Positions 1 through 64,000 of a stretch of 64,000 bases of DNA are shown here, one piece after another. A program made the translations under genes and the position numbers. Numbering within the stretch: the first letter of the stretch is position 1; the number at the start of each line of letters is the position of its first letter. The stretch is taken from the sequence record PV467749.1. The stretch is one strand, 5' to 3'. The notes under the pieces are model-generated. The model saw only the letters and a list, made by a program, of their open reading frames with translations, had not been told where the DNA came from and did not search any database. This stretch comes from a phage.

Positions 1-1806
<1,806 letters not shown>

Positions 1807-1822
1807 TCACTTTCCCAGATTT

Positions 1823-1830
1823 GATAAATA
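1823..1830 (+). promoter_or_regulatory. late-promoter-like box GATAAATA (copy 1 of tandem TTGATAAATAATAT motif)
   Basis: TTGATAAATAATATCATA resembles the extended late promoter seen upstream of capsid gene. Confidence 0.35.
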
Positions 1831-1886
1831 ATATCATAGAGATCAGGGAATATTGCCTTAAATTTAAATGTGGTTTATATTTTTTG

Positions 1887-1894
1887 ATAAATAA
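1887..1894 (+). promoter_or_regulatory. late-promoter-like box GATAAATA (copy 2), about 45 nt upstream of structural gene 1940
   Basis: TTGATAAATAATATTAAG; spacing to ATG like other late promoters in window. Confidence 0.4.
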
Positions 1895-1939
1895 TATTAA
1901 GCAGGGTGTTCCTGCACAAAATTTGACAAGGAGATTTTT

Positions 1940-2539
1940 ATGAGTCTTAATTCTTTTAACCGTAACTATGGTATGTCTGCTACTGCTCGTGAATACTGGG
2001 GTGGTAACAATGGTTTCGTAACCATCGTTGTTGATCTACCAGCAGATGTTGAAGTTGGTACTACCGCTGTTACTTCTGACGGTTCCGAAATTCAAGATGA
2101 AGCACTACAAACTGCAATCAGCAATGCTCAATACAACCAATTCATGATTACCCAACTACTACAACAACGTGCAGTACTAGTTACTACTTCCGTACTAGCT
2201 CTAGACACCGCTGTTGTTATCCCTGCTGACTTTAAAACCGTTGGTGGTAACGTAATCGCGTTTGGTACTAGTGGTGCTGATGTTACAGGTGGTGCTGGTT
2301 CTGTTGCTCTAACCTTCATCTGTGAACGTCAAGACGTATTTGACAAACAAGAAGTTCGCCCAGGTGCTGCTTACTCTGTACCAGTTGATCCAACTGTTGA
2401 ACTAGCTAAAGCTATTGCACAAGCTAAATTCTTCCGTACCAAATCTTATGTTGCTCTAGGTACTGATGGTGTTGGTGATGCTGCTGCCGCTGACGCTGTT
2501 GCAATTAAAGTTCGTGCTGCTCTACCAGTACAACTATAA
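1940..2539 (+). CDS. putative virion structural protein, paralog A (Ala/Val/Thr/Gly-rich)
   Basis: ATG with GGAG RBS; strongly biased codon usage typical of highly expressed late genes; paralogous to next ORF (shared QQRAV..ATS and ER.NVFDK motifs). Confidence 0.7.
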   Translation: MSLNSFNRNYGMSATAREYWGGNNGFVTIVVDLPADVEVGTTAVTSDGSEIQDEALQTAISNAQYNQFMITQLLQQRAVLVTTSVLALDTAVVIPADFKTVGGNVIAFGTSGADVTGGAGSVALTFICERQDVFDKQEVRPGAAYSVPVDPTVELAKAIAQAKFFRTKSYVALGTDGVGDAAAADAVAIKVRAALPVQL

Positions 2540-2554
2540 TAGGGGGACTACAAT

Positions 2555-3244
2555 ATGTCTAATACTAATACTTCTTTTGAACGTATCAATGGTTATTCCT
2601 TTGATAAAATTCTAGGTTACTTCTGTGGCAAAAACGCCCTAGCATCTATCGCAATTAGTAAAATTGGTAATGTTAACGTGCGTGTTACTGGTGCAGTTGG
2701 TTCTTTCGCTGGTCTACAACGTTTCCTAAACACTGATGTAGCTGATGAAATCGTTGCATATCTAAACGAAAAAGGTATCATCCGTATCGATGGTACTCCA
2801 TTTGAAGCAGCAACTCTAGAAGCTGATTATAACGCTGCTTACGCTGCACAAACTAACGTTAAACGTATCGTTGATGTTGTTCAACAACGTGCAGTTATCA
2901 TCGCTACTTCCGAAATCGCTGGCAACGACGTTGAGCCATTTGCAGTTACTGGTTTTACCAACGCTGCTGACGGTATCCTAAGTGTTGGGTCTGTTGATAT
3001 CGCTAGTGCTTCAGTAGTTACTTTCCTCGTTGAACGTGCTAACGTATTTGATAAAGATATTCAATCTTTCCAAGGCGTTCCAAGTACTGAGATCGAAGAA
3101 GGCCGTCTACTAATTGATGACCTAACCGCAGTTCCACTACTCGCTAAAGATGGTGTTACTGAAGTTGTTCTACGTTCCCAAGCTGCTGATGCTGCTGGTG
3201 ACTTCGGTATCAAACTATTCAAATTCATCCCAGCGATGGTTTAA
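2555..3244 (+). CDS. putative virion structural protein, paralog B
   Basis: RBS AGGGGGA 7 nt upstream of ATG; paralog of 1940..2539; followed by strong terminator. Confidence 0.7.
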   Translation: MSNTNTSFERINGYSFDKILGYFCGKNALASIAISKIGNVNVRVTGAVGSFAGLQRFLNTDVADEIVAYLNEKGIIRIDGTPFEAATLEADYNAAYAAQTNVKRIVDVVQQRAVIIATSEIAGNDVEPFAVTGFTNAADGILSVGSVDIASASVVTFLVERANVFDKDIQSFQGVPSTEIEEGRLLIDDLTAVPLLAKDGVTEVVLRSQAADAAGDFGIKLFKFIPAMV

Positions 3245-3261
3245 TAAATTAAAGATAAAAG

Positions 3262-3291
3262 AAAAGGAGAGCTTTTGCTCTCCTTTTTTTA
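3262..3291. terminator. bidirectional intrinsic terminator between convergent genes
   Basis: AAAAGGAGAGC-TTTT-GCTCTCCTTTTTTT; A-run upstream, T-run downstream. Confidence 0.85.
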
Positions 3292-4014
3292 TTTGTATGA
3301 ACGGAACCCTTCAGGTAAACCAGGTAGATTCTCTAACCCTTCGTTCGCATTCACTAGCTTTACGTCATAATCATCACTGAAATCATCCGTAGCTAGTTTA
3401 CGCCCCATGTCTCTAACGAAGTTGTCAATAATTTCTTCTTCGTCATTACCTGGATGACCTTCCGCTTTTAACTTTTTCCAAAAGTATTCATTATAATCAA
3501 AAACAAATTCAACTTCATTTGTTTCTGGATTAAGTACTACATCCAAATCAATCCAAGGTTCTTTACGTAAAGTAAAGATTTCCTTTGAATACTCTTGTTG
3601 TGTAATCTCTTCATAACGATATGCAAACTCGATAGCTTTAAGACGTTTGTCATCACCATCAGGCATTAGTTCGATTACTTCCATATCATACTCTTTTTGA
3701 GTAATTGCACCAGTACTTAATTTAGCATCAAGTAATTTTACATTATACTCATCACGGGTAATCTTGGAATACTTCAATTGTACATCTGCCTGTGCTATTA
3801 GATAATCAAGAGTTTCTAATACATTGTATTTCTTTTTGATATCCAACTGTGCTACATCAACTTCATATGGTGTTAGATATGTAAGTTCTGCAACTAACAT
3901 ATCAGCTTCATAATCATCGTTATAGTAGTATGCTTTCGCAATCTCTTTCGCTTTACCAGAAAGTCCCCAATGAGCGGGGACCATCCAGAAAGGAATAAAC
4001 CTTTTTTTAGCCAT
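3289..4014 (-). CDS. hypothetical protein with three SHOCT-like repeats (IT.xEY...K..L)
   Basis: ORF track start is TTG at 4041; first in-frame ATG at 4014 (MAKKRF); repeats SKITRDEYNVKLL / GAITQKEYDMEV / EEITQQEYSKEI. Confidence 0.6.
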   Translation of the reverse strand: MAKKRFIPFWMVPAHWGLSGKAKEIAKAYYYNDDYEADMLVAELTYLTPYEVDVAQLDIKKKYNVLETLDYLIAQADVQLKYSKITRDEYNVKLLDAKLSTGAITQKEYDMEVIELMPDGDDKRLKAIEFAYRYEEITQQEYSKEIFTLRKEPWIDLDVVLNPETNEVEFVFDYNEYFWKKLKAEGHPGNDEEEIIDNFVRDMGRKLATDDFSDDYDVKLVNANEGLENLPGLPEGFRSYK

Positions 4015-4309
4015 TTGATTTCTTACCAAAAATTTCTTCAATTTTCATCACATAATATGTGTCTTCACCACCACCAAGATCTTCAGTGATAGGAGTGTTT
4101 AGTGATGAACGACCGAATACAACCATATCACCAACACAAATATTATGTTCTGCAATTTGCCCATTAGGTAGTACTTTACCTTCACCAACTGAAATCACCA
4201 TACCAACACATGGTGGTTCCACGTTTCCTAGGATAATACCACCAGTACTTTTATTCTGTGCTTCAATTTGACGAACCAGTACATAATCGTTAATCATTTT
4301 AATTTTCAT
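4007..4309 (-). CDS. GroES-like co-chaperonin (Cpn10; functional analogue of T4 gp31)
   Basis: INDYVLVRQIEAQNKSTGGIIL and GDMVVF align with E. coli GroES ([28 protein letters not shown]); start at in-frame ATG MKIKMINDY. Confidence 0.8.
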   Translation of the reverse strand: MKIKMINDYVLVRQIEAQNKSTGGIILGNVEPPCVGMVISVGEGKVLPNGQIAEHNICVGDMVVFGRSSLNTPITEDLGGGEDTYYVMKIEEIFGKKSNG

Positions 4310-4310
4310 A

Positions 4311-4517
4311 TCAGTAACCTCCAGTGTTTGCAAACCATTTACCACGGAAATAAAGATTAGCACCTTTATCACCAGGGGTAAAAACTTCCAACTTCATAGT
4401 CTTTTCACCATTACATTGAGGACAATCATGAGGTTCTTCACGATTGGCAATTTTTACAATCTTTTCTAAACTGTGTTTACATTCTTCTTTTTCACAACGA
4501 TATGTATATAATGGCAT
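4311..4517 (-). CDS. FmdB-family zinc-ribbon protein (68 aa)
   Basis: MPLYTYRCEKEEC...CPQC resembles FmdB-type CxxC..CxxC zinc ribbon; AAGGAAG RBS; late promoter upstream. Confidence 0.7.
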   Translation of the reverse strand: MPLYTYRCEKEECKHSLEKIVKIANREEPHDCPQCNGEKTMKLEVFTPGDKGANLYFRGKWFANTGGY

Positions 4518-4552
4518 TTTTGTCTTCCTTTACTTATTTTTAAATCAAAAAT

Positions 4553-4573
4553 TTGGGGAACTCCATGTTCCCC
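4553..4573 (-). other. stable hairpin in 5' UTR between late promoter and zinc-ribbon gene
   Basis: GGGGAAC-ATGGA-GTTCCCC on minus strand, directly downstream of TATAAATA at 4576..4583. Confidence 0.45.
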
Positions 4574-4575
4574 AT

Positions 4576-4583
4576 TATTTATA
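4576..4583 (-). promoter_or_regulatory. T4-type late promoter TATAAATA
   Basis: Exact TATAAATA on minus strand about 60 nt upstream of ATG at 4517. Confidence 0.6.
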
Positions 4584-5315
4584 TTAGCAACCAGTTACGT
4601 AAATCTTGTATACCGCAATACCAGTGTCTAGAGTTACGTTTAGCATACCAGTTTTTGTAATACCAAGGGTAACAGATTCTGCGTTAGAAACGCGGGATAG
4701 AGCTTGTAGAACACGATCAATGTTATAACCAAAACCAAGACCTAGTTCACCTTCAGTTTTAGAGAATGCTAGTGCACCAACGTGGTTACTTTTGTTCTTC
4801 TCACCAACGTGGAAGTAAAGAGTATCACCTTCAGTGTATGGAGTTACTAGAGAACTGAAAGATTTAAACACACCAGAGAAGCTTTTTAGTTCCTGAACTT
4901 TAGCTGCACTAGGTGTAACCTGTACGTCATATGGTTGTTCGTGGAAACGAGGCTGGGCTGGAATTAGTTTTTCTGGTTGAACCATGAAAGTAGTGCTTGC
5001 ATCTTCTGCTTTGAATGCTAGGCTCTTAACTGCACCATCTTTCAAATTAGAAGTGATAGTAGTTCCTTCAGTACTATAAGTTTTTAGAGACATTAGACCC
5101 TGTAGAAGACCTATGTTACCAAGACCAAAACGACCTTGAACTTCTGGTACGTCTTCTTTAGTGTGAGCACGCATAACTAGGGTGCGGTCATCGGTGTATG
5201 CTTCCATGTAAACACGCTGTCCATCACCACGGTCTTCACTGCTAACTGCGATACAAGAAAAGTCGATGCCGTTGGTAGTGTTAACTAGGTCACGTAGTAC
5301 GTTGCGTAGATCCAT
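4584..5315 (-). CDS. hypothetical protein; possible gp45-like sliding clamp (weak)
   Basis: 243 aa, ACGGAGAA RBS; N-terminal LRDLVNTTNGIDFS loosely resembles T4 gp45 LKNFATINSGIMLKSG; size and position near DNA polymerase fit a clamp; not verified. Confidence 0.55.
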   Translation of the reverse strand: MDLRNVLRDLVNTTNGIDFSCIAVSSEDRGDGQRVYMEAYTDDRTLVMRAHTKEDVPEVQGRFGLGNIGLLQGLMSLKTYSTEGTTITSNLKDGAVKSLAFKAEDASTTFMVQPEKLIPAQPRFHEQPYDVQVTPSAAKVQELKSFSGVFKSFSSLVTPYTEGDTLYFHVGEKNKSNHVGALAFSKTEGELGLGFGYNIDRVLQALSRVSNAESVTLGITKTGMLNVTLDTGIAVYKIYVTGC

Positions 5316-5382
5316 TATATAATTCTCCGTTTTATTTGTTAATCAAAAATGTTTTTGTATGCTTCAGATTACTACAAGCACC

Positions 5383-5412
5383 ATTATATCTCGTGAATGA
5401 TGCTTGTCTCAA
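5383..5412 (-). promoter_or_regulatory. sigma70-like promoter TTGAGA-N18-TATAAT
   Basis: Minus strand ttgagacaagcatcattcacgagaTATAATggtg upstream of gene 4584..5315. Confidence 0.5.
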
Positions 5413-5419
5413 TTTTTTA

Positions 5420-5722
5420 TCAGTATTTTGTGTTCCAACGTTTAAGGTACGGCTTATCAGCGTTTGCACCTGCACCAATGTTGAATTTGTAACGTAGATG
5501 TTCTAAGTCTTTTAACGTGTTAACATCTTCAACAATGACAACTTTGCGTTTCTTTTCAATAGAATAGACGTCAACAATCTCACCATCAATTTCAACAGAA
5601 CCAGTTCTGGTGAAACCAGCAGACATTAGAACAACTTCATCATCATTATTGTATGCAAGTACTGAATTTACGATAGTACTATCTTCCAGTACTGCACCAA
5701 CACGCTTATAGATATTTTCCAT
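5420..5722 (-). CDS. hypothetical protein (100 aa)
   Basis: Start moved to in-frame ATG (MENIYKR) preceded by AAGGAGAG RBS. Confidence 0.6.
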   Translation of the reverse strand: MENIYKRVGAVLEDSTIVNSVLAYNNDDEVVLMSAGFTRTGSVEIDGEIVDVYSIEKKRKVVIVEDVNTLKDLEHLRYKFNIGAGANADKPYLKRWNTKY

Positions 5723-5723
5723 A

Positions 5724-5864
5724 TTACTCTCCTTGGGATGCACTCCATAAAACGTACTGTTCCCACGCCTCGTTAACACTGTCCTCAGACAGTGCTAGTG
5801 ATTCATCAGAGAATACGTCATTTACTTCGTCATATTTTAGTTTAGTTTCGTCTGCAATAATCAT
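5724..5864 (-). CDS. small acidic hypothetical protein (46 aa)
   Basis: In-frame ATG (MIIADETK) with AAGGAAA RBS; start lies just upstream of the polymerase stop; track ORF has longer unlikely N-terminal extension. Confidence 0.4.
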   Translation of the reverse strand: MIIADETKLKYDEVNDVFSDESLALSEDSVNEAWEQYVLWSASQGE

Positions 5865-5874
5865 AATATTTTCC

Positions 5875-8800
5875 TTACCAGGTGAAGAATCCGTTATTAA
5901 CGGCTGCTGTACTTTTCTCATGAATACCAATATCCATATCCAGAATACCAAAAATGTTTTCTAATTTTTTAGTTAGAACTATTTCTTCCATTTTCTCTGT
6001 ATCAAATGGTAGTTCTAGGAACCATTCAGGTAGATATTCCACACAGTCAATTGGATAACCTACTGCTTTGATACCCATCGGGTTATCTTTTAAGTTACAT
6101 ACAATTACTTTTGTACCGTCAGTTACTTCAGGTACAGTTTTGTCATCATATACTTCACGTAGACGGTTCCATTGAATACCTGCTAATACATGACCAACTT
6201 TACATTTACCAGAAACTTCATATTCTGCTTCTAAGTTGGTATAGTTCTTAACAGTTTTCGGTGAACCCTTTTCGTGTACTGGCATGTCTTTAAATACCTC
6301 TTTAAAGTCACGTACACGCTGTTTAAGTTGAGCTTCAGACTCACCCACCAGCAATGCAATTAGAGTCTCTTCTAGGAAGTTCTGGATGTATTTTGGCGTA
6401 TCTGAACGTTTAATTTCAAGACCCATCGCTTTAATTTCACCAGGTTTACCATCAACATCTTTACGGAAACCATCTTCCCAGTACTTGAGAATTGCATAAC
6501 GCTTTTTCTTCAGGAATAGACCACGGGAACCGACCATCTCTAAGTCTGCACCAACAATCTTACCTTTCTCAATACCAGTATTGAACATTTCGTTCATGAA
6601 TGAAGGGAATGATTCACCAACTTCATCACCGATTTTGATATACATGTCAACGATTTCTTCTTTAGAAAGATTATATGGAATACCTTGTTCTTTCAGGTAA
6701 TGAGTTACACTGAAGTAAACGGAGTCAGTATCACCGTAAATCACAGAGCCACCTTGATGATTATAAACACCAGTAGTGATTTCATTGATACGGCTTGCCA
6801 TATGTTTAGTCATAGAACGACCAGTTAAGGTAACGGACTGACCTAAACGCTTATCAAAGAAACGTGAACCTTTGTTCAATAGTGCACCATATAGACTGTT
6901 TAGAAGAATCTTACGAATTTGCTGGTTCTGTTTCCAGAATGCACTTTGCTGTTTGAAGTAATTCTTATCTTCCGGTGCACAGAAAATACGACCATCTTTC
7001 AGTACTAAACCATTTTCCACAATGAGTTTTGCAACTTCTTCCCATTGACCTTTACCAATAGCAATACGTAATAGATAAACAGGATCATTGTCATGTAAGT
7101 TTGTACGGAACATTGTACCACTTGTGTAGTTAGATAGCAAAGGTTCAACCTTCTCAGAACCATTGAATTCCCACCCATCACTATACATGTGTTTGTAGTC
7201 GATTACCATTTTTTGTTGTGCTTTACGCTCAGAATACCATTGAGTAAGAATATCTGGAATTACACCATACTTAGACTTATCAAAAAGTGTTCCGTTAGCA
7301 CTTAGTACAATAGTACTGTCTTCAGCAAAGATAATATCATACAATTCTTTACCAGTTGCATTGAACGAACTACCATCTTCTAAATCAACAATCAAAGTTT
7401 TGTCAGATTTTTCATGAACCATTGTAAATTCTACAGCAGCAAATAAACCATGCCATGCAGCGGTCCAATCAGGTTCAAACGCTTTAGATTTGGATTTAGC
7501 TTTTTGCTCTTGTACTTTAGCAGCAAGATATGCATCAGTGTAGTCTTGACGAAGTTGTCCAAGAATACATTCAGTACTCATGCCAAGTGTACGTAGTACA
7601 GTTGGATACAATGAGTTAAAGTCTGTACATCCCAAATCGCTAACAAGGCCAAGAACTGGATCTTGAACCCATGCACCAGCAGCTTTTGCACTGATTTTCT
7701 CATCTTCTTCATCACCTTCTTCACCATAGTACTCCATCTCTGGATCTAACTCAAAATCATCCTTCGGTGCTTTGTTAAAAACAACTTCACCGCGTGAGTG
7801 AGCGAGGTTGATAATAGCAGTGTCGATTAGTGCAACAGAACCCATTGTGGTACTAATTAGTACACATTCTTTATGAGCAAGACGGTTATGCAGGTTGATA
7901 AAGTCACATTTAGCATCAATTTTCTTTAGAAGAATACTATCCTGCTTAGAATAACGCAAGAATGTAATGTAATCTTCTCGGTATAATTTATCCAAAGAAC
8001 CTTCATAGGATACTTTGTTTTCTTTAGTTACTTTTTCAGCAATATAATCTAGTTTGTACGACTGTTCAACTTGACCAGCATGTTTCTTATAAAGAGCAAG
8101 ATAGTCTAAGTGTACACGACCAATAAGATCATATGTTACTACAGTTTTACCAAAGTTATCAGCTTCACGAGCATTTGGTTTTTTATTCCACAAACACCAA
8201 CGAGCAGTAGTTGCTTCGTTGAAGATTTTCTTGGTACGGTTTACCATATATGGAATATCAAAGAATTCACTGTTCCAACCTGAAATTACATCAGAGTCAT
8301 CGATTAGACTAAAGAACTCCATAAACATTTCTTTCTCATCCGTATAAAGGATGACAGTACTGTTAGGGTCGTTAGTTTCTTCGTTTAACTGACGAACAAT
8401 ATCTTGTGCTTCGTACATTTCCATATCTGTTGGTGGCAAAGTAAGTACATAATCCTTACCAGTCCATGATTGATATAGAGAAATTGCAGTTACACGGTTG
8501 AATGGATCTGATGGTGGAGCATAACCAAACTTCTTATGGAAGTCGGTTTCGATATCGAAAAATGCTACGTTCAAATCCGGCGAACCTTTACCCATGTATT
8601 CTCTAGCCAACGTTTTGAAGGTAATGTTGCAATCACTTTCAAAAATACGCAGACCTTCATTTTTATGTTGCTCAACGCTTTTATTCATCTGTGATTGAGT
8701 TTCAAACTCCAAATGCTTTGCGTTAGTTCCATAAATTGTTTTGTGTTCACCAGTAGGACATTCAACATAATATTCATATACTGGGTCCAACTGACGTAGA

Positions 8801-8880
8801 ATACGTTTACCGTTTTTACGTTCTGCTACGTGCAAAATATCACCAGTACGTTTACGTTCCATATAAGCATCGATATACAT
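5875..8880 (-). CDS. DNA polymerase, family B (T4 gp43-like) with 3'-5' exonuclease domain
   Basis: Exo motif FFDIETD and polymerase motif VIYGDTDSVYF; 1001 aa; AAAGGAA RBS. Confidence 0.95.
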   Translation of the reverse strand: MYIDAYMERKRTGDILHVAERKNGKRILRQLDPVYEYYVECPTGEHKTIYGTNAKHLEFETQSQMNKSVEQHKNEGLRIFESDCNITFKTLAREYMGKGSPDLNVAFFDIETDFHKKFGYAPPSDPFNRVTAISLYQSWTGKDYVLTLPPTDMEMYEAQDIVRQLNEETNDPNSTVILYTDEKEMFMEFFSLIDDSDVISGWNSEFFDIPYMVNRTKKIFNEATTARWCLWNKKPNAREADNFGKTVVTYDLIGRVHLDYLALYKKHAGQVEQSYKLDYIAEKVTKENKVSYEGSLDKLYREDYITFLRYSKQDSILLKKIDAKCDFINLHNRLAHKECVLISTTMGSVALIDTAIINLAHSRGEVVFNKAPKDDFELDPEMEYYGEEGDEEDEKISAKAAGAWVQDPVLGLVSDLGCTDFNSLYPTVLRTLGMSTECILGQLRQDYTDAYLAAKVQEQKAKSKSKAFEPDWTAAWHGLFAAVEFTMVHEKSDKTLIVDLEDGSSFNATGKELYDIIFAEDSTIVLSANGTLFDKSKYGVIPDILTQWYSERKAQQKMVIDYKHMYSDGWEFNGSEKVEPLLSNYTSGTMFRTNLHDNDPVYLLRIAIGKGQWEEVAKLIVENGLVLKDGRIFCAPEDKNYFKQQSAFWKQNQQIRKILLNSLYGALLNKGSRFFDKRLGQSVTLTGRSMTKHMASRINEITTGVYNHQGGSVIYGDTDSVYFSVTHYLKEQGIPYNLSKEEIVDMYIKIGDEVGESFPSFMNEMFNTGIEKGKIVGADLEMVGSRGLFLKKKRYAILKYWEDGFRKDVDGKPGEIKAMGLEIKRSDTPKYIQNFLEETLIALLVGESEAQLKQRVRDFKEVFKDMPVHEKGSPKTVKNYTNLEAEYEVSGKCKVGHVLAGIQWNRLREVYDDKTVPEVTDGTKVIVCNLKDNPMGIKAVGYPIDCVEYLPEWFLELPFDTEKMEEIVLTKKLENIFGILDMDIGIHEKSTAAVNNGFFTW

Positions 8881-8903
8881 CGTTTGTATTCCTTTACGTT
8901 TAT

Positions 8904-8938
8904 TAAGTTAAAAATAAAGCCCCCATTCATTGGAGGCT
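8904..8938 (-). terminator. putative terminator between gene 8963..9268 and DNA polymerase
   Basis: Imperfect hairpin AGCCTCC-AATGAAT-GGGGGCT followed by TTTATTTTTAA on minus strand. Confidence 0.4.
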
Positions 8939-8962
8939 ATAAAGTTTAGTTTTTAGTACTTA

Positions 8963-9268
8963 TTAGTAATCGTCATCTGCTTGTGGCAAATTGTTAGTAA
9001 CACTTAGGATAGTTTCGATGTTATCGAGTTTGTTTTGTTTATCAAAGTAATCGCCTTTGTAGATACGTTGAGCGGCTTGTTTGATATCGGATGCATCAAT
9101 ACCTAGTTCATCAGAGATGGAACTAATGAAATCTGCATAGGATGCTTTGGTATCGTCAATAAAAGTAAGTTGTACTACTGCGTTGTTTAGTGCATCACCT
9201 AGACGTTTACGTTGTTCATCATTTAGGTCACGAATTTCAACTTTAACTTCTTTTTTAGCTTTTGCCAT
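8963..9268 (-). CDS. hypothetical protein (101 aa)
   Basis: ATG with GGAGAAG RBS; no recognisable motif. Confidence 0.6.
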   Translation of the reverse strand: MAKAKKEVKVEIRDLNDEQRKRLGDALNNAVVQLTFIDDTKASYADFISSISDELGIDASDIKQAAQRIYKGDYFDKQNKLDNIETILSVTNNLPQADDDY

Positions 9269-9291
9269 TTGTTTGCTTCTCCATGTGTTTT

Positions 9292-9327
9292 GAAAAAAAT
9301 GTCATCTCACAACCGCTGTAAGATGAC
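9292..9327 (-). terminator. intrinsic terminator downstream of tail fiber gene
   Basis: GTCATCT-13 nt loop-AGATGAC followed by TTTTTTT on minus strand. Confidence 0.7.
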
Positions 9328-9330
9328 TAC

Positions 9331-9360
9331 ATTGTATCACTACTTTAAAAGTTGTCTCAA
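9331..9360 (-). promoter_or_regulatory. sigma70-like promoter TTGAGA-N18-TACAAT overlapping terminator
   Basis: Minus strand ttgagacaacttttaaagtagtgaTACAAT; same TTGAGACAA -35 context as promoter at 5383..5412. Confidence 0.4.
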
Positions 9361-9367
9361 TATTTTT

Positions 9368-11077
9368 TTAATAACCAATTGTTGTCCAGTACACGCCCAG
9401 TCCACGTGGATTATCATCATTTGGGTTAGCTGCACCAACAGCAATCTGTGAGTTACTTAAAATATTACCATGTGATGCCCATGCAGCATCATTATCTGGA
9501 CGACCTGATACTCTACCAGTTACTTGTAGATTTAAACAAGCATTTGGGTATGGTATAGGTAATGTTACAGTTACATACGAGTCATCCCCTACTGCCAAGT
9601 ATCCCCACTGGGTTATCATACCAGTATTGTTATCTTTATACCAGCCATTTTGTGTCAACGACGCAGAAGTTGTTGTGGTAGATATAGTTACATTACCACT
9701 TGCATCTGCCGCAGTACCGTTAACTGAACGTACAATGTTTTTACCAGATACTGTTGCAGAGTTAGAACTAACAACCAACGATGGAGAAGTTAGTACACCA
9801 GATGAGTTAATTGTAACTTCCGAACCACCATTACTTCTCAAACGTAATGTATTGTTAGATGAACTATGATAAATTGCTGCACGTTCACCATCAGTAGCGT
9901 TACGGAAGTAAAGTACTAATGAAGTGTCATTTGAACGTATAGAAGCACTGTTAGCAATAGTCAATGAACCAGTCATTACATCACCAGTTTTAAGTACATA
10001 ACGGGTGTTTGCAACTTTTTCACTCAAAGCAACGTTGGACTCAGCAATGTTATATAAGTATGCCACATTGAAGTGTGGTACGTCAATATTACTAATTCCG
10101 TGGCTGTGTGCTTGACCACTACCAACGGTATTGGTTGAACCACTGAAACTATGCACGTGATCAGGTGCTTCGTTAATGTTATTAATTACAGTTGGGATTC
10201 CGTTGTCGTTACTGGATGTTAACGCATTAAGACCACTTCTGTCCATACCTTTTAGTGCCTGACTATGACCATGACGACCAGCAGCACCAGTAGTTCCACT
10301 GAAACTAAATGAGTGCGGTGGAAGTTGAGCAATTGATATCGCAGTACCACTAATTGATGCACTACTTGCAATCACACTATCAGTTTTAGTTACGCCTGAT
10401 GTGGTAATGCCTTTCAAGTATGCTTCTTGGTTAAGATTCGGAACTTGTTTTGTGATTGTACCATTTTCACCAACCCATTGCCACCACATTCCATCAGCAA
10501 AACACCAACCATCAGAAGTTTTCCACGGAGAACCTTGTGAACCATTACGACCACTTTGACCATTGGTTACACCAGACATCTGTTCACGAATACTAGCAAC
10601 AGTTTGTCCAGAAGTCAATGAGTACTGGGTAATTGCACCAGGCTTCATTGAAGTATAAAGACCTGTTGGGCCAGTACCGCTACTTGATGGAGTAGGGAAT
10701 ACGATATTTAAATTCGTACCACTAATGCTCGCACTTGGAACAGCACTACTACTATATGTTACAGTTTCAACTTTTAAATTCAGTTTACGGTTCACTTCAT
10801 CGAGTGAAATACGGATTGGTTCAAGAATTGTATCAGTATCGTATACTGCAATCCAACTTGTCCCGTTGTGGTATTTTAACACCAACTCATTTCTATCAAA
10901 TACCATCGCACCTTGCTCACCTGCTGGCAATGCCTGTACTGGTAAAATGACAGAAGATGAATTAAAACGAATAGGTCTTGGATTAGTTGGTGTACCACCA
11001 AGCACTATTAGTTCTAAAGATCCATTAGCACCAGTACTAGTCATAGTATCCAGTGGGTTATTAAAACTTATGCTCAT
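9368..11077 (-). CDS. tail fiber protein (Ser/Thr/Gly/Asn-rich, with HxH motifs)
   Basis: 569 aa fiber-like composition; HGHS, HVHS, HSHG motifs reminiscent of metal-binding HxH repeats in T4 gp37/gp12 fiber tips; terminator downstream. Confidence 0.8.
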   Translation of the reverse strand: MSISFNNPLDTMTSTGANGSLELIVLGGTPTNPRPIRFNSSSVILPVQALPAGEQGAMVFDRNELVLKYHNGTSWIAVYDTDTILEPIRISLDEVNRKLNLKVETVTYSSSAVPSASISGTNLNIVFPTPSSSGTGPTGLYTSMKPGAITQYSLTSGQTVASIREQMSGVTNGQSGRNGSQGSPWKTSDGWCFADGMWWQWVGENGTITKQVPNLNQEAYLKGITTSGVTKTDSVIASSASISGTAISIAQLPPHSFSFSGTTGAAGRHGHSQALKGMDRSGLNALTSSNDNGIPTVINNINEAPDHVHSFSGSTNTVGSGQAHSHGISNIDVPHFNVAYLYNIAESNVALSEKVANTRYVLKTGDVMTGSLTIANSASIRSNDTSLVLYFRNATDGERAAIYHSSSNNTLRLRSNGGSEVTINSSGVLTSPSLVVSSNSATVSGKNIVRSVNGTAADASGNVTISTTTTSASLTQNGWYKDNNTGMITQWGYLAVGDDSYVTVTLPIPYPNACLNLQVTGRVSGRPDNDAAWASHGNILSNSQIAVGAANPNDDNPRGLGVYWTTIGY

Positions 11078-11118
11078 GTATAAATCCCTTTAATGATTAA
11101 TATATACTATATTTATTA

Positions 11119-11427
11119 CTATAGCAAGTCGTTTTCCATATCGTCAAGAACAGAATCAACGATGTTCGCTGCTATCTTCTTAGGCATCTTGAACCACTCG
11201 GTGTTAGGTTGCCTTACTGCGTTCATTTGTTTTAGTCTTTTGTGAATTTCTTTCTCTGCTAAACGTGCATCTTCAAAGTGTACTTCATGGTATACCACAA
11301 AATCTCTAAAAGGTGTAGCAGTTTGATATGTCCTTAAACGTTCTGTCATTTCAGATTTACTGGTAAATCCTATCTTAACATAATCAGGCCACGCATCATT
11401 TACTATAACATAACATATCTGTGACAT
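11119..11427 (-). CDS. stand-alone GIY-YIG-like (T5orf172-type) nuclease domain protein
   Basis: ICYVIVNDAWPDYVKIGFT...R...Y fits GIY-YIG/T5orf172 pattern; start chosen at ATG with GGAGA RBS (track ORF starts 15 nt upstream). Confidence 0.65.
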   Translation of the reverse strand: MSQICYVIVNDAWPDYVKIGFTSKSEMTERLRTYQTATPFRDFVVYHEVHFEDARLAEKEIHKRLKQMNAVRQPNTEWFKMPKKIAANIVDSVLDDMENDLL

Positions 11428-11466
11428 AGAAAATATCTCCATCAGTAATATGAAGATATTTATTAA

Positions 11467-11817
11467 TCAAGTAATTCGGAAATTTACCCCAGCATCAATT
11501 AGGCGTTGGAATGGGTTTTGTGGCTCGAATTCAGAAGGAGTTTTTGAAATGTTCAGTACTGGAGCATCAGCATGTAACTTTGACATACGTTCTTTGTACT
11601 TATCTAAGTATTCTTCATATAACATATCTTCAGTGTTACTATCAAGTATGTCTTCAATAAATGAATCAATACTATAGTCCAGTCTATCATCATTATAATA
11701 CAAAGTTTCACTAGCTTCATCATAACCAACTAAAGTCCCGTATGGAACGTTAATCTCAATTTTTGAGTACTGACTCTTTAAGTACTCTTCTTTCTTAAAA
11801 ATGTATACAGTTAACAT
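11467..11817 (-). CDS. hypothetical acidic protein
   Basis: Track start is TTG; in-frame ATG (MLTVYIF) preceded by AAGGAG RBS. Confidence 0.55.
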   Translation of the reverse strand: MLTVYIFKKEEYLKSQYSKIEINVPYGTLVGYDEASETLYYNDDRLDYSIDSFIEDILDSNTEDMLYEEYLDKYKERMSKLHADAPVLNISKTPSEFEPQNPFQRLIDAGVNFRIT

Positions 11818-11840
11818 CCGTGTCAACTCCTTATGGTTGT

Positions 11841-12938
11841 TTACTTAAAAGTATTTACAATTTCTAAAACACTTTCAAGATACTTAGCATCAAAAGTTTC
11901 AGTAAATCCTGATGGCAACTCTTCAGTACTTACCACACCACTTTCAATGTATTTCTTTATGAACTTTTCCAACAGTAATGGTTGATTGCCATCTTCAAAG
12001 TAGCGTTCTATAAGTACTTCATGCTCGAACTCAGAATTGCGGCTTTGTTCGTTAACACGGCGTTTCATATCACCAGTGATCCCATATTTGTACACCGTCT
12101 TGTTATTGTTAGTTAGTTTTTGTACATAGAAATATCCAGGTTTTGATGGTTGATATCCATATTCACCACATGATGGACATCCTTTACCAGCCATATGTGC
12201 TTTTGGTTGTTGGGAGAAGACACCATGAGTCGGACATACAATATCAATATAATTCTCGCTTAAAGTATATTCAACCAAGCTATAATCATACTTATGGTTA
12301 TGGATAGGCGACACAAGTTCAATGAAACGTTCAGTGCTTCTTCCACCTTTACCAGAACATGTACCGCAGCCAGTTTTACCCTTCAATAAAGTTTGGGCTG
12401 AAACAGTCCATTCGTGTTTACCGCGTGTGCAATATACGGTAACTTCCGTTTTATTGTTAACATATTTGGTATTTGGAAATTCAAACGCACCACCATAGTT
12501 TTCTTTTACTTTTGCGATGAATGATTCAGTACTGTATGCTTCATTTTTATTACAGACAGGACATCCCCTACCAGAAAGAAATTTGTTTGGTGTAATTTCA
12601 AAGTAATCGTTATGGTCTTCATCAGTGCAAAATAGTGTTACTTTTGTTATAGCGTTAGTGTAATTTAGTTTATCAAATTTGAATTTATCTTTACCAAATT
12701 TAGTTTCTACAGTACTGATGAATGTGTCGTTGTTTGAACGCTGTGACATGTTTGAATAACATGATGCACATGTACATGCAATGTGACGAAGTGCAGACTT
12801 GGTGTTTTCTTTCCCACACTTGTTACATTTTACTGTTGTTTTACTTGCCTTGAATACTAAAGTACTGAAGTCAAATTCTCCATACTTAGCAGTCATTTGG
12901 TTAATAAACTCTTCTTTGTTGATACTTACGTTTGGCAT
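11841..12938 (-). CDS. homing-endonuclease-like protein: repeated Cys/His zinc-ribbon-like modules + C-terminal GIY-YIG-like (T5orf172) domain
   Basis: Four repeats of ...Y.....C..HG.F.Q.P..H..G.GC..C; C-terminal PGYFYV...KYGIT...R; consensus sigma70 promoter upstream. Confidence 0.8.
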   Translation of the reverse strand: MPNVSINKEEFINQMTAKYGEFDFSTLVFKASKTTVKCNKCGKENTKSALRHIACTCASCYSNMSQRSNNDTFISTVETKFGKDKFKFDKLNYTNAITKVTLFCTDEDHNDYFEITPNKFLSGRGCPVCNKNEAYSTESFIAKVKENYGGAFEFPNTKYVNNKTEVTVYCTRGKHEWTVSAQTLLKGKTGCGTCSGKGGRSTERFIELVSPIHNHKYDYSLVEYTLSENYIDIVCPTHGVFSQQPKAHMAGKGCPSCGEYGYQPSKPGYFYVQKLTNNNKTVYKYGITGDMKRRVNEQSRNSEFEHEVLIERYFEDGNQPLLLEKFIKKYIESGVVSTEELPSGFTETFDAKYLESVLEIVNTFK

Positions 12939-12970
12939 ATTTTTGTCTCTTTGATAGCGTGTATGTGCGT

Positions 12971-12999
12971 ATTATACATAACCAAAAACATCATGTCAA
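12971..12999 (-). promoter_or_regulatory. consensus sigma70 promoter TTGACA-N17-TATAAT
   Basis: Minus strand cattGACAtgatgtttttggttatgTATAATacg, just downstream of capsid terminator and upstream of endonuclease gene 11841..12938. Confidence 0.65.
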
Positions 13000-13009
13000 T
13001 GTTTTTAAT

Positions 13010-13034
13010 AAAAAAAGGGACTCCGAAGAGTCCC
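13010..13034 (-). terminator. strong intrinsic terminator downstream of major capsid gene
   Basis: GGGACTC-TTCG-GAGTCCC followed by TTTTTTT on minus strand. Confidence 0.85.
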
Positions 13035-13078
13035 TATTGTTTTTAATTTCTTGATTAAATCTTTTAAATCGATTATAA

Positions 13079-14254
13079 TTACATGAAAGTAACGTTTTTG
13101 ATAGCGATTTTGCTGTAGTAGTCAGCAGCGTTACCTAGTGAACTGGTGCTATCGGTCAACTGTACATAGCCATATCTGGTTAGAAAAGTTGTAACGAGTT
13201 CCCCAGTGTTAGGGTCCATTACAGTACCGGAAGCCATTAGTGGGATGTATGGGCAATAGAACACACCAGCATCAGTTTCAGCGTTACCTTTGTAACCAAT
13301 TAGGATATCTTCAACATCACTTGCATAGGTATCAACGAAGATACGCATGGTGCTGTTTAGAGTACCAACAAATTTAACGTTAGTTGGAGCTTCGAAAGTA
13401 CCTTCAGTAGTACGTGCAAAACTAGAAGTAGTTGCAGACTGTAGAATGGTTAGAGCGGTTGGAGAAACAACAGCCCAGTTCGCAGCACCACGTTTGGTAC
13501 GACGAGCAACTTCGTTCGCTTGACGGTTGATTAGGGTAGCTAGAGCAGCGTGCTCGTCACCAACGAAGGTCGCAACACCAGTAACTTTAGATTGGTCATA
13601 AGTTACAGCAGCAGCACCAGGTAGTGCACGTAGACGGCTTAGTAGCTCTTGGTCGATTTCAACGGTAACTTCTTGAGCGATTGCAGCCATTAGTTCAGCT
13701 TCAACGTCAATACCATGTTGGGATTGTGCATCTTGTGCAGATTCAACAGTCCAACGTGCAGATAGACGACGAGATTTCGCTTCAACAGTTTCACGTAGAA
13801 TACGGATGTTAACGCGACGACCCATAGTACCTTCTAGTTGGCTAGTAGGAGCAGCTTGTGGGTTGCTGTTGTCTGCGTTTAGGTCACCAGTATAAGACTT
13901 AGCGATTTTGTATGGAGAAAGCATTTCTTCACCAGCGATAACACCAGGAGCGTTGTCAGCATATTGAACACGTAGGGTGTGGATCTGACCAACTGGGCCA
14001 GTCATTGGCTGAACACCGATGATTTCGTTAGCGATTACGGTTGGCATAACACGACGCATAATTGGTAGAATCACTTTGTTTAGAGTAGCGATGTTACCAG
14101 CGGTGGTTGCACCAGAAGTAGCAGATTCGTTTAGCATTAGTTTACGATGGTTATCAAGTACGGTTTCCATTACGGACTTACGAGTACCTTGTAGACCTTC
14201 AACTAGTTTCTCTTTAACTGCTACCCATTTGGATTCATTTAGTAGTTGTGACAT
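13079..14254 (-). CDS. major capsid protein (T4 gp23-like)
   Basis: IIGVQPMTGPVGQ vs T4 gp23 ICGVQPMNSPTGQ; VEAKSRRL...SAQDAQSQHGIDVEAEL vs IEAKSRQL...LAQDLRAVHGMDADAEL; IGYKGNAETDAGVFYCPY vs VGYKGPNEMDAGIYYAPY; AAGGAGAT RBS, TATAAATA upstream, strong terminator downstream. Confidence 0.92.
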   Translation of the reverse strand: MSQLLNESKWVAVKEKLVEGLQGTRKSVMETVLDNHRKLMLNESATSGATTAGNIATLNKVILPIMRRVMPTVIANEIIGVQPMTGPVGQIHTLRVQYADNAPGVIAGEEMLSPYKIAKSYTGDLNADNSNPQAAPTSQLEGTMGRRVNIRILRETVEAKSRRLSARWTVESAQDAQSQHGIDVEAELMAAIAQEVTVEIDQELLSRLRALPGAAAVTYDQSKVTGVATFVGDEHAALATLINRQANEVARRTKRGAANWAVVSPTALTILQSATTSSFARTTEGTFEAPTNVKFVGTLNSTMRIFVDTYASDVEDILIGYKGNAETDAGVFYCPYIPLMASGTVMDPNTGELVTTFLTRYGYVQLTDSTSSLGNAADYYSKIAIKNVTFM

Positions 14255-14298
14255 TATTATCTCCTTAAAGATGTTATATTCGTTTTTCAGTATGATAT

Positions 14299-14306
14299 TA
14301 TTTATA
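14299..14306 (-). promoter_or_regulatory. T4-type late promoter TATAAATA for major capsid gene
   Basis: ttcagttcTATAAATAatatcatact about 45 nt upstream of ATG at 14254. Confidence 0.7.
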
Positions 14307-14344
14307 GAACTGAAAAATTTGATTATTAAAATGCTTTAAAATGT

Positions 14345-15460
14345 TTATTTTTTATTGATACCAGAAAGAACATCGAGTTCTTTTAGGAATGCCATATCGT
14401 CAGCGGTCATTTCTTCGCTTTCAACAATAGCCTGACGGTTGCCAGTGATTACTTTACCTTCTGCAAGAGTTCTCTTAGCGGAAGACTGAACTGCTTGACG
14501 AGTGGTAGCAGATTCATTTACTTTAGTACCGTTAAGTACTGACTTATGGTACTTGCTGAAATCGTCTTTAAGCTTTTCTGTAGGAGAAGTAGCTAGAAGG
14601 GATTCCATAATTTGTTTCTGTTGTGTAGTTAGTGGCTTAACTAGTTCAGACATAATCGCATTACGAGCTTGTGAATCTTCCATAATACGTAGTTTGGTTT
14701 TAGCAGCTTTAACTTCACTTACAGTTTCATTTAGTTCTTGTTTAACTTGTGCAATTTCGTCTTCTTTAGACTTAATTGATTCAGTTAGGGAACGTAGTAG
14801 TGAATTCTCATTAAATTGTTTGACATTAAACTCTTGAGCAAACGCTTCAAAGATTTTACGACCAAACATATTTTGTTTTGCTTCAACAAGATCTTCTTTC
14901 AAAGCGTATAGGTTTTTCTGAGTAGTTTCTGCAATATATTTAGCAGCACTTTCAGATGTACGTTTGATGAAGTTGTTACGTGCTTCAGCAATTTGACGGG
15001 AGCCTTCAGCTAGTAGTTTAACGCGAGTTTCAACTAGTTGACGTTTCTCGATGTGGAATTCTTTTAGCTCTTCTGCTAGGATACCGTTAGAGAAATTAAC
15101 GAATTTACCCATGCATTCTTGAAGATGCTTACGTTCTTTACGCATTTGTTTAACTTCTTCAGCCAAAACAGAGTTAGAAAACGCAGAGAAATTACTTAGG
15201 GTTTTACGGAGAGTTACACGATCTTCTACAAGACGTTTTTTCTCTTCATATACTGCACCCATTTCTTCAGCGATAACTTGAGTAACCATAGTATTTAGAC
15301 CTTCGGTTAGCTCAGACAAATCTTGTTTGTAGCGGCCTTTCATTTCTTCACGCATTTCTGCGGCAAGTGTGTTTTTTTCTTCATTCCATGCTTCCTGAAT
15401 TAGCTGTTTTGCCTCATCAGAAAGAGATGATTCTTTTAGAAGCTTTTCTAATTTAGACAT
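14345..15460 (-). CDS. prohead scaffold protein (T4 gp22-like, coiled coil)
   Basis: E/K/Q-rich coiled-coil protein between protease and capsid genes; AAAGGAGAG RBS; TATAAATA upstream. Confidence 0.8.
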   Translation of the reverse strand: MSKLEKLLKESSLSDEAKQLIQEAWNEEKNTLAAEMREEMKGRYKQDLSELTEGLNTMVTQVIAEEMGAVYEEKKRLVEDRVTLRKTLSNFSAFSNSVLAEEVKQMRKERKHLQECMGKFVNFSNGILAEELKEFHIEKRQLVETRVKLLAEGSRQIAEARNNFIKRTSESAAKYIAETTQKNLYALKEDLVEAKQNMFGRKIFEAFAQEFNVKQFNENSLLRSLTESIKSKEDEIAQVKQELNETVSEVKAAKTKLRIMEDSQARNAIMSELVKPLTTQQKQIMESLLATSPTEKLKDDFSKYHKSVLNGTKVNESATTRQAVQSSAKRTLAEGKVITGNRQAIVESEEMTADDMAFLKELDVLSGINKK

Positions 15461-15507
15461 TCGTTCTCTCCTTTAAGTACTGAAATATCTGTACTTCAAC
15501 ATACAAA

Positions 15508-15515
15508 TATTTATA
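15508..15515 (-). promoter_or_regulatory. T4-type late promoter TATAAATA for scaffold gene
   Basis: aaaaaTATAAATAtttg about 48 nt upstream of ATG at 15460. Confidence 0.65.
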
Positions 15516-15526
15516 TTTTTAAAATG

Positions 15527-16147
15527 TTAACCTTTTAATTTCTTGAAAAAATCGTAAATTTCAGAATCTACATTATTTACTGTTTTAGATTCTGTGATTT
15601 TTTTAGGACTATTACAAGGTGATCCGTACTTACTCATCAGAGATTCAAAAACCGCAGTAGGGTATGCCTCTGGAGCACTAGGTTGAGCAACAATATCAAT
15701 TGTGATAATTTCAAAATCAGAAACTATTCCATTGTAATCCACGTTACCGGAACCACGAGAACTTACACCAAGTTTCACACCAGCTTCTAGCATTTTACGA
15801 ATATTAGTACCATGAGCAGTATCAAGTAGTTTGATTTCTGCCATGCCGTTAGCACCTTCCATCCAGACCTTAGTAATCATTGCTGCTACACGGTCAAGGT
15901 TAATTGTTAGTGTTTCAGGGTGGTCACATTCAACTAGAATACTTTCACCTTTAGCCAAACGTTGAGCCATATTATTAACAGCTTTAGTAATTTCGGCTAA
16001 AGGGTAAATTCTCTCATTTAAATTTCTTTGATCGGCTTGAATAGCAATACCACGAAGATAGCAATCACGCCCACCAAGTCCATTATCACGATGTTCCAAA
16101 ACAACTTTAGAATCATTGAATGAAGACCATTCACGAATCATACTCAT
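15527..16147 (-). CDS. prohead core protease (T4 gp21-like)
   Basis: RNLNERIYPLAEITKAV vs T4 gp21 RNKRLYPKRILEKAV; GVSSRGSGNV vs GVSSRGLGSL. Confidence 0.9.
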   Translation of the reverse strand: MSMIREWSSFNDSKVVLEHRDNGLGGRDCYLRGIAIQADQRNLNERIYPLAEITKAVNNMAQRLAKGESILVECDHPETLTINLDRVAAMITKVWMEGANGMAEIKLLDTAHGTNIRKMLEAGVKLGVSSRGSGNVDYNGIVSDFEIITIDIVAQPSAPEAYPTAVFESLMSKYGSPCNSPKKITESKTVNNVDSEIYDFFKKLKG

Positions 16148-16178
16148 AATGATCTCCTTTCCTTTTCTTTATTTAGTG

Positions 16179-16994
16179 TTAGATTTTTGGTTGTGATTTT
16201 GGTAGTGGAGAACGAGATTTAGAAGCGGTATTTTTTGGCTTCGCAACATCTTTCATTTCGCCACGAGCATTTTTACCTAGGTCTTCATCAGTGTGGGACA
16301 TAGCATCTTCGTTTTCAAAATCATAATCTACTTGTTTTTCGGAAGCTTTAGCGAATTTCACTGGAGCAACACCTTGAACTGGAGATTTAGCTTCTGGTGC
16401 AACTGGGGACTTGGTATTAACGCCAGCTTTTTCTTTCTTATCAACCGCAGCAACTTGCTTAAGTTTGAAAGACTCACCAACTTTCTCATCACCGAATTGT
16501 ACATCAGCAAATTCGTCTTCAGATTCTTCACCATCAGCACCAACTTCAACTTCTTCGTCGTCAGAACCTAGGTCAACTTCATCACCACCGATTTCGTCAA
16601 ACATTTGTTGTAGGCCACGGAAAGCATCTTGAATAGATTCCCATTGGTCTTCGGAAGGAACTTCTGCACCAACTTCTGCTTCAGCGTCAACTTCTTCGCC
16701 ATCAGCATCAGCAGAGAATTCAACTTCTTCTTCTGCACTTTCATCTTCTTCACCTAGGGTGTATTCGATTTCAGCATTTAGACCAGCGTCTGGTTGAACA
16801 TCAAAGTCTTCGTCAAGTTTTTCTTCGTCTTTGACTTCAACTTCACATTCTTCTTCGTCCATGCTTTCTTCTAGTTCTTTATTGATTTCTTGAGCTTGCT
16901 CAACAAAGTACTTACGCATTTTTTTATCAGCAACATCTTGTTCGCCGTTTGCAAACGCTTCAATTGCTTCTTGTAGTAGTTTTAAATTCGCCAT
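16179..16994 (-). CDS. highly acidic prohead core protein (gp68-position)
   Basis: D/E-rich low-complexity protein between portal and protease; start chosen at ATG (MANLKLL) with GGAGGA RBS; internal ORFs on other frames are shadows. Confidence 0.65.
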   Translation of the reverse strand: MANLKLLQEAIEAFANGEQDVADKKMRKYFVEQAQEINKELEESMDEEECEVEVKDEEKLDEDFDVQPDAGLNAEIEYTLGEEDESAEEEVEFSADADGEEVDAEAEVGAEVPSEDQWESIQDAFRGLQQMFDEIGGDEVDLGSDDEEVEVGADGEESEDEFADVQFGDEKVGESFKLKQVAAVDKKEKAGVNTKSPVAPEAKSPVQGVAPVKFAKASEKQVDYDFENEDAMSHTDEDLGKNARGEMKDVAKPKNTASKSRSPLPKSQPKI

Positions 16995-17036
16995 TATATC
17001 CTCCATAGATATATTACATTCATATAAAGTATGATA

Positions 17037-17044
17037 TTATTTAG
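17037..17044 (-). promoter_or_regulatory. late-promoter-like box CTAAATAA within conserved 30-nt element
   Basis: aaatttttcagtacTAAATAATATCATACT nearly identical to capsid promoter region; about 45 nt upstream of acidic core protein ATG. Confidence 0.45.
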
Positions 17045-17094
17045 TACTGAAAAATTTCGCCATTTTTAAAAGCTTTAAAAAGTGCGATTTTTGT

Positions 17095-17322
17095 TTACAT
17101 TAATCCTGAACCATCACCGGATGGTGCTGCTGCATAAACAACAGCGACAACATTTTTGCGTCGTTGTTCTTCATTAGCTTTAAATTCACGGTACTTTCTT
17201 AAATTATTAAGTACTTGTAATGTTAGTTTTGGTTTTCTGGAATCAGTAATTTTATATACGTTCTGATCATCTTCAGGGTCGTATAAAGAATCACTGCTAG
17301 ATTCAAAGATGTCCTTTAACAT
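17095..17322 (-). CDS. small head-module protein (gp67-position), hypothetical
   Basis: 75 aa, AAAGGAGAT RBS, located between portal and acidic core protein genes. Confidence 0.6.
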   Translation of the reverse strand: MLKDIFESSSDSLYDPEDDQNVYKITDSRKPKLTLQVLNNLRKYREFKANEEQRRKNVVAVVYAAAPSGDGSGLM

Positions 17323-17346
17323 TTCATCTCCTTTGAATATGCATTA

Positions 17347-17374
17347 TAATGAGGGCAACTAATGTACCCTCATT
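17347..17374 (-). other. hairpin between portal stop and next gene, downstream of CATAAATA late-like box
   Basis: AATGAGGG-11 nt loop-CCCTCATT; no T-run. Confidence 0.35.
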
Positions 17375-17395
17375 CTTATACATTGTTATTTATGA

Positions 17396-19132
17396 TTAAA
17401 AAGAATCGCCTAAATTATTCGGGTTAAAACCTGCACTTCCTTGTTGTTCTTGGTATTCAGCATCGGCACTTTCTAAGTTACCGTCATCATCAATACCCAA
17501 ATCCATACCAGGATCGTTAGGAGCATCTATACCAACAGATTGCAACCCAGCAGCATCTTCTTCACCACTTGACGGAGCGGAACCATCTTGTGGATTTTCT
17601 TGGAGCCACATTTGCTCATTCTTAACAATATCAGCTTTAGAGAAGCCCATTTTTTCAAGAATAGTTTGTTTTGCCATATATGGCAGATCGTTAAGTGGGA
17701 GATAGGTGTTAATTAGTTTAGCATCTAGTTCCGCTTTACGATAAGAAGCCAAGTTAATAGGTGGATTCATAATTACTTCAAAAGATGAAGTACTAATGTT
17801 ATATCCATTTTTAACCATAAAACGTTTAAATTCTGCATCAAATAGTTTTGCAACTAAACGTTGATAACGCATACATTGGTTATTAAAACGTAATTCACTT
17901 GCCATTGCTTGTGTTGCACCATCACCAAATAGTGATACACCACCATCATCTGGACCTTGCGGTAGATATGAAGCTGGGATTTGCAAACCACGAATCAATT
18001 TATTGTTGAAGTAACGCAAGTCATCAATCTGACCTAAGTTATCACCACCAGGAAGTGTTTGTACATCTGAACCACGACCTTCAGAAGTTTGTGGGAAGAA
18101 GTAATCTTCTAGAATACTTAATGGATTATATGCTGCATCCATTAGTGAAGTACTGCCACCTTTATTTGAAGGAATACGTCTTTGGTGAATTTCATTTTTG
18201 AATCGTTCTACGTATGCCATTGCTTGGTGAGTTTGCATATCACCAACGTCGATTTTAAATACACGACGCTCTGGAGCACGTTGAACACGATAGATAATAA
18301 TACTATCTTCAAGTAATTCTTTTTGTTTATAGACTTTGAAAACATCTTCAAGTATACTAGTACCAAAAGGCCAAACTCCATCTTGTCCTGTATTTAGGGT
18401 TAGATGAATTACATGTTCTGCACCAACTGGAATAACATCAAGACGACCGTTAGTACTGAATGGGTCAGCAGAGTTTCCTTGGTTAGTAAAGCCAGATGCA
18501 CCACCTGCTGCTACTGAACCACCGCCACCTAATGTGGTAGGGATTGCACCAGGATATGCAGTTTTGTCAAAACCAACTTGCAAGTTACTAAACACTTTAT
18601 CTTTAAGATTCAAAGATACGTCACGGATATAATAAATTACAGGGGTTTTTCCGGTTGCTTCGTTAACGAATACTTGTTCAACGTTTTTTGGGCTTACCCA
18701 GTACCAGTCAAATGTTTCTGGGTCACGAATGAAGAATTGGTCACCGTATTTTAATAGGCCACGTACAATTTCATACATTCTGGTTTTAAAATCATTTTGT
18801 TCTGTCCATGCATCCAAACGGTCTTCAATAGTAGTTACTTCTGTATCACCAATATCATCTTTATATTTGATTTTATATGGAAGACCAAAATCTTCAGTAC
18901 TTTGTGTACAGAAGTCAGCAATGATATTAAGTGCTGTTCTAATTTCAGGATCTTGGTCCATCTGTTCATACTGACTATAACGTTCAGTACGGTTAGCTAA
19001 ACCATTGTATACTACTGGAAGATAGGAAGCGAAATTGGTTTTCGTTCCTGTTGATTTGTTGCTATTACTGGACTGATTAGGGACGACCGATAACTTCGAT
19101 CTCCCCATTGTCATATGTCGTTTCCAACTCAT
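17396..19132 (-). CDS. portal protein (T4 gp20-like)
   Basis: [21 protein letters not shown] vs T4 gp20 [39 protein letters not shown] vs DTLPGADNTGNMEDIRWF. Confidence 0.92.
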   Translation of the reverse strand: [578 protein letters not shown]

Positions 19133-19144
19133 TATTGTTCGTCC

Positions 19145-21343
19145 TTAACTGTTTCTCTCACCTTGGGTGTTTTCAGAGATAGTTCTTAGATAATTATTTG
19201 TCTGTTGTACAGCAGATAGTGATTGTTCATTAACATCGGCAAGCTTTTTGAGTATTTCTTTCATTTCATCAGAAATCGGTGCTGGTGGTCCAGTTCTCGA
19301 TGTCACTGCACTACCATTATTTATCATCTTCTTAATTGCCTCTGTATCGTCAGGTTTTGGCGGTACTGGTGGTTCACCTGGTGCCCATGCAGTTTTATCA
19401 AAATCTTTACGAGATACAGTTATTTCTGGAGCAACGTTATTGGTTTTTTCAATAACAGGACGAATACGTTCTACTCCTGGACGGTTGAATAAACTGTCAG
19501 CATAATCAGATGGTAGTGGTTTTGGTTCTTTGTAGTTACGTGAGGTGTTCCATTTGTTGAACTTATCCCACATCCCTGCAAAATAATCACTAACACTATT
19601 TACACCGTTGTCAATGATGTTGTTTACGCTTTCTGCTGGGGTTTCAGTACTGTTATTGAGTTTTATATCATTATCAGAACCACCACCGAACCAACTTTTA
19701 ACAGAATTCCATAGGTTACCAGGTAAATCCATTAAGTTATTCATAAAGGTATCAAATGCTTCTGACACTTTAGAGTAACCTGAACCGAATATATCTGCAC
19801 CCAATCCATCCAACCAAGCTGTAAATTCAGCACCAATACGATCAAGGTAAGCAATTGCATCTTTAGCAATAGGTACTAACCCAAATCCATCAAGAGCCAA
19901 TTCCCCAATAAACTCCCATGCACCATCAGTTCTGTCTGCAATGTCTGAAAGATAATCCACAATTGAATTTTGTGTATTAGCATACATTGTATTAAATGGT
20001 TCAGTGAATTCTTTACTAATCCACATATTGAAGCGGTTAGTAAATTGAGTTAATTTATCAGCGGGATTATTTTTAGGTTCATTTACGGTTGCTTCCATAT
20101 CCAATAGTTGTTGGTAGAAGGTTGCAGCAGTTGTGTTTCCTAATTGAATCTGGTTAAGCAAATCTTGCTTAATTAATTCTTTATTCTTTTTAACGAATTC
20201 TAATTGTTGGCGACGAATTTCTTGTGAATCAGTTACCCCACTACGTACAAGATTTTCACCTAAATCAGCGAACTGGTTCAGTACTGGAGTGAGTAGGTCA
20301 TCCGGTACGCCACCAATAGACAATCTGTGTGATATCAAACGGAGGAAATCTGCACCTGCATCACCCATTGCACCCGCAGCTTCGTTGAACGCCTTAGATG
20401 TTGCTACAGCAGCTTTACTGGATAGTCCAGAGTAGTTCTGCAATGCAATTTGCATAGAACGCGTATCGAGTGATTTATCTAGGTTTTGTGTTTTGTTTAG
20501 TAATGCATCTACGGATTCACCCATGCTTTTACTGAATTTAGTCATGCTCATGATGAATTGTTCAGTACTTTTAGCTTGGTCCATACTACGAAGAGCTTCA
20601 CGACCACCATATTGTTTTTGGAACTTAATGTTTCTTGCAGTTAAATCAGTTAATGTTTTTTGAGAAATACCATAAAGGCCAAGTTCATTTTGAGCTTGTT
20701 GAACAGTTCCTAATAATTTACCAAAGGTAGCAACACCATCACCATATGCACCATCCAATTGAGCTACTACAGAACTATGTGTTTGTAGAGCTTCACTGAA
20801 TGCATCCATACTCAACATAGATGCACCTGCACCTTTCAGTACTGAGCCATAACCTTCAGCCAATGCAACACCAGCACTGTTAATTCTGGTATAAACTTCC
20901 AATTGTGCATTAAGGGCATTGTATACCGCAAGACCAGCACCAGTAACGAGTTTAAACGCTGCTGCCGCTGCACCAATTGGACCTGGCATCATTGCTAATG
21001 AACCAGCAAATGATGATGCACTAACGCCTAATGAGTTTACTACAGTACTTACGTTGGTACTGGAGTTCATCATTGTTTTGCTTACATTAGAAACTTCAGA
21101 AGATAGTGATTTGAACAATTTACCAAATGCTTTCCCATCATCGGCTTGTGCACTTCCACGATTTCCACGATTACTGGAAGAACTGGAACTGGAACCATTC
21201 TTTTTACTATTTGAACCTGATTTTTTCTTATCATTCTTTATATTTTCAGCTAATAACTCACGGATAGCAGTCAAACTATCATTGTTATCTTTAGTTTGAT
21301 TAACCAACTGCTGTAGTAGGTAATCACTTGTATTGACAGCCAT
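19145..21343 (-). CDS. tape-measure-like / large internal virion protein
   Basis: Track ORF starts at GTG with implausible N-terminal extension; start moved to ATG (MAVNTS) with AAAGGGA RBS; Ala/Gly/Ser-rich with helical repeats typical of tape measure proteins; function not verified. Confidence 0.6.
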   Translation of the reverse strand: MAVNTSDYLLQQLVNQTKDNNDSLTAIRELLAENIKNDKKKSGSNSKKNGSSSSSSSNRGNRGSAQADDGKAFGKLFKSLSSEVSNVSKTMMNSSTNVSTVVNSLGVSASSFAGSLAMMPGPIGAAAAAFKLVTGAGLAVYNALNAQLEVYTRINSAGVALAEGYGSVLKGAGASMLSMDAFSEALQTHSSVVAQLDGAYGDGVATFGKLLGTVQQAQNELGLYGISQKTLTDLTARNIKFQKQYGGREALRSMDQAKSTEQFIMSMTKFSKSMGESVDALLNKTQNLDKSLDTRSMQIALQNYSGLSSKAAVATSKAFNEAAGAMGDAGADFLRLISHRLSIGGVPDDLLTPVLNQFADLGENLVRSGVTDSQEIRRQQLEFVKKNKELIKQDLLNQIQLGNTTAATFYQQLLDMEATVNEPKNNPADKLTQFTNRFNMWISKEFTEPFNTMYANTQNSIVDYLSDIADRTDGAWEFIGELALDGFGLVPIAKDAIAYLDRIGAEFTAWLDGLGADIFGSGYSKVSEAFDTFMNNLMDLPGNLWNSVKSWFGGGSDNDIKLNNSTETPAESVNNIIDNGVNSVSDYFAGMWDKFNKWNTSRNYKEPKPLPSDYADSLFNRPGVERIRPVIEKTNNVAPEITVSRKDFDKTAWAPGEPPVPPKPDDTEAIKKMINNGSAVTSRTGPPAPISDEMKEILKKLADVNEQSLSAVQQTNNYLRTISENTQGERNS

Positions 21344-21488
21344 AACATTCCCTTTTAATAGATGTATTATAGAAATATTTATGAATCTATAACGAATAAA
21401 AAAGACCCATCTATAACATTTGTCCAATTTGTCCCATTTTTTGGTAATAAATACTACAGAGACATTTATTACATGGAGATTTAATAAA

Positions 21489-22325
21489 ATGGCAATGAAC
21501 CCACTAGCTAAGTATACTAAAATTGAAGAACTTGGTACAAAATTGGTCACAAATGGCGTGATTCCTTATAAAGAAGGAGTTCTTGGCTCTAAAGGTATCA
21601 AATGTGGCATTTGTGCTCGTAGTGCACGCGATGAAATGACACTCAATACACCAGATATGCTTCTAAATGGTGATGCAATTGCTCGTGTTATTGAAAACTG
21701 CGTACCTAACGTACTTGATGCAGATGAACTTTATGTAAATGACGTAGAGCAACTACTTATCGCTATTAAAGTAGCTTCTAAAGAAGAATCATATGATATT
21801 AATGTGACATGTCCTGAATGTAACAAAGAAGGCCGTTTTGAGCGTAGCTTATCATATCTACTAGAAACAGCACATACTTTCAGTGAAGTTCCTACTGTAC
21901 AATTGGATAATGGACTAAGTTTAGAGTTTAGACCACTTACTTGGAAGGAATATTCTAACTTCGCAGAAAGAATGTTTACAGAACAACAAAAAACTAAATT
22001 CCTTGAAACTGCCGAAATGGAGCAGGAAGAAAAAGTTAAAGTGTTTGGTGAAGTATTTGAAAGTATGGCACAACTCAACTTTGATATGATCGCAGGAGTT
22101 ATTGCTAAAGTAATTACTCCTGAAGGTGATGAAGTAACTGAAAACGAATTCATTTCTGAATGGCTAGGTCAGCAGTCCAAAGGAACACTTAAAATAATTC
22201 GTGAAAAAATGGATGAAGTACTTGAAATTGGTGTTTCCCATACTATGGAAGTTGAATGCAGTGACTGTAATCATCAATGGGAAATTAATGGACTGAAATA
22301 TGACCCAAGTCATTTTTTCGCATAA
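21489..22325 (+). CDS. zinc-ribbon-containing protein (CGIC...CPEC...CSDC), hypothetical
   Basis: Start at ATG (MAMNPL) with GGAG RBS; three CxxC motifs. Confidence 0.65.
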   Translation: MAMNPLAKYTKIEELGTKLVTNGVIPYKEGVLGSKGIKCGICARSARDEMTLNTPDMLLNGDAIARVIENCVPNVLDADELYVNDVEQLLIAIKVASKEESYDINVTCPECNKEGRFERSLSYLLETAHTFSEVPTVQLDNGLSLEFRPLTWKEYSNFAERMFTEQQKTKFLETAEMEQEEKVKVFGEVFESMAQLNFDMIAGVIAKVITPEGDEVTENEFISEWLGQQSKGTLKIIREKMDEVLEIGVSHTMEVECSDCNHQWEINGLKYDPSHFFA

Positions 22326-22534
22326 TGCTTCTCCACTCATCTCCTGAAGAAATACAAGAAGTACTTAAGGAATTTGAGTTGAATAAGTCAGATATTAAAA
22401 CTGCATTAATGGAGTGTTCTGTTTATATGGAAAGTGTTGATTACGGAACACTACTTAATATGCCACTAATTGATAGAGACTTATTAGTTAAGTCTTTTAA
22501 TAAGAAAATTAAAAAACAAAACGAGAAGCACTAA
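22325..22534 (+). CDS. hypothetical protein (69 aa)
   Basis: ATG overlaps upstream stop (TAATG); followed by strong terminator. Confidence 0.5.
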   Translation: MLLHSSPEEIQEVLKEFELNKSDIKTALMECSVYMESVDYGTLLNMPLIDRDLLVKSFNKKIKKQNEKH

Positions 22535-22544
22535 CTCACAAGGA

Positions 22545-22572
22545 GCCAGCACATTGTTGCTGGTTTTTTTTT
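22545..22572 (+). terminator. intrinsic terminator after gene 22325..22534
   Basis: CCAGCA-CATTGT-TGCTGG followed by T9. Confidence 0.85.
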
Positions 22573-23372
22573 GGTTTTAAACTACAGAATTGATTGAATT
22601 GAATTATGAAAGGAATTAATTATTTTATAGTGAACTCATCTAACTCATTTCATTCGTTAGCTGAAGAATATTCGTTACTACGTAACTCATATTCATTTCT
22701 TATAATTAATTATAAAGAACTTTAAAAGATTTAATACTTGACGGGATTTGTTGAAGACATTTTCATCCCCCCGCAGGGGAATGAAGACAATAAAAAAGAG
22801 ACAATTAAGTCTCTTAATTCTTGACGCTGATGGTTTCAGCATTTATTGTATTGCGAATTTCTTAAAATTCATTAAGAACGAAAGCGGGTTGCTCTGTTTC
22901 TCTCTATCGCAGTCATGTGCAACGGTCGTCAGTCTTAATCATCCTGACACTCACCTGAAAGTCTATACAATCAAACTTCAGGCTGTTTATTAAATCACTT
23001 AATAAACTCCCTTAGCAAATCTGGTAAGGTGCGATCCTTATACATCTATCGAGGAACTCTCTGTATGCTTATCGGAGTTCTTTATTGAGCCGTGTCGCCG
23101 TGAGGGGTTCAAACTATGCCCACATCTAACGGGTTTCTTCTGCTCATCGCACTGTTGAACTGCTCATCTGCCATCTACATTTTCGATAGGATCAGGTTCT
23201 AATTTATATGCATTTCTGCATTCAACAGGATTGTCATCACTACAATTAACATTATAGCACCAAATTCAAAAGTGTCTCACTATTATGATAAAAAATTTAT
23301 AAAAAGTACATAATTCTTGAACATTGAAGTAACGCATAAATATTTTGATAAGAATTAGTTTAGTGGGGATTT

Positions 23373-23858
23373 ATGAAGAAAAGATTAAAAGATAGTAAAG
23401 AAGCTGCAAACTATCGAAATGAATTACTAAAGAAGCAAAAAGGAATTGATCCTATAATTAAGGAACCAATAACTAAGCCAGTACTTGATCACTATCACTT
23501 CGAGAATCAACATTGTCGCGGAGTACTCCAGAATGAGATAAACGCCTTTGAGGGTAAGGTTTCCAACGCATGGAACCGATATGGAAAGCATTTAACTGAT
23601 ATGCCATTACATGAAGTACTAAGAAACCTTGCAGATTATCTTGAAAAGAACAATAATATCCCACTGGAAGAACAGGTGATTCATCACACGGCACTAACTG
23701 TGGATGTAAACAAGTTTAAAAGGCTCCCTGCAACGCGTCAGAACGAGATATTGGGGTTATGCGGTATAGAGCCATTACCTAATACAAAAGAACGCTCAAA
23801 GAGAGCTAGAGAGCTTATTAAGAAAGGAATTCTCAATATAAATGAATACAAAAAATGA
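23373..23858 (+). CDS. Endonuclease VII-family protein (T4 gp49-like resolvase)
   Basis: LDHYHFENQHCRGVLQNEINAFEG aligns with T4 endo VII LDHDHELNGPKAGKVRGLLCNLCNAAEG; HEVLRNLADYLEK vs YLEWLENLLTYL; zinc-ligand cysteines apparently absent. Confidence 0.7.
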   Translation: MKKRLKDSKEAANYRNELLKKQKGIDPIIKEPITKPVLDHYHFENQHCRGVLQNEINAFEGKVSNAWNRYGKHLTDMPLHEVLRNLADYLEKNNNIPLEEQVIHHTALTVDVNKFKRLPATRQNEILGLCGIEPLPNTKERSKRARELIKKGILNINEYKK

Positions 23859-24546
23859 TATTTTTATAGATAAAGCAAATATAAAACATAACAACAAATA
23901 TGAATATACATTAGTTGAGTATGTAAATAATTACACTAAAGTTAAAATTATATGTAAGAAACATGGTATGTTTTCACAAACTCCAAATCACCATTTAAAA
24001 GGAAGTGGATGTAATGAATGTTACTTAGAAAGCAAGCACGATACTAAAGATGACTTCATAAAAAAATCCATGAAAGTTCATGGTGAATTATATGATTACT
24101 CAAATGTGATATATAAATCTTCAAAGAAAAAAGTTGAAATTATATGCAATAAACATGGTTCTTTTTATCAGAGGCCACATGAACATATATCAGGTAAAGG
24201 TTGTTCAGAATGTGGAGTTGGTGGTTACAAGAGAAGTAAACCAGGTCGTTTATATGTATATGAAGTTTTACAAGACGACAAAACTATAGCATACAAATAC
24301 GGAATAACTAATGGTACTATTAATAATAGAAAATATTACCATGAGTATCACTCTAACTTAAAATTTAATTGTGTTTATGAACTATATGATGAAGATGGTA
24401 ATGTTCCATATAATATAGAAAAAGCAATAAAAGCTGGCATGAAAAGTGTTTTTTTATCAAAAACTATTTTAGAAGTTGGGTATACCGAAACGATAGAACC
24501 GTCTTTATATGAAGATTTGATTAATATAATAAAAAAAGGGAGCTAA
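23842..24546 (+). CDS. homing-endonuclease-like protein: two zinc-ribbon-like modules + GIY-YIG-like (T5orf172) domain
   Basis: Repeats YEYTLVEYVNNYTKVKIICKKHGMFSQTPNHHLKGSGCNEC and YDYSNVIYKSSKKKVEIICNKHGSFYQRPHEHISGKGCSEC; C-terminal PGRLYVYEV...KYGIT. Confidence 0.8.
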   Translation: MNTKNDIFIDKANIKHNNKYEYTLVEYVNNYTKVKIICKKHGMFSQTPNHHLKGSGCNECYLESKHDTKDDFIKKSMKVHGELYDYSNVIYKSSKKKVEIICNKHGSFYQRPHEHISGKGCSECGVGGYKRSKPGRLYVYEVLQDDKTIAYKYGITNGTINNRKYYHEYHSNLKFNCVYELYDEDGNVPYNIEKAIKAGMKSVFLSKTILEVGYTETIEPSLYEDLINIIKKGS

Positions 24547-24562
24547 GGCTCCCTTTCCTTTT
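24531..24562. terminator. bidirectional terminator between convergent endonuclease and gp46-like genes
   Basis: A7-GGGAGC-TAAG-GCTCCC-TTTCCTTTT; stop codon of plus gene lies in the loop. Confidence 0.75.
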
Positions 24563-24564
24563 AA

Positions 24565-26712
24565 TTAGAAAACATCATCCAGAGTTGTATACTCAACAGT
24601 ACTGAAACCATCCTCTTTAACTACTTTTAGGATTTTCTCAGTCTTAGAAAGCAATTCTTCTCTGTGAGAAATGGCATATACATTCTTACCACGCACAGCA
24701 GCCATATCTTGGAAGATAGACCACACGCGAAGAACACCACTTGAATCAAGACCTTGGTCAATCATCTCATCAATGATAAGAATATTGATACTTTGATACA
24801 ATGACTCATATGTATCACGGAAAGCACAAGATAAAGCAATGTTTACCCTTGTACGCTCACCACGACTAAGCTGTTTATAGTCAAAGTACTGACCACTTTT
24901 CTCAATTTCTACACTCAAATCATTCAAGAACACAACATTATGTTCAGAACCACACATATCAATGTAATATTGAAGACGTGTATTCAGATACGAAATGTTT
25001 TGTTCAATAATACGCTTACGGACATAAGAATCCTTGTTTAACAACAATTTAACCAAGAAATCTTGGTGATTTGCCATCTTATCAAGGTTATTATAGTCAC
25101 TATAGTCGATTGGTACTAATGAATCGGTCGTAAGTGTATTAATTTGTCCAATAAATGTGTTAGTAGTTTTCAATTCACGATCTAATTGCTGTGATAATGA
25201 AGTTACTGTCATTTCTAACTCTTTTACTTCAGATTTATTCAATGTATCTGGTACTTCTTGAAGAACATGTGCGTTCAGTTCTTCATATGATGACATAAGT
25301 TCATTAGCATAGATGTTAATTTGCTCTTCTTCACTCTTTTTAATAAGTTCTTGAAGCTTATGCTCATGCATTTGTGCTTCAGTTAGTGTAGAATAGAATG
25401 TCACAGGCTTAGGTGGCATATCAAAAATCTCAATACTATCAATTTCCTGAAGTATTGTTTCAATTTCAGAAGTGGAACTATCAATTTTCGATTGAAGTTC
25501 ATTAATAGTATTTTGAATTTTATCTTTAATAGACGAAGTATGTTCATTATGTTCTAATTCGGACATACAAAGTGGACATTTACTACTCTCCACTGTTGCT
25601 AATTTGTCCACCTCAGCACGTAACGAACTCTCATGACCATTTAAAGCCACCTTTAATGCGTTAAGTTTTTGTTCTTTGAAACGTTTTTGGTTATTATTCT
25701 CTTTTAGAATACCCTCCAACTGTTTCCATATCTCCAACTCATTGTGATTTTCTAATTCAGTACTGATATCAATAGTTTTTAGCTTATCAATACTTACATT
25801 TAATGCTAATTTTGCTGTTGCTAGTTCACGGTCATATGCATCATACTTCAAAGCTAACTCTTGCACACGTCTTTCTATTTGATCACGAGCAGCATTATGA
25901 ATAAGAGCTTTCTCTTTCACTTCTGCCAAATCATAGAGATCGTTGAAGTCTAAAGTTTTGTAGATATTCAATTCTTCAGTCAACTTAGATACTCTATTAT
26001 TTTTATCAATCTCAAATTGGTTAGCTTGTTCTTGTAATGATTCAATACTTTTTTGAATACGTTCATTACTTGCAGCCACAGTTTCAATTTTGAACTTTTC
26101 TTGTTCAGCTAAACGTTTAGAATCTTTATACATATCCTTTAATAGTTCAGCTTTCTCTGTTAATTGTGTGATGCCCAGAAGTTCCTCAATCATATCACGT
26201 TGTTTCTGTGATGATAATGCAAGAAACGGCTCTACGTTAGCATTAAGTACTACAATATGTTCAAATAGTAGTTGAGAAATCCCAAGAATCTCGTTTAGAT
26301 CTTCTTGTGTATCTTTCTTCTCCCCTCTTGACTCATCTTCGACCTTATTATCTTTACCTAATGTAATAAAGTTGAAATACGTGGGACTTCTCCCACGCTC
26401 GACGAGATATTGTACACCATCTTTCTCGAACTCAACAGATACTTCACAGTTTTTAGCATTAGTTTTATTAACTAAGTTTGGAATTTTGATATCGTTACCA
26501 ATACTTTTTCCAAACAAACCAAAAACTAAACCTTGAATGATGGCACTTTTACCAACACCATTACGGCGACCGGAACTATCACCACCTTCAATAACTGCAT
26601 CATTGTTTTGACCAAGAACTAACGATATATCAGCACCAGACAAATCAATTACTTGTGGTGCATTGCCAAATGAAAAGAAGTTCCTCATTGATATACGTGT
26701 AATGTTTAGCAC
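24565..26712 (-). CDS. recombination/repair exonuclease subunit, SbcC/Rad50-like ATPase (T4 gp46-like)
   Basis: N-terminal Walker A GVGKSAI, long coiled-coil middle, C-terminal ABC signature region; N-terminus parallels T4 gp46; track start is GTG with AAGGGAAA RBS. Confidence 0.9.
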   Translation of the reverse strand: MLNITRISMRNFFSFGNAPQVIDLSGADISLVLGQNNDAVIEGGDSSGRRNGVGKSAIIQGLVFGLFGKSIGNDIKIPNLVNKTNAKNCEVSVEFEKDGVQYLVERGRSPTYFNFITLGKDNKVEDESRGEKKDTQEDLNEILGISQLLFEHIVVLNANVEPFLALSSQKQRDMIEELLGITQLTEKAELLKDMYKDSKRLAEQEKFKIETVAASNERIQKSIESLQEQANQFEIDKNNRVSKLTEELNIYKTLDFNDLYDLAEVKEKALIHNAARDQIERRVQELALKYDAYDRELATAKLALNVSIDKLKTIDISTELENHNELEIWKQLEGILKENNNQKRFKEQKLNALKVALNGHESSLRAEVDKLATVESSKCPLCMSELEHNEHTSSIKDKIQNTINELQSKIDSSTSEIETILQEIDSIEIFDMPPKPVTFYSTLTEAQMHEHKLQELIKKSEEEQINIYANELMSSYEELNAHVLQEVPDTLNKSEVKELEMTVTSLSQQLDRELKTTNTFIGQINTLTTDSLVPIDYSDYNNLDKMANHQDFLVKLLLNKDSYVRKRIIEQNISYLNTRLQYYIDMCGSEHNVVFLNDLSVEIEKSGQYFDYKQLSRGERTRVNIALSCAFRDTYESLYQSINILIIDEMIDQGLDSSGVLRVWSIFQDMAAVRGKNVYAISHREELLSKTEKILKVVKEDGFSTVEYTTLDDVF

Positions 26713-26724
26713 AATAAATTTCCC

Positions 26725-27756
26725 TTATAGTGATCTGTAAATTTGGATTAGAAGATTTTTATCGAACATAGGTGAATCAATTTCCATGATTTGTTGTAAC
26801 ACAATCTCATCAACTGACTCAGTACTTTCAAAGCTTTCACCATCTTCAATAAGTTCTTTGATACTTTGCTTGCTAGTAACAACGTTAAACTCACGAATGT
26901 TATAAAGTTTAGTAAAAGTATCACGAATAAAACTAATCTCATCAGTAGTGATAGCAATATCAACTTGAACCTTTGAAATAGTATTGTCTTGAAGATAATA
27001 ACTTGGATCTGTTAATAGTTCTGAAAGTGTAAATGTTCTATATTTTGGTGCTTCTGACCAAGAATGGAAAGTTGGTTCTTTACCATGTTCTAAAATCATC
27101 ACACCTCTTGCATCATCCCATGTATCAGAAAAGTTATGTGGGAAACAGTTACCTGTGTAAATTACACGAGTTCCTTTGGATGTTGTTTTTGCTTGTCTCT
27201 TGTGGAAATGCCCACTAAAAACATACTCACAACCACCAAAAGAACCTTCAGTCTCTTTACCATGATCTGGCATCTCAACCATTTTATTGAGCAAGTAGCC
27301 AGGTAACTCTAAGTGACCAAAAACATACTTACTTTTAAGTTGAGGTAGAACTTTGTATTCATCTTCAATCATAAATGGAATGAAAGTACAATCATCAAAT
27401 GTTGTGATTTCATTAATGAACTCGATGTTCTCATAAACTTGTGCCATATTAATACTAGTAATGTCACGTTTATTTTTATGATACATGTCATGGTTCCCAA
27501 CTAAGAAGTAAACCTTATCAAAGTTGTCATTTAGTAATTGTAGAATTTGTAAACCATAGTTTAATGTTTGAATGTTAATATTACTGCGGTTATGGAAGTA
27601 ATCTCCCATAAACACGCATACAGTAATACCATTTTTCTTAGCAAGTTCAATCATAAACTTGATGAAGTTCAAACAATCTTCGTTGTGCTGCTTGCTGTTA
27701 TTCTTTAATCCTAAATGAATATCAGTAAATGTAATTGCTTTATCAAATAGAGCCAT
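26725..27756 (-). CDS. recombination/repair nuclease subunit, SbcD/Mre11-like phosphoesterase (T4 gp47-like)
   Basis: N-terminal FTDIHLG and GDYFH, GNHD phosphoesterase motifs; start moved from TTG to ATG (MALFDK) with AAAGGAAA RBS. Confidence 0.9.
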   Translation of the reverse strand: MALFDKAITFTDIHLGLKNNSKQHNEDCLNFIKFMIELAKKNGITVCVFMGDYFHNRSNINIQTLNYGLQILQLLNDNFDKVYFLVGNHDMYHKNKRDITSINMAQVYENIEFINEITTFDDCTFIPFMIEDEYKVLPQLKSKYVFGHLELPGYLLNKMVEMPDHGKETEGSFGGCEYVFSGHFHKRQAKTTSKGTRVIYTGNCFPHNFSDTWDDARGVMILEHGKEPTFHSWSEAPKYRTFTLSELLTDPSYYLQDNTISKVQVDIAITTDEISFIRDTFTKLYNIREFNVVTSKQSIKELIEDGESFESTESVDEIVLQQIMEIDSPMFDKNLLIQIYRSL

Positions 27757-28582
27757 CTTCGTTTTTCCTTTCAATCATGTTCATTTCAATTTCGATTTGA
27801 CGAGTGTGTGATGGTGTAAAACCATGCATCTCAAGTAAATCGTCTCGGATGTTACGAACATTTTTCTCACTATTAAGAATCGAACGGAAACTATTGTTAA
27901 CGAACGAAGTATAGTAAGAGAAAGGATTCAACTGTACTGCTGGTTTATCTTTTTTGTAAAGAATACTCTCTTTAAAGAGAAGTGCGTTTTTAACTAATTG
28001 TATTCTGGCATCACCCATCATTTCATCCAAATATGTATAGTTTCTATAGTTGGATTTGTGTGAGATTTCCTCTGCCAGTTTAATGAACATTTTACCTAGT
28101 TCATTAGTGATTTTACCATGAACAGTGCTGAATTCTCCGTCTTCAAGATCACCTTTCCAGTGAGAACGAACGACTTCGTACAGAATACCTTCTTCATCTA
28201 CAATGTAATGTTTGAATGGTTCAAAATTAACTCTTGTATCTGCTGGGATATGTTCATCGGTAATTACACGAATAACCACCTCATCGATAGGTACATCAGT
28301 CAGTACTAAATTGTGCTCATCTGCGTATTCCTTCGCTTTCTTCGCACTCATACCTTCTTTTTCACGAATTGCATCAAGCATTTCATTGTTGAGACGTTTA
28401 ATACGTGCTGCTTTAGCTTTATCTAAAAGTTCTGCTGTGATTTCGGATTCATCAAAAACGATATAATCGTACATACTGTAGCACTTATCAAGTAACCAGC
28501 AATATGAGATTTTACTTTTTTGTATCTCACGAAGTAAATCAGCATTGTTAAGATACTTTTTACGCTTCGGCCTATTTGTCAT
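27743..28582 (-). CDS. late-transcription sigma factor (T4 gp55-like) with large internal insertion
   Basis: KYLNNADLLREIQKSK vs T4 gp55 KYNYVNNKELLQAIIDWK; NPFSYYTSFVNNSFRSILNSEKN vs [23 protein letters not shown]; start at ATG (MTNRPKRKK) with GGAGAG RBS. Confidence 0.8.
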   Translation of the reverse strand: MTNRPKRKKYLNNADLLREIQKSKISYCWLLDKCYSMYDYIVFDESEITAELLDKAKAARIKRLNNEMLDAIREKEGMSAKKAKEYADEHNLVLTDVPIDEVVIRVITDEHIPADTRVNFEPFKHYIVDEEGILYEVVRSHWKGDLEDGEFSTVHGKITNELGKMFIKLAEEISHKSNYRNYTYLDEMMGDARIQLVKNALLFKESILYKKDKPAVQLNPFSYYTSFVNNSFRSILNSEKNVRNIRDDLLEMHGFTPSHTRQIEIEMNMIERKNEDGSI

Positions 28583-28639
28583 TATTTCAACTCTCCATGT
28601 TTTAAATCCAATAGGTACATTCCTTGTACCATCAATGTT

Positions 28640-28668
28640 ATTATAGCACCAAAAACGTCTTTGTCCCA
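28640..28668 (-). promoter_or_regulatory. sigma70-like promoter with extended -10 (TGCTATAAT) upstream of gp55-like gene
   Basis: Minus strand gggacaaagacgtttttggTGCTATAAT; same GTGCTATAAT -10 context as rnh promoter. Confidence 0.45.
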
Positions 28669-28670
28669 CG

Positions 28671-28678
28671 TATAAATA
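28671..28678 (+). promoter_or_regulatory. T4-type late promoter TATAAATA for baseplate operon
   Basis: cacgTATAAATAcatc about 35 nt upstream of ATG 28714; divergent from gp55 promoter. Confidence 0.65.
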
Positions 28679-28713
28679 CATCAAATGTTCCCTTCTTATG
28701 GAGAATCAAAAAG

Positions 28714-29445
28714 ATGATTGATCGTAGAATCCGATTAAGACCTAAAACCGCAGGTGCTAACTATGTGTATGGTGATTTTGGCAACAGTTCAGAGCCAACA
28801 TTGCTGTCGTTTCTGCGTCCAACAAATGGTTTGGTTTGGACTGTAACCCCAACTGTAACTGAACAAAGGTCGGTTCAATATGAAACACAGTCCCCTATAC
28901 ATACTAACAGTAACTACAACAACTACAAGAATACAACAAACACAATTTTCACTATCCAAGGTGAGTTTTATGCAAACACTGCTGCTGAAGCAATGTATGC
29001 ATTGGCTTGTGTTCATTTTATTCGTTCCGTGTCCTTAATGGACTTTGGTCGTCAAGCAGCATCTGCTAATAATCCCGAACTAGCAATTGCAGGTGCACCA
29101 CCGCCAATTTTACTATTAAGTGGGTATGGTCGTTATACATATAATGATATTCCTGTTATTTTGAAAGCATATAATTTTACATATCCAAATGATGTTTCTT
29201 ACATTCAGGTTCCATTGAATAGTAGTGATAGTACTTTTAATTTATCTGATATGGATAGTCGTCAATTCTTCGAACAGCTTAGAAGTACTGGATATATGAA
29301 TCCACAAGATGAGGTATGGGTTCCACAGAAAATATCTGTAATGCTTCAACTTGAAGAACAACCAACATCTGATTACATGACTAAAAAGTTCAACCTAAAT
29401 GCATTTAAGCGTGGTGAACTATTACGTAATGGAGGATTTATCTAA
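28714..29445 (+). CDS. putative baseplate protein
   Basis: Start at ATG (MIDRRIRL); TATAAATA about 35 nt upstream; first gene of baseplate operon; family not determined. Confidence 0.6.
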   Translation: MIDRRIRLRPKTAGANYVYGDFGNSSEPTLLSFLRPTNGLVWTVTPTVTEQRSVQYETQSPIHTNSNYNNYKNTTNTIFTIQGEFYANTAAEAMYALACVHFIRSVSLMDFGRQAASANNPELAIAGAPPPILLLSGYGRYTYNDIPVILKAYNFTYPNDVSYIQVPLNSSDSTFNLSDMDSRQFFEQLRSTGYMNPQDEVWVPQKISVMLQLEEQPTSDYMTKKFNLNAFKRGELLRNGGFI

Positions 29446-29759
29446 TGTCCAATTATAGTCAATACTCTCCTTATGCAAAGGTTAAACAAACGTGGTATCT
29501 TGGTTACAATTTACCACGTGATATGGTTCCTGCTGATACTGACGACTTCTATGTAATTCCATTGAAGTATGAGCATCAACCTTGGCGTTTAGCATACGAA
29601 ATGTATGGTAATGAACGTCTGTATTATGTATTTGCCCTATTGAATCCTGATATATTAGGAGAAGACCCAATATACAATTTTAATAGTGGTATCACAATTC
29701 GTGTTCCCTCAAATCAACGAGTGCAAAACTATTTGAACGGTACTCGTAACATAGGTTAA
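29445..29759 (+). CDS. hypothetical small baseplate-operon protein
   Basis: ATG overlapping upstream stop; 104 aa. Confidence 0.55.
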   Translation: MSNYSQYSPYAKVKQTWYLGYNLPRDMVPADTDDFYVIPLKYEHQPWRLAYEMYGNERLYYVFALLNPDILGEDPIYNFNSGITIRVPSNQRVQNYLNGTRNIG

Positions 29760-29770
29760 TGGAGTAAAGT

Positions 29771-32026
29771 ATGGCAGATTTACAAAGTTCTGTTGATAAT
29801 TTTAAAAATGATATTTCAAACATCACAAGTTCTGCAAAGGCAGCAAAAGAAACTGCAACAAGTACTATTGAAAGCTTAAAAGCCACTGCTAATACTTTGC
29901 AAAATGATCTTGAAAAAGTAAAAAACAATTTTAAAGCTAAGGTTAGTAACGTACAGTCTTTACCAAAGCAAAGTGCAAGCGTTGACCAAGTGTATGAAGA
30001 CTTGGATCTAAGTGAGTTTGTTATTCCTTATGACAATAAATTGTTAAAGTATGACAATCCAACTTGGCACTTTTCCCTTTTCGCATTAGACAAGGATGAT
30101 TTCAAAAACTTCTGGCTTTACCCAGATGCTGAAGTTCAACGTCATGTCATCTCTGAAAGTGGTGTAACTGGAAAGTATAATATCACAAGTGTTCAGATGA
30201 CACAAGCTGGTCCTTCAACTCCAGGGATGACAACCAACTATTGCTTCAACACAGCAGTACTGAACCTTTCAGAAAACAATAGTATGAGTTTATATGATGA
30301 ACTAATTTCTTTAAGTAATAAACTAAGGTATCATAAGTTCATGGACTTACCTTTGATATTAGAATTGAAATTTATTGGATTCAATACTAATGGTGTACCT
30401 GAAACTATACCAGAAACAACTCGTAGATGGTCCGTGAAGATTAACAGTGTTACCGCTAGTGCATCACAAAGTGGTAGTACTATGCTGTATTCTATGAGTC
30501 TTGTTCATAACCGTGCGGCTCTAGTGGATAATGTGGAATGGACTCTTAAAGAACCATTTACCTGCACAGCAGAAAACTTTGGTGATTTTTGTTTTGATTT
30601 GGAAGATAAATTGAATCAAATGGCAGACCAGCAATATGGTTATTTGCGTTATAAATTTGGTGAGTTAGCAGAAGGGAAGTTCTTTGAATTCAAAGTTGCA
30701 CCAGATTTACAGGATTTGTTTATAAACTATGATTCTAAACAGATGGCAGAAGCTGGAGCTACAAAAAGTGGTGCACAGGGTTCTAAAAACTTTTCATGGA
30801 ATCCAAGTACTCCAATTTCTCGAATTATCGATGACGTAATAGATACCTGTACTGTACAGGCTGATGATAGTACTAGTGTTCGTCAATTTGTTAATATAAT
30901 CCCACTTAAACAGTATGTTGGATTTGATAATTACCGAAACACGTCAGTTTATAAAGTTGTTTTCTATATAGTTCGTTTTAAAATTGGTGATATTGTTCAT
31001 GAATCCGATTTACAGCCAGAAAACTTTACATTTGAGTATTTCTTTGAAAATGCCGAGAAATATGTAGACCCAAATGACCAAAAACCAAAGATTAACATGA
31101 AAACTTACAATTATCAGTTTAGTGGACTCAATAGTGAGATTCTAGACCTTGATTTGAAGTTTGATCAGCAATTCTTTGTAGCTACAACTCGTAACCCTGG
31201 TCCAATACAGGACGTTGCGAACCATGCTGGTACACACACATCACAAGAATTGAATATCCAAGGTGTTCAGTACAACAGTATACCAGATGCGTGGGCAAAA
31301 ACAAGTGATTTACGCGTCACACGTGATCTTGGTGGTATATTAACACAGGCACAAGAGCAACTTTTAAATCGAGTAGAAACTTTAGCAAGAGAACAAATGC
31401 AGGTTGGTAATGCTGAAGAACAGGATCGTTATAATAACTATCAAGTAAACGTTCTACCACAGTATATTGAAGATTATGTAACCACATATGAAGAAAATGA
31501 CGGTGGAACCGATGGAATTGGTCATCGATATGGTGAAGTATTCACAATGCCAACTGAAGCAACCAATAATGAAACAACATTATCTGCATCATTGAACGAT
31601 AACAGTAGTACATATGAAATGGACCGCCGTAAAATTCGTGACAACTATTACAATCGTCCATTCTTGTGTAAATTGGATATGCGTGTAGTTGGTGACCCAT
31701 ATTGGTTAGGTTGGAGTGATTATTCATATATCCAATATCTTGAACAGGTAATTAATGGAGAAGATATGGAAATTAATCCAGAAGATTACCATGTAGCAAA
31801 CTACATTACATCTGAAGCATATCTTTTATTGAAATTACAACCTGTAGTTTCTATAAATGATAACACTGGTGTTCTTGATATTAATACCCCAACTACATTT
31901 AACCAAACTGTTTATCGTGTAAACAAAATTGTTCATGATTTTGGTGCAGGTGGTTCATTTACACAACAAATTCAGGCTGCAATTGTAATTCGTGCACTCA
32001 AACGTCACGATAGTATAATTGAATAA
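29771..32026 (+). CDS. large structural protein with N-terminal coiled coil (baseplate hub region)
   Basis: GGAG RBS; 751 aa; lies directly upstream of gp5-like gene; no motif-level assignment. Confidence 0.7.
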   Translation: MADLQSSVDNFKNDISNITSSAKAAKETATSTIESLKATANTLQNDLEKVKNNFKAKVSNVQSLPKQSASVDQVYEDLDLSEFVIPYDNKLLKYDNPTWHFSLFALDKDDFKNFWLYPDAEVQRHVISESGVTGKYNITSVQMTQAGPSTPGMTTNYCFNTAVLNLSENNSMSLYDELISLSNKLRYHKFMDLPLILELKFIGFNTNGVPETIPETTRRWSVKINSVTASASQSGSTMLYSMSLVHNRAALVDNVEWTLKEPFTCTAENFGDFCFDLEDKLNQMADQQYGYLRYKFGELAEGKFFEFKVAPDLQDLFINYDSKQMAEAGATKSGAQGSKNFSWNPSTPISRIIDDVIDTCTVQADDSTSVRQFVNIIPLKQYVGFDNYRNTSVYKVVFYIVRFKIGDIVHESDLQPENFTFEYFFENAEKYVDPNDQKPKINMKTYNYQFSGLNSEILDLDLKFDQQFFVATTRNPGPIQDVANHAGTHTSQELNIQGVQYNSIPDAWAKTSDLRVTRDLGGILTQAQEQLLNRVETLAREQMQVGNAEEQDRYNNYQVNVLPQYIEDYVTTYEENDGGTDGIGHRYGEVFTMPTEATNNETTLSASLNDNSSTYEMDRRKIRDNYYNRPFLCKLDMRVVGDPYWLGWSDYSYIQYLEQVINGEDMEINPEDYHVANYITSEAYLLLKLQPVVSINDNTGVLDINTPTTFNQTVYRVNKIVHDFGAGGSFTQQIQAAIVIRALKRHDSIIE

Positions 32027-32039
32027 GGAATAATTTAAG

Positions 32040-34703
32040 ATGGCAGATACAAGTAAGAAATATGCCCAACAACAGTTGGGTCGTTTTGACCCTTCGTATC
32101 CACAACTAGCAACCGTGATGGATAACCGTGACCCAACTAAATCCGGTAAGCTAAAAGTGTGGATTCAAGGTTCACAAAGTGATAAAAATTCAAAAGAGTC
32201 ATGGATTGAAGCATCATACATGTCTCCATTCGCTGGTAAAACTCCAGGGATACCAAGTGCTGATGCTTATGGTCAATATCCAAAGGGATATGGTTTTTGG
32301 GCGGTTCCACCTGATGTCGGATGTACTGTTGTTGTTATATTTGCACAAGCAAGAACATTCCAAGCGTATTGGATTGGTTGTGTTTATGACCAACGTATGA
32401 ATACGATGGTTCCTGGGATGGCTACTGAAATAAGCAATTATGCAGGTACTGATATGCCATTACCCGTAACTGATTATGACCGTAATACAATTTCTACCAG
32501 TACTCAAGACAAATATGCAAACGTTCCAATTATTGCAGGTCTGAAAAAACAAAACTTACTTTATGATGAGGAAGCGGGTGTTGCTAACCGTAGTAGTACT
32601 CGCCAGACCACCAGTACTGTTTATGGTCTTTCCTCACCTCGTGGTAACAGTTTTATTATTGATGATGGTTACACAGAAGAAGAATTAACAGCACCTACAT
32701 GGGATCAAGATCCAGATGGTTATCAGGATACCCAATTCAATAACCCAGTGAACGATACTCGTGTTGGTTCTCGTAAAAATGAAGGCGTTGTAATTAAAAC
32801 ACGTAGTGGTGCACAGTTGTTGTTATCTGAAGCCTCTGGTGATGTTCTTTTAATTAACCGTGATGGTACTGCACGTATTAAATTCACTGGTGAAGGTGAT
32901 ATTGAAATGCACTGTGATAAGAATATTAACATTCGTGCAGGTCAAGATATTAACATGGTTGCTGGACGCTCATATAATATTGAAAGTGGAGCAGACTTCA
33001 ATGCTCGTGTTGGTGCAAACACTAAACTAGATTTGGTTGGTGCATTGGATGCTAAAGTTGGTGGTCAGGTTGTTATTAACGCTGGAGCAGATTTACGTTT
33101 AGTAACAGCAGCTTCATTACGTATGCAAAGTGGTAGCAGTACTGATATAACTGCTGGTTCTAATGCGTCAATCTCTGCTGCTACCAGTGCTAATCTTATT
33201 GGTTCTTCATCAGCTATTATTAGTGGTGGTGGTCAAACCCTTACTGTTAACAGTGGTGGTAATAGTGGTACTGCTGAATTTAATGCACCAAACTTCCGCA
33301 CCCCATCTGCTGGCTTGAATGATCATATACATGATATATCGGCTTGGGTTGATGCAGAGAATCACGGCAGTACTGTTGAACCTCCACGTCAAGGTGGTGG
33401 TAGTGGGAATAGTGAATCCCCAGTTCAACCTGAACCTGCTAATGATGTAGCTCCAACTTTAGCTCCAGTACAGGACACTGAAGCAATTCAATATGTAAAT
33501 TATACAACAGAAACAGAACAAGTTCAAACACAAGATTTAATGACTTCTGATCCTAGTATGACTGGTTATAGCATTACTTATGAAGGTCTTCATATGTTCA
33601 TGCCGTGTAGTGGAACCATTCGCCAATACGGTTATTGGGGGAAAGGTGTCCCGACTAGTGGTGGTGGTAAAGCTGATAGAAGTGGCTGGGAAATACAGTG
33701 CAAGGGTGATGTTGTAGCTCCAGATGGCGGTGTAGTTGTTATCACTAATGGTGCTTTATTGGTTCAACATAAGTCTGGATATAAATCTGTATTTTATAAT
33801 ATTCAATCAGATTTGCTCAATAAAGACGTTGTTCAAAAAGGTCAAGTTATCGGTAAAGCTAATGGTGTTATTCAATTTGAAATAAGAGTCACCTCTGCCA
33901 ACGTACTAGGATTTAGTGGTTCTGTTGACCCTGGATTATTCTATGCATCCCAGACTGGTACAGGTTCTGAAGCGGGAAATAAAACATTAATTGCAGGACA
34001 AGCAACGAACCAAGCAGCACCGAAAGCTGTTGTTCAACCTTCTGTTGATAGTGATGAATTAGTTGTAACAACTAAAATTAAAACTATCGGTACTGGGTAT
34101 TCTCAACGTGGTTCTCGTCATGTCCCTCGTCGTAGAAGAACACAACGTTCAGGTGGTACTCCAGCACCTACTGCACAAGAATCATACAATGTGGGTAATG
34201 TTGATAAGACTGCAATTGATTGGAAAGTTGTTCCGGGTGATTCACAATTTATTTCTGAATTGAAAGAATATGAAGGAACAATGGCGTATCAACAAGCTAA
34301 AGGATATTACCGCAATGGTAAATTTTGGAGATATTTGGATAGTCGTGGATTCCCAACTATTGGTTACGGTCACTTGATTGTTGGTGGTGAAAACTTCTCT
34401 GGTGGGATTACCGAACAGGAAGCCAATGATATGTTGGTGCGTGATAGTAGTAAGGCTATATATGACGCAAAATCCATTTACGCTTCTTATAAGATGAAAA
34501 CACCTTACATGGCACAACAAGTTCTATGTCAAATGGTATTCCAGATGGGTAAAGGTGGTGTAATGAAATTTAAGTCAATGCTATCTGAAATGGCTAAAGG
34601 TAACTACAAGCAAGCTGCTGCTCAAATTCGAAATTCAGCTTGGTATCGTCAAACTACACGCCGTGCTGAATTAATGGCACGTAGATTAGAGGCATGTCAA
34701 TAA
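32040..34703 (+). CDS. baseplate hub/puncturing protein (T4 gp5-like) with C-terminal GH24 lysozyme domain
   Basis: N-terminal OB-like region (KLKVWIQG...GCTVVVIFA) resembles gp5 N-domain; beta-helix-like Ser/Gly/Ala repeats; C-terminal CQMVFQMGKGGVMKF...SAWYRQTTRRAELM matches T4 lysozyme INMVFQMGETGVAGF...SRWYNQTPNRAKRV. Confidence 0.9.
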   Translation: MADTSKKYAQQQLGRFDPSYPQLATVMDNRDPTKSGKLKVWIQGSQSDKNSKESWIEASYMSPFAGKTPGIPSADAYGQYPKGYGFWAVPPDVGCTVVVIFAQARTFQAYWIGCVYDQRMNTMVPGMATEISNYAGTDMPLPVTDYDRNTISTSTQDKYANVPIIAGLKKQNLLYDEEAGVANRSSTRQTTSTVYGLSSPRGNSFIIDDGYTEEELTAPTWDQDPDGYQDTQFNNPVNDTRVGSRKNEGVVIKTRSGAQLLLSEASGDVLLINRDGTARIKFTGEGDIEMHCDKNINIRAGQDINMVAGRSYNIESGADFNARVGANTKLDLVGALDAKVGGQVVINAGADLRLVTAASLRMQSGSSTDITAGSNASISAATSANLIGSSSAIISGGGQTLTVNSGGNSGTAEFNAPNFRTPSAGLNDHIHDISAWVDAENHGSTVEPPRQGGGSGNSESPVQPEPANDVAPTLAPVQDTEAIQYVNYTTETEQVQTQDLMTSDPSMTGYSITYEGLHMFMPCSGTIRQYGYWGKGVPTSGGGKADRSGWEIQCKGDVVAPDGGVVVITNGALLVQHKSGYKSVFYNIQSDLLNKDVVQKGQVIGKANGVIQFEIRVTSANVLGFSGSVDPGLFYASQTGTGSEAGNKTLIAGQATNQAAPKAVVQPSVDSDELVVTTKIKTIGTGYSQRGSRHVPRRRRTQRSGGTPAPTAQESYNVGNVDKTAIDWKVVPGDSQFISELKEYEGTMAYQQAKGYYRNGKFWRYLDSRGFPTIGYGHLIVGGENFSGGITEQEANDMLVRDSSKAIYDAKSIYASYKMKTPYMAQQVLCQMVFQMGKGGVMKFKSMLSEMAKGNYKQAAAQIRNSAWYRQTTRRAELMARRLEACQ

Positions 34704-34716
34704 ATATTTCAGTACT

Positions 34717-34724
34717 ATAAATAA
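34717..34724 (+). promoter_or_regulatory. T4-type late promoter TATAAATA for endolysin
   Basis: atttcagtacTATAAATAataatgagg about 17 nt upstream of ATG 34741. Confidence 0.7.
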
Positions 34725-34740
34725 TAATGAGGAAATCTTT

Positions 34741-35229
34741 ATGAGTAAATGGGAAATCAAAAATACCGACGAACAATTTTTTAAAGAAATTAAAGAATTT
34801 GAAGGTACTATTGCGTATCAGAAAAAACTTGGTTATTTTAAAAATGATAAGTTTTGGGTATATAAAGACAGTCTAGGTCTTGATACCATTGGTTACGGTC
34901 ACCTTGTACTTAAGGGTGAAAGTTTCAAAAATGGACTCACTGAAGCAGAAGCTGATGCTCTCCTTATAAAAGATGCTCAGACCGCTTACAATGACGCAAA
35001 ATCAATCTATGATCAATTTGGAATGACTGCTCCAGTACAGGTTCAGCGTGTATTGTGGTTTATGGTGTTCCAAATGGGTAAATCAAAAGTTTTAAATTTC
35101 AAAAAAGCGATGGCTGCTCTCGGTCGTGGTGATTATAAAACTGCTGGTAAAGAAATGCGTGATAGTTCGTGGTACAAACAAACCACATCCAGAGCGGAGA
35201 AGATGGCTCGCATCGTCGAATCCGTATAA
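34741..35229 (+). CDS. endolysin, T4-lysozyme-like (GH24)
   Basis: EFEG...DTIGYGH...WFMVFQMGKSKVLNF...SSWYKQTTSRAEKM; RBS GAGGA; TATAAATA about 17 nt upstream of ATG. Confidence 0.9.
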   Translation: MSKWEIKNTDEQFFKEIKEFEGTIAYQKKLGYFKNDKFWVYKDSLGLDTIGYGHLVLKGESFKNGLTEAEADALLIKDAQTAYNDAKSIYDQFGMTAPVQVQRVLWFMVFQMGKSKVLNFKKAMAALGRGDYKTAGKEMRDSSWYKQTTSRAEKMARIVESV

Positions 35230-35244
35230 TAAAGGAAACACATA

Positions 35245-35640
35245 ATGGCAATTGTTTTTAAAGGTTTTTCAACTCCAGTAGTTGGAAGAACTGAAACATT
35301 GTATGACAGTGAATTGGTTCGTCAGGATTTAATGAATCATTTCAATACAAAAAAAGGTGAACGTGCATTTGATGCTGATTATGGGTTCATTGCGTGGGAT
35401 TTGCTATTTGAATTGGATGGTTATAATACAATCAACCTTTTGGAAGCAGATGCCCGTAGAATTATTAGCTTGGACCCACGTTTAAGCTTAAAGAAACTTC
35501 AAATATCAAGAATTGAGTACGGTTATCAGATGGATATAGTACTTGAATATGTTGTTCTCAATACTCTTGAAGAATTAACTATAGTTTTTGATGCAAGAAG
35601 TAACAACAGAATGGCTACCTATTCTGTATCATCTTTGTAA
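35245..35640 (+). CDS. baseplate wedge protein (T4 gp25-like)
   Basis: GERAFDADYGFIAWDLLFE vs T4 gp25 GSRPFDPEFGCDLSDQLFE; 131 aa; terminator downstream. Confidence 0.85.
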   Translation: MAIVFKGFSTPVVGRTETLYDSELVRQDLMNHFNTKKGERAFDADYGFIAWDLLFELDGYNTINLLEADARRIISLDPRLSLKKLQISRIEYGYQMDIVLEYVVLNTLEELTIVFDARSNNRMATYSVSSL

Positions 35641-35645
35641 ATTAT

Positions 35646-35675
35646 AAAAGCACTCTTCGGGGTGCTTTTCTTTTT
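35646..35675 (+). terminator. intrinsic terminator after gp25-like gene
   Basis: AAAAGCACTC-TTCG-GGGTGCTTTT with UUCG-type tetraloop, then T-run. Confidence 0.8.
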
Positions 35676-35712
35676 GGATAAATATTTCTATATATAATTT
35701 ATAGGATGATGT

Positions 35713-36477
35713 ATGAAATATGCAACAACCAGATCAACAAAATACAAATTTGTAACCAACGCCATTAGAGTGCATGGTATGCGTTATGATTATAGTATGG
35801 TTAAATATCATAATGCTAAAACAAAGGTGTGGATCGGATGTGAGAAGCATGGGTTTTTCCTACAAACACCAAATGACCATACATGTGGCAAAGGATGCAT
35901 GGAATGCTCGGTTGAGTATAATGCGAATCGTCAGAAAAGTCCACAGAACTTTATAAATTTTCTTAATAAGGCTAATTTAAAGTTTAGAAATAAATTTGAT
36001 TATAGCACAGTAGAATATGTTAATAATAAAACTCACATATCCATAATATGCCCAACACATGGGTCTTTTTTACAAAGACCTGATAATCATTTGTCAAGTA
36101 AGTATGGTTGTGAGAAATGTATGATTGAATCAACGCAATCAAAAGCAGTAACTGATATTGAAAAAATGATATCTTTCACTAATTATGTTAAAGAAAAGCG
36201 TTTTGATGATTGTAGAAACATATTAACTTTGCCATTTGATTTTTATATTGAAGATTTAAACTTGTGTATTGAATATGATGGTGAACAACACTTTCGATGT
36301 TCTGAACATTGGGGTGGTGACAAATCGCTAAAACAAACTCAACACAATGATAAAATTAAAAACACGTACTGTGCTGACCATGATATTAACTTACTTCGTA
36401 TCAAATACGATGAAGATCATATCATCGTACTAAAAAAGTACTTTTATGATAATTTTAACATAATATTAAAGGATTAA
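35713..36477 (+). CDS. homing-endonuclease-like protein: two zinc-ribbon-like modules + C-terminal PD-(D/E)xK (DUF559/Vsr-like) nuclease domain
   Basis: Repeats YDYSMVKYHNAKTKVWIGCEKHGFFLQTPNDHTCGKGCMEC and FDYSTVEYVNNKTHISIICPTHGSFLQRPDNHLSSKYGCEKC; C-terminal LCIEYDGEQHF...LLRIKYDE. Confidence 0.8.
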   Translation: MKYATTRSTKYKFVTNAIRVHGMRYDYSMVKYHNAKTKVWIGCEKHGFFLQTPNDHTCGKGCMECSVEYNANRQKSPQNFINFLNKANLKFRNKFDYSTVEYVNNKTHISIICPTHGSFLQRPDNHLSSKYGCEKCMIESTQSKAVTDIEKMISFTNYVKEKRFDDCRNILTLPFDFYIEDLNLCIEYDGEQHFRCSEHWGGDKSLKQTQHNDKIKNTYCADHDINLLRIKYDEDHIIVLKKYFYDNFNIILKD

Positions 36478-36481
36478 TACA

Positions 36482-39400
36482 ATGTCACAACAAAAAAGAC
36501 AGTCTAATTTATATAGTGGTGAGGATTGGACTCAAGTATATGAAAGTTTCTATAAAATCAATCTTACGGCATATGATTTTGATACCATTCGTCAAAGTAT
36601 GATTGATTATCTACGTGCTACGTACCCCGATTCTTTCAACGATTGGATCGAAAACGACCAGTTTATCTTTATTCTAGATACCATTTCTATGCTAGGCCAG
36701 AACTTAGCATTCCGCATGGACTTAAACACCCGTGAGAACTTCCTAGATACTGCTACTCGTCGTGCATCAGTACTGAAACTCGCAAAAATGATTTCTTACT
36801 CTCCACGCCGTTCATATCCAGGTCGTGCAGTTGCTAAATTAACAGAAATAAAAACCAACCAAGACGTTCGTAATAGTTTTAACGAATCACTTAAGGATAA
36901 AATCATTCGTTGGAATGACCCAATGGACACAAACTGGTATGAGAACTTCATTCTAGTTATGAACAGTTCATTTGTCAGTACTAACCAGTTTGGTAATCCG
37001 GTTAAACGTATCGATATCAATGGTGTTTCTCGTCAGCTATATCGTATGAATACAATTCCAATGTCAGCACCAAGTCTTCCATTCACAGCTACAGTTAATG
37101 GTGAATCGATGACATTTGAAGTTGTCAACCCTGATATTACCGCAGTTGGTGTTGAAGAGCGTCACCCTGAACCACAAGAGCAAAAATATATCGTTTATCA
37201 GAATGATGGTAACGGATTTAGTTCTCCAAATACTGGTTTCTTCGTTTATTTTGTTCAAGGGACATTGACATACCAAGATTACCAATATAATATTCGTGAA
37301 GAAAACCGTATCCAAGACATCAACGTAGATAATATCAACGAAACTGATGTTTGGGTTCAGGAAATCAACGAAGATGGTATTGTACGTACTAAATGGACCA
37401 AAGTTCCATCTATGGAAAGTATCGCATACAATACTGTTAACCGTCAACTAAAAACAATCTTTGCTGTCACAACTCGTGATAAAGACCAGATTACTATTAA
37501 GTATCCTGATTCTCGTAGTGGTGTTGTTCCTCGTGGGACATATCGTGTATGGTATCGTGTTAGTAATGGTGAAACATACAACATTAAAACGTCTGAAATC
37601 CAGAACAAAAGTGTAAAATACACCTATAGAACCAAAACACAATCAAGCTACGAATCCAGTACTTTGGATATTCGTTTCACATTGCAATATGAATCAGATC
37701 GTGCACAAAGTGCAGAAACAATTGAACAAATTAAGGCTCGTGCTCCACAAATGTATTACACTCAAAACCGTTTTGTTAACGGCGAAGACTATAACATTGC
37801 TCCGTTGAGTTTGGGTAACACAGTTCTTAAATCTAAAGCAATTAACCGTTTATATAGTGGACAGTCACGATTCATTGATATTAATGATCCAACTGGTAAG
37901 TATCAAAACACTGATGTGTTTAGTGATGATGGATCAATGTATCAAGAAAACACACAATTTAATAAATCTTTACAATTACCAACTACCAAAACAAATGCTA
38001 GTATTGTAATTGATAATATTCAGCCATTGATTGGTGAGAATGCTGTAATCCAACGTTATCAAGCATATCCACCGAATACAATTGGTATTGAAATTCAACA
38101 AAAATGGACACCTGAATACAATTCTAATTACGCAACTAATACGTATGGTCGTATTATGGGGGCAACAGGTAACGTATTCGGAAATTATCAAGTTGGTACG
38201 TTGATTAAGTTTTCAAATGCCGGAACTACTGTGTGGGCTAGTATTGTTAGTGTTCTTGATAATGGATATTACGTTCTAAGTACTTCAGTTTCATCAAATA
38301 TGCAAGCACAAGAGTACATTTTACAATACAGAACACGTTTTAATAGTGTCGAAGTGCAAGCAATCGCCGCAATGCTTGATAAAAAGACAGATTTTGTTAT
38401 TATTCATGATAAAGAAACAACTTCTTGGATTCCATTAGAAATCAGTACTGATGAAGATACTATTTCTTATAATGGAAATGAAGTTCTTGTTATGATTAAC
38501 ATCAAATATACTGCTGAAACATGGGAATTTGATGCGAATGGCGTTGAATATGTGTTCGTTGGTGGTGATAAAGTTCGTTTTTACTTCGTTTCTTCTAAAA
38601 AGATAACTGATATTAGTACTGGTAGTGTTCAAAGTGACAAAATTGAAATTTTATCATCAAATACCACAAGCAATAGTAATGCTGGGTTGACAAGTAACAT
38701 AGATTTCCAAATTTATGACACAATTCAACAAGAAAACGGGTATCTTGATGGTTCTCGTGTGGTTATCACCTCTGAAAACGTTGATAGTAATGGAATCCCA
38801 CTAGAACCTAATCAATTCAGAGAAATTGTACCAAATTGGACTGGTGAAGATTCAGTTAAATATGGTGGTATATTGGTTTTCCAAGAAAACGATGATTTCA
38901 CTATATCAGTACTGTCATTACCGAACGATACTTTCACTATTCTTGATTCTTCATGGGCTTATACAATGGATCAGGCACTTGCAGAAACTAATGCGTATAA
39001 GAGAAGTGAATTTGTTCGCAACAATGCTATTCGCTCAACAACATTGAGTGGTATCTATAGTAAAGGTTCAGGCTTTATGGTTGGCTTTAAATATGATGGT
39101 AAATATTACTTCATTGAACAAACTGTTGGTAATAATAATGACCGTTTAAACCAATTAATTGAGAACTTGACCTATTCTGATGATACAACTGCTGCAACTC
39201 CTGAACTTGCGTTTTATCGTGCTATTGTTAATATCGGTACTAATGCTGATGTTAACCAAAAGTTAGATTATTATGGTTATAAAGATGTAACTTCACAATA
39301 TACCGTAAAAACGAATGCAAGAACTGGTATTGATTTCCACTGGAAACATTATGCACCAGATGATAATCGCATTGACCCAAGTAGAACAAACTTGATTGAC

Positions 39401-39943
39401 ATGTATGTATTAACCAATTCATACAAAACTGAAGTTGATGTATGGTTGAAGAATGGAACACAAGGTAATATGCCTAAACCGCCAACATCTGTTGAATTGA
39501 AAGACATTTTTAAAGAAGTTGAACAAAAAATAGTCATCAGTGACAGTATTATTTGGCATAGTGCAGAATATCTACCATTATTTGGTGCGAGTGCTGCTGA
39601 AGATTATAAAGCAGATTTCAAAGTCGTCAAATTGCCTAACAGTACAATGAGTGATGATGAAATTCGTCAAAATGTCGTAGCACTAACTAACGAGTATTTT
39701 AATGTTGACAACTGGGATTTTGGTGAAAGTTTCTATTACACAGACTTGTGTACATACATTCACTCCCAATTAGGACGACATATTAGTACTATTGTTATCG
39801 TAGCTCAAAACCCTAACTCTAAATTTGGTTCACTATTTGAAATACCTTCACGTTCTGACCAGATTTTCTTAAGTACTGCATCAGTTGATAACGTACAGAT
39901 AGTCAATTCCTTGGCTAAGAGTAACATTAACATTGGTTCATAA
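36482..39943 (+). CDS. baseplate wedge protein (T4 gp6-like N-terminus), 1153 aa
   Basis: N-terminal YDFDTIRQSMIDYL region resembles T4 gp6 YDFEGSRLNVLCDLL; follows gp25-like gene; terminator downstream. Confidence 0.8.
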   Translation: MSQQKRQSNLYSGEDWTQVYESFYKINLTAYDFDTIRQSMIDYLRATYPDSFNDWIENDQFIFILDTISMLGQNLAFRMDLNTRENFLDTATRRASVLKLAKMISYSPRRSYPGRAVAKLTEIKTNQDVRNSFNESLKDKIIRWNDPMDTNWYENFILVMNSSFVSTNQFGNPVKRIDINGVSRQLYRMNTIPMSAPSLPFTATVNGESMTFEVVNPDITAVGVEERHPEPQEQKYIVYQNDGNGFSSPNTGFFVYFVQGTLTYQDYQYNIREENRIQDINVDNINETDVWVQEINEDGIVRTKWTKVPSMESIAYNTVNRQLKTIFAVTTRDKDQITIKYPDSRSGVVPRGTYRVWYRVSNGETYNIKTSEIQNKSVKYTYRTKTQSSYESSTLDIRFTLQYESDRAQSAETIEQIKARAPQMYYTQNRFVNGEDYNIAPLSLGNTVLKSKAINRLYSGQSRFIDINDPTGKYQNTDVFSDDGSMYQENTQFNKSLQLPTTKTNASIVIDNIQPLIGENAVIQRYQAYPPNTIGIEIQQKWTPEYNSNYATNTYGRIMGATGNVFGNYQVGTLIKFSNAGTTVWASIVSVLDNGYYVLSTSVSSNMQAQEYILQYRTRFNSVEVQAIAAMLDKKTDFVIIHDKETTSWIPLEISTDEDTISYNGNEVLVMINIKYTAETWEFDANGVEYVFVGGDKVRFYFVSSKKITDISTGSVQSDKIEILSSNTTSNSNAGLTSNIDFQIYDTIQQENGYLDGSRVVITSENVDSNGIPLEPNQFREIVPNWTGEDSVKYGGILVFQENDDFTISVLSLPNDTFTILDSSWAYTMDQALAETNAYKRSEFVRNNAIRSTTLSGIYSKGSGFMVGFKYDGKYYFIEQTVGNNNDRLNQLIENLTYSDDTTAATPELAFYRAIVNIGTNADVNQKLDYYGYKDVTSQYTVKTNARTGIDFHWKHYAPDDNRIDPSRTNLIDMYVLTNSYKTEVDVWLKNGTQGNMPKPPTSVELKDIFKEVEQKIVISDSIIWHSAEYLPLFGASAAEDYKADFKVVKLPNSTMSDDEIRQNVVALTNEYFNVDNWDFGESFYYTDLCTYIHSQLGRHISTIVIVAQNPNSKFGSLFEIPSRSDQIFLSTASVDNVQIVNSLAKSNINIGS

Positions 39944-39949
39944 CACATT

Positions 39950-39976
39950 AAGGCGTTCTTCGGAACGTCTTTTTTA
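39950..39976 (+). terminator. intrinsic terminator after gp6-like gene
   Basis: AAGGCGTTC-TTCG-GAACGTCTT followed by TTTTT. Confidence 0.8.
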
Positions 39977-39979
39977 TAT

Positions 39980-39987
39980 CATAAATA
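39980..39987 (+). promoter_or_regulatory. late-promoter-like box CATAAATA upstream of giant ORF
   Basis: atatCATAAATAaatc about 36 nt upstream of ATG 40024. Confidence 0.4.
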
Positions 39988-40023
39988 AATCAAATGAATG
40001 AACGAATTATATGGAGTCCAAAA

Positions 40024-43000
40024 ATGACTAATAATTTTAAGTTTCAACCTACACAGATGGCTGAAGCAGTACAGAAGAAGCTTTTCATAAAAAGATTGCC
40101 TGAGTGGATGCAAGGCTTAGAAGATATTCAGAAAGTCAGTGATGATGTTATCCAACAATGGTTTAATCCGGCTGAAAACGAATTAGTTGACGGCTACATT
40201 GGTGACATGGGTTCTCCGGCAGCAGCAGGGAACATCTTCTTACACGAGTCAACAGTCGCACGTCAACTATATCAGTTGTCCACTGCGTATGTCTCAAGAA
40301 ATGATGACTCCAGCATTCGTTCAATTCAATTTTATGATGATCTAGTTGGCTATATGAATCATTACGGGGCACTAACCGAAAATGAAAGCCGTTTGTTTAA
40401 TGGTAAGTTCTATTCATGGACCCCACCAATTAACCCTAACAAAATGAACAACTACAGTTCATATCTATGGGATTCCAAGAATAGCTATAATATCGCAACT
40501 CCAGATTATATTGTAATGGAACGTGGTGCAGAAAATGGAAACACTTGGTCACTACAAAACTTCTGGTACACATTAGGTGAAACTTTAGAAGATGGTACAA
40601 TCCTAACTGAAGAACTAATGCAAGATTCCCGTTTTGTTCGTGCTCGTGCTCCAATTATCGAATACAATAAAAATATCGAACTAATGAACTACGGTACTAA
40701 ATTCCGTGGGACAGTTGATTTGTTCTCTGATATTATTAAACCTGAAGATATCGTACAAAAAGATATTAACAGCGGTATACGTATTGATGGTATTATTCCA
40801 CAAGATGGTATGCGTATTCTTTTCACCAGTATTGGTAACAATGGTGAAAACAACCGAATTTATAAAGTATATGTTAAACGTATGCAAGATGGAACACGTG
40901 TGTATGGTCTAGCATTAGACCCAGACGAAGAATCTGAAAGCCGTCCGAGTGGTGAACCACAAGATGGTGACGTAGTTCTTATTATCAAAGGTAATGAATT
41001 TGGTAACAGTTCCATGTATTGGGACGGTTCTCATTGGATTCAAGCACAGTCTAAAACTTCTGTGAACGTATTTCCACAATTCCAATTGTATGACCGTAAT
41101 GGTGTTAAACTAAACAACACTACTACCTATCCATCAAGTACTTTTACTGGTTCTTCATTATTTGGTTTTAAAATTAACTATAATTATGCAACCGATAGCG
41201 TTTATGGTTATAACATTGAACTGGGTGATTACAATTATTACACCTATGAGAATTTCCTACAATCAACTCGTTATACCTACGAGCATTTGGGTGTGGAAGT
41301 TGAAATTGATGGACTATATTACTATAACGTAATTGGTGAAGGTAATACAATGAACCTAGAAACTGATTGGGTTCGTAGTACTGAATACTCCAAACAATAT
41401 GTTAAACAAACTCCACAGGTTGAACGTACAGTAATGTTCCGCGTGTTCAGTACTGTTTATGACATGGAAAGTTTCAAAGATCCAGTTGAAGGAATGTATG
41501 CTTATGTAATTGAAGTTGACAGAACTTATCAATATTACAAAGCAGAACGTGAAACATATCTTGATTGGCATGTTATCGTTGGTGATGGGGTACAAAGCGT
41601 TAAGTACAATCATACATTTGAATTGGCACAAAAAGTACTAGATAATTCTGATGATATTATCGAACTAGTTGTTGATGGTGTGGAAATAAAAGAATACACC
41701 AAAACTGTAGTTAATAATCAAGTACAAAGTATTACAATTGATAGCTCTGTTGATTTGGATGAAGATTCTGTTGTACAAATAAGAACTTATAGTAGCACTA
41801 TCACTCCTAATAAAGAGTTGGGTGCATATGAAGTTCCAATTAACCTACAAAATAACCCATATAATTCAAACATTGAATACATCAATCAAGGTGATTACAC
41901 CCTGCACTTCCAAGATATTATTCAAAAGAATATTACATCTGGTTCTGCTGATGACTTTAACAATTACGAAGAACGTTTGGCTGCTGGTTTGGTTAATAAT
42001 GGTGTAGGCACTAAAATTATTCAAAACGAAGCGTCCATGTTACCACTAATGGCACATACCGCTAATGAAGATATTGATTTGTTTGAATCAATCATGTTTA
42101 TGCAAGCAGAATACTTCCGCTTCATTAACAAGTTCAACACTCAAATGCTTCGTTTGTATGAAGAAGACCCAAGTGCTTTTCTTGGTAATAGTGCATCAAA
42201 CATCGTAGATGCGATTCTAACAGCTATTAATATGGGACGTGATAGTTCATTCCCATTCTACTATGACAACGTTGCAAGCACTGCTGGGTTTATTCGTGCA
42301 TTTGTCCCACCAACTCCACAGTTCTTGGGTATTTTGCAAGCTTATACACCACAAAAAGCAACATTCTTAACTGCTGGTAGTAAATCTAGCTGTTATAATA
42401 TCAGTCATACTGGTGTTATTTCAAAAGCATACCGTGTTATCAATGGTGTTGATAAAATGGATGACGTAGTTTTTGAATTGGAAAATCGTATCTTTAATAG
42501 TATTGACCTTACTTTCAAGGATATTGATTATAAACCAGTACTAAACAGTGAAGACCTATTCCCAACTCCATATTTCACTGGTACTGATTATAGTGCAGAA
42601 GAAAAGAAAACTCTATTACTACGTGGTTACATTAACTTCACAGCAACCAATGGTATTAGTAACAGTACTCATGATTATGATGCAAATAACTGGAGAACTT
42701 GGAACTATACTGGTAGTTATTATGTTGTTGATGGTCAACGTACTGAAATTCCTGCTCGTGGTTCATGGCGTGCAATCTATACTGACCAATATGGCACATA
42801 TCGTCCAGCAACCCATCCGTGGGAAATGATGGGCTTCTCTCAACGTCCTACTTGGTGGAACCAAGAATACGAACCAACCGCAGTTCAAGTTGGTGAACGT
42901 GAGGGTGATGTTGTTTATGTGTATGAAGCACTAGTAATGAATGAAAATGGTGATTTGGTCCCAAGTGGATTGTGGGATATTGATGGTACTATCGGTGACA

Positions 43001-46000
43001 GCAGCACTGGTACTATTTTGTCCGGTGAACGCCGTGGTCAATATGACAAATACAAGCGTTTCGGTGTACAGCCATTTAAAATCACTAAGACTGGCGAGAA
43101 AACCAGTACTGGTATTGATATTTGTGAAGTTGAGTATATTGCACCTGAAGTTTTAGGTCTTGTTAGTGGTAATTTAGATCATCGTGCAGAACCGTGGGCT
43201 TATGGTGACATGGGTGACATGGAATTCACTTACATGAACACTGCGATGTTTGCTTATGACCAAATGCTTCTTCTATACAAAGCAAAACCAGCACAGTTTG
43301 CAAACTATTACTGGGATACCCGTAATGATAACCTTAAACCAGTTTATACTGATGGTTCACAGTTCCTTTATGGTGAAACCCGTAAGCGTCTAAACTTTGA
43401 CAGTGCTACATTAGTACATGGTGAGAAAAATACCCGTACTATCGGTTATCAAATGTTTGTTAGTGACTATTTGATGTATCAGAATAAGAACATTACCACC
43501 AAATACGGTGACGTTGTTCGTTCTTCTTATGTCAATGTCGCTCACAAAATTGGTGGCTTTACTAAAGCAGACCAATTGACATTCACTGCTAAATCTTTCG
43601 GTTTGATTTCACAAGAAAACCAAACTATCGGTCTAGTTCGTTCCAATAACATTCGCGATGAGCAAATGAGTGCAGTAAAAATTACTTGGAATGGTAGTGC
43701 ATATCAAATTGATGGTTATGATTTAGTTGGTGCTAAATTTAAATATAAAATTCCAGTTAAAAATGGAAGAAAAGTAACTCTTAAATTGGAAGACAGAACT
43801 GTTGTTCATTACAATGAATGGAAATCTGAAGGTACATTAGAATATGGTAAAATATTCAATACATACCAAGAAGTTTATACTTTCATTTGTGGATATGGTG
43901 AATATCTAAAAGAACATGGCTGGATTTTTGAAGATGTAAATGATAGTGGTGCTCAACAAGACTGGACAACTATTGCTAAAGACTTTGTTATTTGGAGTCA
44001 GAATAATTTAAGTACTGGTGAGTTCATCTCCTGTACTCCAAGTGCAGCTAATGCTAAATTTGGTGCAGATTTTGGTTCAGTTCAATCTGTTACACAGAAC
44101 AGTGGTGGTGTTTGGTCACTACTCGATGATGAAAACCAAGGTATCCGTCAATATGAAATCGAAACTTCGCGTATCGGTAACGTATTCACAGTGAGAACTA
44201 CATCTGAATCACAAAAACGTATGGCGTTGATTCGTTTGAGCCTAAGTTCATATGAACACGCAGTTGTTTTTGATGATAAAACTATCTTTGGTGATTACAT
44301 TTACCAACCAACTTATGGTGCTATTCAAGAATTGATTAAAATGTATGGTTACATTACTGGGGCATGGACTGGTCGCCTACAAGCACCTGGTTTCATTATC
44401 CTAGAAGCAGGAACTTTACCATCATTTGAAAAATTAGTAACTGATTTTGAATTATATTATAATAGTGAAACTCCTGTGAGTGATGTTCAGCTTCAAGAGT
44501 TATCAAATCACTTGATTGGCTATCAAACTCGTGATTATCTACAACGTATGATTAGTAGTGATGTTAGTCGTGTTGATTTCTATAAAGGATTCATTCATGA
44601 CAAAGGTACTAACCAAGTAATGGAAAAAGTACTACGCGTTTCTAAATCTTACGACACTGATGAATATAAAGCACTACAGGAATGGGCATTTAAGATTGGC
44701 ACTTATGGTAATATCAATGGTAAGAAAAATCTACAATTTAAACTAATCAATGACCAATTTAAACAACAACCACAGATGGTTTCGTTTGATGTTAATGCTA
44801 CATCAAATGGTACTGGTAATGGTATTGTTTATTACGGTGAACAAGGGGTTGACTCACGCTGGATTACTCGTCCAAATGGTAAGTTTTCATTCCCAATGCG
44901 TAGTGGAAGAAGTGAGAATATCCAACTTCCAGACATTGGCCCAGTAACACTAGATGAAATTTCATACGTTACTAAAGATTTCAGTACTGCATATAATGAT
45001 CGTATCAATTATATGAATAACAGTGGTGAAATACCAGATTCTGTATGGATGTTTAAAGATGGTAATGATTTGTGGAATATTTTCGAACTAGTAGACACTG
45101 AAGTTGAGATGCTCTCTATCGTTCCAATTGAAAATACCGATGTATATGCAGAACAATTCTGTAAAGTAACTCTAAGTGATGATATCCCACTAAATGATGG
45201 TGATTATTATTACTTTGTTGATGAAACTAACTTTATGCCAGATACATTGACTATAGAAAGTCAATATTATACTGCGGGTAATGACCCTAGAGTTATGGTA
45301 GTTCCGTTTGACACTTCAATAACTATTGACTTCACTGATCCTGATACTCGCCCACGCTTGTATCGTTATGTTTCACGATTCAGTACTGAAGAGATGCGTC
45401 AGGAATACATTGACAGAAAATATAGTTTTAAAGCTCCACAAAGTACTTTGTTTGACCGCCCAACCACATATGATGAGCGTACTAACATTACTGCGTTGTA
45501 CCTAAACGTGTTTGACCCAATCAACGGTGTTATTCCTGGTGCAGCGATGCAGAACGTTACCTACACATCTCCAGTTGACCCAGCACAATACAACAGCAAT
45601 GGTGAATTGATTCAAGCATGGGGTGCTGATAAAGTTGGTCAGGTTTGGTGGAACACCAGCACTGCTTTCTACTTAGATTACACTCGTGCAATCTATGATG
45701 CTGATGGTAATGTGGATGTTGATGCAACAAATGAATATAAACGTTATAACTGGGGCAGATTGCTACCGCACAGTACTGTTGATGTTCTTGAATGGGTATG
45801 TTCGCCAGTGGAACCATATAACTGGGACAAATACTGTAAAGACGTTGCTAACAAAAATAAAAACAATACTATGTACCTACCAAGCGGAACCGCATTGGAA
45901 GATAATTATAGTACGTTCTTAGAATATGATAGCACAACTGATACTTATGTTACAAAATACTATTTCTGGGTTCGTGATACAATCTATGTACCACCATTGC

Positions 46001-49000
46001 ATTCCAGAACTAAATCTTGTACTGATATTGCTCGTATTATTAAAGAACCAGCACAGCTTAACATTCCTTGGTTTGCACCAATCAATGAAAGCTCGTTCAT
46101 TCTAAGTAATATGCAATTTGAAGTCAACGATGACACAAGTATTTTAACTGTTTCTTATTACATGGATAATACTGAAGTTATTAAACATGACCAGTATCAA
46201 TTATGTAAAGAAGGTGATAGCTATAACTTCAATCCATCAATCTGGACTTCTATGTGGAATTCTATGATTGGTCAAGAAACTACTGAATCAGGAACTGTTA
46301 TTGATTTACTATATCCTTTAGTACCAAACGGTTTAGGTTCTAATAAGACTTGGTTCCAAGATGTAATTGAAGCTCGTAGAAACTTTGTAGAAAGTGCAAA
46401 TAACTATTATCGCTCACAGAATATAACAACTAACACTGTTCTAATGGACGAAGTGTTTAATGTTAAAACTACTGAAGTTAACCCGAATGAAGTATCATAT
46501 CGTGTACTAACTTACAATAGTGAATTAGTCATTGCACCTGAAAGTGACAAGTTCAAAGAAAACGACGCAGTACTAGTAAGTACTAGTGGTGTATTACCTA
46601 ACCCACTATCAACTAGCTCTGTATATTTTGTGCATATTGATGCTAATGGTTATATTCATCTAATGAATAGTCCATCAAGTGCTGGTAGTGTGGTTACCAT
46701 TACATTGGAAAACCGTGGTGAAGGTCAACAGAAAATGATTAAACAATCAGACTATGTTGAAGCACTAGGAACTTCATTGGACATGACCCAGTACTGGTCA
46801 CTAGCAGATTGGTATGATATTGGTTACGATAAAAATACTGCATATACACAAGAATCCAGCCTAGAAGATGCAAACACTAAGAACTATCAAGTTGGTGACA
46901 TTATCAGAATTACAGATGTTGATGGCATCTGGACATTGTACATTAAAGCACAATCACGTGATTCAGTTTACTGGAAAGCAATTGGTCGTGAAAATAGTAC
47001 AGTTGAATTGAATGATATGTTATACGCTGACTATACAGTTCGTGATGCTAATGGTTCGTTGAGTAATCGTGAGATTAACGTTCGTAAAGCACTAGCTTTA
47101 TTGAAGAACTCATTCGACTTACATCAGAGTGAAATTGTGTTTGATATGGTTAAGTATGTTCACGTAGAACAAAGCGTTGTTGATTGGGTATTCAAAACAT
47201 CTTACATTTATATTGTAGGTTTAGAACAATCATTAGTACAGAACTATTCCAACGACAACTTGATTAATCAAATCGTTGAGTACTTTGAAGAAGTTAAACC
47301 ATATAGAACTAAGATTCGTTCCCAGATTGAACAGAAAACATCAGATGATGATTTAATTAAAGGTTTGTGTAATGATTTAGATCCTAATGGCTATATATTT
47401 GCAGATGGGACTTGGGTTAAAACGGAAAAAGACATTTGGGATTATGAATATGCTCAATTCAATGAGGTAACTCAACGTTGGGAGCAAGTTGGTGAATTGC
47501 CAAGTGATTTCGTAACACCTAATCGCCGTTTCCAAGAAATTGATGTTATCATGCACTACGACAACACTCAATGTAAACCAAATGATAATTTGGCAAGTGT
47601 TGATGTATTGGAAGAAGTGAATAAGAAATATCAATCTAATGCACAAGATGTTGTTAGTAATTTTGAATTACAACGTTACAAATATACATTCCCAGAATAC
47701 AGTGATGAAGATTTCGACCTATTGGTTGCTTATCAGATGCAATTGTATTACCCAGAATTGAACGTAACTCTAGGGATTGCTTACGGTGTTAACCAATGGT
47801 ATGCAGACCATGCAGATGATTTGGTAGCAACCGCAGAATTCACAGAAACGTTGAATCGTGTATATAAAGAATCAACACAAAATGAAATGTTTAATGACGT
47901 AAATCATTACGTTCAGTATAACACACTCTCTAACCGTTTGAAATTGTACACAGGTGCAGATGATGAAGTAATTCATGATGAAGTTGGATGTGGATTTAGT
48001 GGGTTAACCTATGATGATAATCCAAGCACCAGACTACCGTTTGGTTATGCATCCAGTACTGATTATAACTTTGGTTACTTTGAAGTTAGTAGTGAGTTGT
48101 ATAAAAAGTATGTTTCTTTAATTAAAGAAAACAATACTACTGCAACTGATGATGAAGTTAGAATTATACTTGAAGTTGAATATGGTGTTTATTCATATCG
48201 CCATGTAGATGAAGATGGAAATCAACGATTCTACAATGACGCAATTCATGTATTGTCCGGTATGCGTGGTTTGTATGACAAAGATGCTACCGACCATTAT
48301 GAAAAGGCTGAAGAAATACTAAGTAGAATGCCTATTGATATTCATGCATTTACTATGATGCCACGAAAATATGTTTATGTTAATGTTAATGGTGTATACG
48401 AGAGTATCCCAGATGACCAAAGCATTGATGATTTCATGGAAGACAAATTCATAACTGACGGTCAACTAGTTCAATTGGCAGAAATAAATCTTGATGACTT
48501 ACCTCTTGATAGAAATAACCCAATGTACAGTGATTATCAGCACATCCTAGATAGCATCACCGATGCTAAGTACTACGATGATATGAATGCATTTGATAAC
48601 CTAGCACTTGAATCACAAACTTCCGAGTTAAAATGGGAAGTTGAAGGTGACGAAGTAGATCCGTACATAATCGACATTTCTGATATTAACCCATCAGGAA
48701 GAAAGATTGGTCAGATTCGCTTCACAGTTGATGGTTATGGATTCAATAGTGTTTCACTAGTTCAATTGAGAGACAATAGTAGATATAAAACTGAAGGTAT
48801 GGTTATTATCAACCCTTATAAAACAACAGAAGCAATTGTTAGTATTCCTTCTTACGCTAAGATTGAAAATGATATTAGTAAATCATACAGTAAGTATGAT
48901 GAAAAATACTTCTATAAAATTAAATCAATTGTTAGTGATACAGAAGCTGAAGTAATTGACAATACCCTATCTGATGGTGATAAGGTTATGATATTCACAA

Positions 49001-49995
49001 CTGATGGTGAAGATTATGTGAGATACCAAAACAATGCATGGGAAACCATCTTGAGTGTATCAAAAATCAAAACTGACACCACACCAACCTTGTACACAGT
49101 AAGAAACACTGCGAACGGAACTGTAGAACTACTAGATAGTACTGGAGTTGTACTTCGTTATGATAACATCACTAAACAACAACAAAATGAACCAGCAATA
49201 CCTCTAGCATTGAACATCGTTCGTATTAGAACCTTTGCTGATCCAGAATTCTTGGTTGATGGTGTTAAGTTGTATGAAACAAATAGAAACTATGCTATCG
49301 ACGCAATGAACTATGAAGTATTCTACGACACAACACTATACGGTGGTTCTTATAATGATGGAATTACACCAGATGACGTTGATGTTTGGGTAGTGTCTAA
49401 CGAGATATTTGAAGTTGATGGTGTTACCATTGATAACGGATATAACTTACCAATTACTGGTGCAGGTGTTCTTAGTGAGTTAGTGAGAACCAAAATGACT
49501 GATAGTGTGGAAATTAACGTGTTCGAGTATGATGTTGGTATTATTCAACCAGTACTGAATACTGAAGGGGTATGGGAATATGCATATCCACTAGTTAGTG
49601 ATACATATATTGGTGTAGTTGGTGGAACAGTAACTAACATTACTGCTATCAGTGAAGAAAATGCTACTTATGTTTCACAACCAGATTCAGTTAGTCCATA
49701 TAGTGTTACTAATAATGTTCTATCTGGTGCTGGTGCAAGTATGAATGATATTATTTCTCTTGGTTTTGAAAAAGTTGAAGTACGATTTGCAAATAACTTA
49801 CTCCGTGGGGTAATGTATAGTGCAGAACACGACTTTAAAGAGAATGTGACATATTCATTTAATGGCTTGAACTTAGGTAAAGTTAATTTACTAAAACGTT
49901 ATAGTGTTAACAGTTATCCAATCGAACTATCTGTTTACTCCGATAGTTTGCAAATAAGTGGTAATGACATTAAAAATCTATTAGAAGTTAAATAA
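40024..49995 (+). CDS. giant virion-associated protein (~3,320 aa), probable baseplate/tail component
   Basis: Uninterrupted ~10-kb ORF; start chosen at ATG (MTNNFKF) with GGAG RBS and CATAAATA late-like box about 36 nt upstream; track ORF starts 30 nt earlier without RBS. Confidence 0.85.
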   Translation: MTNNFKFQPTQMAEAVQKKLFIKRLPEWMQGLEDIQKVSDDVIQQWFNPAENELVDGYIGDMGSPAAAGNIFLHESTVARQLYQLSTAYVSRNDDSSIRSIQFYDDLVGYMNHYGALTENESRLFNGKFYSWTPPINPNKMNNYSSYLWDSKNSYNIATPDYIVMERGAENGNTWSLQNFWYTLGETLEDGTILTEELMQDSRFVRARAPIIEYNKNIELMNYGTKFRGTVDLFSDIIKPEDIVQKDINSGIRIDGIIPQDGMRILFTSIGNNGENNRIYKVYVKRMQDGTRVYGLALDPDEESESRPSGEPQDGDVVLIIKGNEFGNSSMYWDGSHWIQAQSKTSVNVFPQFQLYDRNGVKLNNTTTYPSSTFTGSSLFGFKINYNYATDSVYGYNIELGDYNYYTYENFLQSTRYTYEHLGVEVEIDGLYYYNVIGEGNTMNLETDWVRSTEYSKQYVKQTPQVERTVMFRVFSTVYDMESFKDPVEGMYAYVIEVDRTYQYYKAERETYLDWHVIVGDGVQSVKYNHTFELAQKVLDNSDDIIELVVDGVEIKEYTKTVVNNQVQSITIDSSVDLDEDSVVQIRTYSSTITPNKELGAYEVPINLQNNPYNSNIEYINQGDYTLHFQDIIQKNITSGSADDFNNYEERLAAGLVNNGVGTKIIQNEASMLPLMAHTANEDIDLFESIMFMQAEYFRFINKFNTQMLRLYEEDPSAFLGNSASNIVDAILTAINMGRDSSFPFYYDNVASTAGFIRAFVPPTPQFLGILQAYTPQKATFLTAGSKSSCYNISHTGVISKAYRVINGVDKMDDVVFELENRIFNSIDLTFKDIDYKPVLNSEDLFPTPYFTGTDYSAEEKKTLLLRGYINFTATNGISNSTHDYDANNWRTWNYTGSYYVVDGQRTEIPARGSWRAIYTDQYGTYRPATHPWEMMGFSQRPTWWNQEYEPTAVQVGEREGDVVYVYEALVMNENGDLVPSGLWDIDGTIGDSSTGTILSGERRGQYDKYKRFGVQPFKITKTGEKTSTGIDICEVEYIAPEVLGLVSGNLDHRAEPWAYGDMGDMEFTYMNTAMFAYDQMLLLYKAKPAQFANYYWDTRNDNLKPVYTDGSQFLYGETRKRLNFDSATLVHGEKNTRTIGYQMFVSDYLMYQNKNITTKYGDVVRSSYVNVAHKIGGFTKADQLTFTAKSFGLISQENQTIGLVRSNNIRDEQMSAVKITWNGSAYQIDGYDLVGAKFKYKIPVKNGRKVTLKLEDRTVVHYNEWKSEGTLEYGKIFNTYQEVYTFICGYGEYLKEHGWIFEDVNDSGAQQDWTTIAKDFVIWSQNNLSTGEFISCTPSAANAKFGADFGSVQSVTQNSGGVWSLLDDENQGIRQYEIETSRIGNVFTVRTTSESQKRMALIRLSLSSYEHAVVFDDKTIFGDYIYQPTYGAIQELIKMYGYITGAWTGRLQAPGFIILEAGTLPSFEKLVTDFELYYNSETPVSDVQLQELSNHLIGYQTRDYLQRMISSDVSRVDFYKGFIHDKGTNQVMEKVLRVSKSYDTDEYKALQEWAFKIGTYGNINGKKNLQFKLINDQFKQQPQMVSFDVNATSNGTGNGIVYYGEQGVDSRWITRPNGKFSFPMRSGRSENIQLPDIGPVTLDEISYVTKDFSTAYNDRINYMNNSGEIPDSVWMFKDGNDLWNIFELVDTEVEMLSIVPIENTDVYAEQFCKVTLSDDIPLNDGDYYYFVDETNFMPDTLTIESQYYTAGNDPRVMVVPFDTSITIDFTDPDTRPRLYRYVSRFSTEEMRQEYIDRKYSFKAPQSTLFDRPTTYDERTNITALYLNVFDPINGVIPGAAMQNVTYTSPVDPAQYNSNGELIQAWGADKVGQVWWNTSTAFYLDYTRAIYDADGNVDVDATNEYKRYNWGRLLPHSTVDVLEWVCSPVEPYNWDKYCKDVANKNKNNTMYLPSGTALEDNYSTFLEYDSTTDTYVTKYYFWVRDTIYVPPLHSRTKSCTDIARIIKEPAQLNIPWFAPINESSFILSNMQFEVNDDTSILTVSYYMDNTEVIKHDQYQLCKEGDSYNFNPSIWTSMWNSMIGQETTESGTVIDLLYPLVPNGLGSNKTWFQDVIEARRNFVESANNYYRSQNITTNTVLMDEVFNVKTTEVNPNEVSYRVLTYNSELVIAPESDKFKENDAVLVSTSGVLPNPLSTSSVYFVHIDANGYIHLMNSPSSAGSVVTITLENRGEGQQKMIKQSDYVEALGTSLDMTQYWSLADWYDIGYDKNTAYTQESSLEDANTKNYQVGDIIRITDVDGIWTLYIKAQSRDSVYWKAIGRENSTVELNDMLYADYTVRDANGSLSNREINVRKALALLKNSFDLHQSEIVFDMVKYVHVEQSVVDWVFKTSYIYIVGLEQSLVQNYSNDNLINQIVEYFEEVKPYRTKIRSQIEQKTSDDDLIKGLCNDLDPNGYIFADGTWVKTEKDIWDYEYAQFNEVTQRWEQVGELPSDFVTPNRRFQEIDVIMHYDNTQCKPNDNLASVDVLEEVNKKYQSNAQDVVSNFELQRYKYTFPEYSDEDFDLLVAYQMQLYYPELNVTLGIAYGVNQWYADHADDLVATAEFTETLNRVYKESTQNEMFNDVNHYVQYNTLSNRLKLYTGADDEVIHDEVGCGFSGLTYDDNPSTRLPFGYASSTDYNFGYFEVSSELYKKYVSLIKENNTTATDDEVRIILEVEYGVYSYRHVDEDGNQRFYNDAIHVLSGMRGLYDKDATDHYEKAEEILSRMPIDIHAFTMMPRKYVYVNVNGVYESIPDDQSIDDFMEDKFITDGQLVQLAEINLDDLPLDRNNPMYSDYQHILDSITDAKYYDDMNAFDNLALESQTSELKWEVEGDEVDPYIIDISDINPSGRKIGQIRFTVDGYGFNSVSLVQLRDNSRYKTEGMVIINPYKTTEAIVSIPSYAKIENDISKSYSKYDEKYFYKIKSIVSDTEAEVIDNTLSDGDKVMIFTTDGEDYVRYQNNAWETILSVSKIKTDTTPTLYTVRNTANGTVELLDSTGVVLRYDNITKQQQNEPAIPLALNIVRIRTFADPEFLVDGVKLYETNRNYAIDAMNYEVFYDTTLYGGSYNDGITPDDVDVWVVSNEIFEVDGVTIDNGYNLPITGAGVLSELVRTKMTDSVEINVFEYDVGIIQPVLNTEGVWEYAYPLVSDTYIGVVGGTVTNITAISEENATYVSQPDSVSPYSVTNNVLSGAGASMNDIISLGFEKVEVRFANNLLRGVMYSAEHDFKENVTYSFNGLNLGKVNLLKRYSVNSYPIELSVYSDSLQISGNDIKNLLEVK

Positions 49996-49996
49996 C

Positions 49997-50030
49997 AAAA
50001 AGGAGAGCATTTGCTCTCCTTTTCTTTTTT
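49997..50030. terminator. bidirectional terminator between giant ORF and ClpA gene
   Basis: AAAAAGGAGAGC-ATTT-GCTCTCCTTTTCTTTTTT; near-identical stem to terminator at 3262. Confidence 0.8.
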
Positions 50031-52317
50031 ACGCAATAACTTTTTCTACTGCTTTAGTTCGTTTAGGTTTGATAGCCAATTTACCATCAATCACATCAAA
50101 CGTTACGTTACCACCATTAACCAGAGAACCACACAACATCTCTTTAGCTAGTGGAACACGGATGTTTTGCTCAATAGTGCGTTTCATTGGACGTGCACCC
50201 ATCCCAACTTTAACACCATTTGTTGCCAACCACTCACGTGCCGCTTTGGTTAGTGAAACTTTAACTTTGCGGTCTTTGATTTGTTCATTCAAACTTCCCA
50301 TGAACTTATCAATGATGCTGTCAATCGCTTCGCTGCTTAGGTCTTTGAATGTCACAATACTATCGATGCGGTTGATGAATTCAGGTGGCAAGAATGCTTT
50401 AATCGCTTTATCTTGTGCTGTATCACTACCGCTCATCCCAATACTACGCTTGGTTGAATCTGCTGCACCAAGGTTAGTTGTCATAATAACAGTTACGTTA
50501 TTGAAGTAAACAGTTTTACCTTGTGAACCAGTCAAACGTCCTTCGTCCAGAACCTGTAGGAAGGTTAGTAGTACTTTACGATCAGCTTTTTCGATTTCAT
50601 CAAGCAACAGTACTGCATTCGGGAACTGCTCAATCTTGTCGAGTAGCAGACCGTTACCGGAATCGTGACCAACATAGCCTGGAGGTGAACCAATCAGTTT
50701 AGCAACAGTATGTTCCTGTGAAAACTCGGACATATCGAAACGAATCAGTTCAGAGCCAGTTGCATCAGCCAGTGCTTTGGTAATTTCAGTTTTACCAGTA
50801 CCAGATGGCCCAACAAACATGAATGCACCTTGAACACTTGATTTATCACGCAGACCAGCACGAGCTACCATCACGTTATCAACCAGTTTCTGTACTGCTT
50901 CTTCTTGACCGTATACACGAGAACGTAGTGCATCTGGTAGATTACGCATACGCTCACTTTCAGTGCAAGCAACCACGTTAATATCTAGGTTTGCGATACC
51001 TGCAACAACTTCTTGAATCAGTGCAACAGTGATGATGTTATCATCAGTTTCACGAGAACGTACTTTCGCTGCCGCCGCATCCATTAGGTCGATTGCTTTG
51101 TCAGGGAAGTGTTTGTTCTTCAGGAACTTATCACTTAGTGTAATAACTGCATCCATTGCTTCAGTACTGAACTCTACGTTATGGAAAGTTTCATAAGTAG
51201 ATTTCAAACCATTCACAATCGCACGGGTTTCATCAATTGTTGGCTCAACTACATCAATTTTCATGAAACGGCGAGTTAGTGCACTATCTTTTTCGATGTT
51301 TTTACGATATTCATCGTAAGTTGTTGCACCGATTACACGAATCTCACCACGAGATAGTGCAGGTTTGAGCATGTTACTCATATCCATAGAACCGTTGCTT
51401 GCTGAACCAGCACCAACCATAATATGGATTTCATCGATGAACACAATAGTGTTTTCACGTTTCTTCAGTTCTTTGAGTAGGTTATCGATACGTTCTTCGA
51501 ACTCACCACGGTACTTAGTACCAGCAGTCAGTGCACCTACGTTCAGAGACAGAATTTCAACATCTTTAAGATGCTCTGGTACTTCACCATCAGCGATTGC
51601 CTGTGCTAGACCATCAATGATTTGAGTTTTACCAACACCAGCTTCACCAGTCAGGATGGCATTCTTCTTAGTCTTACGGGCCAGAGTTTCAATCAGTGCA
51701 GAAAGCTCTTTCTGGCGACCAATCATTGGGTCAAGTTTACCTTCTTTTGCAAGTGCGGTTAGGTTAGTGGTGTAATCTTCTAAACCTTTTTGTTTGGACG
51801 ATGGTTGCTGTTGTGCCACTTTTTTCTCCCCAGTTGGCTCATCACTAATGCTTTGAAGGTTGATTCCGTTGTCGATTGCTTCTACGTGCTTCTGTAGAGT
51901 TCGTGCTGCTTCAGTACAAGTGATACCCTCTTCACGCAATGCTGCTTCTAGTGCAGTATTTGGGAAGGACAAACACTCAAACAGTACAAAATAAGCATCA
52001 ATTGAGAAATCATCACGTTTAAGTTGCTCAATTACTGATTTCTTAGAAAGTTCCTGAACTACACGGTTCACGAGAAGTGATGTGCGGTTCGCTTCATCAC
52101 CATCAGCACTTTTAGGTGCATGTGGGAATGTTGTATTCTTCAGATATGCAATCAAACGACTGTGTAGGTTGTCTGCATCGATGTTCATATCTTCAAATAC
52201 TGCTTTGATGCTATCGATTGTCAGTACTGTAGCACTTAGATGGTCAATAGTCAAGAATGTATGACCCAGAGAAGTTGCCAGTTCGTCGCTTTTTTTGAAT
52301 AATTGGGTAAGATTCAT
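50029..52317 (-). CDS. clpA: ClpA-family AAA+ unfoldase (two ATPase domains plus N-domain)
   Basis: Walker A GEAGVGKT and GPSGTGKT; SIGM loop at the position of the ClpA IGL ClpP-docking loop; C-terminal MGARPMKRTIEQNIRVPLAKEMLCGSLVNGG matches E. coli ClpA; start at ATG (MNLTQLF) with AGGAGA RBS; consensus sigma70 promoter upstream. Confidence 0.9.
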   Translation of the reverse strand: MNLTQLFKKSDELATSLGHTFLTIDHLSATVLTIDSIKAVFEDMNIDADNLHSRLIAYLKNTTFPHAPKSADGDEANRTSLLVNRVVQELSKKSVIEQLKRDDFSIDAYFVLFECLSFPNTALEAALREEGITCTEAARTLQKHVEAIDNGINLQSISDEPTGEKKVAQQQPSSKQKGLEDYTTNLTALAKEGKLDPMIGRQKELSALIETLARKTKKNAILTGEAGVGKTQIIDGLAQAIADGEVPEHLKDVEILSLNVGALTAGTKYRGEFEERIDNLLKELKKRENTIVFIDEIHIMVGAGSASNGSMDMSNMLKPALSRGEIRVIGATTYDEYRKNIEKDSALTRRFMKIDVVEPTIDETRAIVNGLKSTYETFHNVEFSTEAMDAVITLSDKFLKNKHFPDKAIDLMDAAAAKVRSRETDDNIITVALIQEVVAGIANLDINVVACTESERMRNLPDALRSRVYGQEEAVQKLVDNVMVARAGLRDKSSVQGAFMFVGPSGTGKTEITKALADATGSELIRFDMSEFSQEHTVAKLIGSPPGYVGHDSGNGLLLDKIEQFPNAVLLLDEIEKADRKVLLTFLQVLDEGRLTGSQGKTVYFNNVTVIMTTNLGAADSTKRSIGMSGSDTAQDKAIKAFLPPEFINRIDSIVTFKDLSSEAIDSIIDKFMGSLNEQIKDRKVKVSLTKAAREWLATNGVKVGMGARPMKRTIEQNIRVPLAKEMLCGSLVNGGNVTFDVIDGKLAIKPKRTKAVEKVIA

Positions 52318-52355
52318 GTATTCTCCTAAATGAGTAGTCACTCTAATTAATAAAC

Positions 52356-52383
52356 ATTATATCACATTCTTTGCGTTTGTCAA
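52356..52383 (-). promoter_or_regulatory. consensus sigma70 promoter TTGACA-N16-TGTGATATAAT for ClpA gene
   Basis: Minus strand ccTTGACAaacgcaaagaatgTGaTATAATgtt about 40 nt upstream of ATG 52317. Confidence 0.65.
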
Positions 52384-52425
52384 CAAGGTAAATAAAGATA
52401 TACCCGATTTATTTTGGAGACAAAC

Positions 52426-53922
52426 ATGGCATATAGAATGTGGAAAAAAGGTAGAACCAATGATTACAAGTTCATTGACTCTGCCATAGCAGAACAATAC
52501 AACATCGGTGGTGTTGACATGTGGCTTTATGCCTATGTCGGACCAAAACAAGTCGCTGATAACACTGATTTATCATACGGCGGTGATTATTATGGATCAG
52601 ATAGTACCGTTGTGTCAAGCATTGGTGATTTAATTTTTGGTGACACTCCAAGTCGTAACTATAATCTCGAAGCTATCACCTTAAGTTGCGTCTACCAAGT
52701 CCAAGAAGCAACTCCTGACTTGAAAATCCCAGGATTGTTCTTCAATTTTAACACAATGGACATCACAATTCATTATAACACAATGATTCAGCGTTTGGGA
52801 AGAAAAATTATGCCAGGTGACGTAATCGAACTTCCTAACTTACGTGATTTTGATGTACTTGGTAAAGATTCTGGTTTAAACCGCTTCTATGTAGTACAAG
52901 ATGGGTTTAGAACGTCAGAAGGTTACTCAGTTACATGGCAACATCACATTTACAAACTCCGTGTTAAACCTCTTACTGATTCACCAGAGTACTCTGACCT
53001 TCTAGGTAACAATAACTACCCTGATGACCCAGATGATCCAAACAACGGCAATGGTAATACTGATGATGGCTCTTCAGAGAACAGCAGTTATGGTAATGAA
53101 ATGGATATTATGAACCGTATCATTATGCAAGCTGATGATGAAGTACCATACATTCATTTTACTAACGAACACTTGTTCGATGACAGACCAGATACTGTTG
53201 ATTTGTCTAAGTATATGCTAAATGGATACGAATTACCAGAGGAACCGGCAAATAAAATGTATTTCCTCAAGAAAACTTACCCAGTACTGAAAGAACTATC
53301 TAATGATACATGGATTTCTGTAGAAGTCAAGCGTGGAACAATCTTTCCTCGCAAACCGATGGATGGTGACTTCTTCTTTAAAGAAAACGAGGCTGATGTC
53401 ACTGGCTTCTCATTGTATCAATACGATAAATCTGCCAAAAAGTGGCTAAATTGTGATGTTGAGTATACTACAGAAAGCACACCACCACAAGGGGTTGATG
53501 ATTTTTATATTGAATACAAAGAACCACACATTTATCAGTACTTAAATGGTAAATGGGGAGAACCAGAAGTAACTTACGTTAATGACCCATTCACTTCTAA
53601 TAGTGTTTATGGAAATATCGATTCACAACAAGATTATCGTCCTAAGATTCCTCCAGCACGAGGTACAGTTCCTGAAGGTAACATGTTCCCAAGTGATGCA
53701 GTTGATGGTGATTACTACTATCGTACCGATTATACACCAGTAACCCTATGGGAATACAGTGCGTCCAAGAATTCTTGGGTGATTTTCGATTACGGTGGTA
53801 GAAAACCGTGGGAAGGTGCAGATCTTGCTCTAACAGAATTTGTTAATAGCCCGAACCGTGTGCCATTACATGATGCAGTTAAACCTAATACAGTGTATCG
53901 TATACATAAGGATTCAGAATGA
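52426..53922 (+). CDS. putative neck/tail-completion structural protein (position of gp13/gp14)
   Basis: Start at ATG (MAYRMWKK) with GGAGA RBS; track start is an upstream TTG; immediately precedes gp15-like gene. Confidence 0.65.
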   Translation: MAYRMWKKGRTNDYKFIDSAIAEQYNIGGVDMWLYAYVGPKQVADNTDLSYGGDYYGSDSTVVSSIGDLIFGDTPSRNYNLEAITLSCVYQVQEATPDLKIPGLFFNFNTMDITIHYNTMIQRLGRKIMPGDVIELPNLRDFDVLGKDSGLNRFYVVQDGFRTSEGYSVTWQHHIYKLRVKPLTDSPEYSDLLGNNNYPDDPDDPNNGNGNTDDGSSENSSYGNEMDIMNRIIMQADDEVPYIHFTNEHLFDDRPDTVDLSKYMLNGYELPEEPANKMYFLKKTYPVLKELSNDTWISVEVKRGTIFPRKPMDGDFFFKENEADVTGFSLYQYDKSAKKWLNCDVEYTTESTPPQGVDDFYIEYKEPHIYQYLNGKWGEPEVTYVNDPFTSNSVYGNIDSQQDYRPKIPPARGTVPEGNMFPSDAVDGDYYYRTDYTPVTLWEYSASKNSWVIFDYGGRKPWEGADLALTEFVNSPNRVPLHDAVKPNTVYRIHKDSE

Positions 53923-55262
53923 AAATAGATTATTATTATGATGGTCAATTTCGTCGAGTACTGAAACATCTTATCAGAGTGTTTGGTGAATTTCAAGTAC
54001 AAAATGGTGTTGATGCTGACGGAAAACCAAAATATAAGAAAGTTCCTTGCCGCTATGCAGATATTTCACGTATGGCAGCAGCAATTATTAATGGTAACAG
54101 TGAGAACGTGCTTCCAACAGCACCAATCATGACCATTAGTGTAAACCAACTTAAACTAGATCGCAAGTCAGTTCGTTCAAACGCAAATGAAACATTGGTT
54201 ATGGGGACTAACAAGTCCCCTGGAATTAACGAATATACTAAAGACTTAGATAAACAGTATAAAGTAACTCGTCATAACCCAGTACCTTGGACATTTACTT
54301 TTGATGTTAATATTTGGGTTACACAAACACAAACCAAAATGGAACTATTTGAGCAAATTTCAACATTGTTTGCTCCTAGTATTCAATTACAACTCTCCGA
54401 GAACCCATTGGATTGGACATCATTGAGTGATGTGGAGTTAATTGACTGTCAATTTACTACTCGTGGTTTCCCACAAGGAACCGATAGTGATTTGGATATA
54501 ATGGTTTTGACATTTGAAACAACAATTTGGTTCTCTTTGCCAGCTATTGTTGAGAAACCAAAACTTATTCAACAAATTACCACCAATATTAAAGGTGCTC
54601 GTGATGAACTTGATTTTGAAATTGGTAATTACTCGGATATCATTACTGATGTATTCACACCAAAGAACTTATGTATTAAAGTTGATGAAATAACAAACTC
54701 TGAACTTAATATTCCAGATACTTACCAACTCACTCTTGTTAGTCAATCACTATCAGAAACATCACCAAATGGTGGAATTTATTCATGGGAAAAATACCTT
54801 AAGTACTTGGACCCAGAATATGAAGACAAGACGGTTGGTATCAAATTCCAACAAGCTATAGAAGAGGACAACCCACTAAAAGGACACATCTCTTCATTTG
54901 GTGAAGGTGCTGAATCTAACAAGATTGTAGTTCAGCTTGATAATAGTAATTATACTGTTGATTATACAATACATGGATTCATTAGTAAAAGCTCTTTGTT
55001 ATATAACGCACTGCCTGAACAATATTATGTAAATAATAGCATACATAACATCATTTACAAAGAGACTGAAATCCCAGCGAACTATTTGTTTAAAATTACC
55101 AATGATGGAGCAGAACTTATTGAGCCATCACTAGTACACAACTATGTTTATAATATGGAAGATAGTGGGTATTATAGATATAATGACAAATTCAAATGGC
55201 ATAAGAGTATTATGTCAGTATATCGTCAGGGGTATTGGAAAATAACTTTCACTGACAAATAA
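53919..55262 (+). CDS. tail sheath stabiliser / tail completion protein (T4 gp15-like)
   Basis: YYYDGQFRRVLKHLIRVFGEFQVQ vs T4 gp15 YFYNSSFRRYATLMGDLFSNIQIK; ATGA start/stop overlap with upstream gene. Confidence 0.8.
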   Translation: MKIDYYYDGQFRRVLKHLIRVFGEFQVQNGVDADGKPKYKKVPCRYADISRMAAAIINGNSENVLPTAPIMTISVNQLKLDRKSVRSNANETLVMGTNKSPGINEYTKDLDKQYKVTRHNPVPWTFTFDVNIWVTQTQTKMELFEQISTLFAPSIQLQLSENPLDWTSLSDVELIDCQFTTRGFPQGTDSDLDIMVLTFETTIWFSLPAIVEKPKLIQQITTNIKGARDELDFEIGNYSDIITDVFTPKNLCIKVDEITNSELNIPDTYQLTLVSQSLSETSPNGGIYSWEKYLKYLDPEYEDKTVGIKFQQAIEEDNPLKGHISSFGEGAESNKIVVQLDNSNYTVDYTIHGFISKSSLLYNALPEQYYVNNSIHNIIYKETEIPANYLFKITNDGAELIEPSLVHNYVYNMEDSGYYRYNDKFKWHKSIMSVYRQGYWKITFTDK

Positions 55263-55274
55263 GGAGGTGTTGTT

Positions 55275-55739
55275 ATGAATGAAGCAGTAGGTGCTATATT
55301 TTTATCTAAAAGTACTGGACACATGATGTTAAACTTGAGATCAGAAAGAAGTACGTATTCTAACAACTGGGCATTTGTTGGTGGGAAGCTTGAGTATAAT
55401 GAAACTCCTTTACAGGGTCTTATGCGTGAGATTAAAGAAGAACTAGGTGATTCTATTCCAACGATAATAGATATTATACCATTTGATGTGTTCTGCACTA
55501 AGAATGGTAAATTTAAATACTATTCATTTGTCATTGTAGTTGAAAATGAATTCGTACCTACTTTAAATCATGAGAGTTCTGGTTATGCATGGGTTAAGAT
55601 TGGCTCATGGCCTAAACCGTTACATCCTGGTGCAAAAAACACATTACTCAACGCAAATTTAATGAAGGATTTTTATTCATTGTGGGAAAGTATACGACAA
55701 GGTACACAGTTTGTCAACAGCTTACCATATCGATATTAA
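55275..55739 (+). CDS. NUDIX hydrolase
   Basis: Nudix box GGKLEYNETPLQGLMREIKEELGD; RBS AAGGAGG. Confidence 0.85.
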   Translation: MNEAVGAIFLSKSTGHMMLNLRSERSTYSNNWAFVGGKLEYNETPLQGLMREIKEELGDSIPTIIDIIPFDVFCTKNGKFKYYSFVIVVENEFVPTLNHESSGYAWVKIGSWPKPLHPGAKNTLLNANLMKDFYSLWESIRQGTQFVNSLPYRY

Positions 55740-55741
55740 TA

Positions 55742-55775
55742 AAAAAAGGAGCCATTGGCTCCTTTTTTCTTTTTA
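55742..55775. terminator. bidirectional terminator between NUDIX gene and minus-strand tail cluster
   Basis: AAAAAAAGGAGCC-ATTG-GCTCCTTTTTTCTTTTT. Confidence 0.8.
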
Positions 55776-56873
55776 TACCCCAATCAGTGGGATACCTGTT
55801 ATATTAAGTAGAACAGATGCTTGAAGCTTAACTGACTCACCTGCCGAAAGGTTGTTTACTATACCATCGACGCGGAACCCTAAGTTTTTATTAGAGTTGA
55901 GAGAGTTAATCACCCAGTTTTCGTAATCCGCTTTTGTAATACCATTCGGATTTGGGAGAGTTGGGTCAACATCATTAATTACCATAGAAACATCCCAATT
56001 CGGGCGACTACTTGTAATTACATCCTTGATTGATTCTAGTTGTGTAATGCGACGTGGATCTGGAATCTGACTTGCACCAATTGAACCAGGAACAAATGTA
56101 CCTTGATTATCAACATAGAACTGACCTTTAATGAAAAATGTTTTTGAATTATACGGAAGAGAAACAATTTCACCTGATGAATCACTAACTTCACGAATCA
56201 TAATTTTCAATTCATAAAAATAGTTACTACCAAATTCAAACACACCAGTACCATTTGTGAATGTTGTCCAGTTATTTGAATCAACCTGTGAAGTACCACC
56301 CATATTGAAGTACGCTAATGGCTTAGTACTGTTACTTTGTGTAAATTCAATATATTTCTTACCTGTATCATAGTTGATATCAAGTAGTGTGGAGTACTCT
56401 TTATTTTCTGGACGAGATGTTTGAATTTCACGCCATTCTTTATTTTTCATTAGGACACGAAGGGAATCACCATTACTGGTAAGAACCATACGACCCATAA
56501 TACTATTTTCACCATCTGGTACTGTGTTGAAAATTGAAATCATTGGGATAGATGCCCAGTCAGCTTCAGATGCAGTATCTACTGGCTGACGAGCATTATC
56601 AACTAATGCAAGAAGTAGTTCGCCAGTGTTGCCAGTATTTCTGTACCAAATCTGACCATTAACGTTACCACGAGGTGCAGTAGCTCCACTGAAGTTCTCA
56701 ACCAAGTGGAGGAAGTTTTCGTTCCATGCTTGACCGTAACCAACTTTATTTCGACCTGCAAAGTTTAACGGTACTGGGTTACTACCAGGTTGGTTTGGTC
56801 CTAATATTACGTTATTTGGAATGGTAGCATAAACGCTACCATTACTTCTATAAATTGTATAACTTACACTCAT
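55773..56873 (-). CDS. putative baseplate/tail fiber-associated structural protein (366 aa)
   Basis: Complete ORF with RBS; in minus-strand three-gene tail cluster; no motif-level assignment. Confidence 0.7.
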   Translation of the reverse strand: MSVSYTIYRSNGSVYATIPNNVILGPNQPGSNPVPLNFAGRNKVGYGQAWNENFLHLVENFSGATAPRGNVNGQIWYRNTGNTGELLLALVDNARQPVDTASEADWASIPMISIFNTVPDGENSIMGRMVLTSNGDSLRVLMKNKEWREIQTSRPENKEYSTLLDINYDTGKKYIEFTQSNSTKPLAYFNMGGTSQVDSNNWTTFTNGTGVFEFGSNYFYELKIMIREVSDSSGEIVSLPYNSKTFFIKGQFYVDNQGTFVPGSIGASQIPDPRRITQLESIKDVITSSRPNWDVSMVINDVDPTLPNPNGITKADYENWVINSLNSNKNLGFRVDGIVNNLSAGESVKLQASVLLNITGIPLIGV

Positions 56874-56885
56874 ATCATCACCTTA

Positions 56886-57494
56886 TTATTGTAGTTGGAC
56901 ACGAACTGTGTATTTGATTTGCAAAACACGGTTAGCACTTTTCTCAACTGGGTGAAAAATAATATGGGTAAGTGGAATACCGCTATCACCATTTGTATAT
57001 AAACCCAATTCGTCAAATACATATGTCCCATCCATGCTAGTACCAGAGCTAACACCTTGGTCAGATGGCTCACCTAAACCTAATGTACAAATACAGACGA
57101 TATCAGTGTAAGCTTGACCTGGAATGTGAACAGTTGTAATGTTGTTATATTGTGAATCAATACCAGCAGAGATACGTGGGTTGATTTTTTTCAGATAAGT
57201 CTGAGAATATAGACCACCGAAAGAAGTAACGCGTGGTTTCTTGTATGTGATACGACCAGTACTCAAAACTACTGTTCCACCATTACCAAAACGCATCTCA
57301 CTAATAGATCCAATAGGAATACCAGTACTATCTTGATTATAAGCCAACGCATTAGCAATAGCAGTACTCATATTTTCAGGGTGAATTGCGTTTGATTTAT
57401 CCAAAACGATTTTTTGGTTAGATGGATCAGTAACGTCAGTAATTAGTACATGACCCTTAACAAATAGTTTTGGTTGTTCTGTTTCTAATTTCAT
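56886..57494 (-). CDS. putative tail structural protein (202 aa)
   Basis: ATG with AAGGA RBS; co-oriented with flanking tail genes. Confidence 0.7.
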   Translation of the reverse strand: MKLETEQPKLFVKGHVLITDVTDPSNQKIVLDKSNAIHPENMSTAIANALAYNQDSTGIPIGSISEMRFGNGGTVVLSTGRITYKKPRVTSFGGLYSQTYLKKINPRISAGIDSQYNNITTVHIPGQAYTDIVCICTLGLGEPSDQGVSSGTSMDGTYVFDELGLYTNGDSGIPLTHIIFHPVEKSANRVLQIKYTVRVQLQ

Positions 57495-57503
57495 TTCTAA
57501 TCC

Positions 57504-58001
57504 TTAGTAGTTAATTAAAATTTGTTCTAACTTACCAGCTAAACTTTTTTGTACATCAGATGGATACTTGCTAATGTAATCACGGTCAATACCAACTTTC
57601 AGATAGGTAAAGTTTCCGGTTAAGGTTTCAGCGAATGTACCAGTTGTACCTTGTTCTCTAATAAGGTCGCCGCCATTTGGGTTAAGAATGACATTATCAG
57701 TAAATTCAAGATAGAAGTTGCAGCTTTCGGTAAATTTAATTGGGAACCAATCATCGTCAGATGGATTACTTGCCAGTGTAGCGAGTACGTAAATTCTACC
57801 AATGAAGTTACGTAGGGTAAAGGATATTGTATGTAATCCTGTAGTACTACCATAATAGCCGCCACTAGCTAATGGTAATGTTTGTTCGTTCCAATGATAA
57901 TCTAAGTTAGCAGGATACCAGCTATCTGATTCAGGAAATTCTTGCCATGAACCATCTTTAGTTTTTCTTTTGAAGAGGAAGTCTTTTGATCTTAATGCCA
58001 T
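57504..58001 (-). CDS. putative tail structural protein (165 aa)
   Basis: ATG with AAAAGGG RBS; first gene of minus-strand tail cluster. Confidence 0.7.
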   Translation of the reverse strand: MALRSKDFLFKRKTKDGSWQEFPESDSWYPANLDYHWNEQTLPLASGGYYGSTTGLHTISFTLRNFIGRIYVLATLASNPSDDDWFPIKFTESCNFYLEFTDNVILNPNGGDLIREQGTTGTFAETLTGNFTYLKVGIDRDYISKYPSDVQKSLAGKLEQILINY

Positions 58002-58110
58002 TGTTAAGCCCTTTTAGTAGTGAACTTTCATTTATTTATTAATGGCAACGAAATGTATTTTGTACTGATAAATATTGGTATATGACATTAACTCATACAA
58101 GGGAAATATT

Positions 58111-59238
58111 ATGACAATTTCATTCAACAATGGGTCAGGTGGTTCATGTAATAATTCTGGCATCAAAAGTTTAGTTATTAACGCTGCTGGACATTTAATT
58201 GTAACCTATTCCGACAATACAATCCAAGACCTAGGTCTAGTGGTTGGACAAAATGGTGCTAACGGTAGAAACTTTTATCCAAATGAGATAGGTTTTGAAG
58301 TTCCTAATGAACTCTTCCGTGTTGGTGAAGAACTAGGGTGGTGTTATCTTAGTCTTGCAAACGGCACTAGTACTTTATATTTTAAATCAAACGATGCCCA
58401 AGAAACAATTAGTACTTGGAACCGTGTAGAGTTTGGTAAAGGTGATACTGGTGAAGCTGGTAAACCATTCCACATTGACAGTTCTGGTACGGCGTTTCCA
58501 ACAACTGGTCTTTTCGATAATTACACATTCTATAATACTGAAGATGGTAAATTATATTTCTATCAAAGCGTAACTGCAACATGGAGTGATGGTATTCCTT
58601 TCCGTGGTGAACAAGGTCTACGTGGTCGTTTCCATATTGATAGTACTGGTAGTCAATTCCCAAGCATTGATAATCTACCACAAGATTATTGCTTCTATAA
58701 CACGACAGATGGTAATTTGTATTATGTCGATATCGTAACTACATCATCAACCCCAACTAAAGAGTGGAGTGCTGGTATCTTATTCCGTGGAAAAGACGGT
58801 GAAGAAGGTAAGCAAGGTGAACAAGGTATTCAGGGTGAACCAGGTAAAGATACAGTTGTTATTATCAACACTATTGATCATTCATGGACTAACGCATTGT
58901 TAGTTATTGGTACATGCCCTGCTGGATACCTAGTAACTAATATCGAAGTTGATATTAACCAAGCATATGATGAACCAGTAAATGAAATGTTTGTACGTTT
59001 CGGTGGTGAAGCACAAGAAGATATTGGTGGTACTGTAATTGCACCTGTTGATTATTTCGATATCAACCGCAAAATGCGTTACATTGTTAACGAAACCAAC
59101 CACGAAGTATCAAGTAAAGATGAAATCATTTCTTGTGTATTCAATGATTCCGTAAACAACAGTTCATTTGGTGAAATGAAGATCGTTTGTACTTTATCAT
59201 GGCAAGCACCTATTCAGCCTATTCAAGATAACATTTAA
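58111..59238 (+). CDS. tail fiber protein with collagen-like Gly-X-Y repeats
   Basis: Start at ATG (MTISFNNG) with AAGGGAAA RBS; GEAGKPF, GEQGLRGRF, GKDGEEGKQGEQGIQGEPGKD repeats. Confidence 0.8.
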   Translation: MTISFNNGSGGSCNNSGIKSLVINAAGHLIVTYSDNTIQDLGLVVGQNGANGRNFYPNEIGFEVPNELFRVGEELGWCYLSLANGTSTLYFKSNDAQETISTWNRVEFGKGDTGEAGKPFHIDSSGTAFPTTGLFDNYTFYNTEDGKLYFYQSVTATWSDGIPFRGEQGLRGRFHIDSTGSQFPSIDNLPQDYCFYNTTDGNLYYVDIVTTSSTPTKEWSAGILFRGKDGEEGKQGEQGIQGEPGKDTVVIINTIDHSWTNALLVIGTCPAGYLVTNIEVDINQAYDEPVNEMFVRFGGEAQEDIGGTVIAPVDYFDINRKMRYIVNETNHEVSSKDEIISCVFNDSVNNSSFGEMKIVCTLSWQAPIQPIQDNI

Positions 59239-59252
59239 AAGAGGGTTGATAA

Positions 59253-59288
59253 ATGGCAGTTTTTTCCAATTTAGAAGGGACCATGATG
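59253..59288 (+). repeat. direct repeat (copy 1) covering start of tailspike gene
   Basis: atggcagttttttccaatttagaagggaccatga; about 32/34 identical to copy at 61409. Confidence 0.75.
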
Positions 59289-61394
59289 CCAACATTCAAG
59301 TTGGGTAAACGTGGTGCTTCTATTAATTTTGTAAACGATTCTGTCGCAATCAAAGACTTTTTAGGCGAAACGTTCCTACCTGTTAAGGTGGGAACTCCTA
59401 ATGACGATGATTCCGCAGTAAACGTTAGGTATCTTGAAGATAACCCAAATGCTTTATTTGGCGTACTTCCACCAACAAATGACATTGGTAAAAATAACAA
59501 CACTTATTTTCAAGTTGATTCTGAGGGTATTGTTGATATCTTTGCAAAAACAAATGATGTTTGGGTAAAATCATTATACATTAATAAAAATGTCCTTTCC
59601 AGTGTTAACGGTGCTGATTATATCGGACTTATTACTGGAGGAACACTTCAACAGGCACAGTTTTACATAACTCCAGAAGAGTTTGGTGCAAAAGGTGATG
59701 GCATCACTGATGACACGGCGGCGGTTAACGCATGTGCAGTTTATGCTAAAGAACACAAAATCCAAATTCAAGCTGGTGGTAATTATCGTATCAGAACTGC
59801 TGTTTATTTGAATGATATTCAATGGTTTGGTGGTACAATCACTGGTAACGGTGGCACAATGGTATCGGTACTGAATAGTACAATCCAACAAGCAACATTA
59901 ACAGGATGTTATTTAAAATTCTTTGGTGGTAATGGTAAATTTTATTTTAATAAATTTATTAATATTACAAGTACTGCTGCATTTCTAATGCAAGGTATGA
60001 CTGAATCAGGTACTATCGACTTCTGCTTTAATGAAATGACACAATGTAAGTACGGTGTTCTTCAGCAAGGCACTGGTGAGAAAATGACCGTTGGGCGTTA
60101 TTCATACAACCACATCCATGATATATATGGTGATGCAATTGAATTGAACGTAGTCAACTCACATTACCCAGACGGATTTGTAATAGAAGGTAACTTGATT
60201 GAAAACGTAGATGGTACAAATGCACCAATTCCTCTTTCAAACTGGGGTATTGGTATCGGTGTTGCAGGTTCTGGTCCTTATGATGTGAATGCTGATGATT
60301 CACAATATGTAAAAAAATTCGTTATAAAAAATAACCGCTTGTACAATGTCCGTCAATGTATTCACGTTGAGTTGGGTAAAGACTTTAAAATTCTCAATAA
60401 TGAAGTTTATCCATCAACGTTGGTATCAATTGGTACTGGTTTGACAACCGCTGGTGTAATTACTTATGGTTCTGTTGATTTTATTATTGATGGCCTATCT
60501 GGGCATCTATTAAATGATCCATCAGTAACTAACCGTATGGTTTCTATTAACTGGGGCGTAACATCTGGTAAATTTGCTGGTCCACCACGAAACTTTAAAT
60601 TATGTAATCTCCACATTCCTGAGTCGTCTATTATTGTGTATACTTCAGGCTCTGATAATTGGCTAAATACTACTGAACTTTCTAATATTACATGTAGTAG
60701 AATTCAATGGCGTGGATTGCCGTCATCTTCCAAGTTTAATAATATCAGTACTAAAGAACTTGATGTTATTGGACAACACCTTGCAACTGAAGGTGAAGGA
60801 GGGGGCTTATATACTCGCTCTAAATATACATATACCAACTGGACTAATTGTGTTGTTCAAGATGATTGTAACATATCAAAATATAGTTTCTCAAGAATGT
60901 ATGTTGACCGTATTGACCAATCATCTAATAACTTTAAAGTAACCACTGCAATTGATGGAACGGGTCATCGTGGACCTGTAGTAATACCTGTAGTTGAACA
61001 GTATTACGTGCCTTATGATGTTTTTCCTGGTGGGAGATATTTCCCAGCAGGAACAATTATCCATAAACAATCAGGTGGAAAATTTATTGTTACAGTAGGT
61101 GGTTCTTTCTTTGGTCGATATGACACAATTAGACAAACAGTTGCAGGACAAACTTATATCGAAGCATTGGGTGTATCATGGGGTGATAATCAATATGCTA
61201 AAGCTGCTGGAACCGAAATCCTAATCACAGGAGCAGGGGAAAATGGCGAAGATTTAAAAACATATATCACTAGAGCAGTTTATGTTGTTAATAATGCGTA
61301 TCGTATCGATATTGCCGATCCGATTGTTACTGCTACCGCAGCAGGGGCATTATTGAAAGCTGCTCAACCAATAACATATATCACCCTATCTTAA
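59253..61394 (+). CDS. tailspike with pectate-lyase-like beta-helix (putative polysaccharide depolymerase)
   Basis: FGAKGDGITDDTAAVNA motif typical of pectate lyase superfamily tailspikes; conserved N-terminal anchor MAVFSNLEGTM shared with next gene. Confidence 0.8.
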   Translation: MAVFSNLEGTMMPTFKLGKRGASINFVNDSVAIKDFLGETFLPVKVGTPNDDDSAVNVRYLEDNPNALFGVLPPTNDIGKNNNTYFQVDSEGIVDIFAKTNDVWVKSLYINKNVLSSVNGADYIGLITGGTLQQAQFYITPEEFGAKGDGITDDTAAVNACAVYAKEHKIQIQAGGNYRIRTAVYLNDIQWFGGTITGNGGTMVSVLNSTIQQATLTGCYLKFFGGNGKFYFNKFINITSTAAFLMQGMTESGTIDFCFNEMTQCKYGVLQQGTGEKMTVGRYSYNHIHDIYGDAIELNVVNSHYPDGFVIEGNLIENVDGTNAPIPLSNWGIGIGVAGSGPYDVNADDSQYVKKFVIKNNRLYNVRQCIHVELGKDFKILNNEVYPSTLVSIGTGLTTAGVITYGSVDFIIDGLSGHLLNDPSVTNRMVSINWGVTSGKFAGPPRNFKLCNLHIPESSIIVYTSGSDNWLNTTELSNITCSRIQWRGLPSSSKFNNISTKELDVIGQHLATEGEGGGLYTRSKYTYTNWTNCVVQDDCNISKYSFSRMYVDRIDQSSNNFKVTTAIDGTGHRGPVVIPVVEQYYVPYDVFPGGRYFPAGTIIHKQSGGKFIVTVGGSFFGRYDTIRQTVAGQTYIEALGVSWGDNQYAKAAGTEILITGAGENGEDLKTYITRAVYVVNNAYRIDIADPIVTATAAGALLKAAQPITYITLS

Positions 61395-61408
61395 AGGAGA
61401 TTATAAAA

Positions 61409-61444
61409 ATGGCAGTTTTTTCTAATTTAGAAGGAACCATGAAG
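61409..61444 (+). repeat. direct repeat (copy 2) covering start of next fiber gene
   Basis: atggcagttttttctaatttagaaggaaccatga. Confidence 0.75.
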
Positions 61445-62308
61445 AAGACCTTCATACTTGGTAAAAATGGTGCACAAATTGCCACTAATGGTAATGTTGT
61501 TCAAATCCAGAACTACACGGGTACACAACTTCTTCCTGTTTCAGCAGGTGACCCAACCGCAAATACACACTTGGTTACATTGGGTTATTTGAATACACAT
61601 AGCGGTGGCGGTGGTGGTTCCGGTATTTTACGTGGAACTATTGCACCATCTGAATCAATCGGTGTAGATGGTGACGCTTACTTCTTAGTTGACAGTACTA
61701 ATATTATTCAGATCTATATTAAAGACCTTGGTGTTTGGAAGCCTCTCCAAAGCACAACTCCAGGTACTGATAGTTCTTACGTTACTACTGAAATCGTTCC
61801 TGTATCGGCATTTACATTAGTTCCTGGAACAACTGATCAATATACTTATTCTTTACCTGAATCAGTACATGGTCGTGGACCAGATATTATGGTTCAGCTA
61901 CAGGGTGATCCTGGTAACATCCCACTTGACACTGTATTCCAAACTAACGTCACTGTGAGTGGTATTGGTGACATTACGATTGATGTTATTGGTCAAATCA
62001 CTGAATATACAAGTGTCAAAGTCAACATCATAGGAGCAACAACAATGACAGTACCTTATAGTAAATTAATTAATATAGCAGATTGGGTAGCATCTGGTGA
62101 TGATTACACCATTACTGTTCCAGCGTCAGAACATAACCAAACACCTGACAATTTGTATATTTCTATATATTCAAATAAAACACCAGGCAGTACAGCAGCA
62201 TCACCATTTGAACTGGTAATAACCGAAACTCAAATTGATGCAAGTGGTAATGTTACATTTACTTCTGACGAAGCGTTTAGTGGTAAAATAGTAATTTCCG
62301 GTAAATAA
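61409..62308 (+). CDS. tail fiber/spike protein sharing the N-terminal anchor module
   Basis: N-terminus MAVFSNLEGTMKKTFILGKNGA near-identical to 59253 gene at DNA level for about 34 nt; AAGGAG RBS; terminator downstream. Confidence 0.8.
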   Translation: MAVFSNLEGTMKKTFILGKNGAQIATNGNVVQIQNYTGTQLLPVSAGDPTANTHLVTLGYLNTHSGGGGGSGILRGTIAPSESIGVDGDAYFLVDSTNIIQIYIKDLGVWKPLQSTTPGTDSSYVTTEIVPVSAFTLVPGTTDQYTYSLPESVHGRGPDIMVQLQGDPGNIPLDTVFQTNVTVSGIGDITIDVIGQITEYTSVKVNIIGATTMTVPYSKLINIADWVASGDDYTITVPASEHNQTPDNLYISIYSNKTPGSTAASPFELVITETQIDASGNVTFTSDEAFSGKIVISGK

Positions 62309-62315
62309 AAAAAAT

Positions 62316-62350
62316 AGTCCAGACTATGATTCATCTAGTCTGGATTTTTT
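62316..62350 (+). terminator. intrinsic terminator after fiber gene 61409..62308
   Basis: TCCAGACTA-TGATTCATC-TAGTCTGGA followed by TTTTTT. Confidence 0.8.
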
Positions 62351-62426
62351 ATATCAATAACTAAATATATGTATATTAACAAGGTCAAATGTATTTTATG
62401 CTTTTTGCCTATTTGGAGGGAACTAA

Positions 62427-64000
62427 ATGTACTCGATTAAAACAGATCTCGATATAACTGGTGGTGCAACGGTTGCTAAAGATCTTCTTGTGAAAGGCGA
62501 TGCAGTATTCAATAAAAATCTAACAGTTAATGGAACTGTAACTTTTGCTGACGCTGTATTCACTGCAATTGAAGCAGAAACTGTAGACATTTCATCTACA
62601 CTAGATGTTGCTGGTAAAGCATCATTGAATGGTGGAATTGAAGTTCATGGTAATTCCGTAATTGGTAATTTGCCTGTTGGTTCTGATACTGCAACGATTA
62701 ATTCCAATGCACAATTCCAAAGCCCAGTATCAATGGCAGGTAACCTAACACAAACCGCTGGCACTGCTGTACTAAAAGATACCCAAGTGGCATCAATGGA
62801 TGTTCTTGGAACTTCTTCATTTAAAGGTAATATTACTGCTGAAACTGGCACTACCGCAGCATTTGACAAAATAACTGCAACTGATGCAACATTCACAAAC
62901 ACTGCAACTACTGATATCACATCAACTGGAACTGCAAACTTTAAAGATGTGAATATTTCCGGTACACTAGGTGGAACATTTAGTCTATCTGATGTTAATG
63001 CAACAACTCTAACTGTTTCTGGTTTAACCAGTCTACAAGGTGGTGTTACATTAGGTTCCAACATTACTGGTGTGAATAGTAGTGCAAACTTCCGTGATAT
63101 TAAAATTGGTTCCAATGCTGCAAACACTAACTACCGTTTGAGCTTTAACTATTCTGCTCCAAGTCTTCGTCCAACTGTAATTCTACAGAACGAAATCCAA
63201 TCAGAATTGATGTCTCCAGCTACCCTAAGTGTATTGAAAACTGCATCTTTTGGTGATTCGTCACTATCCACTTTTGGTATTACTGGTAATGGTCTAAACA
63301 AACTAGATTACCTAACAGTATCTGGTAACTCTGTTCAAGATCCAACAACTCCACTATTACAAGTAACTTCAGGTAAAACTAAAGTTCATGATTTCGAAGT
63401 AACAGGAACTGCAACTATTCCTAACATTGAAAGTACTGGTACTGCTAATTTTAATAACATCAACGTATCTGGTACACTCGGTGGTACTTTCAGTCTTGAT
63501 GATATTGAAGCAAACACTCTAACTGTTTCTGGATTAACTAGCCTTGTTGGTGGTGTAACTTTAGGTGCTGATATTTCCGGTGCTAATAGTACTGCTAATT
63601 TTAAAGCAGTAAGTTTAGGACAAAACGCAGCCGATGCTAACGTTAAGTATGGTTTTGCTTATTCTGCCCCTGGTGCTCGCCCAACTGTAATTCTACAAAA
63701 TGAAATTCAGTCTGAGCTAGTATCTCCAGCAGTACTTAATGTACAAAAAACTGCAACCTTTGGTGATGCATCTCTTGCAACCTATGGTATCACAGGTAAC
63801 GGTCTAAACAAACTAGATTATCTATCTATTACTGGTAATGGTACACAAAGTCCAGCTACCCCACAACTACAAGTTGCTGGTAAATCAGTACTAAATGATG
63901 TTGAATTCACTGGTACTGTAACTGGTCTAACTGTTGATGTAAGTGGGCAAGACCTAACTCCTAAATCAGTAGTTGCTGCTGAAGCAATCAAAGGTCAAAC
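62427..64000 (+). CDS. long repetitive tail fiber protein (3'-truncated by window end)
   Basis: ATG with GGAGGG RBS; open to window end; Thr/Gly/Asn/Val-rich with two ~150-aa internal tandem repeats; absent from ORF track because incomplete. Confidence 0.7.
   Translation, partial: MYSIKTDLDITGGATVAKDLLVKGDAVFNKNLTVNGTVTFADAVFTAIEAETVDISSTLDVAGKASLNGGIEVHGNSVIGNLPVGSDTATINSNAQFQSPVSMAGNLTQTAGTAVLKDTQVASMDVLGTSSFKGNITAETGTTAAFDKITATDATFTNTATTDITSTGTANFKDVNISGTLGGTFSLSDVNATTLTVSGLTSLQGGVTLGSNITGVNSSANFRDIKIGSNAANTNYRLSFNYSAPSLRPTVILQNEIQSELMSPATLSVLKTASFGDSSLSTFGITGNGLNKLDYLTVSGNSVQDPTTPLLQVTSGKTKVHDFEVTGTATIPNIESTGTANFNNINVSGTLGGTFSLDDIEANTLTVSGLTSLVGGVTLGADISGANSTANFKAVSLGQNAADANVKYGFAYSAPGARPTVILQNEIQSELVSPAVLNVQKTATFGDASLATYGITGNGLNKLDYLSITGNGTQSPATPQLQVAGKSVLNDVEFTGTVTGLTVDVSGQDLTPKSVVAAEAIKGQ
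62931..63890 (+). repeat. in-frame tandem duplication (two units of about 450-510 nt) inside the terminal fiber gene
   Basis: Protein repeats TGTANFKDVNISGTLGGTFSLSDVNATTLTVSGLTSL... and TGTANFNNINVSGTLGGTFSLDDIEANTLTVSGLTSL...; DNA segment ggtctaaacaaactagatta recurs about 510 nt apart. Confidence 0.75.

Follow-up and report, generated by a model that had tools for sequence, protein, structure and literature searches.

A GroES-like co-chaperonin gene and its two neighbours in a Rak2-like jumbo myovirus

A co-chaperonin gene packed tightly between two other genes at the edge of a phage replication module raises the question of whether the three form a functional set, when they would be expressed, and which chaperonin and which client the co-chaperonin would serve. 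The initial annotation of this locus, made from the sequence without database searches, described a late operon encoding a capsid-folding helper set, composed of a zinc-ribbon protein, a bona fide GroES-like Cpn10 and a protein with SHOCT-like repeats. Here we follow up these proposals within the 64,000-nt stretch of phage DNA that contains the locus (sequence record PV467749.1; hereafter the window).

The locus and its GroES homologue

Over positions 3200-4700 the window is 100% identical to BF17, an Escherichia phage of the Rak2-like jumbo myovirus group. Three minus-strand genes are tightly packed there, overlapping or abutting as originally described: a zinc-ribbon gene (4517..4311), the GroES gene (4309..4007), and a gene for a 241-aa protein, here called X (4014..3289). 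The zinc-ribbon stop codon (TGA) is followed by a single base, T, and then by the GroES ATG, whose Shine-Dalgarno sequence (GGAGG) lies within the final zinc-ribbon codons, while GroES and X share an 8-nt overlap (ATGGCTAA). This stop/start coupling is kept across genera, in phages 121Q, Rak2, GAP32, CBB and XaC1. All three genes are already annotated in these five phages and in fEgEco12, and the fEgEco12 paper does not discuss them. The window locus shows no essential difference from other Rak2-like GroES loci and represents a BF17/fEgEco12-type member.

The surrounding gene order runs from DNA polymerase through a clamp-like gene, the trio and an inverted pair of virion-protein genes to RNase H; in GAP32, CBB and XaC1 a phosphoesterase gene additionally precedes the zinc ribbon. 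The clamp-like gene immediately upstream (4584..5315, minus strand, 243 aa) matches phrog_12062, a family of unknown function, is named 'sliding clamp protein' in fEgEco12, and is itself preceded by sigma70-like hexamers. At the other end, the TAA stop codon of X abuts the stem of a bidirectional intrinsic terminator (3259..3290) shared by X and the convergent plus-strand virion-protein pair, for which a terminator scan gave stems of 11-14 bp with T runs on both strands. An equivalent hairpin lies 3' of X in 121Q, Rak2, GAP32, CBB, XaC1 and a Vibrio phage. The three genes would thus form one transcription unit at the replication-module edge of a Rak2-like jumbo myovirus.

The central gene encodes a 100-aa GroES/Cpn10 co-chaperonin homologue (4007..4309, minus strand). 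It matches the Pfam Cpn10 family (PF00166) at 61.1 bits against a cut-off of 21.1 (E 1.1e-16), covering profile positions 1-92 of 93, and phrog_3188, 'co-chaperonin GroES', at 9.9e-27. Identity to E. coli GroES is 37% over the N-terminal 67 aa, a level that argues against a recent copy of a host gene. The mobile loop, whose absence would have spoken against a genuine Cpn10, is present on alignment (KSTGGIILGN--VEPPCVG): phage residues G23-G24-I25-I26-L27 align with G23-G24-I25-V26-L27 of E. coli and are conserved in 24 phage homologues, and the loop is two residues shorter than the E. coli loop. The roof β-hairpin is also kept, with phage GEGKVLPNGQIAEHNI aligning without gaps to E. coli GNGRILENGEVKPLDV, and the GGIIL motif, roof hairpin and barrel core are retained across the phage GroES family. 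An AlphaFold2 monomer model (pLDDT 76 overall, 57 in loop block 21-30) finds its best structural matches among GroES chains in GroEL complexes (E 5e-7, TM 0.65-0.69). Domain score, loop, roof and predicted fold together bear out the 'bona fide Cpn10' of the initial annotation.

That annotation also held the protein to be closer to bacterial GroES than T4 gp31 is, and sequence comparison, PDB search and structure ranking agree on this. Among structural matches to the model, gp31 (1G31) appears at rank 34 with 17% identity. A PDB sequence search with the phage protein returned matches that were all cellular Cpn10, with gp31 absent at E <= 1. In direct BLASTP comparisons with an approximate gp31 sequence, the phage protein matched gp31 at E 0.2 and gp31 matched GroES at only E 5.3. 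The phage protein nevertheless falls below the NCBIfam GroES equivalog cut-off (best model NF001527, 54.7 bits vs 120), and its sequence places it in a divergent phage lineage rather than among cellular-type orthologues.

This lineage is well represented among Rak2-like phages. Orthologues 53-92% identical to the window protein occupy the same place in Rak2 (ORF104), GAP32 (GAP32_262), CBB (CBB_268) and 121Q (gp615), each beside the same two genes, and a word-index homology search reached Rak2-like relatives only, both for GroES and for X. The best match reported for the Rak2 protein is Coxiella GroES, at 42% identity (PMC3622015). A second GroES-like gene, CBB_131, has been reported for CBB (PMC5259590); a local profile search found none among all window ORFs, and tblastn with the phage GroES hit a single place per genome. 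These phage GroES genes are already known from GenBank and from several papers, the host-GroEL hypothesis included, and in this respect the finding adds little beyond confirmation of existing annotation.

Promoter box, hairpin and time of expression

Upstream of the trio, an exact TATAAATA box is confirmed at 4583..4576 (4576..4583, minus strand), where it follows the stop codon of the clamp-like gene at 4584 by 1 nt. This T4-type late-promoter-like element is a predicted promoter. With 5 copies in the window against 7.5 +/- 2.7 expected, the octamer as such shows no enrichment, and we rejected it as evidence by itself.

The 7-mer ATAAATA is distributed far from randomly. In the window, 15 of its 19 copies are intergenic, in sense orientation and less than 100 nt from a start codon, in a sequence of which only 4.6% is intergenic. 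Coding DNA holds 3 copies, compared with 7-30 for 7-mers of the same composition (13-30 for 19 of the 20). Where the downstream genes can be named, they mostly serve morphogenesis (major capsid protein, portal operon, baseplate, tail fibre), and no copy stands at the polymerase, clamp or RNase H genes of the window. An earlier study proposed the same motif as the late promoter of CBB and GAP32 (PMC5259590). The window also encodes, at 27743..28681 (minus strand; phrog_12791, 'sigma factor for late transcription', 1.4e-152; phrog_234, 1.5e-16), a late sigma factor of the gp55 type, the expected reader of ATAAATA promoters. Because ATAAATA is a real upstream signal, late expression of the trio, from a T4-type promoter in this phage, is plausible.

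Between the box and the zinc-ribbon gene lies a terminator-like hairpin found by the terminator scan after the clamp-like gene (4554..4574, minus strand; UGGGGAAC-AUGGA-GUUCCCCA, then AAAUUUUUG). Its predicted stability is -13.6 kcal/mol, and the 73-nt region containing it has a z-score of -2.5. 121Q, Rak2, GAP32, CBB and XaC1 all retain a hairpin behind the clamp gene; the CBB stem is altered and still paired. The hairpin overlaps the predicted late transcription start. With a T4-like start 6 nt past the box, the transcript would retain a stem of only -2.1 kcal/mol. We envisage that the hairpin would stop or attenuate transcripts arriving from the clamp-like gene, that the trio would probably switch on late from the TATAAATA box, and that a late transcript starting within the 5' arm of the hairpin would escape termination. 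Placing a late-type box 1 nt ahead of a conserved terminator hairpin would make a simple temporal switch that lends itself to testing.

The most serious alternative, which we consider unlikely, is that the trio is not late at all. It would instead be expressed in the middle period by read-through from the promoter of the clamp-like gene, with GroES serving general proteostasis in a phage of ~600 genes, or replication proteins, rather than the capsid; the TATAAATA box would then have arisen by chance or been added in this lineage only. Several observations fit this account. The trio lies inside a synteny block of DNA polymerase, clamp and RNase H, the exact octamer shows no enrichment, and the authors of the XacN1 study related this clade's GroES to the demands of translating many genes. 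An AAA separates the T-run from the stem in the window hairpin, so termination may be leaky. The box at the trio locus carries one mismatch in Rak2, is imperfect or missing in XaC1, and is found in neither GAP32 nor CBB; in these two a strong terminator stands only ~15 nt before the first gene and leaves no space for a separate promoter past it. CBB_266-269 have none of the published CBB late promoters. In GAP32 and CBB the genes must hence depend on read-through, or on a promoter that has escaped recognition, and either could also apply in the window.

Against this account stand the placement of ATAAATA, sense-upstream in most copies and strongly avoided in coding DNA, which makes a chance copy in the 66-nt spacer unlikely, and the lack of the motif at the polymerase, clamp and RNase H genes. 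In addition, 121Q keeps the box and its spacing identical despite 83% DNA identity and changes to the hairpin loop and T-run. Late expression of the trio remains our preferred reading for the window phage. The motif statistics and the gp55-type sigma factor favour the 'late operon' of the initial annotation, the missing box in GAP32 and CBB speaks against it, and late timing is putative.

The zinc-ribbon protein and protein X

The first gene of the unit encodes a 68-aa FmdB-type zinc-ribbon protein (4311..4517, minus strand; phrog_13665, 2e-39). As first described, it belongs with the FmdB type: its N-terminal 42 residues exceed the cut-offs of both Pfam Zn_ribbon_8 (PF09723; E 6.4e-11, 42.5 bits vs 34.4) and TIGR02605 (44.1 bits vs 31.3), and four cysteine ligands in two pairs (Cys 8, 13, 32 and 35) are conserved in six phages. 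It differs from the family in its first pair, which is CX4C instead of CXXC in most Rak2-like members, and in a 26-residue C-terminal tail (...FTPGDKG...WFANTGGY) that is lineage-specific: all listed records that have it come from Rak2-like phages. To our knowledge, no function has been established for the FmdB family. Full-length homologues occur in 92 phage records, those listed all being Rak2-like, and the N-terminal ribbon alone occurs in ~450 further phage records, those listed all being T4-type, away from any GroES.

Protein X (3289..4014, minus strand) is a helical-repeat protein that matches phrog_13349 (7e-111) and has no Pfam match. It has a conserved N-terminus (PFW.xPAHWGLSG), three IT..EY helix-start motifs (residues 85-90, 104-109 and 137-142) that alignment shows to be conserved in homologues, and a C-terminal small α/β domain (DYNEYF...GHPG) followed by a disordered acidic tail ending in YK. 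An AlphaFold2 model (pLDDT 82.8) forms an array of helical hairpins, and a structure search with it gave no informative fold match.

The three repeats noted initially are therefore present, and their SHOCT label does not hold. The IT..EY helix start with its downstream hydrophobic residue resembles the SHOCT core, but the motifs of X are internal repeats in a helical-hairpin array, whereas SHOCT is a short C-terminal domain. Pfam SHOCT (PF09851) scores X at E 1.8 and 8.9 bits (cut-off 27), on which we rejected membership, and scores the 70-aa repeat region alone at E 0.034 and 14.3 bits, again under that cut-off. Among distant X homologues, 2 of 40 reach E <= 0.01 (best 2.4e-5). The repeats match DMAP_binding and GvpG similarly weakly.

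An exhaustive profile search shows X to be the window member of a large, uncharacterised family, which comprises at least 661 clusters when grouped at 50% identity, and the company that this family keeps bears directly on the proposed capsid-folding helper set. Its conserved neighbours are QueE and T4-type RNase H. Across 80 viral contigs, GroES lies nearby in only 2 (3.6 kb away), a count made with a GroES profile that could miss gp31-like co-chaperonins in these metagenomic loci, and the zinc ribbon in none. X overlaps the RNase H gene in PA5oct and Atu_ph07. We suggest that X would be an ancestral neighbour of RNase H, and that the Rak2-like lineage apparently gained GroES and the zinc ribbon through an insertion upstream of X.

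It is quite improbable, on this evidence, that the trio is a dedicated capsid-folding or morphogenesis module in which the flanking proteins serve GroEL and the phage GroES as adaptors or specificity factors, or depend on them as obligate clients. The idea draws on the stop/start coupling kept in 121Q, Rak2, GAP32, CBB and XaC1, on the helical-hairpin repeats of X, a common protein-binding architecture, and on an X homologue that follows GroES even in the distant Vibrio phage 2.275.O (hhalign 99.7%). Since the relatives are syntenic over the whole region, a shared gene order says little by itself. The Vibrio phage has no zinc ribbon beside its GroES, and the ribbon domain is common elsewhere in T4-like phages. 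The conserved coupling and the GroES-X pair of the Vibrio phage leave room for a functional link.

Detection of X in virions might also be taken to favour such a module. The Rak2 homologue, gp105, was found by mass spectrometry of virions with 5 peptides and 21.7% coverage (PMC3622015 supplement). The same Rak2 set, according to the CBB paper, also held PhoH, SSB and terminase; the CBB homologue (CBB_269) is not among 55 CBB virion proteins; and the PA5oct homologue carries no mass spectrometry flag next to an RNase H that does. The 'virion structural protein' label attached to X (phrog_13349, RefSeq) thus needs caution, since it comes from one mass spectrometry data set and the conserved partner of X is RNase H.

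More doubtful still is a specific version of such cooperation, in which the zinc ribbon, X or both attach to GroEL or to the heptamer of phage GroES and direct the host chaperonin towards the gp23-type capsid protein. If true, specificity would come from accessory factors and not from an enlarged cage as with T4 gp31. Slightly likelier than this retargeting is a role for X alone, as a widespread, so far unnoticed accessory protein to the replication module with T4-type RNase H and clamp in jumbo phages related to T4. GroES is the sole chaperone gene of the trio; the zinc ribbon and X appear to be co-translated with it, and their distribution does not support a joint function.

GroEL partner, client and comparison with known co-chaperonins

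The most likely partner of the phage GroES is host GroEL, as has already been proposed in terms of recruitment of host HSP60 (PMC7824862). GroEL homologues occur in 252 phage records. Escherichia is outside the ten organism names seen most often among them, and neither the organism counts nor the 60 records listed include a Rak2-like coliphage. The key motif of the loop is a glycine followed by three hydrophobic residues (PMC5649160), and the phage protein would form the usual heptameric lid and dock on host GroEL through its GGIIL loop. Such binding is not guaranteed, since the loop carries a conserved Pro-Pro and the score lies far below the equivalog cut-offs.

T4 gp23 requires GroEL together with the phage co-chaperonin gp31 (PMC3012670). 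By analogy, the most likely client in the window is the major capsid protein, a member of the T4 Gp23 family (13079..14254, minus strand; Pfam Gp23, 9.5e-90) whose gene is preceded by CTATAAATAAT. A capsid-folding role for the phage GroES is thus reasonable: it would raise the supply of co-chaperonin available to phage proteins, among which the gp23-family capsid protein is the prime candidate, and would be a functional counterpart of T4 gp31 and RB49 CocO. Taken as a whole, we judge it somewhat better than an even bet that the locus is a late unit supplying a GroES that docks on host GroEL for phage proteins, beside neighbours unrelated to that function.

It is very improbable that the Cpn10-like protein, rather than serving as a lid, sequesters host GroEL or inhibits it as a decoy, or puts the GroES fold to a structural or other use outside chaperoning: its divergence below the NCBIfam cut-offs, shortened loop, conserved EPPC motif and C-terminal insertion would allow this, but the glycine and three hydrophobic residues, roof and barrel core are kept across the phage family, the fold match is to GroES as seen in GroEL complexes, the far more divergent gp31 and CocO still act as lids, and GroES is missing from the CBB virion mass spectrometry lists.

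Compared with cellular GroES (PF00166; 1AON chain O), the phage protein which we favour as a GroEL lid shares the full-length domain, a loop with Gly-Gly and a hydrophobic tripeptide at the same residue numbers (IIL in the phage, IVL in E. coli), the roof β-hairpin, and a predicted barrel that superposes well on the cellular one. It differs in a loop shortened by two residues at its C-terminal side and bearing a conserved Glu-Pro-Pro-Cys, in a 4-residue LGGG insertion in the C-terminal third within the Asteriusvirus branch, in scores below half the NCBIfam cut-offs, and in the lack of an adjacent groEL.

The likeness to gp31 and CocO is one of setting and expected mechanism. Each belongs to a T4-related myovirus with a Gp23-family capsid that supplies only the small chaperonin subunit; like T4 and RB49, the window phage would rely on host GroEL, and its GroES is expected to work as a heptameric lid that docks through a hydrophobic loop tripeptide. 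The proteins themselves differ. The phage GroES has no detectable sequence relationship to gp31 in the comparison with the approximate gp31 sequence, and gp31 is structurally more distant from it than cellular GroES is. Deletion of the roof is the way in which gp31 and CocO enlarge the cage (PMC5649160); neither has the roof hairpin and both carry a longer loop, whereas the phage GroES keeps the roof and its loop is shorter. With its roof, short loop and lack of similarity, it does not appear from alignment to be a member of the T4 gp31/RB49 CocO family. Because the roof hairpin is kept and the loop is two residues shorter, a normal-sized rather than an enlarged cage is expected, and the window phage capsid protein is also the smaller one (391 aa). 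If this GroES is needed for its gp23-family capsid, the 'bigger cage' explanation of T4 gp31 would not apply here, and the phage would offer a clean comparison system in E. coli.

Gene order and relatives

The DNA spanning the unit (3200–4700) is 100% identical to that of Escherichia phage BF17 (383 kb) and 99–99.7% identical to that of fEgEco12, WPEC3, and others, with ~84% identity to 121Q/PBECO4 (Asteriusvirus) and 65–70% identity to Rak2, GAP32, CBB, Munch, Yersinia fHe-Yen9-04, and Serratia BF. These relatives are Rak2-like jumbo myoviruses, distant kin of T4, and their GenBank/RefSeq records already annotate all three genes: the first as "zinc ribbon," "CxxC-CXXC-SSSS," or "FmdB-like," the second as "co-chaperonin GroES," and the third as "virion structural protein" or "hypothetical protein." The GroES feature is discussed in the literature as well.

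The coordinates of the initial annotation (3289–4583) are accurate, and every feature lies on the minus strand. The stop codon of the upstream clamp-like gene (243 aa; a sliding clamp by annotation in close relatives) at 4584 is followed by a promoter-like box exactly matching TATAAATA (4583..4576) and by a G+C-rich 8-bp hairpin (4574..4554) and then AAAUUUUUG. Downstream are the ORFs for the 68-aa zinc-ribbon protein (4517..4311), the 100-aa GroES (4309..4007), and a 241-aa protein with three IT..EY motifs, here called X (4014..3289). A single base separates the zinc-ribbon and GroES genes (TGA-T-ATG), with GGAGG lying within the end of the former, and the GroES and X ORFs overlap by 8 nt (ATGGCTAA). 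A strong bidirectional terminator (3259–3290) is common to the unit and a convergent plus-strand pair. That pair (1940–2539 and 2555–3244) is paralogous, both members being phrog_9326, and is inverted between X and RNase H; in the virions of both Rak2 (gp106w/gp107w, proposed tail tube) and CBB (91% and 56% coverage), the homologues of the two rank among the most abundant proteins. The hairpin 3′ of the clamp-like gene is kept across genera (121Q, Rak2, GAP32, CBB, and XaC1), with a GGGGAAC/GTTCCCC stem in most and GGGAGC/GCTCCC in CBB, and its T-run is strong in GAP32, CBB, and XaC1 and weak in the window phage, 121Q, and Rak2.

The putative late promoter

The unit was initially described as a late operon. 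The exact octamer TATAAATA is not enriched in the window (5 copies vs. 7.5 expected); its core, ATAAATA, clearly has the distribution of a signal. Fifteen of its 19 copies are intergenic, in sense orientation, and no more than 100 nt from a start codon, in a window of which only 4.6% is intergenic, and coding DNA holds 3 copies, compared with 7–30 for 7-mers of the same composition (13–30 for 19 of the 20). Such avoidance inside genes suggests selection against spurious late promoters. Among the genes it precedes are those for the major capsid protein, a neighboring 371-aa product of the head cluster, the baseplate hub, the tail tube, and a tail fibre, together with the portal operon, a 3333-aa ORF, and the abundant virion pair (1940–3244). 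It is absent before the window's genes for DNA polymerase, the clamp, RNase H, the sigma factor, and the Clp-type ATPase. The window also encodes a late sigma factor of the gp55 type (27743–28681), and for CBB and GAP32 a published study names ATAAATA as the putative late promoter (PMC5259590).

Several boxes have individual arrangements. The one ahead of the virion pair (1887) is followed by a 5′ hairpin (1901–1915), and the one ahead of the 3333-aa ORF (39994–49995, plus strand) starts just 13 nt ahead of the ATG, so that the transcript would be almost leaderless if the box is the promoter. In each of two short spacers that separate divergent morphogenesis genes, two boxes lie back to back in divergent orientation (21376 minus/21447 plus and 58033 minus/58068 plus). 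A minus-strand gene (11119–11442) flanked by the tail-fibre block and the capsid block, which fEgEco12 annotates as a GIY-YIG nuclease, has an AATAAATAT box beginning 21 nt upstream of its start codon.

The geometry of the unit's own spacer is unusual. Other window spacers with a terminator and a late box have the terminator first (e.g., before 35713 and 39994); here the order is reversed, with the box 1 nt ahead of the hairpin. If initiation followed T4 geometry, ~6 nt past the box, the transcript would begin in the 5′ arm and the hairpin would weaken from −13.6 to about −2 kcal/mol, such that the terminator would be met by upstream transcripts and not by late ones. Phage 121Q retains the box at identical spacing, with the neighboring hairpin loop and T-run altered. 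GAP32, CBB, and XaC1 carry an additional phosphoesterase gene upstream of the zinc ribbon, with a strong hairpin and T-run just ~15 nt ahead of it. At the equivalent spacer, ATAAATA was not found in GAP32 and CBB, XaC1 has AATAAATT alone, and Rak2 has TATAAGTA. The late-promoter list of the CBB authors includes Porf_271 and none for CBB_266–269, and we found no transcriptome of Rak2-like phages in the literature. Late timing of the unit is therefore plausible for this phage, given the ATAAATA signal, the sigma factor, and the box in 121Q, but the missing box in GAP32 and CBB speaks against a late operon as a general feature of the group.

The flanking genes and the proposed helper set

Residues 1–42 of the zinc-ribbon protein form a bona fide FmdB-type ribbon (Cys 8, 13, 32, and 35). 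Ninety-two phage records contain the full-length form with its tail (...FTPGDKG...WFANTGGY), and those listed are all Rak2-like. The ribbon alone matches ~450 further phage records, those listed being T4-type; several of these ribbons adjoin goF, and none of the matches listed carries a GroES annotation.

The IT..EY motifs of X (residues 85–90, 104–109, and 137–142) each start a helix and are conserved among homologues. Pfam SHOCT scores are sub-threshold (E 1.8 for the whole protein, 0.034 for the repeat fragment), and 2 of 40 distant relatives match at E ≤ 0.01 (best 2.4e-5); "SHOCT-like motif" is thus a fair description, but the label "SHOCT-repeat protein" is not established. An AlphaFold model (pLDDT 82.8) has four helical hairpins, a beta-hairpin, two further helices, and a disordered acidic C-terminal tail ending in YK, and fold searches with it returned nothing specific. 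A word-index search with X retrieved Rak2-like relatives only, and an exhaustive profile search retrieved 661 cluster representatives at E ≤ 1e-3 (390 at ≤ 1e-10), defining a large, uncharacterised phage family with conserved N-terminal PF...P..WGL.G and C-terminal EPWV...LDWN..F...L...GY.G motifs, a variable repeat number, and lengths of 124–349 aa among 150 matches listed. The Rak2 homologue, gp105, was detected by 5 peptides (21.7% coverage; PMC3622015), the 55 virion proteins detected in CBB do not include the homologue of that phage, and the CBB paper notes that the Rak2 structural set also had terminase, PhoH, and SSB (PMC5259590). As far as we found, the "virion structural protein" label rests on one Rak2 mass spectrometry data set.

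A capsid-folding helper set of all three genes, as initially proposed, is argued against by the distribution of both flanking families. In 80 IMG/VR loci with distant X members, scanned locally, GroES lies within 4 kb of X in only two (3.6 kb away) and the zinc ribbon in none; a QueE radical-SAM enzyme is upstream of X in 63/75 loci, a T4-type RNase H/5′–3′ exonuclease downstream in 60/75, and MetK nearby in 29. The stop and start codons of X often overlap with those of conserved neighbors (compared in these 80 loci, PA5oct, and Atu_ph07); in both PA5oct and Atu_ph07, X runs into the start of the RNase H gene. In the window, RNase H (742–1800) is the next minus-strand gene past X, with only the inverted virion pair and its own ATAAATA box between them. 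X is therefore an old member of the polymerase–clamp–RNase H neighborhood, to which the Rak2-like lineage seems to have added GroES and the zinc ribbon upstream of X. Stop/start coupling conserved across genera and a GroES–X pair that persists in Vibrio phage 2.275.O, where no zinc ribbon was found beside GroES, speak for a functional link among the three genes, which we nevertheless consider very unlikely.

The co-chaperonin, its probable partner, and its possible client

The Cpn10 itself is a genuine GroES. Pfam Cpn10 matches its whole length (61.1 bits, cut-off 21.1), and BLASTP aligns residues 1–67 with E. coli GroES at 37% identity. T4 gp31 matches neither GroES (E 5.3) nor the window GroES (E 0.2) significantly, and an all-PDB sequence search with the latter returned cellular Cpn10s alone (1e-11 to 1e-9), gp31 not among them. 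Aligned with E. coli GroES and 12 phage homologues, the window protein shows a mobile loop (KSTGGIILGN--VEPPCVG) whose Gly-Gly and hydrophobic tripeptide fall at the same residue numbers as in E. coli GroES. This loop is 2 residues shorter than that of E. coli GroES and contains a Glu-Pro-Pro-Cys that is conserved; the protein also retains an intact roof hairpin (GEGKVLPNGQ...). An AlphaFold model (pLDDT 76; 57 over residues 21–30) superposes best on GroES chains of GroEL–GroES complexes (E 5e-7, TM 0.65–0.69), with gp31 (1G31) at rank 34 (17% identity). The lack of a mobile loop that would have refuted the initial annotation is thus not seen, and the annotation was right to place the protein closer to GroES than gp31 is. 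The protein nevertheless represents a divergent phage lineage. It scores under half the NCBIfam GroES cut-offs, and orthologues sharing at least 49% identity with it are confined to Rak2-like phages.

The single 40% relative is in Vibrio phage 2.275.O (MG592671, 349 kb), whose GroES is followed by a shortened X homologue and whose GroEL, 69% identical to that of E. coli, is at a separate locus ~138 kb from its GroES. A tblastn search with E. coli GroEL matched 252 phage records, whose ten commonest organism names do not include Escherichia and whose 60 listed rows contain no Rak2-like coliphage. The partner of the window GroES is therefore most likely host GroEL, in line with the proposal of Iyer et al. 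for HSP10 in groups 2 and 3 of the jumbo phages (PMC7824862) and the suggestion of Buttimer et al. for CBB (PMC5259590). The CBB paper also describes a second GroES-like ORF, CBB_131, outside the window; because tblastn finds one place per genome and a local profile search found no second Cpn10 in the window, CBB_131 must be very divergent. A second chaperone-type gene of the window encodes a 762-aa ClpA/ClpB-type double AAA+ ATPase (50029–52317, minus strand; Pfam AAA_2 3e-49, ClpB_D2-small 1e-21) and is preceded by a perfect sigma70-like TTGACA-17-TATAAT, an early-type promoter.

In gp31 and CocO, absence of the roof hairpin together with a longer loop enlarges the cage (PMC5649160), whereas the window GroES retains the roof and its loop is shorter. 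The major capsid protein of the window is only 391 aa long. An enlarged cage cannot explain any specificity of this co-chaperonin. That capsid protein (13079–14254) belongs to the Gp23 family (Pfam 9.5e-90), and T4 gp23 is the classic protein dependent on GroEL and a phage co-chaperonin (PMC3012670); by analogy with T4, a capsid-folding role for the window GroES is plausible.

Follow-up and report, generated by a model that had tools for sequence, protein, structure and literature searches.

Gene order and features of the locus

The window, the whole stretch of 64,000 nucleotides that was analysed (PV467749.1), derives from a jumbo coliphage that is Asteriusvirus-like and belongs to the 121Q/PBECO4 group. 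Its fibre gene lies between the DNA polymerase and a gp23-like capsid gene, as the initial annotation had it, and the coordinates bear this out; all features listed there are on the minus strand, where they had been placed (Table 1). The remaining fibre genes, put at 55.7-64 kb, are approximately right, with tail-protein and tailspike-like genes at 58.1-62.3 kb. The description of a co-oriented unit, headed by a strong sigma70 promoter and closed by a terminator, also holds. The analysis addressed the anatomy of this unit, its homologies, synteny, motif statistics and the mosaic patterns of identity among relatives.

Table 1. Features of the capsid-to-polymerase region of the window
Feature	Position	Strand	Description
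DNA polymerase	5875-8880		
Intrinsic terminator ending the fibre unit	9292..9327	-	11-bp stem, 5-nt loop (RNA fold), T7 run
Sigma70-like promoter for downstream 100-101-aa ORF	9331..9360	-	TTGAGA-18-TGnTACAAT; abuts terminator hairpin
Fibre ORF	9368-11077	-	569 aa
Fibre tip	9368..9685	-	aa 465-569; exchangeable, putative receptor-binding domain, Gp53-like_C / R-pyocin foot type (Pfam, PDB matches)
Fibre shaft and N-terminal part	9686..11077	-	aa 1-464, three HxH motifs; orthologue of RaK2 gp098, K64-1 S2-8, CBB_260
Predicted late promoter box	11110..11117	-	AATAAATA, core ATAAATA; 39 nt upstream of fibre ATG
Stand-alone T5orf172 (GIY-YIG-fold) protein	11119..11427	-	102 aa; longer ORF 11119-11442, 107 aa
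Second predicted box	11457..11464	-	AATAAATA; 36 nt upstream of conserved start of T5orf172 mini-gene
Acidic protein	11467..11817	-	116 aa, pI 4.39; PHROG 15724
Free-standing homing-endonuclease gene	11841..12938	-	365 aa; four CapR/DUF723/DUF4379-like Zn-finger repeats, C-terminal T5orf172 nuclease domain
Perfect sigma70 promoter heading endonuclease gene	12971..12999	-	TTGACA-17-TATAAT, 12/12 match
Capsid-gene terminator	13006..13035	-	Directly upstream of sigma70 promoter
Synonymous-substitution patch	13130..13202	-	In last ~120 nt of capsid ORF; candidate co-conversion tract or target site
gp23-like capsid gene	13079-14254	-	

Synteny was compared in 12 Asteriusvirus-like coliphages (among them 121Q, PBECO4, Turkey3, EcMJ, WPEC5, G17, fEgEco12, phAPEC6, Turkey5, A4 and ph0011) and in K64-1, CBB, Munch, fHe-Yen9-04 and Hallingskeid. 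The same order recurs in all genomes examined: capsid, (endonuclease), acidic ORF, 102-aa T5orf172 protein, fibre, (Tfa chaperone), 100-aa ORF and DNA polymerase, where the genes in parentheses are variable. Among Rak2-like phages, at least six groups keep the fibre in this place between capsid and polymerase; in K64-1 an unrelated 244-aa ORF takes the place of the T5orf172 mini-gene. The small acidic ORF, correctly recognized at the outset, is syntenic in all genera examined, and its AF2 model is of low confidence (pLDDT 61). The conserved start of the mini-gene is the second ATG, at 11427, and the 107-aa ORF scores 50.6 bits against the Pfam T5orf172 cut-off of 20. This gene adjoins the fibre, upstream, in four or more genera or groups. 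The annotated 'solo GIY-YIG' gene exists but is no mobile element; it is fixed and 66-77% identical across genera, a core gene and not a mobile homing-endonuclease gene (HEG).

Codon usage is native throughout. The GC3 of fibre, tip and HEG (0.239, 0.248 and 0.279) compares with a window mean of 0.258 +/- 0.041, and the codon log-likelihoods all fall within about 1.3 SD.

The endonuclease gene and the neighbouring capsid 3' end

The four-repeat endonuclease gene is as first described: its repeats measure 60-67 aa each with a shared F-I...C...CxxC pattern, and PHROG 681 'endonuclease' matches the ORF (E 1e-76). Presence/absence variation among relatives, raised as a point to look for, was seen together with allele variation. 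The HEG is missing in PBECO4 and fEgEco12, other phages carry alleles of 304-532 aa at that site, Munch (57%) and K64-1 (35%) have homologues there too, and none was found at the locus in CBB, Yen9-04 or Hallingskeid. Compared with phAPEC6, the gene is 94-97% identical where its flanks are 80-86% identical; compared with WPEC5, it is 59-82% identical where the flanks are 99-100% identical. Such discordance requires horizontal exchange of the HEG between phages. The exchange tracts end within tens of bases of its 3' end and never reach the fibre. In addition, seven of the nine combinations of HEG allele and fibre-tip type occur among eight phages: the two assort freely.

A second trace lies in the capsid gene, where 15 SNPs fall within 13136-13198 relative to WPEC5 and fEgEco12, against a single SNP in the other ~1.4 kb compared. 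The haplotype of this patch is common to allele-A carriers across backbone clades, as opposed to allele-B or empty genomes. It is not a clean allele marker, because phAPEC6 is a hybrid and the allele-B carriers have the same capsid haplotype as the empty genomes. The HEG follows closely on the capsid terminator (-14.1 kcal/mol, z -4.1; invariant in seven Asteriusviruses) and comes with a sigma70 promoter of its own. In the proposed mechanism, its product probably cleaves genomes that lack the HEG, close to where the capsid gene ends, and repair would then copy the HEG in, together with a few neighbouring synonymous changes in the capsid gene.

The 365-aa protein could instead have been domesticated, as PLE CapR was, into a DNA-binding regulator of the capsid operon beside it, or could be a remnant without activity, with patchiness reflecting loss and not mobility. 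The occurrence of homologues at this one site in three genera fits this reading, as do Zn-finger repeats of the CapR type (PMC10448857), the description of CapR as a domesticated relative repressing a capsid operon (PMC8096241) and the C-terminal T5orf172 domain, which at 17.9 bits scores under the Pfam cut-off of 20. However, the discordant identities of gene and flanks, the invariance of the GIY-YIG-type residues (FYVQK...YKYGIT...RR...E...TETF) across alleles and the clustered synonymous patch, the trace expected of co-conversion, make this reading unlikely.

The consensus sigma70 promoter said to head the whole cassette is present, and perfect TTGACA-17-TATAAT occurs at two sites only in 64 kb, against 0.17 expected. 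In aligned HEG-carrying Asteriusviruses the promoter is present in diverged forms, and in HEG-less PBECO4 and fEgEco12 its -35 element and spacer are deleted; within this genus it goes with the sporadic endonuclease and not with the fibre. Since a TGAAACG-N17-TATAAT promoter stands at this site in CBB and Yen9-04, which have no HEG, a non-late promoter at the head of the block may be ancestral, and PBECO4 and fEgEco12 may have lost theirs by later deletion. In HEG-carrying phages, early transcription may also read through into the fibre gene, because no convincing terminator was found between the sigma70 promoter and the fibre.

The fibre gene, its tip and its transcription

The three HxH motifs of the 569-aa fibre, reported from the start, are HGH269, HVH307 and HSH324. 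PHROG 13229 matches the shaft and N-terminal part (E 1.5e-244). Identity over aa 1-464 is 81-99% within the genus, and comparison with RaK2, K64-1, CBB, Munch and Yen9-04 gives 48-59% over aa 1-463/514, this part diverging along with the phage backbone. The fibre is orthologous to RaK2 gp098 (48% over aa 1-514, E 5e-121). RaK2 gp098 was found in virions by MS/MS (PMC3622015), and experiments showed it to be a secondary receptor-binding protein at the baseplate, essential for infection; immunogold labelled mainly particles with contracted tails, the C-terminal domain is pyocin-like and the gene lies ~230 kb away from the long-fibre cluster, so that its separate position is already on record (PMC10253068). 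CBB_260 is represented by 11 peptides in CBB virions (PMC5259590). The virion proteome of phAPEC6 lacks the fibre but is uninformative, the gene being unannotated in that record and hence not findable by MS. The window's fibre would likewise be a baseplate virion protein, serving in secondary receptor binding after tail contraction, functionally like T4 gp12.

The tip differs in behaviour from the shaft. Pfam Gp53-like_C matches aa 484-569 above the gathering score (E 1.7e-14), and aa 454-540 match R-pyocin fibres (PDB 6CXB/6CL5/6CL6/6CT8, E 6e-12 to 3e-10), consistent with receptor binding by this domain. No Tfa chaperone gene lies 3' of it in the window. The tip is identical in Turkey3 and WPEC5; 121Q, PBECO4, G17, EcMJ and fEgEco12 have, instead of a pyocin-foot-like tip, a short one with a Tfa gene. 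With a breakpoint after ADASGNVT, the last ~105 aa were probably swapped by homologous recombination, a chaperone-less pyocin-foot-like domain against a short tip with a Tfa gene. What is exchanged between phages is only this receptor-binding tip and the neighbouring HEG with its strong early promoter.

The locus is in all likelihood the ancestral 'capsid-to-polymerase' block of Rak2-like jumbo myoviruses, an ordinary arrangement and not a newly mobilized fibre cassette; very probably, its stable core consists of the acidic ORF, the T5orf172 mini-protein and the fibre shaft, with an exchangeable module on either side. The initial annotation had suggested a horizontally mobilized receptor-binding gene. 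This is right for the tip, but the whole gene has not moved, its position being conserved and aa 1-464 following the backbone. That the entire fibre gene is cargo of a mobile, endonuclease-driven, early-expressed cassette recently inserted between replication and head genes is very unlikely, although the block is co-oriented between a perfect promoter and a terminator, contains two T5orf172-domain genes and varies between relatives in its large endonuclease and fibre tip. The synteny comparison called for at the outset already largely refutes it, the position being the same in all relatives compared, five other genera or groups among them; the shaft diverges with the backbone (81-99% within the genus, 54-59% between genera), codon usage is native, HEG exchange tracts stop short of the fibre, HEG allele and tip type are reshuffled and the small T5orf172 gene shows no sporadic distribution but is fixed. 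It is also highly improbable that the mini-nuclease, perhaps with the acidic protein, drives tip diversification through breaks in or near the fibre gene. The mini-gene does adjoin a fibre whose downstream tip is a recombination hotspot, has its own ATAAATA box and keeps GIY-YIG hallmark residues. However, it lacks a DNA-binding domain to give site specificity, K64-1/RaK2-type phages without it keep the fibre, and ordinary homologous recombination suffices for tip exchange, since the shaft on one side and the intergenic region downstream on the other are both conserved.

Motif and comparative evidence also indicates how this ancestral block may be transcribed. The box upstream of the fibre, originally judged weak, is a full match to ATAAATA, predicted as a late promoter in CBB and GAP32 (PMC5259590). 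In the window, 17/19 copies of ATAAATA are sense-oriented and at most 100 nt upstream of genes, against 14% of composition-matched 7-mers so placed (P 2e-13). Across eight Asteriusviruses the box is invariant, the intergenic region varying by one substitution and one single-base gap; with CBB, Yen9-04, Munch and K64-1, which have ATAAATA at the equivalent position, it is conserved in the five genera compared, and it also precedes the mini-gene orthologues of CBB, Yen9-04 and Munch. The fibre gene carries its own predicted late promoter, matching the late motif of the lineage, and is most likely transcribed late from it, with the transcript ending at the hairpin 9327-9292. This terminator, annotated from the start, folds at -15.2 kcal/mol (z -4.2) and was predicted with ARNOLD by the G17 annotators; a hairpin and T-run with differing stem sequences occupy its position in 121Q, CBB, Yen9-04, Munch and K64-1. 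The abutting promoter for the next ORF has a T(T)GRRAC-N17-TAYAAT counterpart at the same place in six genera and resembles TGAAACG-type promoters predicted in CBB (PMC5259590). The idea of an early or middle non-virion protein, for instance one that modifies the cell surface or excludes superinfection, made from the sigma70 promoter with ATAAATA incidental, deserves hardly any credence: a strong promoter without a good terminator in between and absence from the phAPEC6 virion table speak for it, but the phAPEC6 gene was undetectable by MS, the RaK2 and CBB orthologues are virion proteins (PMC3622015, PMC10253068, PMC5259590), PBECO4 and fEgEco12 keep the fibre without the promoter, and ATAAATA shows both conservation and a statistical association with gene starts.

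Comparison with known systems

The closest counterparts, RaK2 gp098 and phiK64-1 S2-8 (Alcyoneusvirus) with CBB_260, are orthologous over aa 1-514. K64-1 also has the fibre between capsid and DNA polymerase with no Tfa gene downstream, and the tip of gp098, like the window's, resembles the R-pyocin fibre foot (PMC10253068). However, the tip is only ~39% identical over its first 80 aa, and RaK2 and K64-1 infect Klebsiella whereas the window phage infects E. coli; receptor and virion location in Asteriusvirus are predictions. T4 gp12, a proposed functional analogue of gp098, is a fibre that is bound to the baseplate and becomes exposed when the tail contracts; its beta-structured shaft contains HxH motifs, and its late promoter is of the TATAAATA type. 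It has no detectable sequence homology to the window fibre, its gene lies in the T4 baseplate cluster and it needs the gp57A chaperone.

The T4 seg and mob genes are, like the HEG described here, free-standing, intergenic and sporadic, with their own promoters; they co-convert markers in a conserved neighbour gene, as the HEG probably does. Seg (GIY-YIG) and Mob (HNH) proteins are without Zn-finger arrays, however, and differ in nuclease subfamily and DNA-binding module. A further parallel is with the T5orf172 HEGs with CapR/DUF723/DUF4397 repeats that ICP1, T5-like and other phages carry (Barth et al. 2023, PMC10448857). These share with the window HEG, a predicted nuclease, the 'beads-on-a-string' Zn-fingers and terminal T5orf172 nuclease domain, adjoin an essential structural gene, mark the boundary of exchange between related phages and differ in repeat number between alleles; 31% of their neighbourhoods contain capsid genes, and a term search of that paper found no mention of Rak2-like jumbo phages.

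R-type pyocin fibres (PA0620, R1/R2; Pfam Gp53-like_C) show sequence-level homology to the window tip, the rest of the fibre being unrelated. In pyocin and P2-type fibres a Tfa-like chaperone gene follows, whereas the window allele has none. The tip and Tfa modules of P2, Mu and lambdoid phages correspond to the alternative allele of this locus (121Q, PBECO4, G17, EcMJ, fEgEco12, CBB and Munch), in which a short tip and then a Caudo_TAP-type assembly protein are exchanged as a unit; the window carries the chaperone-less allele.

Position and identity of the fibre gene

The 569-aa fibre gene was described in the initial annotation as the cargo of a horizontally mobilised, endonuclease-rich cassette headed by an early promoter. 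The genes, HxH motifs, acidic ORF, four repeats, promoter and terminator listed there are all confirmed at the locus (see the table), and mobilisation is indeed apparent, for the receptor-binding tip of the fibre and, independently, for a homing endonuclease gene (HEG), but it does not extend to the fibre gene itself, which appears to be ancestral. Megablast assigns the region to Asteriusvirus-like jumbo coliphages of ~350-385 kb; its best matches are Turkey3, covering 100% of the query at 94.4% identity, and vB_Ec-M-J, covering 89% at 97.9%. The gene order capsid, endonuclease (optional), acidic ORF, ~102-aa T5orf172 gene, fibre, fibre assembly chaperone Tfa (optional), ~100-aa ORF and DNA polymerase is present in 121Q, PBECO4, Turkey3, EcMJ, WPEC5, G17, fEgEco12, phAPEC6, Turkey5, A4 and ph0011, as well as in Klebsiella phage K64-1 (Alcyoneusvirus), Pectobacterium phage CBB (Mimasvirus), Salmonella phage Munch, Yersinia phage fHe-Yen9-04 (Eneladusvirus; Yen9-04 below) and Erwinia phage Hallingskeid. 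Because this order recurs across all these Rak2-like phages, the fibre site between replication and head genes is ancestral to the whole group; the position is conserved throughout the relatives compared and is not that of a recent insertion.

Features of the capsid-polymerase block
Feature	Coordinates	Strand	Remarks
gp23-like capsid gene	14254-13079	-	first in transcription order
Capsid terminator	13035-13006		-14.1 kcal/mol, z -4.1
Predicted sigma70 promoter	12999-12971		TTGACA-17-TATAAT, 12/12
365-aa ORF (endonuclease)	12938-11841	-	second
116-aa acidic ORF	11817-11467	-	third; pI 4.39
Predicted late box of the T5orf172-domain ORF	11464-11457	-	
T5orf172-domain ORF	11442/11427-11119	-	fourth; two candidate starts
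569-aa fibre	11077-9368	-	HGH269, HVH307, HSH324
Fibre terminator	9327-9292		-15.2 kcal/mol, z -4.2
101-aa ORF	9268-8963	-	between fibre and polymerase
Family-B DNA polymerase	8880-5875	-	last of block

The acidic 101-aa ORF is kept in all genera (54-75% aa identity), has a predicted promoter and terminator of its own, and is weakly similar to PHROG 639 'transcriptional regulator' (E 1.6e-7), a label also found in the vB_Ec-M-J annotation. Tail-protein and tailspike-like genes at 58-62 kb form a separate fibre/spike set. An Rfam scan of 8700-13300 at E <= 0.1 gave no match.

Residues 1-496 of the fibre match PHROG 13229 'tail fiber protein' (E 1.5e-244), and tblastn retrieves orthologues in RaK2/K64-1 (48% identity over aa 1-514, E 5e-121), CBB (54%), Munch (57%) and Yen9-04 (50%). 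The fibre thus combines the N-terminal/shaft homology of gp098-type proteins with their location between capsid and polymerase, away from the long-fibre cluster. This odd location is already documented for RaK2, whose g098 lies between those genes and apart from the long fibres (PMC10253068). RaK2 gp098, to which S2-8 of phiK64-1 is identical, was detected in virions by MS/MS; antiserum to its C-terminal part lowered plating, immunogold labelled chiefly particles with contracted tails, and its C-terminal fragment is soluble when made alone (PMC3622015, PMC10253068). It is needed for adsorption and is a baseplate-located virion protein, regarded by its authors as having a secondary receptor-binding role (PMC10253068, PMC3622015). 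The CBB orthologue, CBB_260, gave 11 peptides in virions (PMC5259590). The fibre of the window is thus probably an ancestral gp098-type baseplate fibre, probably expressed late, its place in the virion being assigned by orthology.

The fibre is missing from the published phAPEC6 virion proteome. This absence was rejected as evidence against a virion location and is uninformative, because the gene is unannotated in that record (MK817115.1), where at ~2385-3995 only a 150-nt ORF, gp221c, is called. Several other Asteriusvirus records call the fibre hypothetical, and in annotations of the genus the gene should be labelled as a gp098-type baseplate (secondary) receptor-binding fibre.

Exchange of the fibre tip and mobility of the endonuclease

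In seven aligned Asteriusvirus fibres, residues 1-464 are 81-99% identical, and everything beyond the motif ADASGNVT is replaced. A tip of ~105 aa is carried by the window phage, Turkey3 and WPEC5 (100% identical) and by Turkey5 (73.5%). It matches Pfam Gp53-like_C (PF21882; aa 484-569, 54.5 bits, cut-off 24.9) and the foot of R1/R2 pyocin fibres (PDB 6CXB, 6CL5, 6CT8 and 6CL6; E 6e-12 to 3e-10), and a terminator follows directly, with no chaperone gene between. In 121Q, PBECO4, G17, EcMJ, fEgEco12 and ph0011, a tip of ~70 aa is followed by a Caudo_TAP-type assembly gene. Phage A4 has two chaperone genes after the fibre (6115-7268; 'tail assembly chaperone' and 'putative tail fiber chaperone'), suggesting a third design of tip module. 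Both main designs occur in other genera, without Tfa in K64-1/RaK2 and Hallingskeid and with Tfa in CBB, Munch and Yen9-04.

Compared with EcMJ or fEgEco12, the window has 98-100% nucleotide identity elsewhere, falling to 54-66% at 9300-9700 and recovering by ~10000-10120. This is a discrete tract of recombination, with the conserved shaft on one side and a conserved intergenic region on the other. Comparison of GC, GC3 and codon log-likelihood gave no signal of foreign origin for fibre, tip or endonuclease, all lying within ~1.3 SD of the genes of the window (GC3: fibre 0.239, tip 0.248, window genes 0.258 +/- 0.041); the fibre gene thus has native composition and codon usage, and its total GC is higher because the protein is rich in Gly, Ser, Thr and Ala. 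Native composition and a discrete tract together argue that horizontal exchange in the fibre is limited to the receptor-binding tip. As to the donor of the tip, a search of 5.8 billion proteins returned one 100% identical fragment labelled E. coli and one 68% fragment; no donor lineage was found. The ADASGNVT junction, displayed by the chaperone-less, pyocin-foot-type tip versus the tip-plus-Tfa alleles, offers a natural and portable site for swapping receptor specificity in jumbo coliphages, and hence for host-range engineering.

The second mobile component is the 365-aa endonuclease gene. Its product contains four Zn-finger repeats of the CapR/DUF723/DUF4379 type, 60-67 aa long and with a conserved F-I...C...CxxC pattern; matches of the repeats to DUF4379 and DUF723 are sub-threshold, and PHROG 559 and 4605 span them. 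Pfam T5orf172 aligns to aa 268-309 (17.9 bits, below the cut-off of 20), PHROG 681 'endonuclease' covers aa 21-364 (E 1e-76), and seven alleles all have the motif FYVQK-x9-YKYGIT...RR..E...TETF unchanged. N-terminal Zn-finger repeats with a C-terminal T5orf172 domain, the predicted layout of this protein, are given in a T5orf172 survey as the architecture of homing endonucleases of this family, which cluster beside essential genes, that of the capsid included; the Rak2-like group did not turn up in a term search of the survey (PMC10448857).

Munch and K64-1 have a homologue at this site (57% and 35% aa identity), and the gene is absent from it in CBB, Yen9-04, Hallingskeid, PBECO4 and fEgEco12. 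In Asteriusviruses the alleles encode 305-532 aa, and their identities are discordant with the backbone flanks: against WPEC5, the flanks of the window are 99.3-100% identical at the nucleotide level and the HEG 59-82%, whereas against phAPEC6 the flanks are 80-86% identical and the HEG 94-97%. With this sporadic presence and discordance, the gene has the character of a mobile element of predicted nuclease activity.

On the fibre side, the HEG exchange tract ends at most tens of bases from the stop codon of the HEG. Eight phages show seven of the nine possible pairings of tip type (pyocin-like, Tfa-1 or Tfa-2) with HEG state (allele A of the window type, allele B of the G17/WPEC5 type, or none), which argues that the endonuclease does not carry the fibre. 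Co-transfer of the tip with the endonuclease was accordingly rejected, given free assortment of alleles and an intervening 1.7 kb that is 99-100% identical where tips differ. A target-site duplication, in which HEG insertion would have copied the 5' end of the acidic ORF, is likewise unconvincing, with a single 13-nt match, AACAAAGAAGAGT (shuffle P 0.005-0.08). The string AA(C/G)AAAGAAGAGT (12-13 nt), at 12905-12917 and 11782-11794 near the 5' ends of the HEG and the acidic ORF (MPNVSINKEE versus MLTVY.F.KEE), could be microhomology from the insertion event, although it is statistically weak.

A trace of homing may be preserved in the capsid gene. Between the window and WPEC5 or fEgEco12, 15 substitutions fall in 13136-13198 and one more in the other ~1.4 kb compared. 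All changes in the patch at 13130-13202, which falls in the final ~120 nt of the capsid coding sequence, are synonymous. Its haplotype is common to allele-A carriers of both backbone clades (window, EcMJ, 121Q, A4 and partly Turkey3), and the alternative haplotype is common to allele-B and HEG-less genomes (WPEC5, G17, fEgEco12 and PBECO4); that of phAPEC6 is a hybrid. Cleavage near the capsid 3' end would be followed by co-conversion, leaving a HEG-linked synonymous patch, and 13130-13202 is a candidate for either such a co-conversion tract or the HEG target. Since near-isogenic backgrounds carry the site in filled, empty and alternative states, and the capsid gene holds a candidate target, the locus is a clean natural test case for homing.

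Two further Zn-finger endonuclease paralogues were noted in the window. One, at 23842-24546 (+; PHROG 681, E 4e-50), adjoins an endonuclease VII gene; the other, at 35713-36477 (+; PHROG 559 'HNH endonuclease', E 2e-55), has an ATAAATA box at -35 and sits between a gp25-like gene and a 1153-aa baseplate wedge gene. The whole structural region, and not the fibre block alone, is endonuclease-rich.

Predicted early and late transcription signals

A predicted consensus sigma70 promoter does head the block and a terminator ends it. The promoter, directly after the capsid terminator, is one of two perfect-hexamer sites in the 64 kb (0.17 expected). The other (52356-52383, -; TTGACA-N16-TATAAT) precedes the gene of a 762-aa ATP-dependent (Lon-like) protease (50029-52317) and faces a virion structural-protein gene of divergent orientation. 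The acidic ORF of PBECO4 and fEgEco12 begins ~45 nt after the capsid terminator, and the HEG and the -35/spacer of the promoter are both gone; G17 and WPEC5, with a three-repeat allele (307 and 305 aa), have their own TTGACA promoter of a sequence unlike that of the window. The early promoter thus appears to belong to the endonuclease: it is present as first annotated, but was brought by the HEG and is not tied to the fibre. HEG-less CBB and Yen9-04 carry a TGAAACG-N17-TATAAT element at its position, of the class described for CBB as 'divergent RpoD-like' promoters (PMC5259590). Because of this element, some non-late promoter heading the block may be old, in which case the promoter-less Asteriusviruses may be deletions.

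No good terminator was found between 12971 and 9327, so early read-through into the fibre gene is possible in the window phage. In T4, the e and soc genes exemplify an RNA structure that masks the ribosome-binding site on early read-through transcripts. A search for such a structure silencing the fibre on the early transcript found a fold no better than shuffles (z -0.45). At the other end of the gene, 3-4 nt separate the end of the predicted promoter of the 101-aa ORF, T(T)GRRAC-N17-TAYAAT, from the hairpin of the fibre terminator; this spacing holds in six genera (window 9292-9360, -), and the stem sequences differ among genera yet remain paired. Since the 5' arm would contain the start of any transcript from this promoter, the hairpin may both terminate upstream transcripts and serve the downstream one as a 5' stabiliser or attenuator.

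The T4-type, gp55-dependent late motif TATAAATA is found upstream of the capsid and scaffold genes. Its shorter core, ATAAATA, occurs 19 times on the two strands of the window, and 17 of these copies precede a called gene in sense orientation by no more than 100 nt, for the most part at -35 to -55; the expectation is 3.9% by position (P 2e-22) and 14% for 20 other A5T2 7-mers (P 2e-13). The upstream sequences show a variable base just before the core (A five times, T five, G three and C four). The box upstream of the fibre, AATAAATA, with its core at -39, had been considered weak; because A, T, G and C precede the core at similar frequency, it is in fact a full match to the core of the lineage. 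ATAAATA has been predicted as the late promoter core in CBB and GAP32, and a gp55-like sigma gene is reported for CBB (PMC5259590). No gp55-like gene was found among ten ORFs scanned in the window, which holds about one sixth of the genome.

About 60 nt upstream of the fibre ATG are invariant in eight Asteriusviruses, save one substitution and one single-base gap, versus differences of up to ~20% in the adjacent coding DNA, and CBB, Yen9-04, Munch and K64-1 have ATAAATA in a matching position despite differing surroundings. The box of the T5orf172 mini-gene is also conserved and recurs in CBB, Yen9-04 and Munch. These predicted boxes point to late transcription of both genes.

The stand-alone T5orf172 protein and comparison with known systems

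Conservation places the start of the mini-gene at the second ATG (11427), for a product of 102 aa. This protein shares 66-77% identity with its CBB, Yen9-04 and Munch orthologues; for the same genera the values are 74-79% (DNA polymerase), 67-70% (scaffold) and 54-59% (fibre shaft). Its conservation is comparable to that of polymerase and scaffold and above that of the fibre shaft. For this protein, a search of 5.8 billion proteins retrieved 25 clusters; lengths are 100-108 aa throughout and identities 63% or more, and several clusters lie on ~350-kb contigs, including Xanthomonas phage XaC1. Neither the sporadic distribution nor the extra DNA-binding module of mobile HEGs is seen for this gene, initially described as a solo GIY-YIG gene; it is fixed in these phages and is probably expressed late. 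K64-1 is without it and has an unrelated 244-aa ORF (4214-4948) between the acidic-ORF homologue and the fibre. The acidic protein is limited to the same phages and diverges fast (29-50% identity between genera); its structure model was too poor for a fold search (pLDDT 61). That the two form a domesticated nuclease module, rather than a decayed homing element or a bystander, with a late-infection role linked to the receptor-binding gene, for example by making breaks that stimulate tip exchange in co-infection, is a conjecture to which we give very little credence.

Three features merit the attention of specialists, namely the HEG-linked capsid patch, the ADASGNVT junction and the deeply conserved stand-alone GIY-YIG-fold protein beside the fibre. 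Current concepts need no change: apart from this mini-gene and the acidic protein, all parts of the locus fit known kinds, with a gp098-type fibre, tip/Tfa exchange, a T5orf172 HEG next to the capsid gene and T4-like late promoters.

Follow-up and report, generated by a model that had tools for sequence, protein, structure and literature searches.

The window (the whole 64 kb stretch analysed) comes from an Asteriusvirus, a Rak2/121Q-like jumbo coliphage, and holds the three open reading frames named in the original prediction, here A, B and C (Table 1). B begins inside the 3' end of the endonuclease VII gene, C is inserted between gp25-like and gp6-like baseplate genes, and the major capsid gene lies upstream of A. 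None of the three is intron-borne: Rfam models gave no match above threshold anywhere in the window. A solo GIY-YIG gene predicted nearby, S, is real; the 11119..11427 first given for it agrees with the annotation in relatives, and its longest frame is slightly longer. Every relative keeps S, across the Rak2-like phages as far as Serratia phage BF (66%), and it is a neighbour that stands outside the mobile, polymorphic set.

Table 1. Features of genes A, B, C and S and of their flanks (positions in the window).
Feature	Position	Strand	Description or basis
Gene S	11119..11442	-	107 aa; solo T5orf172 (Pfam 3e-13), no DNA-binding domain
Gene A	11841..12938	-	365 aa; four zinc-finger modules, C-terminal T5orf172-type GIY-YIG nuclease; phrog_681 'endonuclease' 1e-76
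A tail, aa 262-365	11844..12155	-	T5orf172/GIY-YIG nuclease domain; GYFYV…YKYGIT…RR…E…GFTETF
Module A4, aa 203-260	12159..12332	-	Canonical CxxH…CxxC; EC.P1 allele breakpoint inside, near 12279
Module A3, aa 138-197	12348..12527	-	WPEC5-type allele recombination breakpoint inside, near 12404
Module A2, aa 71-132	12543..12728	-	Module alignment, HMM
Module A1, aa 9-64	12747..12914	-	Degenerate, CxxC…CxxC
Terminator-like hairpin after capsid gene	13017..13034	-	Alignment of six genomes
Allele-specific divergence patch, major capsid gene 3' end, upstream of A	13137..13237	-	Genome alignment
Divergence (co-conversion) tract, endonuclease VII gene 3' two-thirds, adjoining B	23493..23858	+	SNP comparison
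Gene B	23842..24546	+	234 aa; two zinc-finger modules, T5orf172-type GIY-YIG nuclease; phrog_681 3.7e-50
Module B1, aa 6-63	23857..24030	+	Module alignment, HMM
Module B2, aa 70-127	24049..24222	+	DUF4379, module alignment, HMM
B tail, aa 129-234	24226..24543	+	GIY-YIG fold, β-β-α-β-α-α
Gene C	35713..36477	+	254 aa; two zinc-finger modules, Vsr-like PD-(D/E)xK nuclease; phrog_559 2e-55, phrog_9084 'homing endonuclease' 2e-22
Module C1, aa 12-68	35746..35916	+	Module alignment, HMM
Module C2, aa 82-139	35956..36129	+	DUF723 1.2e-7, module alignment, HMM
C tail, aa 141-254	36133..36474	+	PD-(D/E)xK / Vsr-like nuclease
Co-conversion tract, gp6-like baseplate gene 5' end, adjoining C	36466..36700	+	SNP comparison

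The eight predicted repeats (four in A, two each in B and C) align with one another as a ~58-aa CxxH…CxxC treble-clef zinc finger of the Pfam DUF723/DUF4379/CapR type. Their period within the arrays is 62-70 aa and not about 45 aa as first proposed, a length that takes in no more than the conserved YDYS-to-CxxC core. The repeat pattern quoted with that proposal describes A4, B1, B2, C1 and C2 (36-51% identical in pairs); A1-A3 are divergent (20-36%), and A1 has CxxC in place of CxxH. That the three proteins share an array of predicted DNA-binding modules was confirmed by the module alignment, by independent Pfam matches (DUF4379 on B2, 1.2e-6; DUF723 on C2) and by reciprocal HMMs, kept non-circular by running a model of the B and C modules only on A and a model of the A modules on B and C. 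The B/C-derived model finds A4 (E 1.2e-19), A2 (E 1.6e-7) and A3 (E 1.5e-6), with A1 marginal (E 0.05), and the A-derived model in turn recovers B1, B2, C1 and C2 (1e-13 to 4e-19). Translated in six frames, the 64 kb window shows the module in no other ORF.

The motifs quoted for the tails (PGYFYV…KYGIT and LCIEYDGEQHF…LLRIKYDE) are present, and profile, transitive and fold evidence supports the assignment of the A and B tails to the T5orf172-type GIY-YIG nucleases. On its own the A tail gives a partial, below-threshold Pfam T5orf172 match (E 0.0044, 17.9 bits where 20 are required), while for the B tail Pfam gives no match. The aligned tails keep invariant Y, KxG, R, E and GxTE, are matched to the solo T5orf172 gene by hhalign (84.5% probability, E 7e-6), and have homologues that hit Pfam T5orf172 in 54/121 and MUG113 in 50/121 cases; the same-site alleles in phage TH47, whose identity to the tails of A and B is 40-48%, pass the Pfam thresholds. 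A T5orf172 protein, Odn, is known to cut dsDNA in vitro, and mutation of its conserved Glu abolishes cutting (PMC8263062). The Vsr-like PD-(D/E)xK label for the C tail is also supported, less strongly than that of A and B, and its 'DUF559' part does not apply to C itself: among 62 family members, matches to Pfam families of the PDDEXK clan are to DUF5889 (23), DUF2726 (16) and DUF559 (2). D176, E187, G190, H193, D213 and K216 are invariant across these 62 sequences, and D189 nearly so. The structural model of the tail (pLDDT 92.6) retrieves with Foldseek Vsr (1vsr, E 0.056, prob 0.93), TnsA, Cas4, AbaSI and PvuRts1I, so that its best interpretable matches are PD-(D/E)xK nucleases, Vsr among them, and the family profile reaches the AbaSI nuclease core at E 0.075. 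Searched against the PDB at E <= 10, that profile returned only AbaSI and one unrelated protein, leaving I-Bth0305I and other homing endonucleases unmatched. The tails of both B and C thus match nuclease folds.

These residues bear on the very unlikely reading of A, B and C as DNA-binding regulators that descend from homing endonuclease genes (HEGs), as CapR does, with an inactive or binding-only tail and with polymorphism that reflects ordinary accessory-gene turnover. CapR, whose four Cys are needed for sequence-specific DNA binding, shows that such a module can serve as a transcriptional repressor (PMC8096241), and all three genes adjoin late structural or recombination genes (capsid, endonuclease VII, baseplate). 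CapR, however, is without a nuclease domain, whereas A, B and C keep intact catalytic residues that do not vary within their families (Y, KxG, R, E in A/B; D, E, H, D, K in C), and turnover does not predict the donor-like synonymous tracts in a neighbouring essential gene that are described next.

Aligned with its closest relative the window shows three discontinuities in 64 kb, two of which are B and C, each flanked by one sharp one-sided divergence tract. As the claim of selfish nucleases would have it, both are insertion polymorphisms with co-conversion tracts, and neither is syntenic and conserved in all relatives. B is at this site in none of 62 related GenBank phage records and in 21 metagenomic or assembly contigs, with a clean junction (796 bp in place of 114 bp); C is at its site in 4/35 related records, also cleanly (766 bp in place of 28 bp). 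In the endonuclease VII tract 57 of 200 positions differ from the closest relative, where the background is 0.9%. Over nt 120-300 the gene is 97-100% identical to TH47, in which this site also holds a B-type gene, and 63-78% identical to the HEG-less relative; the last ~130 nt of the gene are found in the window alone. In the gp6-like tract (24/200 mismatches to the closest relative) the changes are synonymous with one exception. The first 100 nt of this gene are 96% identical to C-carrying 121Q and 86% to HEG-less vB_Ec-M-J, and beyond 300 nt the identities for this pair are 100% and 85-90%. Because the tract resembles 121Q and not the otherwise near-identical backbone, it carries the signature of homing with co-conversion, although the tracts could in principle be ordinary mosaic recombination that ends by chance at B and C. 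Both sites also behave as hotspots: a classical Seg-like GIY-YIG gene occupies the C site in TH47, and in EC22.5-2 a three-module C-type gene adjoins endonuclease VII.

The same evidence is contrary to the suggestion that A, B and C are non-mobile nucleases of host takeover or repair (Vsr-like mismatch repair, degradation of host DNA) built on a common zinc-ribbon scaffold, which we regard as scarcely credible. Some sources do call homologues 'very-short-patch-repair endonuclease', but these names are automatic annotations; the closest relatives do without B and C and, as deposited phage isolates, are presumably viable, and long multi-finger arrays imply long specific targets rather than general repair or degradation.

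The A site differs in kind, having one empty state (fEgEco12) and at least four alleles, with alternative alleles in WPEC5, EC.P1 and TH47; it is filled in most relatives, distant Klebsiella and Salmonella phages included, which suggests a long-established locus more than a newcomer. The hairpin after the capsid gene is a conserved boundary in every A-site allele of the six-genome alignment. In the patch at the capsid 3' end the window is 99% identical to vB_Ec-M-J, which carries the A allele, and 75-86% identical to phages with an empty site or an alternative allele; further in, identity is 100%. This wide occupancy, with divergent arrays and a conserved nuclease end, gives some credit to the notion, on balance unlikely, that A, B and C are domesticated nucleases that benefit the phage and are no longer purely selfish. 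They could exclude related competitors in mixed infections, in the manner of marker exclusion, or destroy satellites and other parasites as ICP1 Odn does, and array diversity would track the competitors. The solo gene S, itself of T5orf172 type, belongs to the conserved core, and the chimeric Odn (ICP1 Gp88), which like A and B has a T5orf172 nuclease domain, was re-targeted by a swap of its DNA-binding domain; Odn, however, has a RepA_N domain and a satellite origin as target (PMC8263062), and we found no such borrowed domain and no satellite-like or other foreign target for A, B or C. The sporadic B and C, placed exactly between or within conserved genes and accompanied by co-conversion tracts, fit homing better than a fixed benefit, and exclusion is compatible with homing, so that this notion overlaps with the one we prefer: that A, B and C are probably free-standing HEGs with a shared zinc-finger array and two unrelated nuclease domains.

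Domain shuffling among these HEGs, as originally predicted, is borne out by discordant array and nuclease histories. The arrays that resemble the B array at 50-60% identity are all joined to a tail of the other nuclease type, and since these are its closest arrays, domain swapping is supported. The A-site alleles are mosaics: those of WPEC5 and EC.P1 keep the nuclease end of A (~94% DNA identity over the shared segment; WPEC5 tail 88% at the protein level) and differ in their arrays alone. In metagenomes the same array precedes at least three classes of nuclease tail. The further claim of 'active' shuffling holds for recent exchange between alleles at one site but not between the paralogues, as the modules of A, B and C are only 40-61% identical in nucleotides, so that no recent swap of parts has taken place among the three.

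The T4 Seg proteins and I-TevI are GIY-YIG homing endonucleases with an N-terminal nuclease, and the idea of DNA-binding modules common to nuclease families (NUMODs) was reportedly put forward by Sitbon & Pietrokovski in 2003 (cited in PMC12350094). Similar to these, A, B and C join a modular nuclease to putative DNA-binding modules of a type common to unrelated nuclease folds, and similar to I-TevI and Seg they are free-standing genes between conserved phage genes, with apparent intronless homing and co-conversion of flanking markers. They differ in that the nuclease is C-terminal, that tandem treble-clef fingers replace the zinc finger, helix and HTH of I-TevI/Seg, and that the GIY-YIG domains of A and B belong to the T5orf172 branch. 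I-Bth0305I, the founding EDxHD homing endonuclease (cited in PMC12350094), has a Vsr-like catalytic domain and shares with C the use of a Vsr-like PD-(D/E)xK domain for homing in phage, but its N-terminal DNA-binding region is different. Closer to A and B are the T5orf172 HEGs of Vibrio phage ICP1, gp165 and gp174 among others, in which N-terminal zinc-finger repeats of CapR/DUF723/DUF4379 type likewise precede a T5orf172 domain at the C-terminus (Barth, Dunham & Seed 2023, PMC10448857; Netter et al. 2021, PMC8096241); ICP1 tcgB is a tblastn match of B. The ICP1 genes also adjoin or lie within essential genes and, as here, show evidence of recombination between repeats and between genes (PMC10448857). 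In contrast to that system the carrier here is an Escherichia jumbo Asteriusvirus, the modules are of CxxH…CxxC DUF723/DUF4379 flavour where CapR has CxxC…CxC, and the B array is nearest to arrays of a different nuclease superfamily; Vsr and EDxHD go unmentioned in the ICP1 paper (PMC10448857). For C the likeness is to HEGs of phage group II and group I introns, in which ~60-aa CapR/DUF4379/DUF723-like domains precede a ~100-aa EDxHD/Vsr-like nuclease ('Presence of group II introns in phage genomes', NAR 2025, PMC12350094). Unlike these intron-encoded genes, C is free-standing and intergenic and has two modules instead of 3-5; an empty site and a co-conversion tract document its mobility here.

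Taken together, A, B and C have a 'beads on a string' design of N-terminal tandem fingers and a C-terminal nuclease of ~105-115 aa. Each finger would read a short stretch of DNA, and the array would then read a long asymmetric target. During co-infection the enzyme may cut a HEG-less relative within or close to the neighbouring conserved gene (the 3' end of endonuclease VII for B, the 5' end of gp6 for C; for A the likely place is the 3' end of the capsid gene). Repair by recombination from the carrier genome would then copy the gene and a short flank into the cut genome, and the mostly synonymous changes in this flank may shield the carrier from its own enzyme. The original reading is correct, and both architectures had already been described in phages between 2021 and 2025, the kinds to which A, B and C belong having precedents in Barth et al. 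2023 and in the NAR 2025 paper on phage group II introns; new enzymes of this family would arise when recombination exchanges an array, an individual finger or a nuclease domain.

The window comes from a Rak2/121Q-like jumbo coliphage of the genus Asteriusvirus, and its closest deposited genome is Escherichia phage vB_Ec-M-J, with about 99% identity over the aligned parts. All three open reading frames of the original prediction, here genes A, B and C, are present where it placed them, each coding for an N-terminal array of zinc-finger modules followed by a C-terminal nuclease tail. The solo T5orf172 gene it named, S, is also real, the predicted extent being the shorter form annotated in relatives. 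Against vB_Ec-M-J we found only three discontinuities in 64 kb, namely a tail-fibre segment, B and C. The first of these, at 9346..9791, affects the C-terminal end of the tail-fibre gene 9368..11077 (-), measures 446 bp in the window and 882 bp in vB_Ec-M-J, and is probably a host-range cassette swap. An SNP-rich patch at 31001..32000 (~4.4%, background 0.9%) has no insertion close by and sits in the 3' part of a virion structural gene, the homologue of EcMJ_322; lesser patches were seen at 7501..8000, 13001..13500 and 54501..55000.

Coordinates of the endonuclease genes, their zinc-finger modules and endonuclease genes of relatives (modules in amino acids from the N-terminus of each protein)
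Feature	Coordinates	Strand	Length or number	Remark
Gene A	11841..12938	-	365 aa	ORF
Gene B	23842..24546	+	234 aa	ORF
Gene C	35713..36477	+	254 aa	ORF
Gene S, solo T5orf172	11119..11442	-	107 aa	longest ORF; relatives annotate shorter 11119..11427
Modules A1-A4	9-64, 71-132, 138-197, 203-260		4	alignment
Modules B1-B2	6-63, 70-127		2	alignment
Modules C1-C2	12-68, 82-139		2	alignment
Phage TH47, endonuclease gene in L006	1312..2019			one of three sites, a different gene at each
Phage TH47, endonuclease gene in L002	1365..2387			one of three sites, a different gene at each
Phage TH47, endonuclease gene in L010	1142..2140			one of three sites, a different gene at each
Phage EC22.5-2, three-module C-type gene in L003	875..1846			opposite strand, just upstream of endonuclease VII

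Alignment of the three arrays yields eight modules, distributed 4 + 2 + 2 among A, B and C exactly as had been proposed. The modules are ~58 aa long and recur with a period of 62-70 aa, and while the repeats themselves stand, the length of about 45 aa first given for them corresponds to the span of the conserved core. Each module runs from a helix (FIxKAxxxHG) through xYDYSxVxY and a β-hairpin with C-x2-H to a terminal G-C-x2-C, and the four potential zinc ligands are retained in 8/8, with A1 having CxxC where the others have CxxH. Modules A4, B1, B2, C1 and C2 share 36-51% identity with one another, and A1-A3 are divergent (20-36%). Trained on the B and C modules only, an HMM found A4 at E 1e-19, A2 at 2e-7, A3 at 2e-6 and A1 marginally at 0.05, and in the reverse direction an HMM of the A modules recovered every module of B and C. 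Moreover, the Pfam models DUF4379 ('probable treble clef zinc finger'), DUF723 and CapR match the modules, and A and B both begin with repeats of this kind; these independent models and the reciprocal HMM matches together argue that the repeat is not a product of our own alignment. A six-frame scan of the window revealed no module outside A, B and C. At the nucleotide level the modules are only 40-61% identical, which indicates that A, B and C are paralogues of long standing, not products of recent copying, and which rules out recent exchange of modules among them.

The nuclease tails of A and B proved difficult to place by direct Pfam search, since neither protein itself passes the curated cut-off for T5orf172 or MUG113. 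A matches T5orf172 (PF10544) at E 0.0044 and 17.9 bits, under the cut-off of 20, and only over the first 45 of the 101 profile positions; B matches neither T5orf172 nor MUG113. Additional evidence comes through profile and transitive searches, in which both tails prove homologous to bona fide T5orf172 domains. The PHROGs family phrog_681 ('endonuclease') matches A at 1e-76 and B at 4e-50, and hhalign of the tail profile with the solo protein S gave a probability of 84.5% (E 7e-6). As the B tail alone produced no candidates in a word-indexed homologue search, we used an exhaustive profile search, which returned 6,503 cluster representatives with the domain nearly always C-terminal; among 121 of these proteins sampled, 54 match T5orf172, 50 MUG113, 60 DUF4379, 49 DUF723 and 15 CapR. 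The TH47 genes at the same sites share 40-48% identity with the A and B tails and lie above the Pfam cut-offs for T5orf172 and MUG113. In a tail-only alignment Y13 (GIY), K27-x-G29 (the YIG equivalent), R38, E68 and G88-x-T90-E91 are invariant, and the same columns are invariant across the 121 sequences, so that the Tyr, KxG, Arg and Glu expected of a GIY-YIG catalytic site are all found in both tails; the A and B tails likewise have the three-stranded sheet and flanking helices of the GIY-YIG (URI) fold. On these sequence comparisons we conclude that A and B carry predicted nuclease tails of the T5orf172 branch of GIY-YIG, with their catalytic residues intact. The T5orf172-type tails originally assigned to two of the genes are thereby borne out by the alignment with S, the sampled proteins and the TH47 alleles, direct Pfam matching being weak.

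The tail of C is of a different kind. PHROGs places C in phrog_559 (named 'HNH endonuclease'), phrog_9084 ('homing endonuclease') and phrog_7140 ('intron encoded nuclease'), and RefSeq also uses the HNH name for the 121Q homologue; this name finds no support, as C shows neither an HNH motif nor a Pfam HNH match. Across 62 family members D176, E187, G190, H193, D213 and K216 are invariant and D189 and Q192 nearly so, within the motif string …PFDFY…IEYDGxQH…D..IK…, a conserved constellation of acidic, His and Lys residues of the catalytic type. A confident structural model of the tail (pLDDT 92.6) gave no Foldseek match at E <= 0.001; its weak matches include E. coli Vsr (1vsr, E 0.056, prob 0.93), TnsA, Cas4, RecE, AbaSI, PvuRts1I and the R2 endonuclease, and the list consists consistently of PD-(D/E)xK nucleases, except for top-ranked mitoribosomal proteins that presumably contain RAP-like (restriction-endonuclease-like) domains. 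When the family profile was compared with all PDB sequences at E <= 10, it found only AbaSI, in which the D…ExD…H core aligns with the Vsr-like domain and site (E 0.075), and an unrelated transfer protein; this PDB search detected no sequence relationship to I-Bth0305I or any other solved EDxHD enzyme. As single sequences B and C found nothing among PDB sequences, and an NCBIfam search gave nothing useful. Of the PDDEXK-clan models in Pfam, DUF5889 matches 23 of the 62 family members, DUF2726 16, PvuRts1I_N 3 and DUF559 2 (the last at E <= 0.01), and C itself has no match to DUF559 (PF04480) at E <= 1. We therefore regard the C tail, with moderate strength, as a Vsr-like PD-(D/E)xK nuclease: of the DUF559/Vsr-like label given earlier, the Vsr-like part holds to this degree and the DUF559 part does not.

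All three genes show presence/absence polymorphism at identical sites among close genomes. For C, 766 bp (35700..36465) take the place of 28 bp between a gp25-like and a gp6-like baseplate gene, and the two flanks match the relative at 99.9% and 97.5%. C is found at this site in 4/35 related records (two of 121Q, JP4 and JNE01) and is missing from the ten closest; at the exact site TH47 instead has a classical Seg/I-TevI-like GIY-YIG gene. The left flank has 0/200 mismatches, whereas the right flank is divergent over ~200-300 nt (24/200 mismatches against a background of 0.9%). The first 100 nt of gp6 in the window are 96% identical to C-carrying 121Q and 86% to vB_Ec-M-J, whereas past 300 nt its identity is 100% to vB_Ec-M-J and 85-90% to 121Q; with one exception, the changes in the tract are synonymous. 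Read from the sequence, this is a tract of co-conversion, C having apparently arrived with ~100 nt of donor gp6. The final codons of C (ATA TTA AAG GAT TAA, in the region 36463..36485) also serve as Shine-Dalgarno sequence for the gp6-like gene (ATG 36482) and are homologous to intergenic sequence of genomes that lack C, which suggests that gp6 expression is preserved. Upstream of C, at about 35650..35699, lie a hairpin and a TATA-rich, late-promoter-like stretch, which directly precedes gp6 in C-less genomes.

The insertion carrying B (23733..24528, 796 bp in place of 114 bp) sits within the 3' end of the endonuclease VII gene. B is at this site in 0/62 related GenBank phage records and in 21 metagenomic or assembly contigs, the same site every time. 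Its last 18 nt (…KKGS-stop) and the bidirectional hairpin that follows (24529..24555) are the original end of endonuclease VII as found at the empty site, and the window's own endonuclease VII (23373..23858) overlaps the start of B and has a last 42 aa unlike its relatives. We take this to mean that the homing endonuclease gene inserted inside the coding sequence and gave the host gene a substitute C-terminus. The endonuclease VII gene is in fact a three-part mosaic: nt 1-120 do not differ between the window, vB_Ec-M-J and TH47, nt 120-300 are 97-100% common to the window and TH47 and only 63-78% to vB_Ec-M-J, and the last ~130 nt are peculiar to the window. The TH47 gene at the B site joins a B-like tail (48% identity) to an unrelated N-terminal region, and EC22.5-2 has a three-module gene of the C (Vsr) type close by. 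Since different phages carry differing endonuclease genes at the B and C sites, both appear to be hotspots. The original view of these genes as selfish nucleases is in line with the site polymorphism and with the co-conversion tracts of B, in endonuclease VII, and C, in gp6.

Gene A lies between the terminator hairpin of the major capsid gene (13017..13034) and orf119, a 119-aa ORF (11467..11826, -) that separates it from S, has no Pfam match and is kept in all relatives examined. The site is empty in fEgEco12 (41 bp, against 1,192 bp in the window) and is occupied by A itself in vB_Ec-M-J and others. Moreover, other alleles occur here: WPEC5 and related phages have a 305-aa allele whose DNA matches A only from within module 3 onward, EC.P1 a 300-aa allele matching only from within module 4 onward, and TH47 a fully divergent 332-aa T5orf172 allele; the TH47 genes at both the A and B sites are without DUF723-type fingers. 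Copying of the WPEC5 and EC.P1 fingers from a paralogue elsewhere in the genome is ruled out, because other genomes, those of distant Klebsiella and Salmonella jumbo phages among them, have the alternative fingers at this orthologous locus only, in one place per genome. The flanking evidence, a patch at the capsid gene 3' end that differs by A-site allele, is weaker than the co-conversion seen for B and C, and A looks polymorphic and mosaic, yet long-resident. A broader reading, which as a whole we consider rather unlikely, is that the A site is a long-lived multi-allelic 'incompatibility' locus and not a transient homing site, with B the same process carried across superfamilies. Under it, recombination within the array may time and again equip a conserved T5orf172 end with new modules, and every array allele would come with a matching, resistant form of the capsid 3' end; B would combine the array taken from a Vsr-type enzyme with a T5orf172 nuclease already present at the endonuclease VII site. 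If true, co-infecting relatives would cut each other's capsid region, and the A locus would help set recombination boundaries or lineages in jumbo phages.

A note on 121Q ('protein associated with group I intron') raises the idea that A, B and C are intron-borne. No Rfam family reaches threshold in the window, hence no intron was detected, and the flanking genes of all three are intact and separate, placing them outside introns and inteins and ruling the idea out. Gene S must likewise be set outside the mobile set, because it is conserved in all relatives examined (100% identity in TH47, 92% in PBECO4, 77% in Klebsiella phage fENko-Kae01 and 66% in Serratia phage BF). In Rak2-like jumbo phages it is a core gene without a DNA-binding domain, and its product could be a domesticated nuclease or act as partner to another protein; more distant relatives of S are found beside tRNA genes in T5-like phages.

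Homologues of B and C form hundreds of 90%-identity clusters with 2-5 modules of ~60 aa, most often 4, so that the two modules of C place it among the shortest members. At least three classes of tail occur among these homologues, with ~189 of the C type (IExDGxQH), ~17 true Vsr-like (GDxWHG…WExD) and ~11 T5orf172-like, counts that come from protein sets gathered by different queries and are not unbiased frequencies. The true Vsr-like class, a third nuclease on the same finger array, is represented by metagenomic proteins such as P0045, P0038, P0088, P0031 and P0044, with …YEFxGDxWHGNP…WESDW, a close likeness to true Vsr. The B array is 50-60% identical over ~120 aa to arrays that all bear C-type tails, and the arrays of T5orf172-tailed proteins are more distant from it; between the window genes the B and C arrays share 43% identity and the A and B tails 38%. 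Combined with the B-like tail that TH47 carries on an unrelated N-terminus, these relationships show array and nuclease histories to be discordant in both directions, which supports the 'swapped nuclease domains' originally proposed.

Cutting of an endonuclease-less allele and recombinational repair in mixed infection is the established paradigm of the T4 Seg/Mob genes. Alongside the architecture, intact motifs, polymorphism, co-conversion and mosaicism observed here, this precedent most likely describes the mode of action of A, B and C: a free-standing phage homing endonuclease gene would cut the allele that lacks it in a mixed infection, and recombinational repair would then spread the gene. 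From the one-sided tracts, recognition or cleavage sites are predicted in the endonuclease VII 3' end for B and in the initial ~100-300 nt of gp6 in the case of C, and the site for A may possibly lie in the capsid 3' end.

Previous studies offer close parallels for each part. Binding of a specific DNA site by the CapR zinc finger depends on its four Cys (PMC8096241), and in vitro the T5orf172 protein Odn introduces double-strand breaks, an activity lost when the conserved Glu is mutated (PMC8263062); for the nuclease class of A and B, Odn is the only precedent for site-specific double-strand cleavage. T5orf172 homing endonucleases that bear repeated zinc-finger domains of the CapR/DUF723/DUF4379 kind and are encoded beside or within essential genes were described by Barth, Dunham and Seed (2023), who also reported repeat recombination and the swapping of binding and nuclease domains (PMC10448857). 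In a 2025 NAR study of phage group II introns, 3-5 CapR/DUF4379/DUF723-like domains of ~60 aa, compared with two modules in C, precede an EDxHD/Vsr-like nuclease, and such endonucleases are termed a large unrecognised outgroup with thousands of UniProt hits (PMC12350094). By tblastn we found the B-like family at 2,653 places in 948 phage records, among them ICP1 'tcgB putative homing endonuclease' and genes labelled 'Hef-like'. Descriptions of the T5orf172 architecture, with its shuffling of domains, date from 2021-2023 and those of the Vsr-like architecture from 2025, and ours is not a new category. The original observation is confirmed and its interpretation supported; in light of these papers and the size of the family, it is a correct reading of a known kind of element. 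What is new is local: two nuclease types on one type of array within 25 kb of a jumbo coliphage, the chimeric B, absent from deposited phage isolates, with its Vsr-lineage array and T5orf172 nuclease, junctions and co-conversion tracts at base-pair level, and the allele series at the A site.

Taken together, the window is a compact natural case of the building and rebuilding of homing endonucleases, in which one zinc-finger reading array is joined to two unrelated cutting domains, and to at least three in metagenomes, with empty sites, alternative occupants and donor-like co-conversion tracts all seen among sequenced relatives. Both the targets (the endonuclease VII 3' end, the start of the gp6-like gene and the capsid gene 3' end) and the catalytic residues are now predicted. 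Finger arrays of this kind might be programmed for DNA recognition, and a natural series of alleles like that at the A site could help to assign the bases read to individual fingers.
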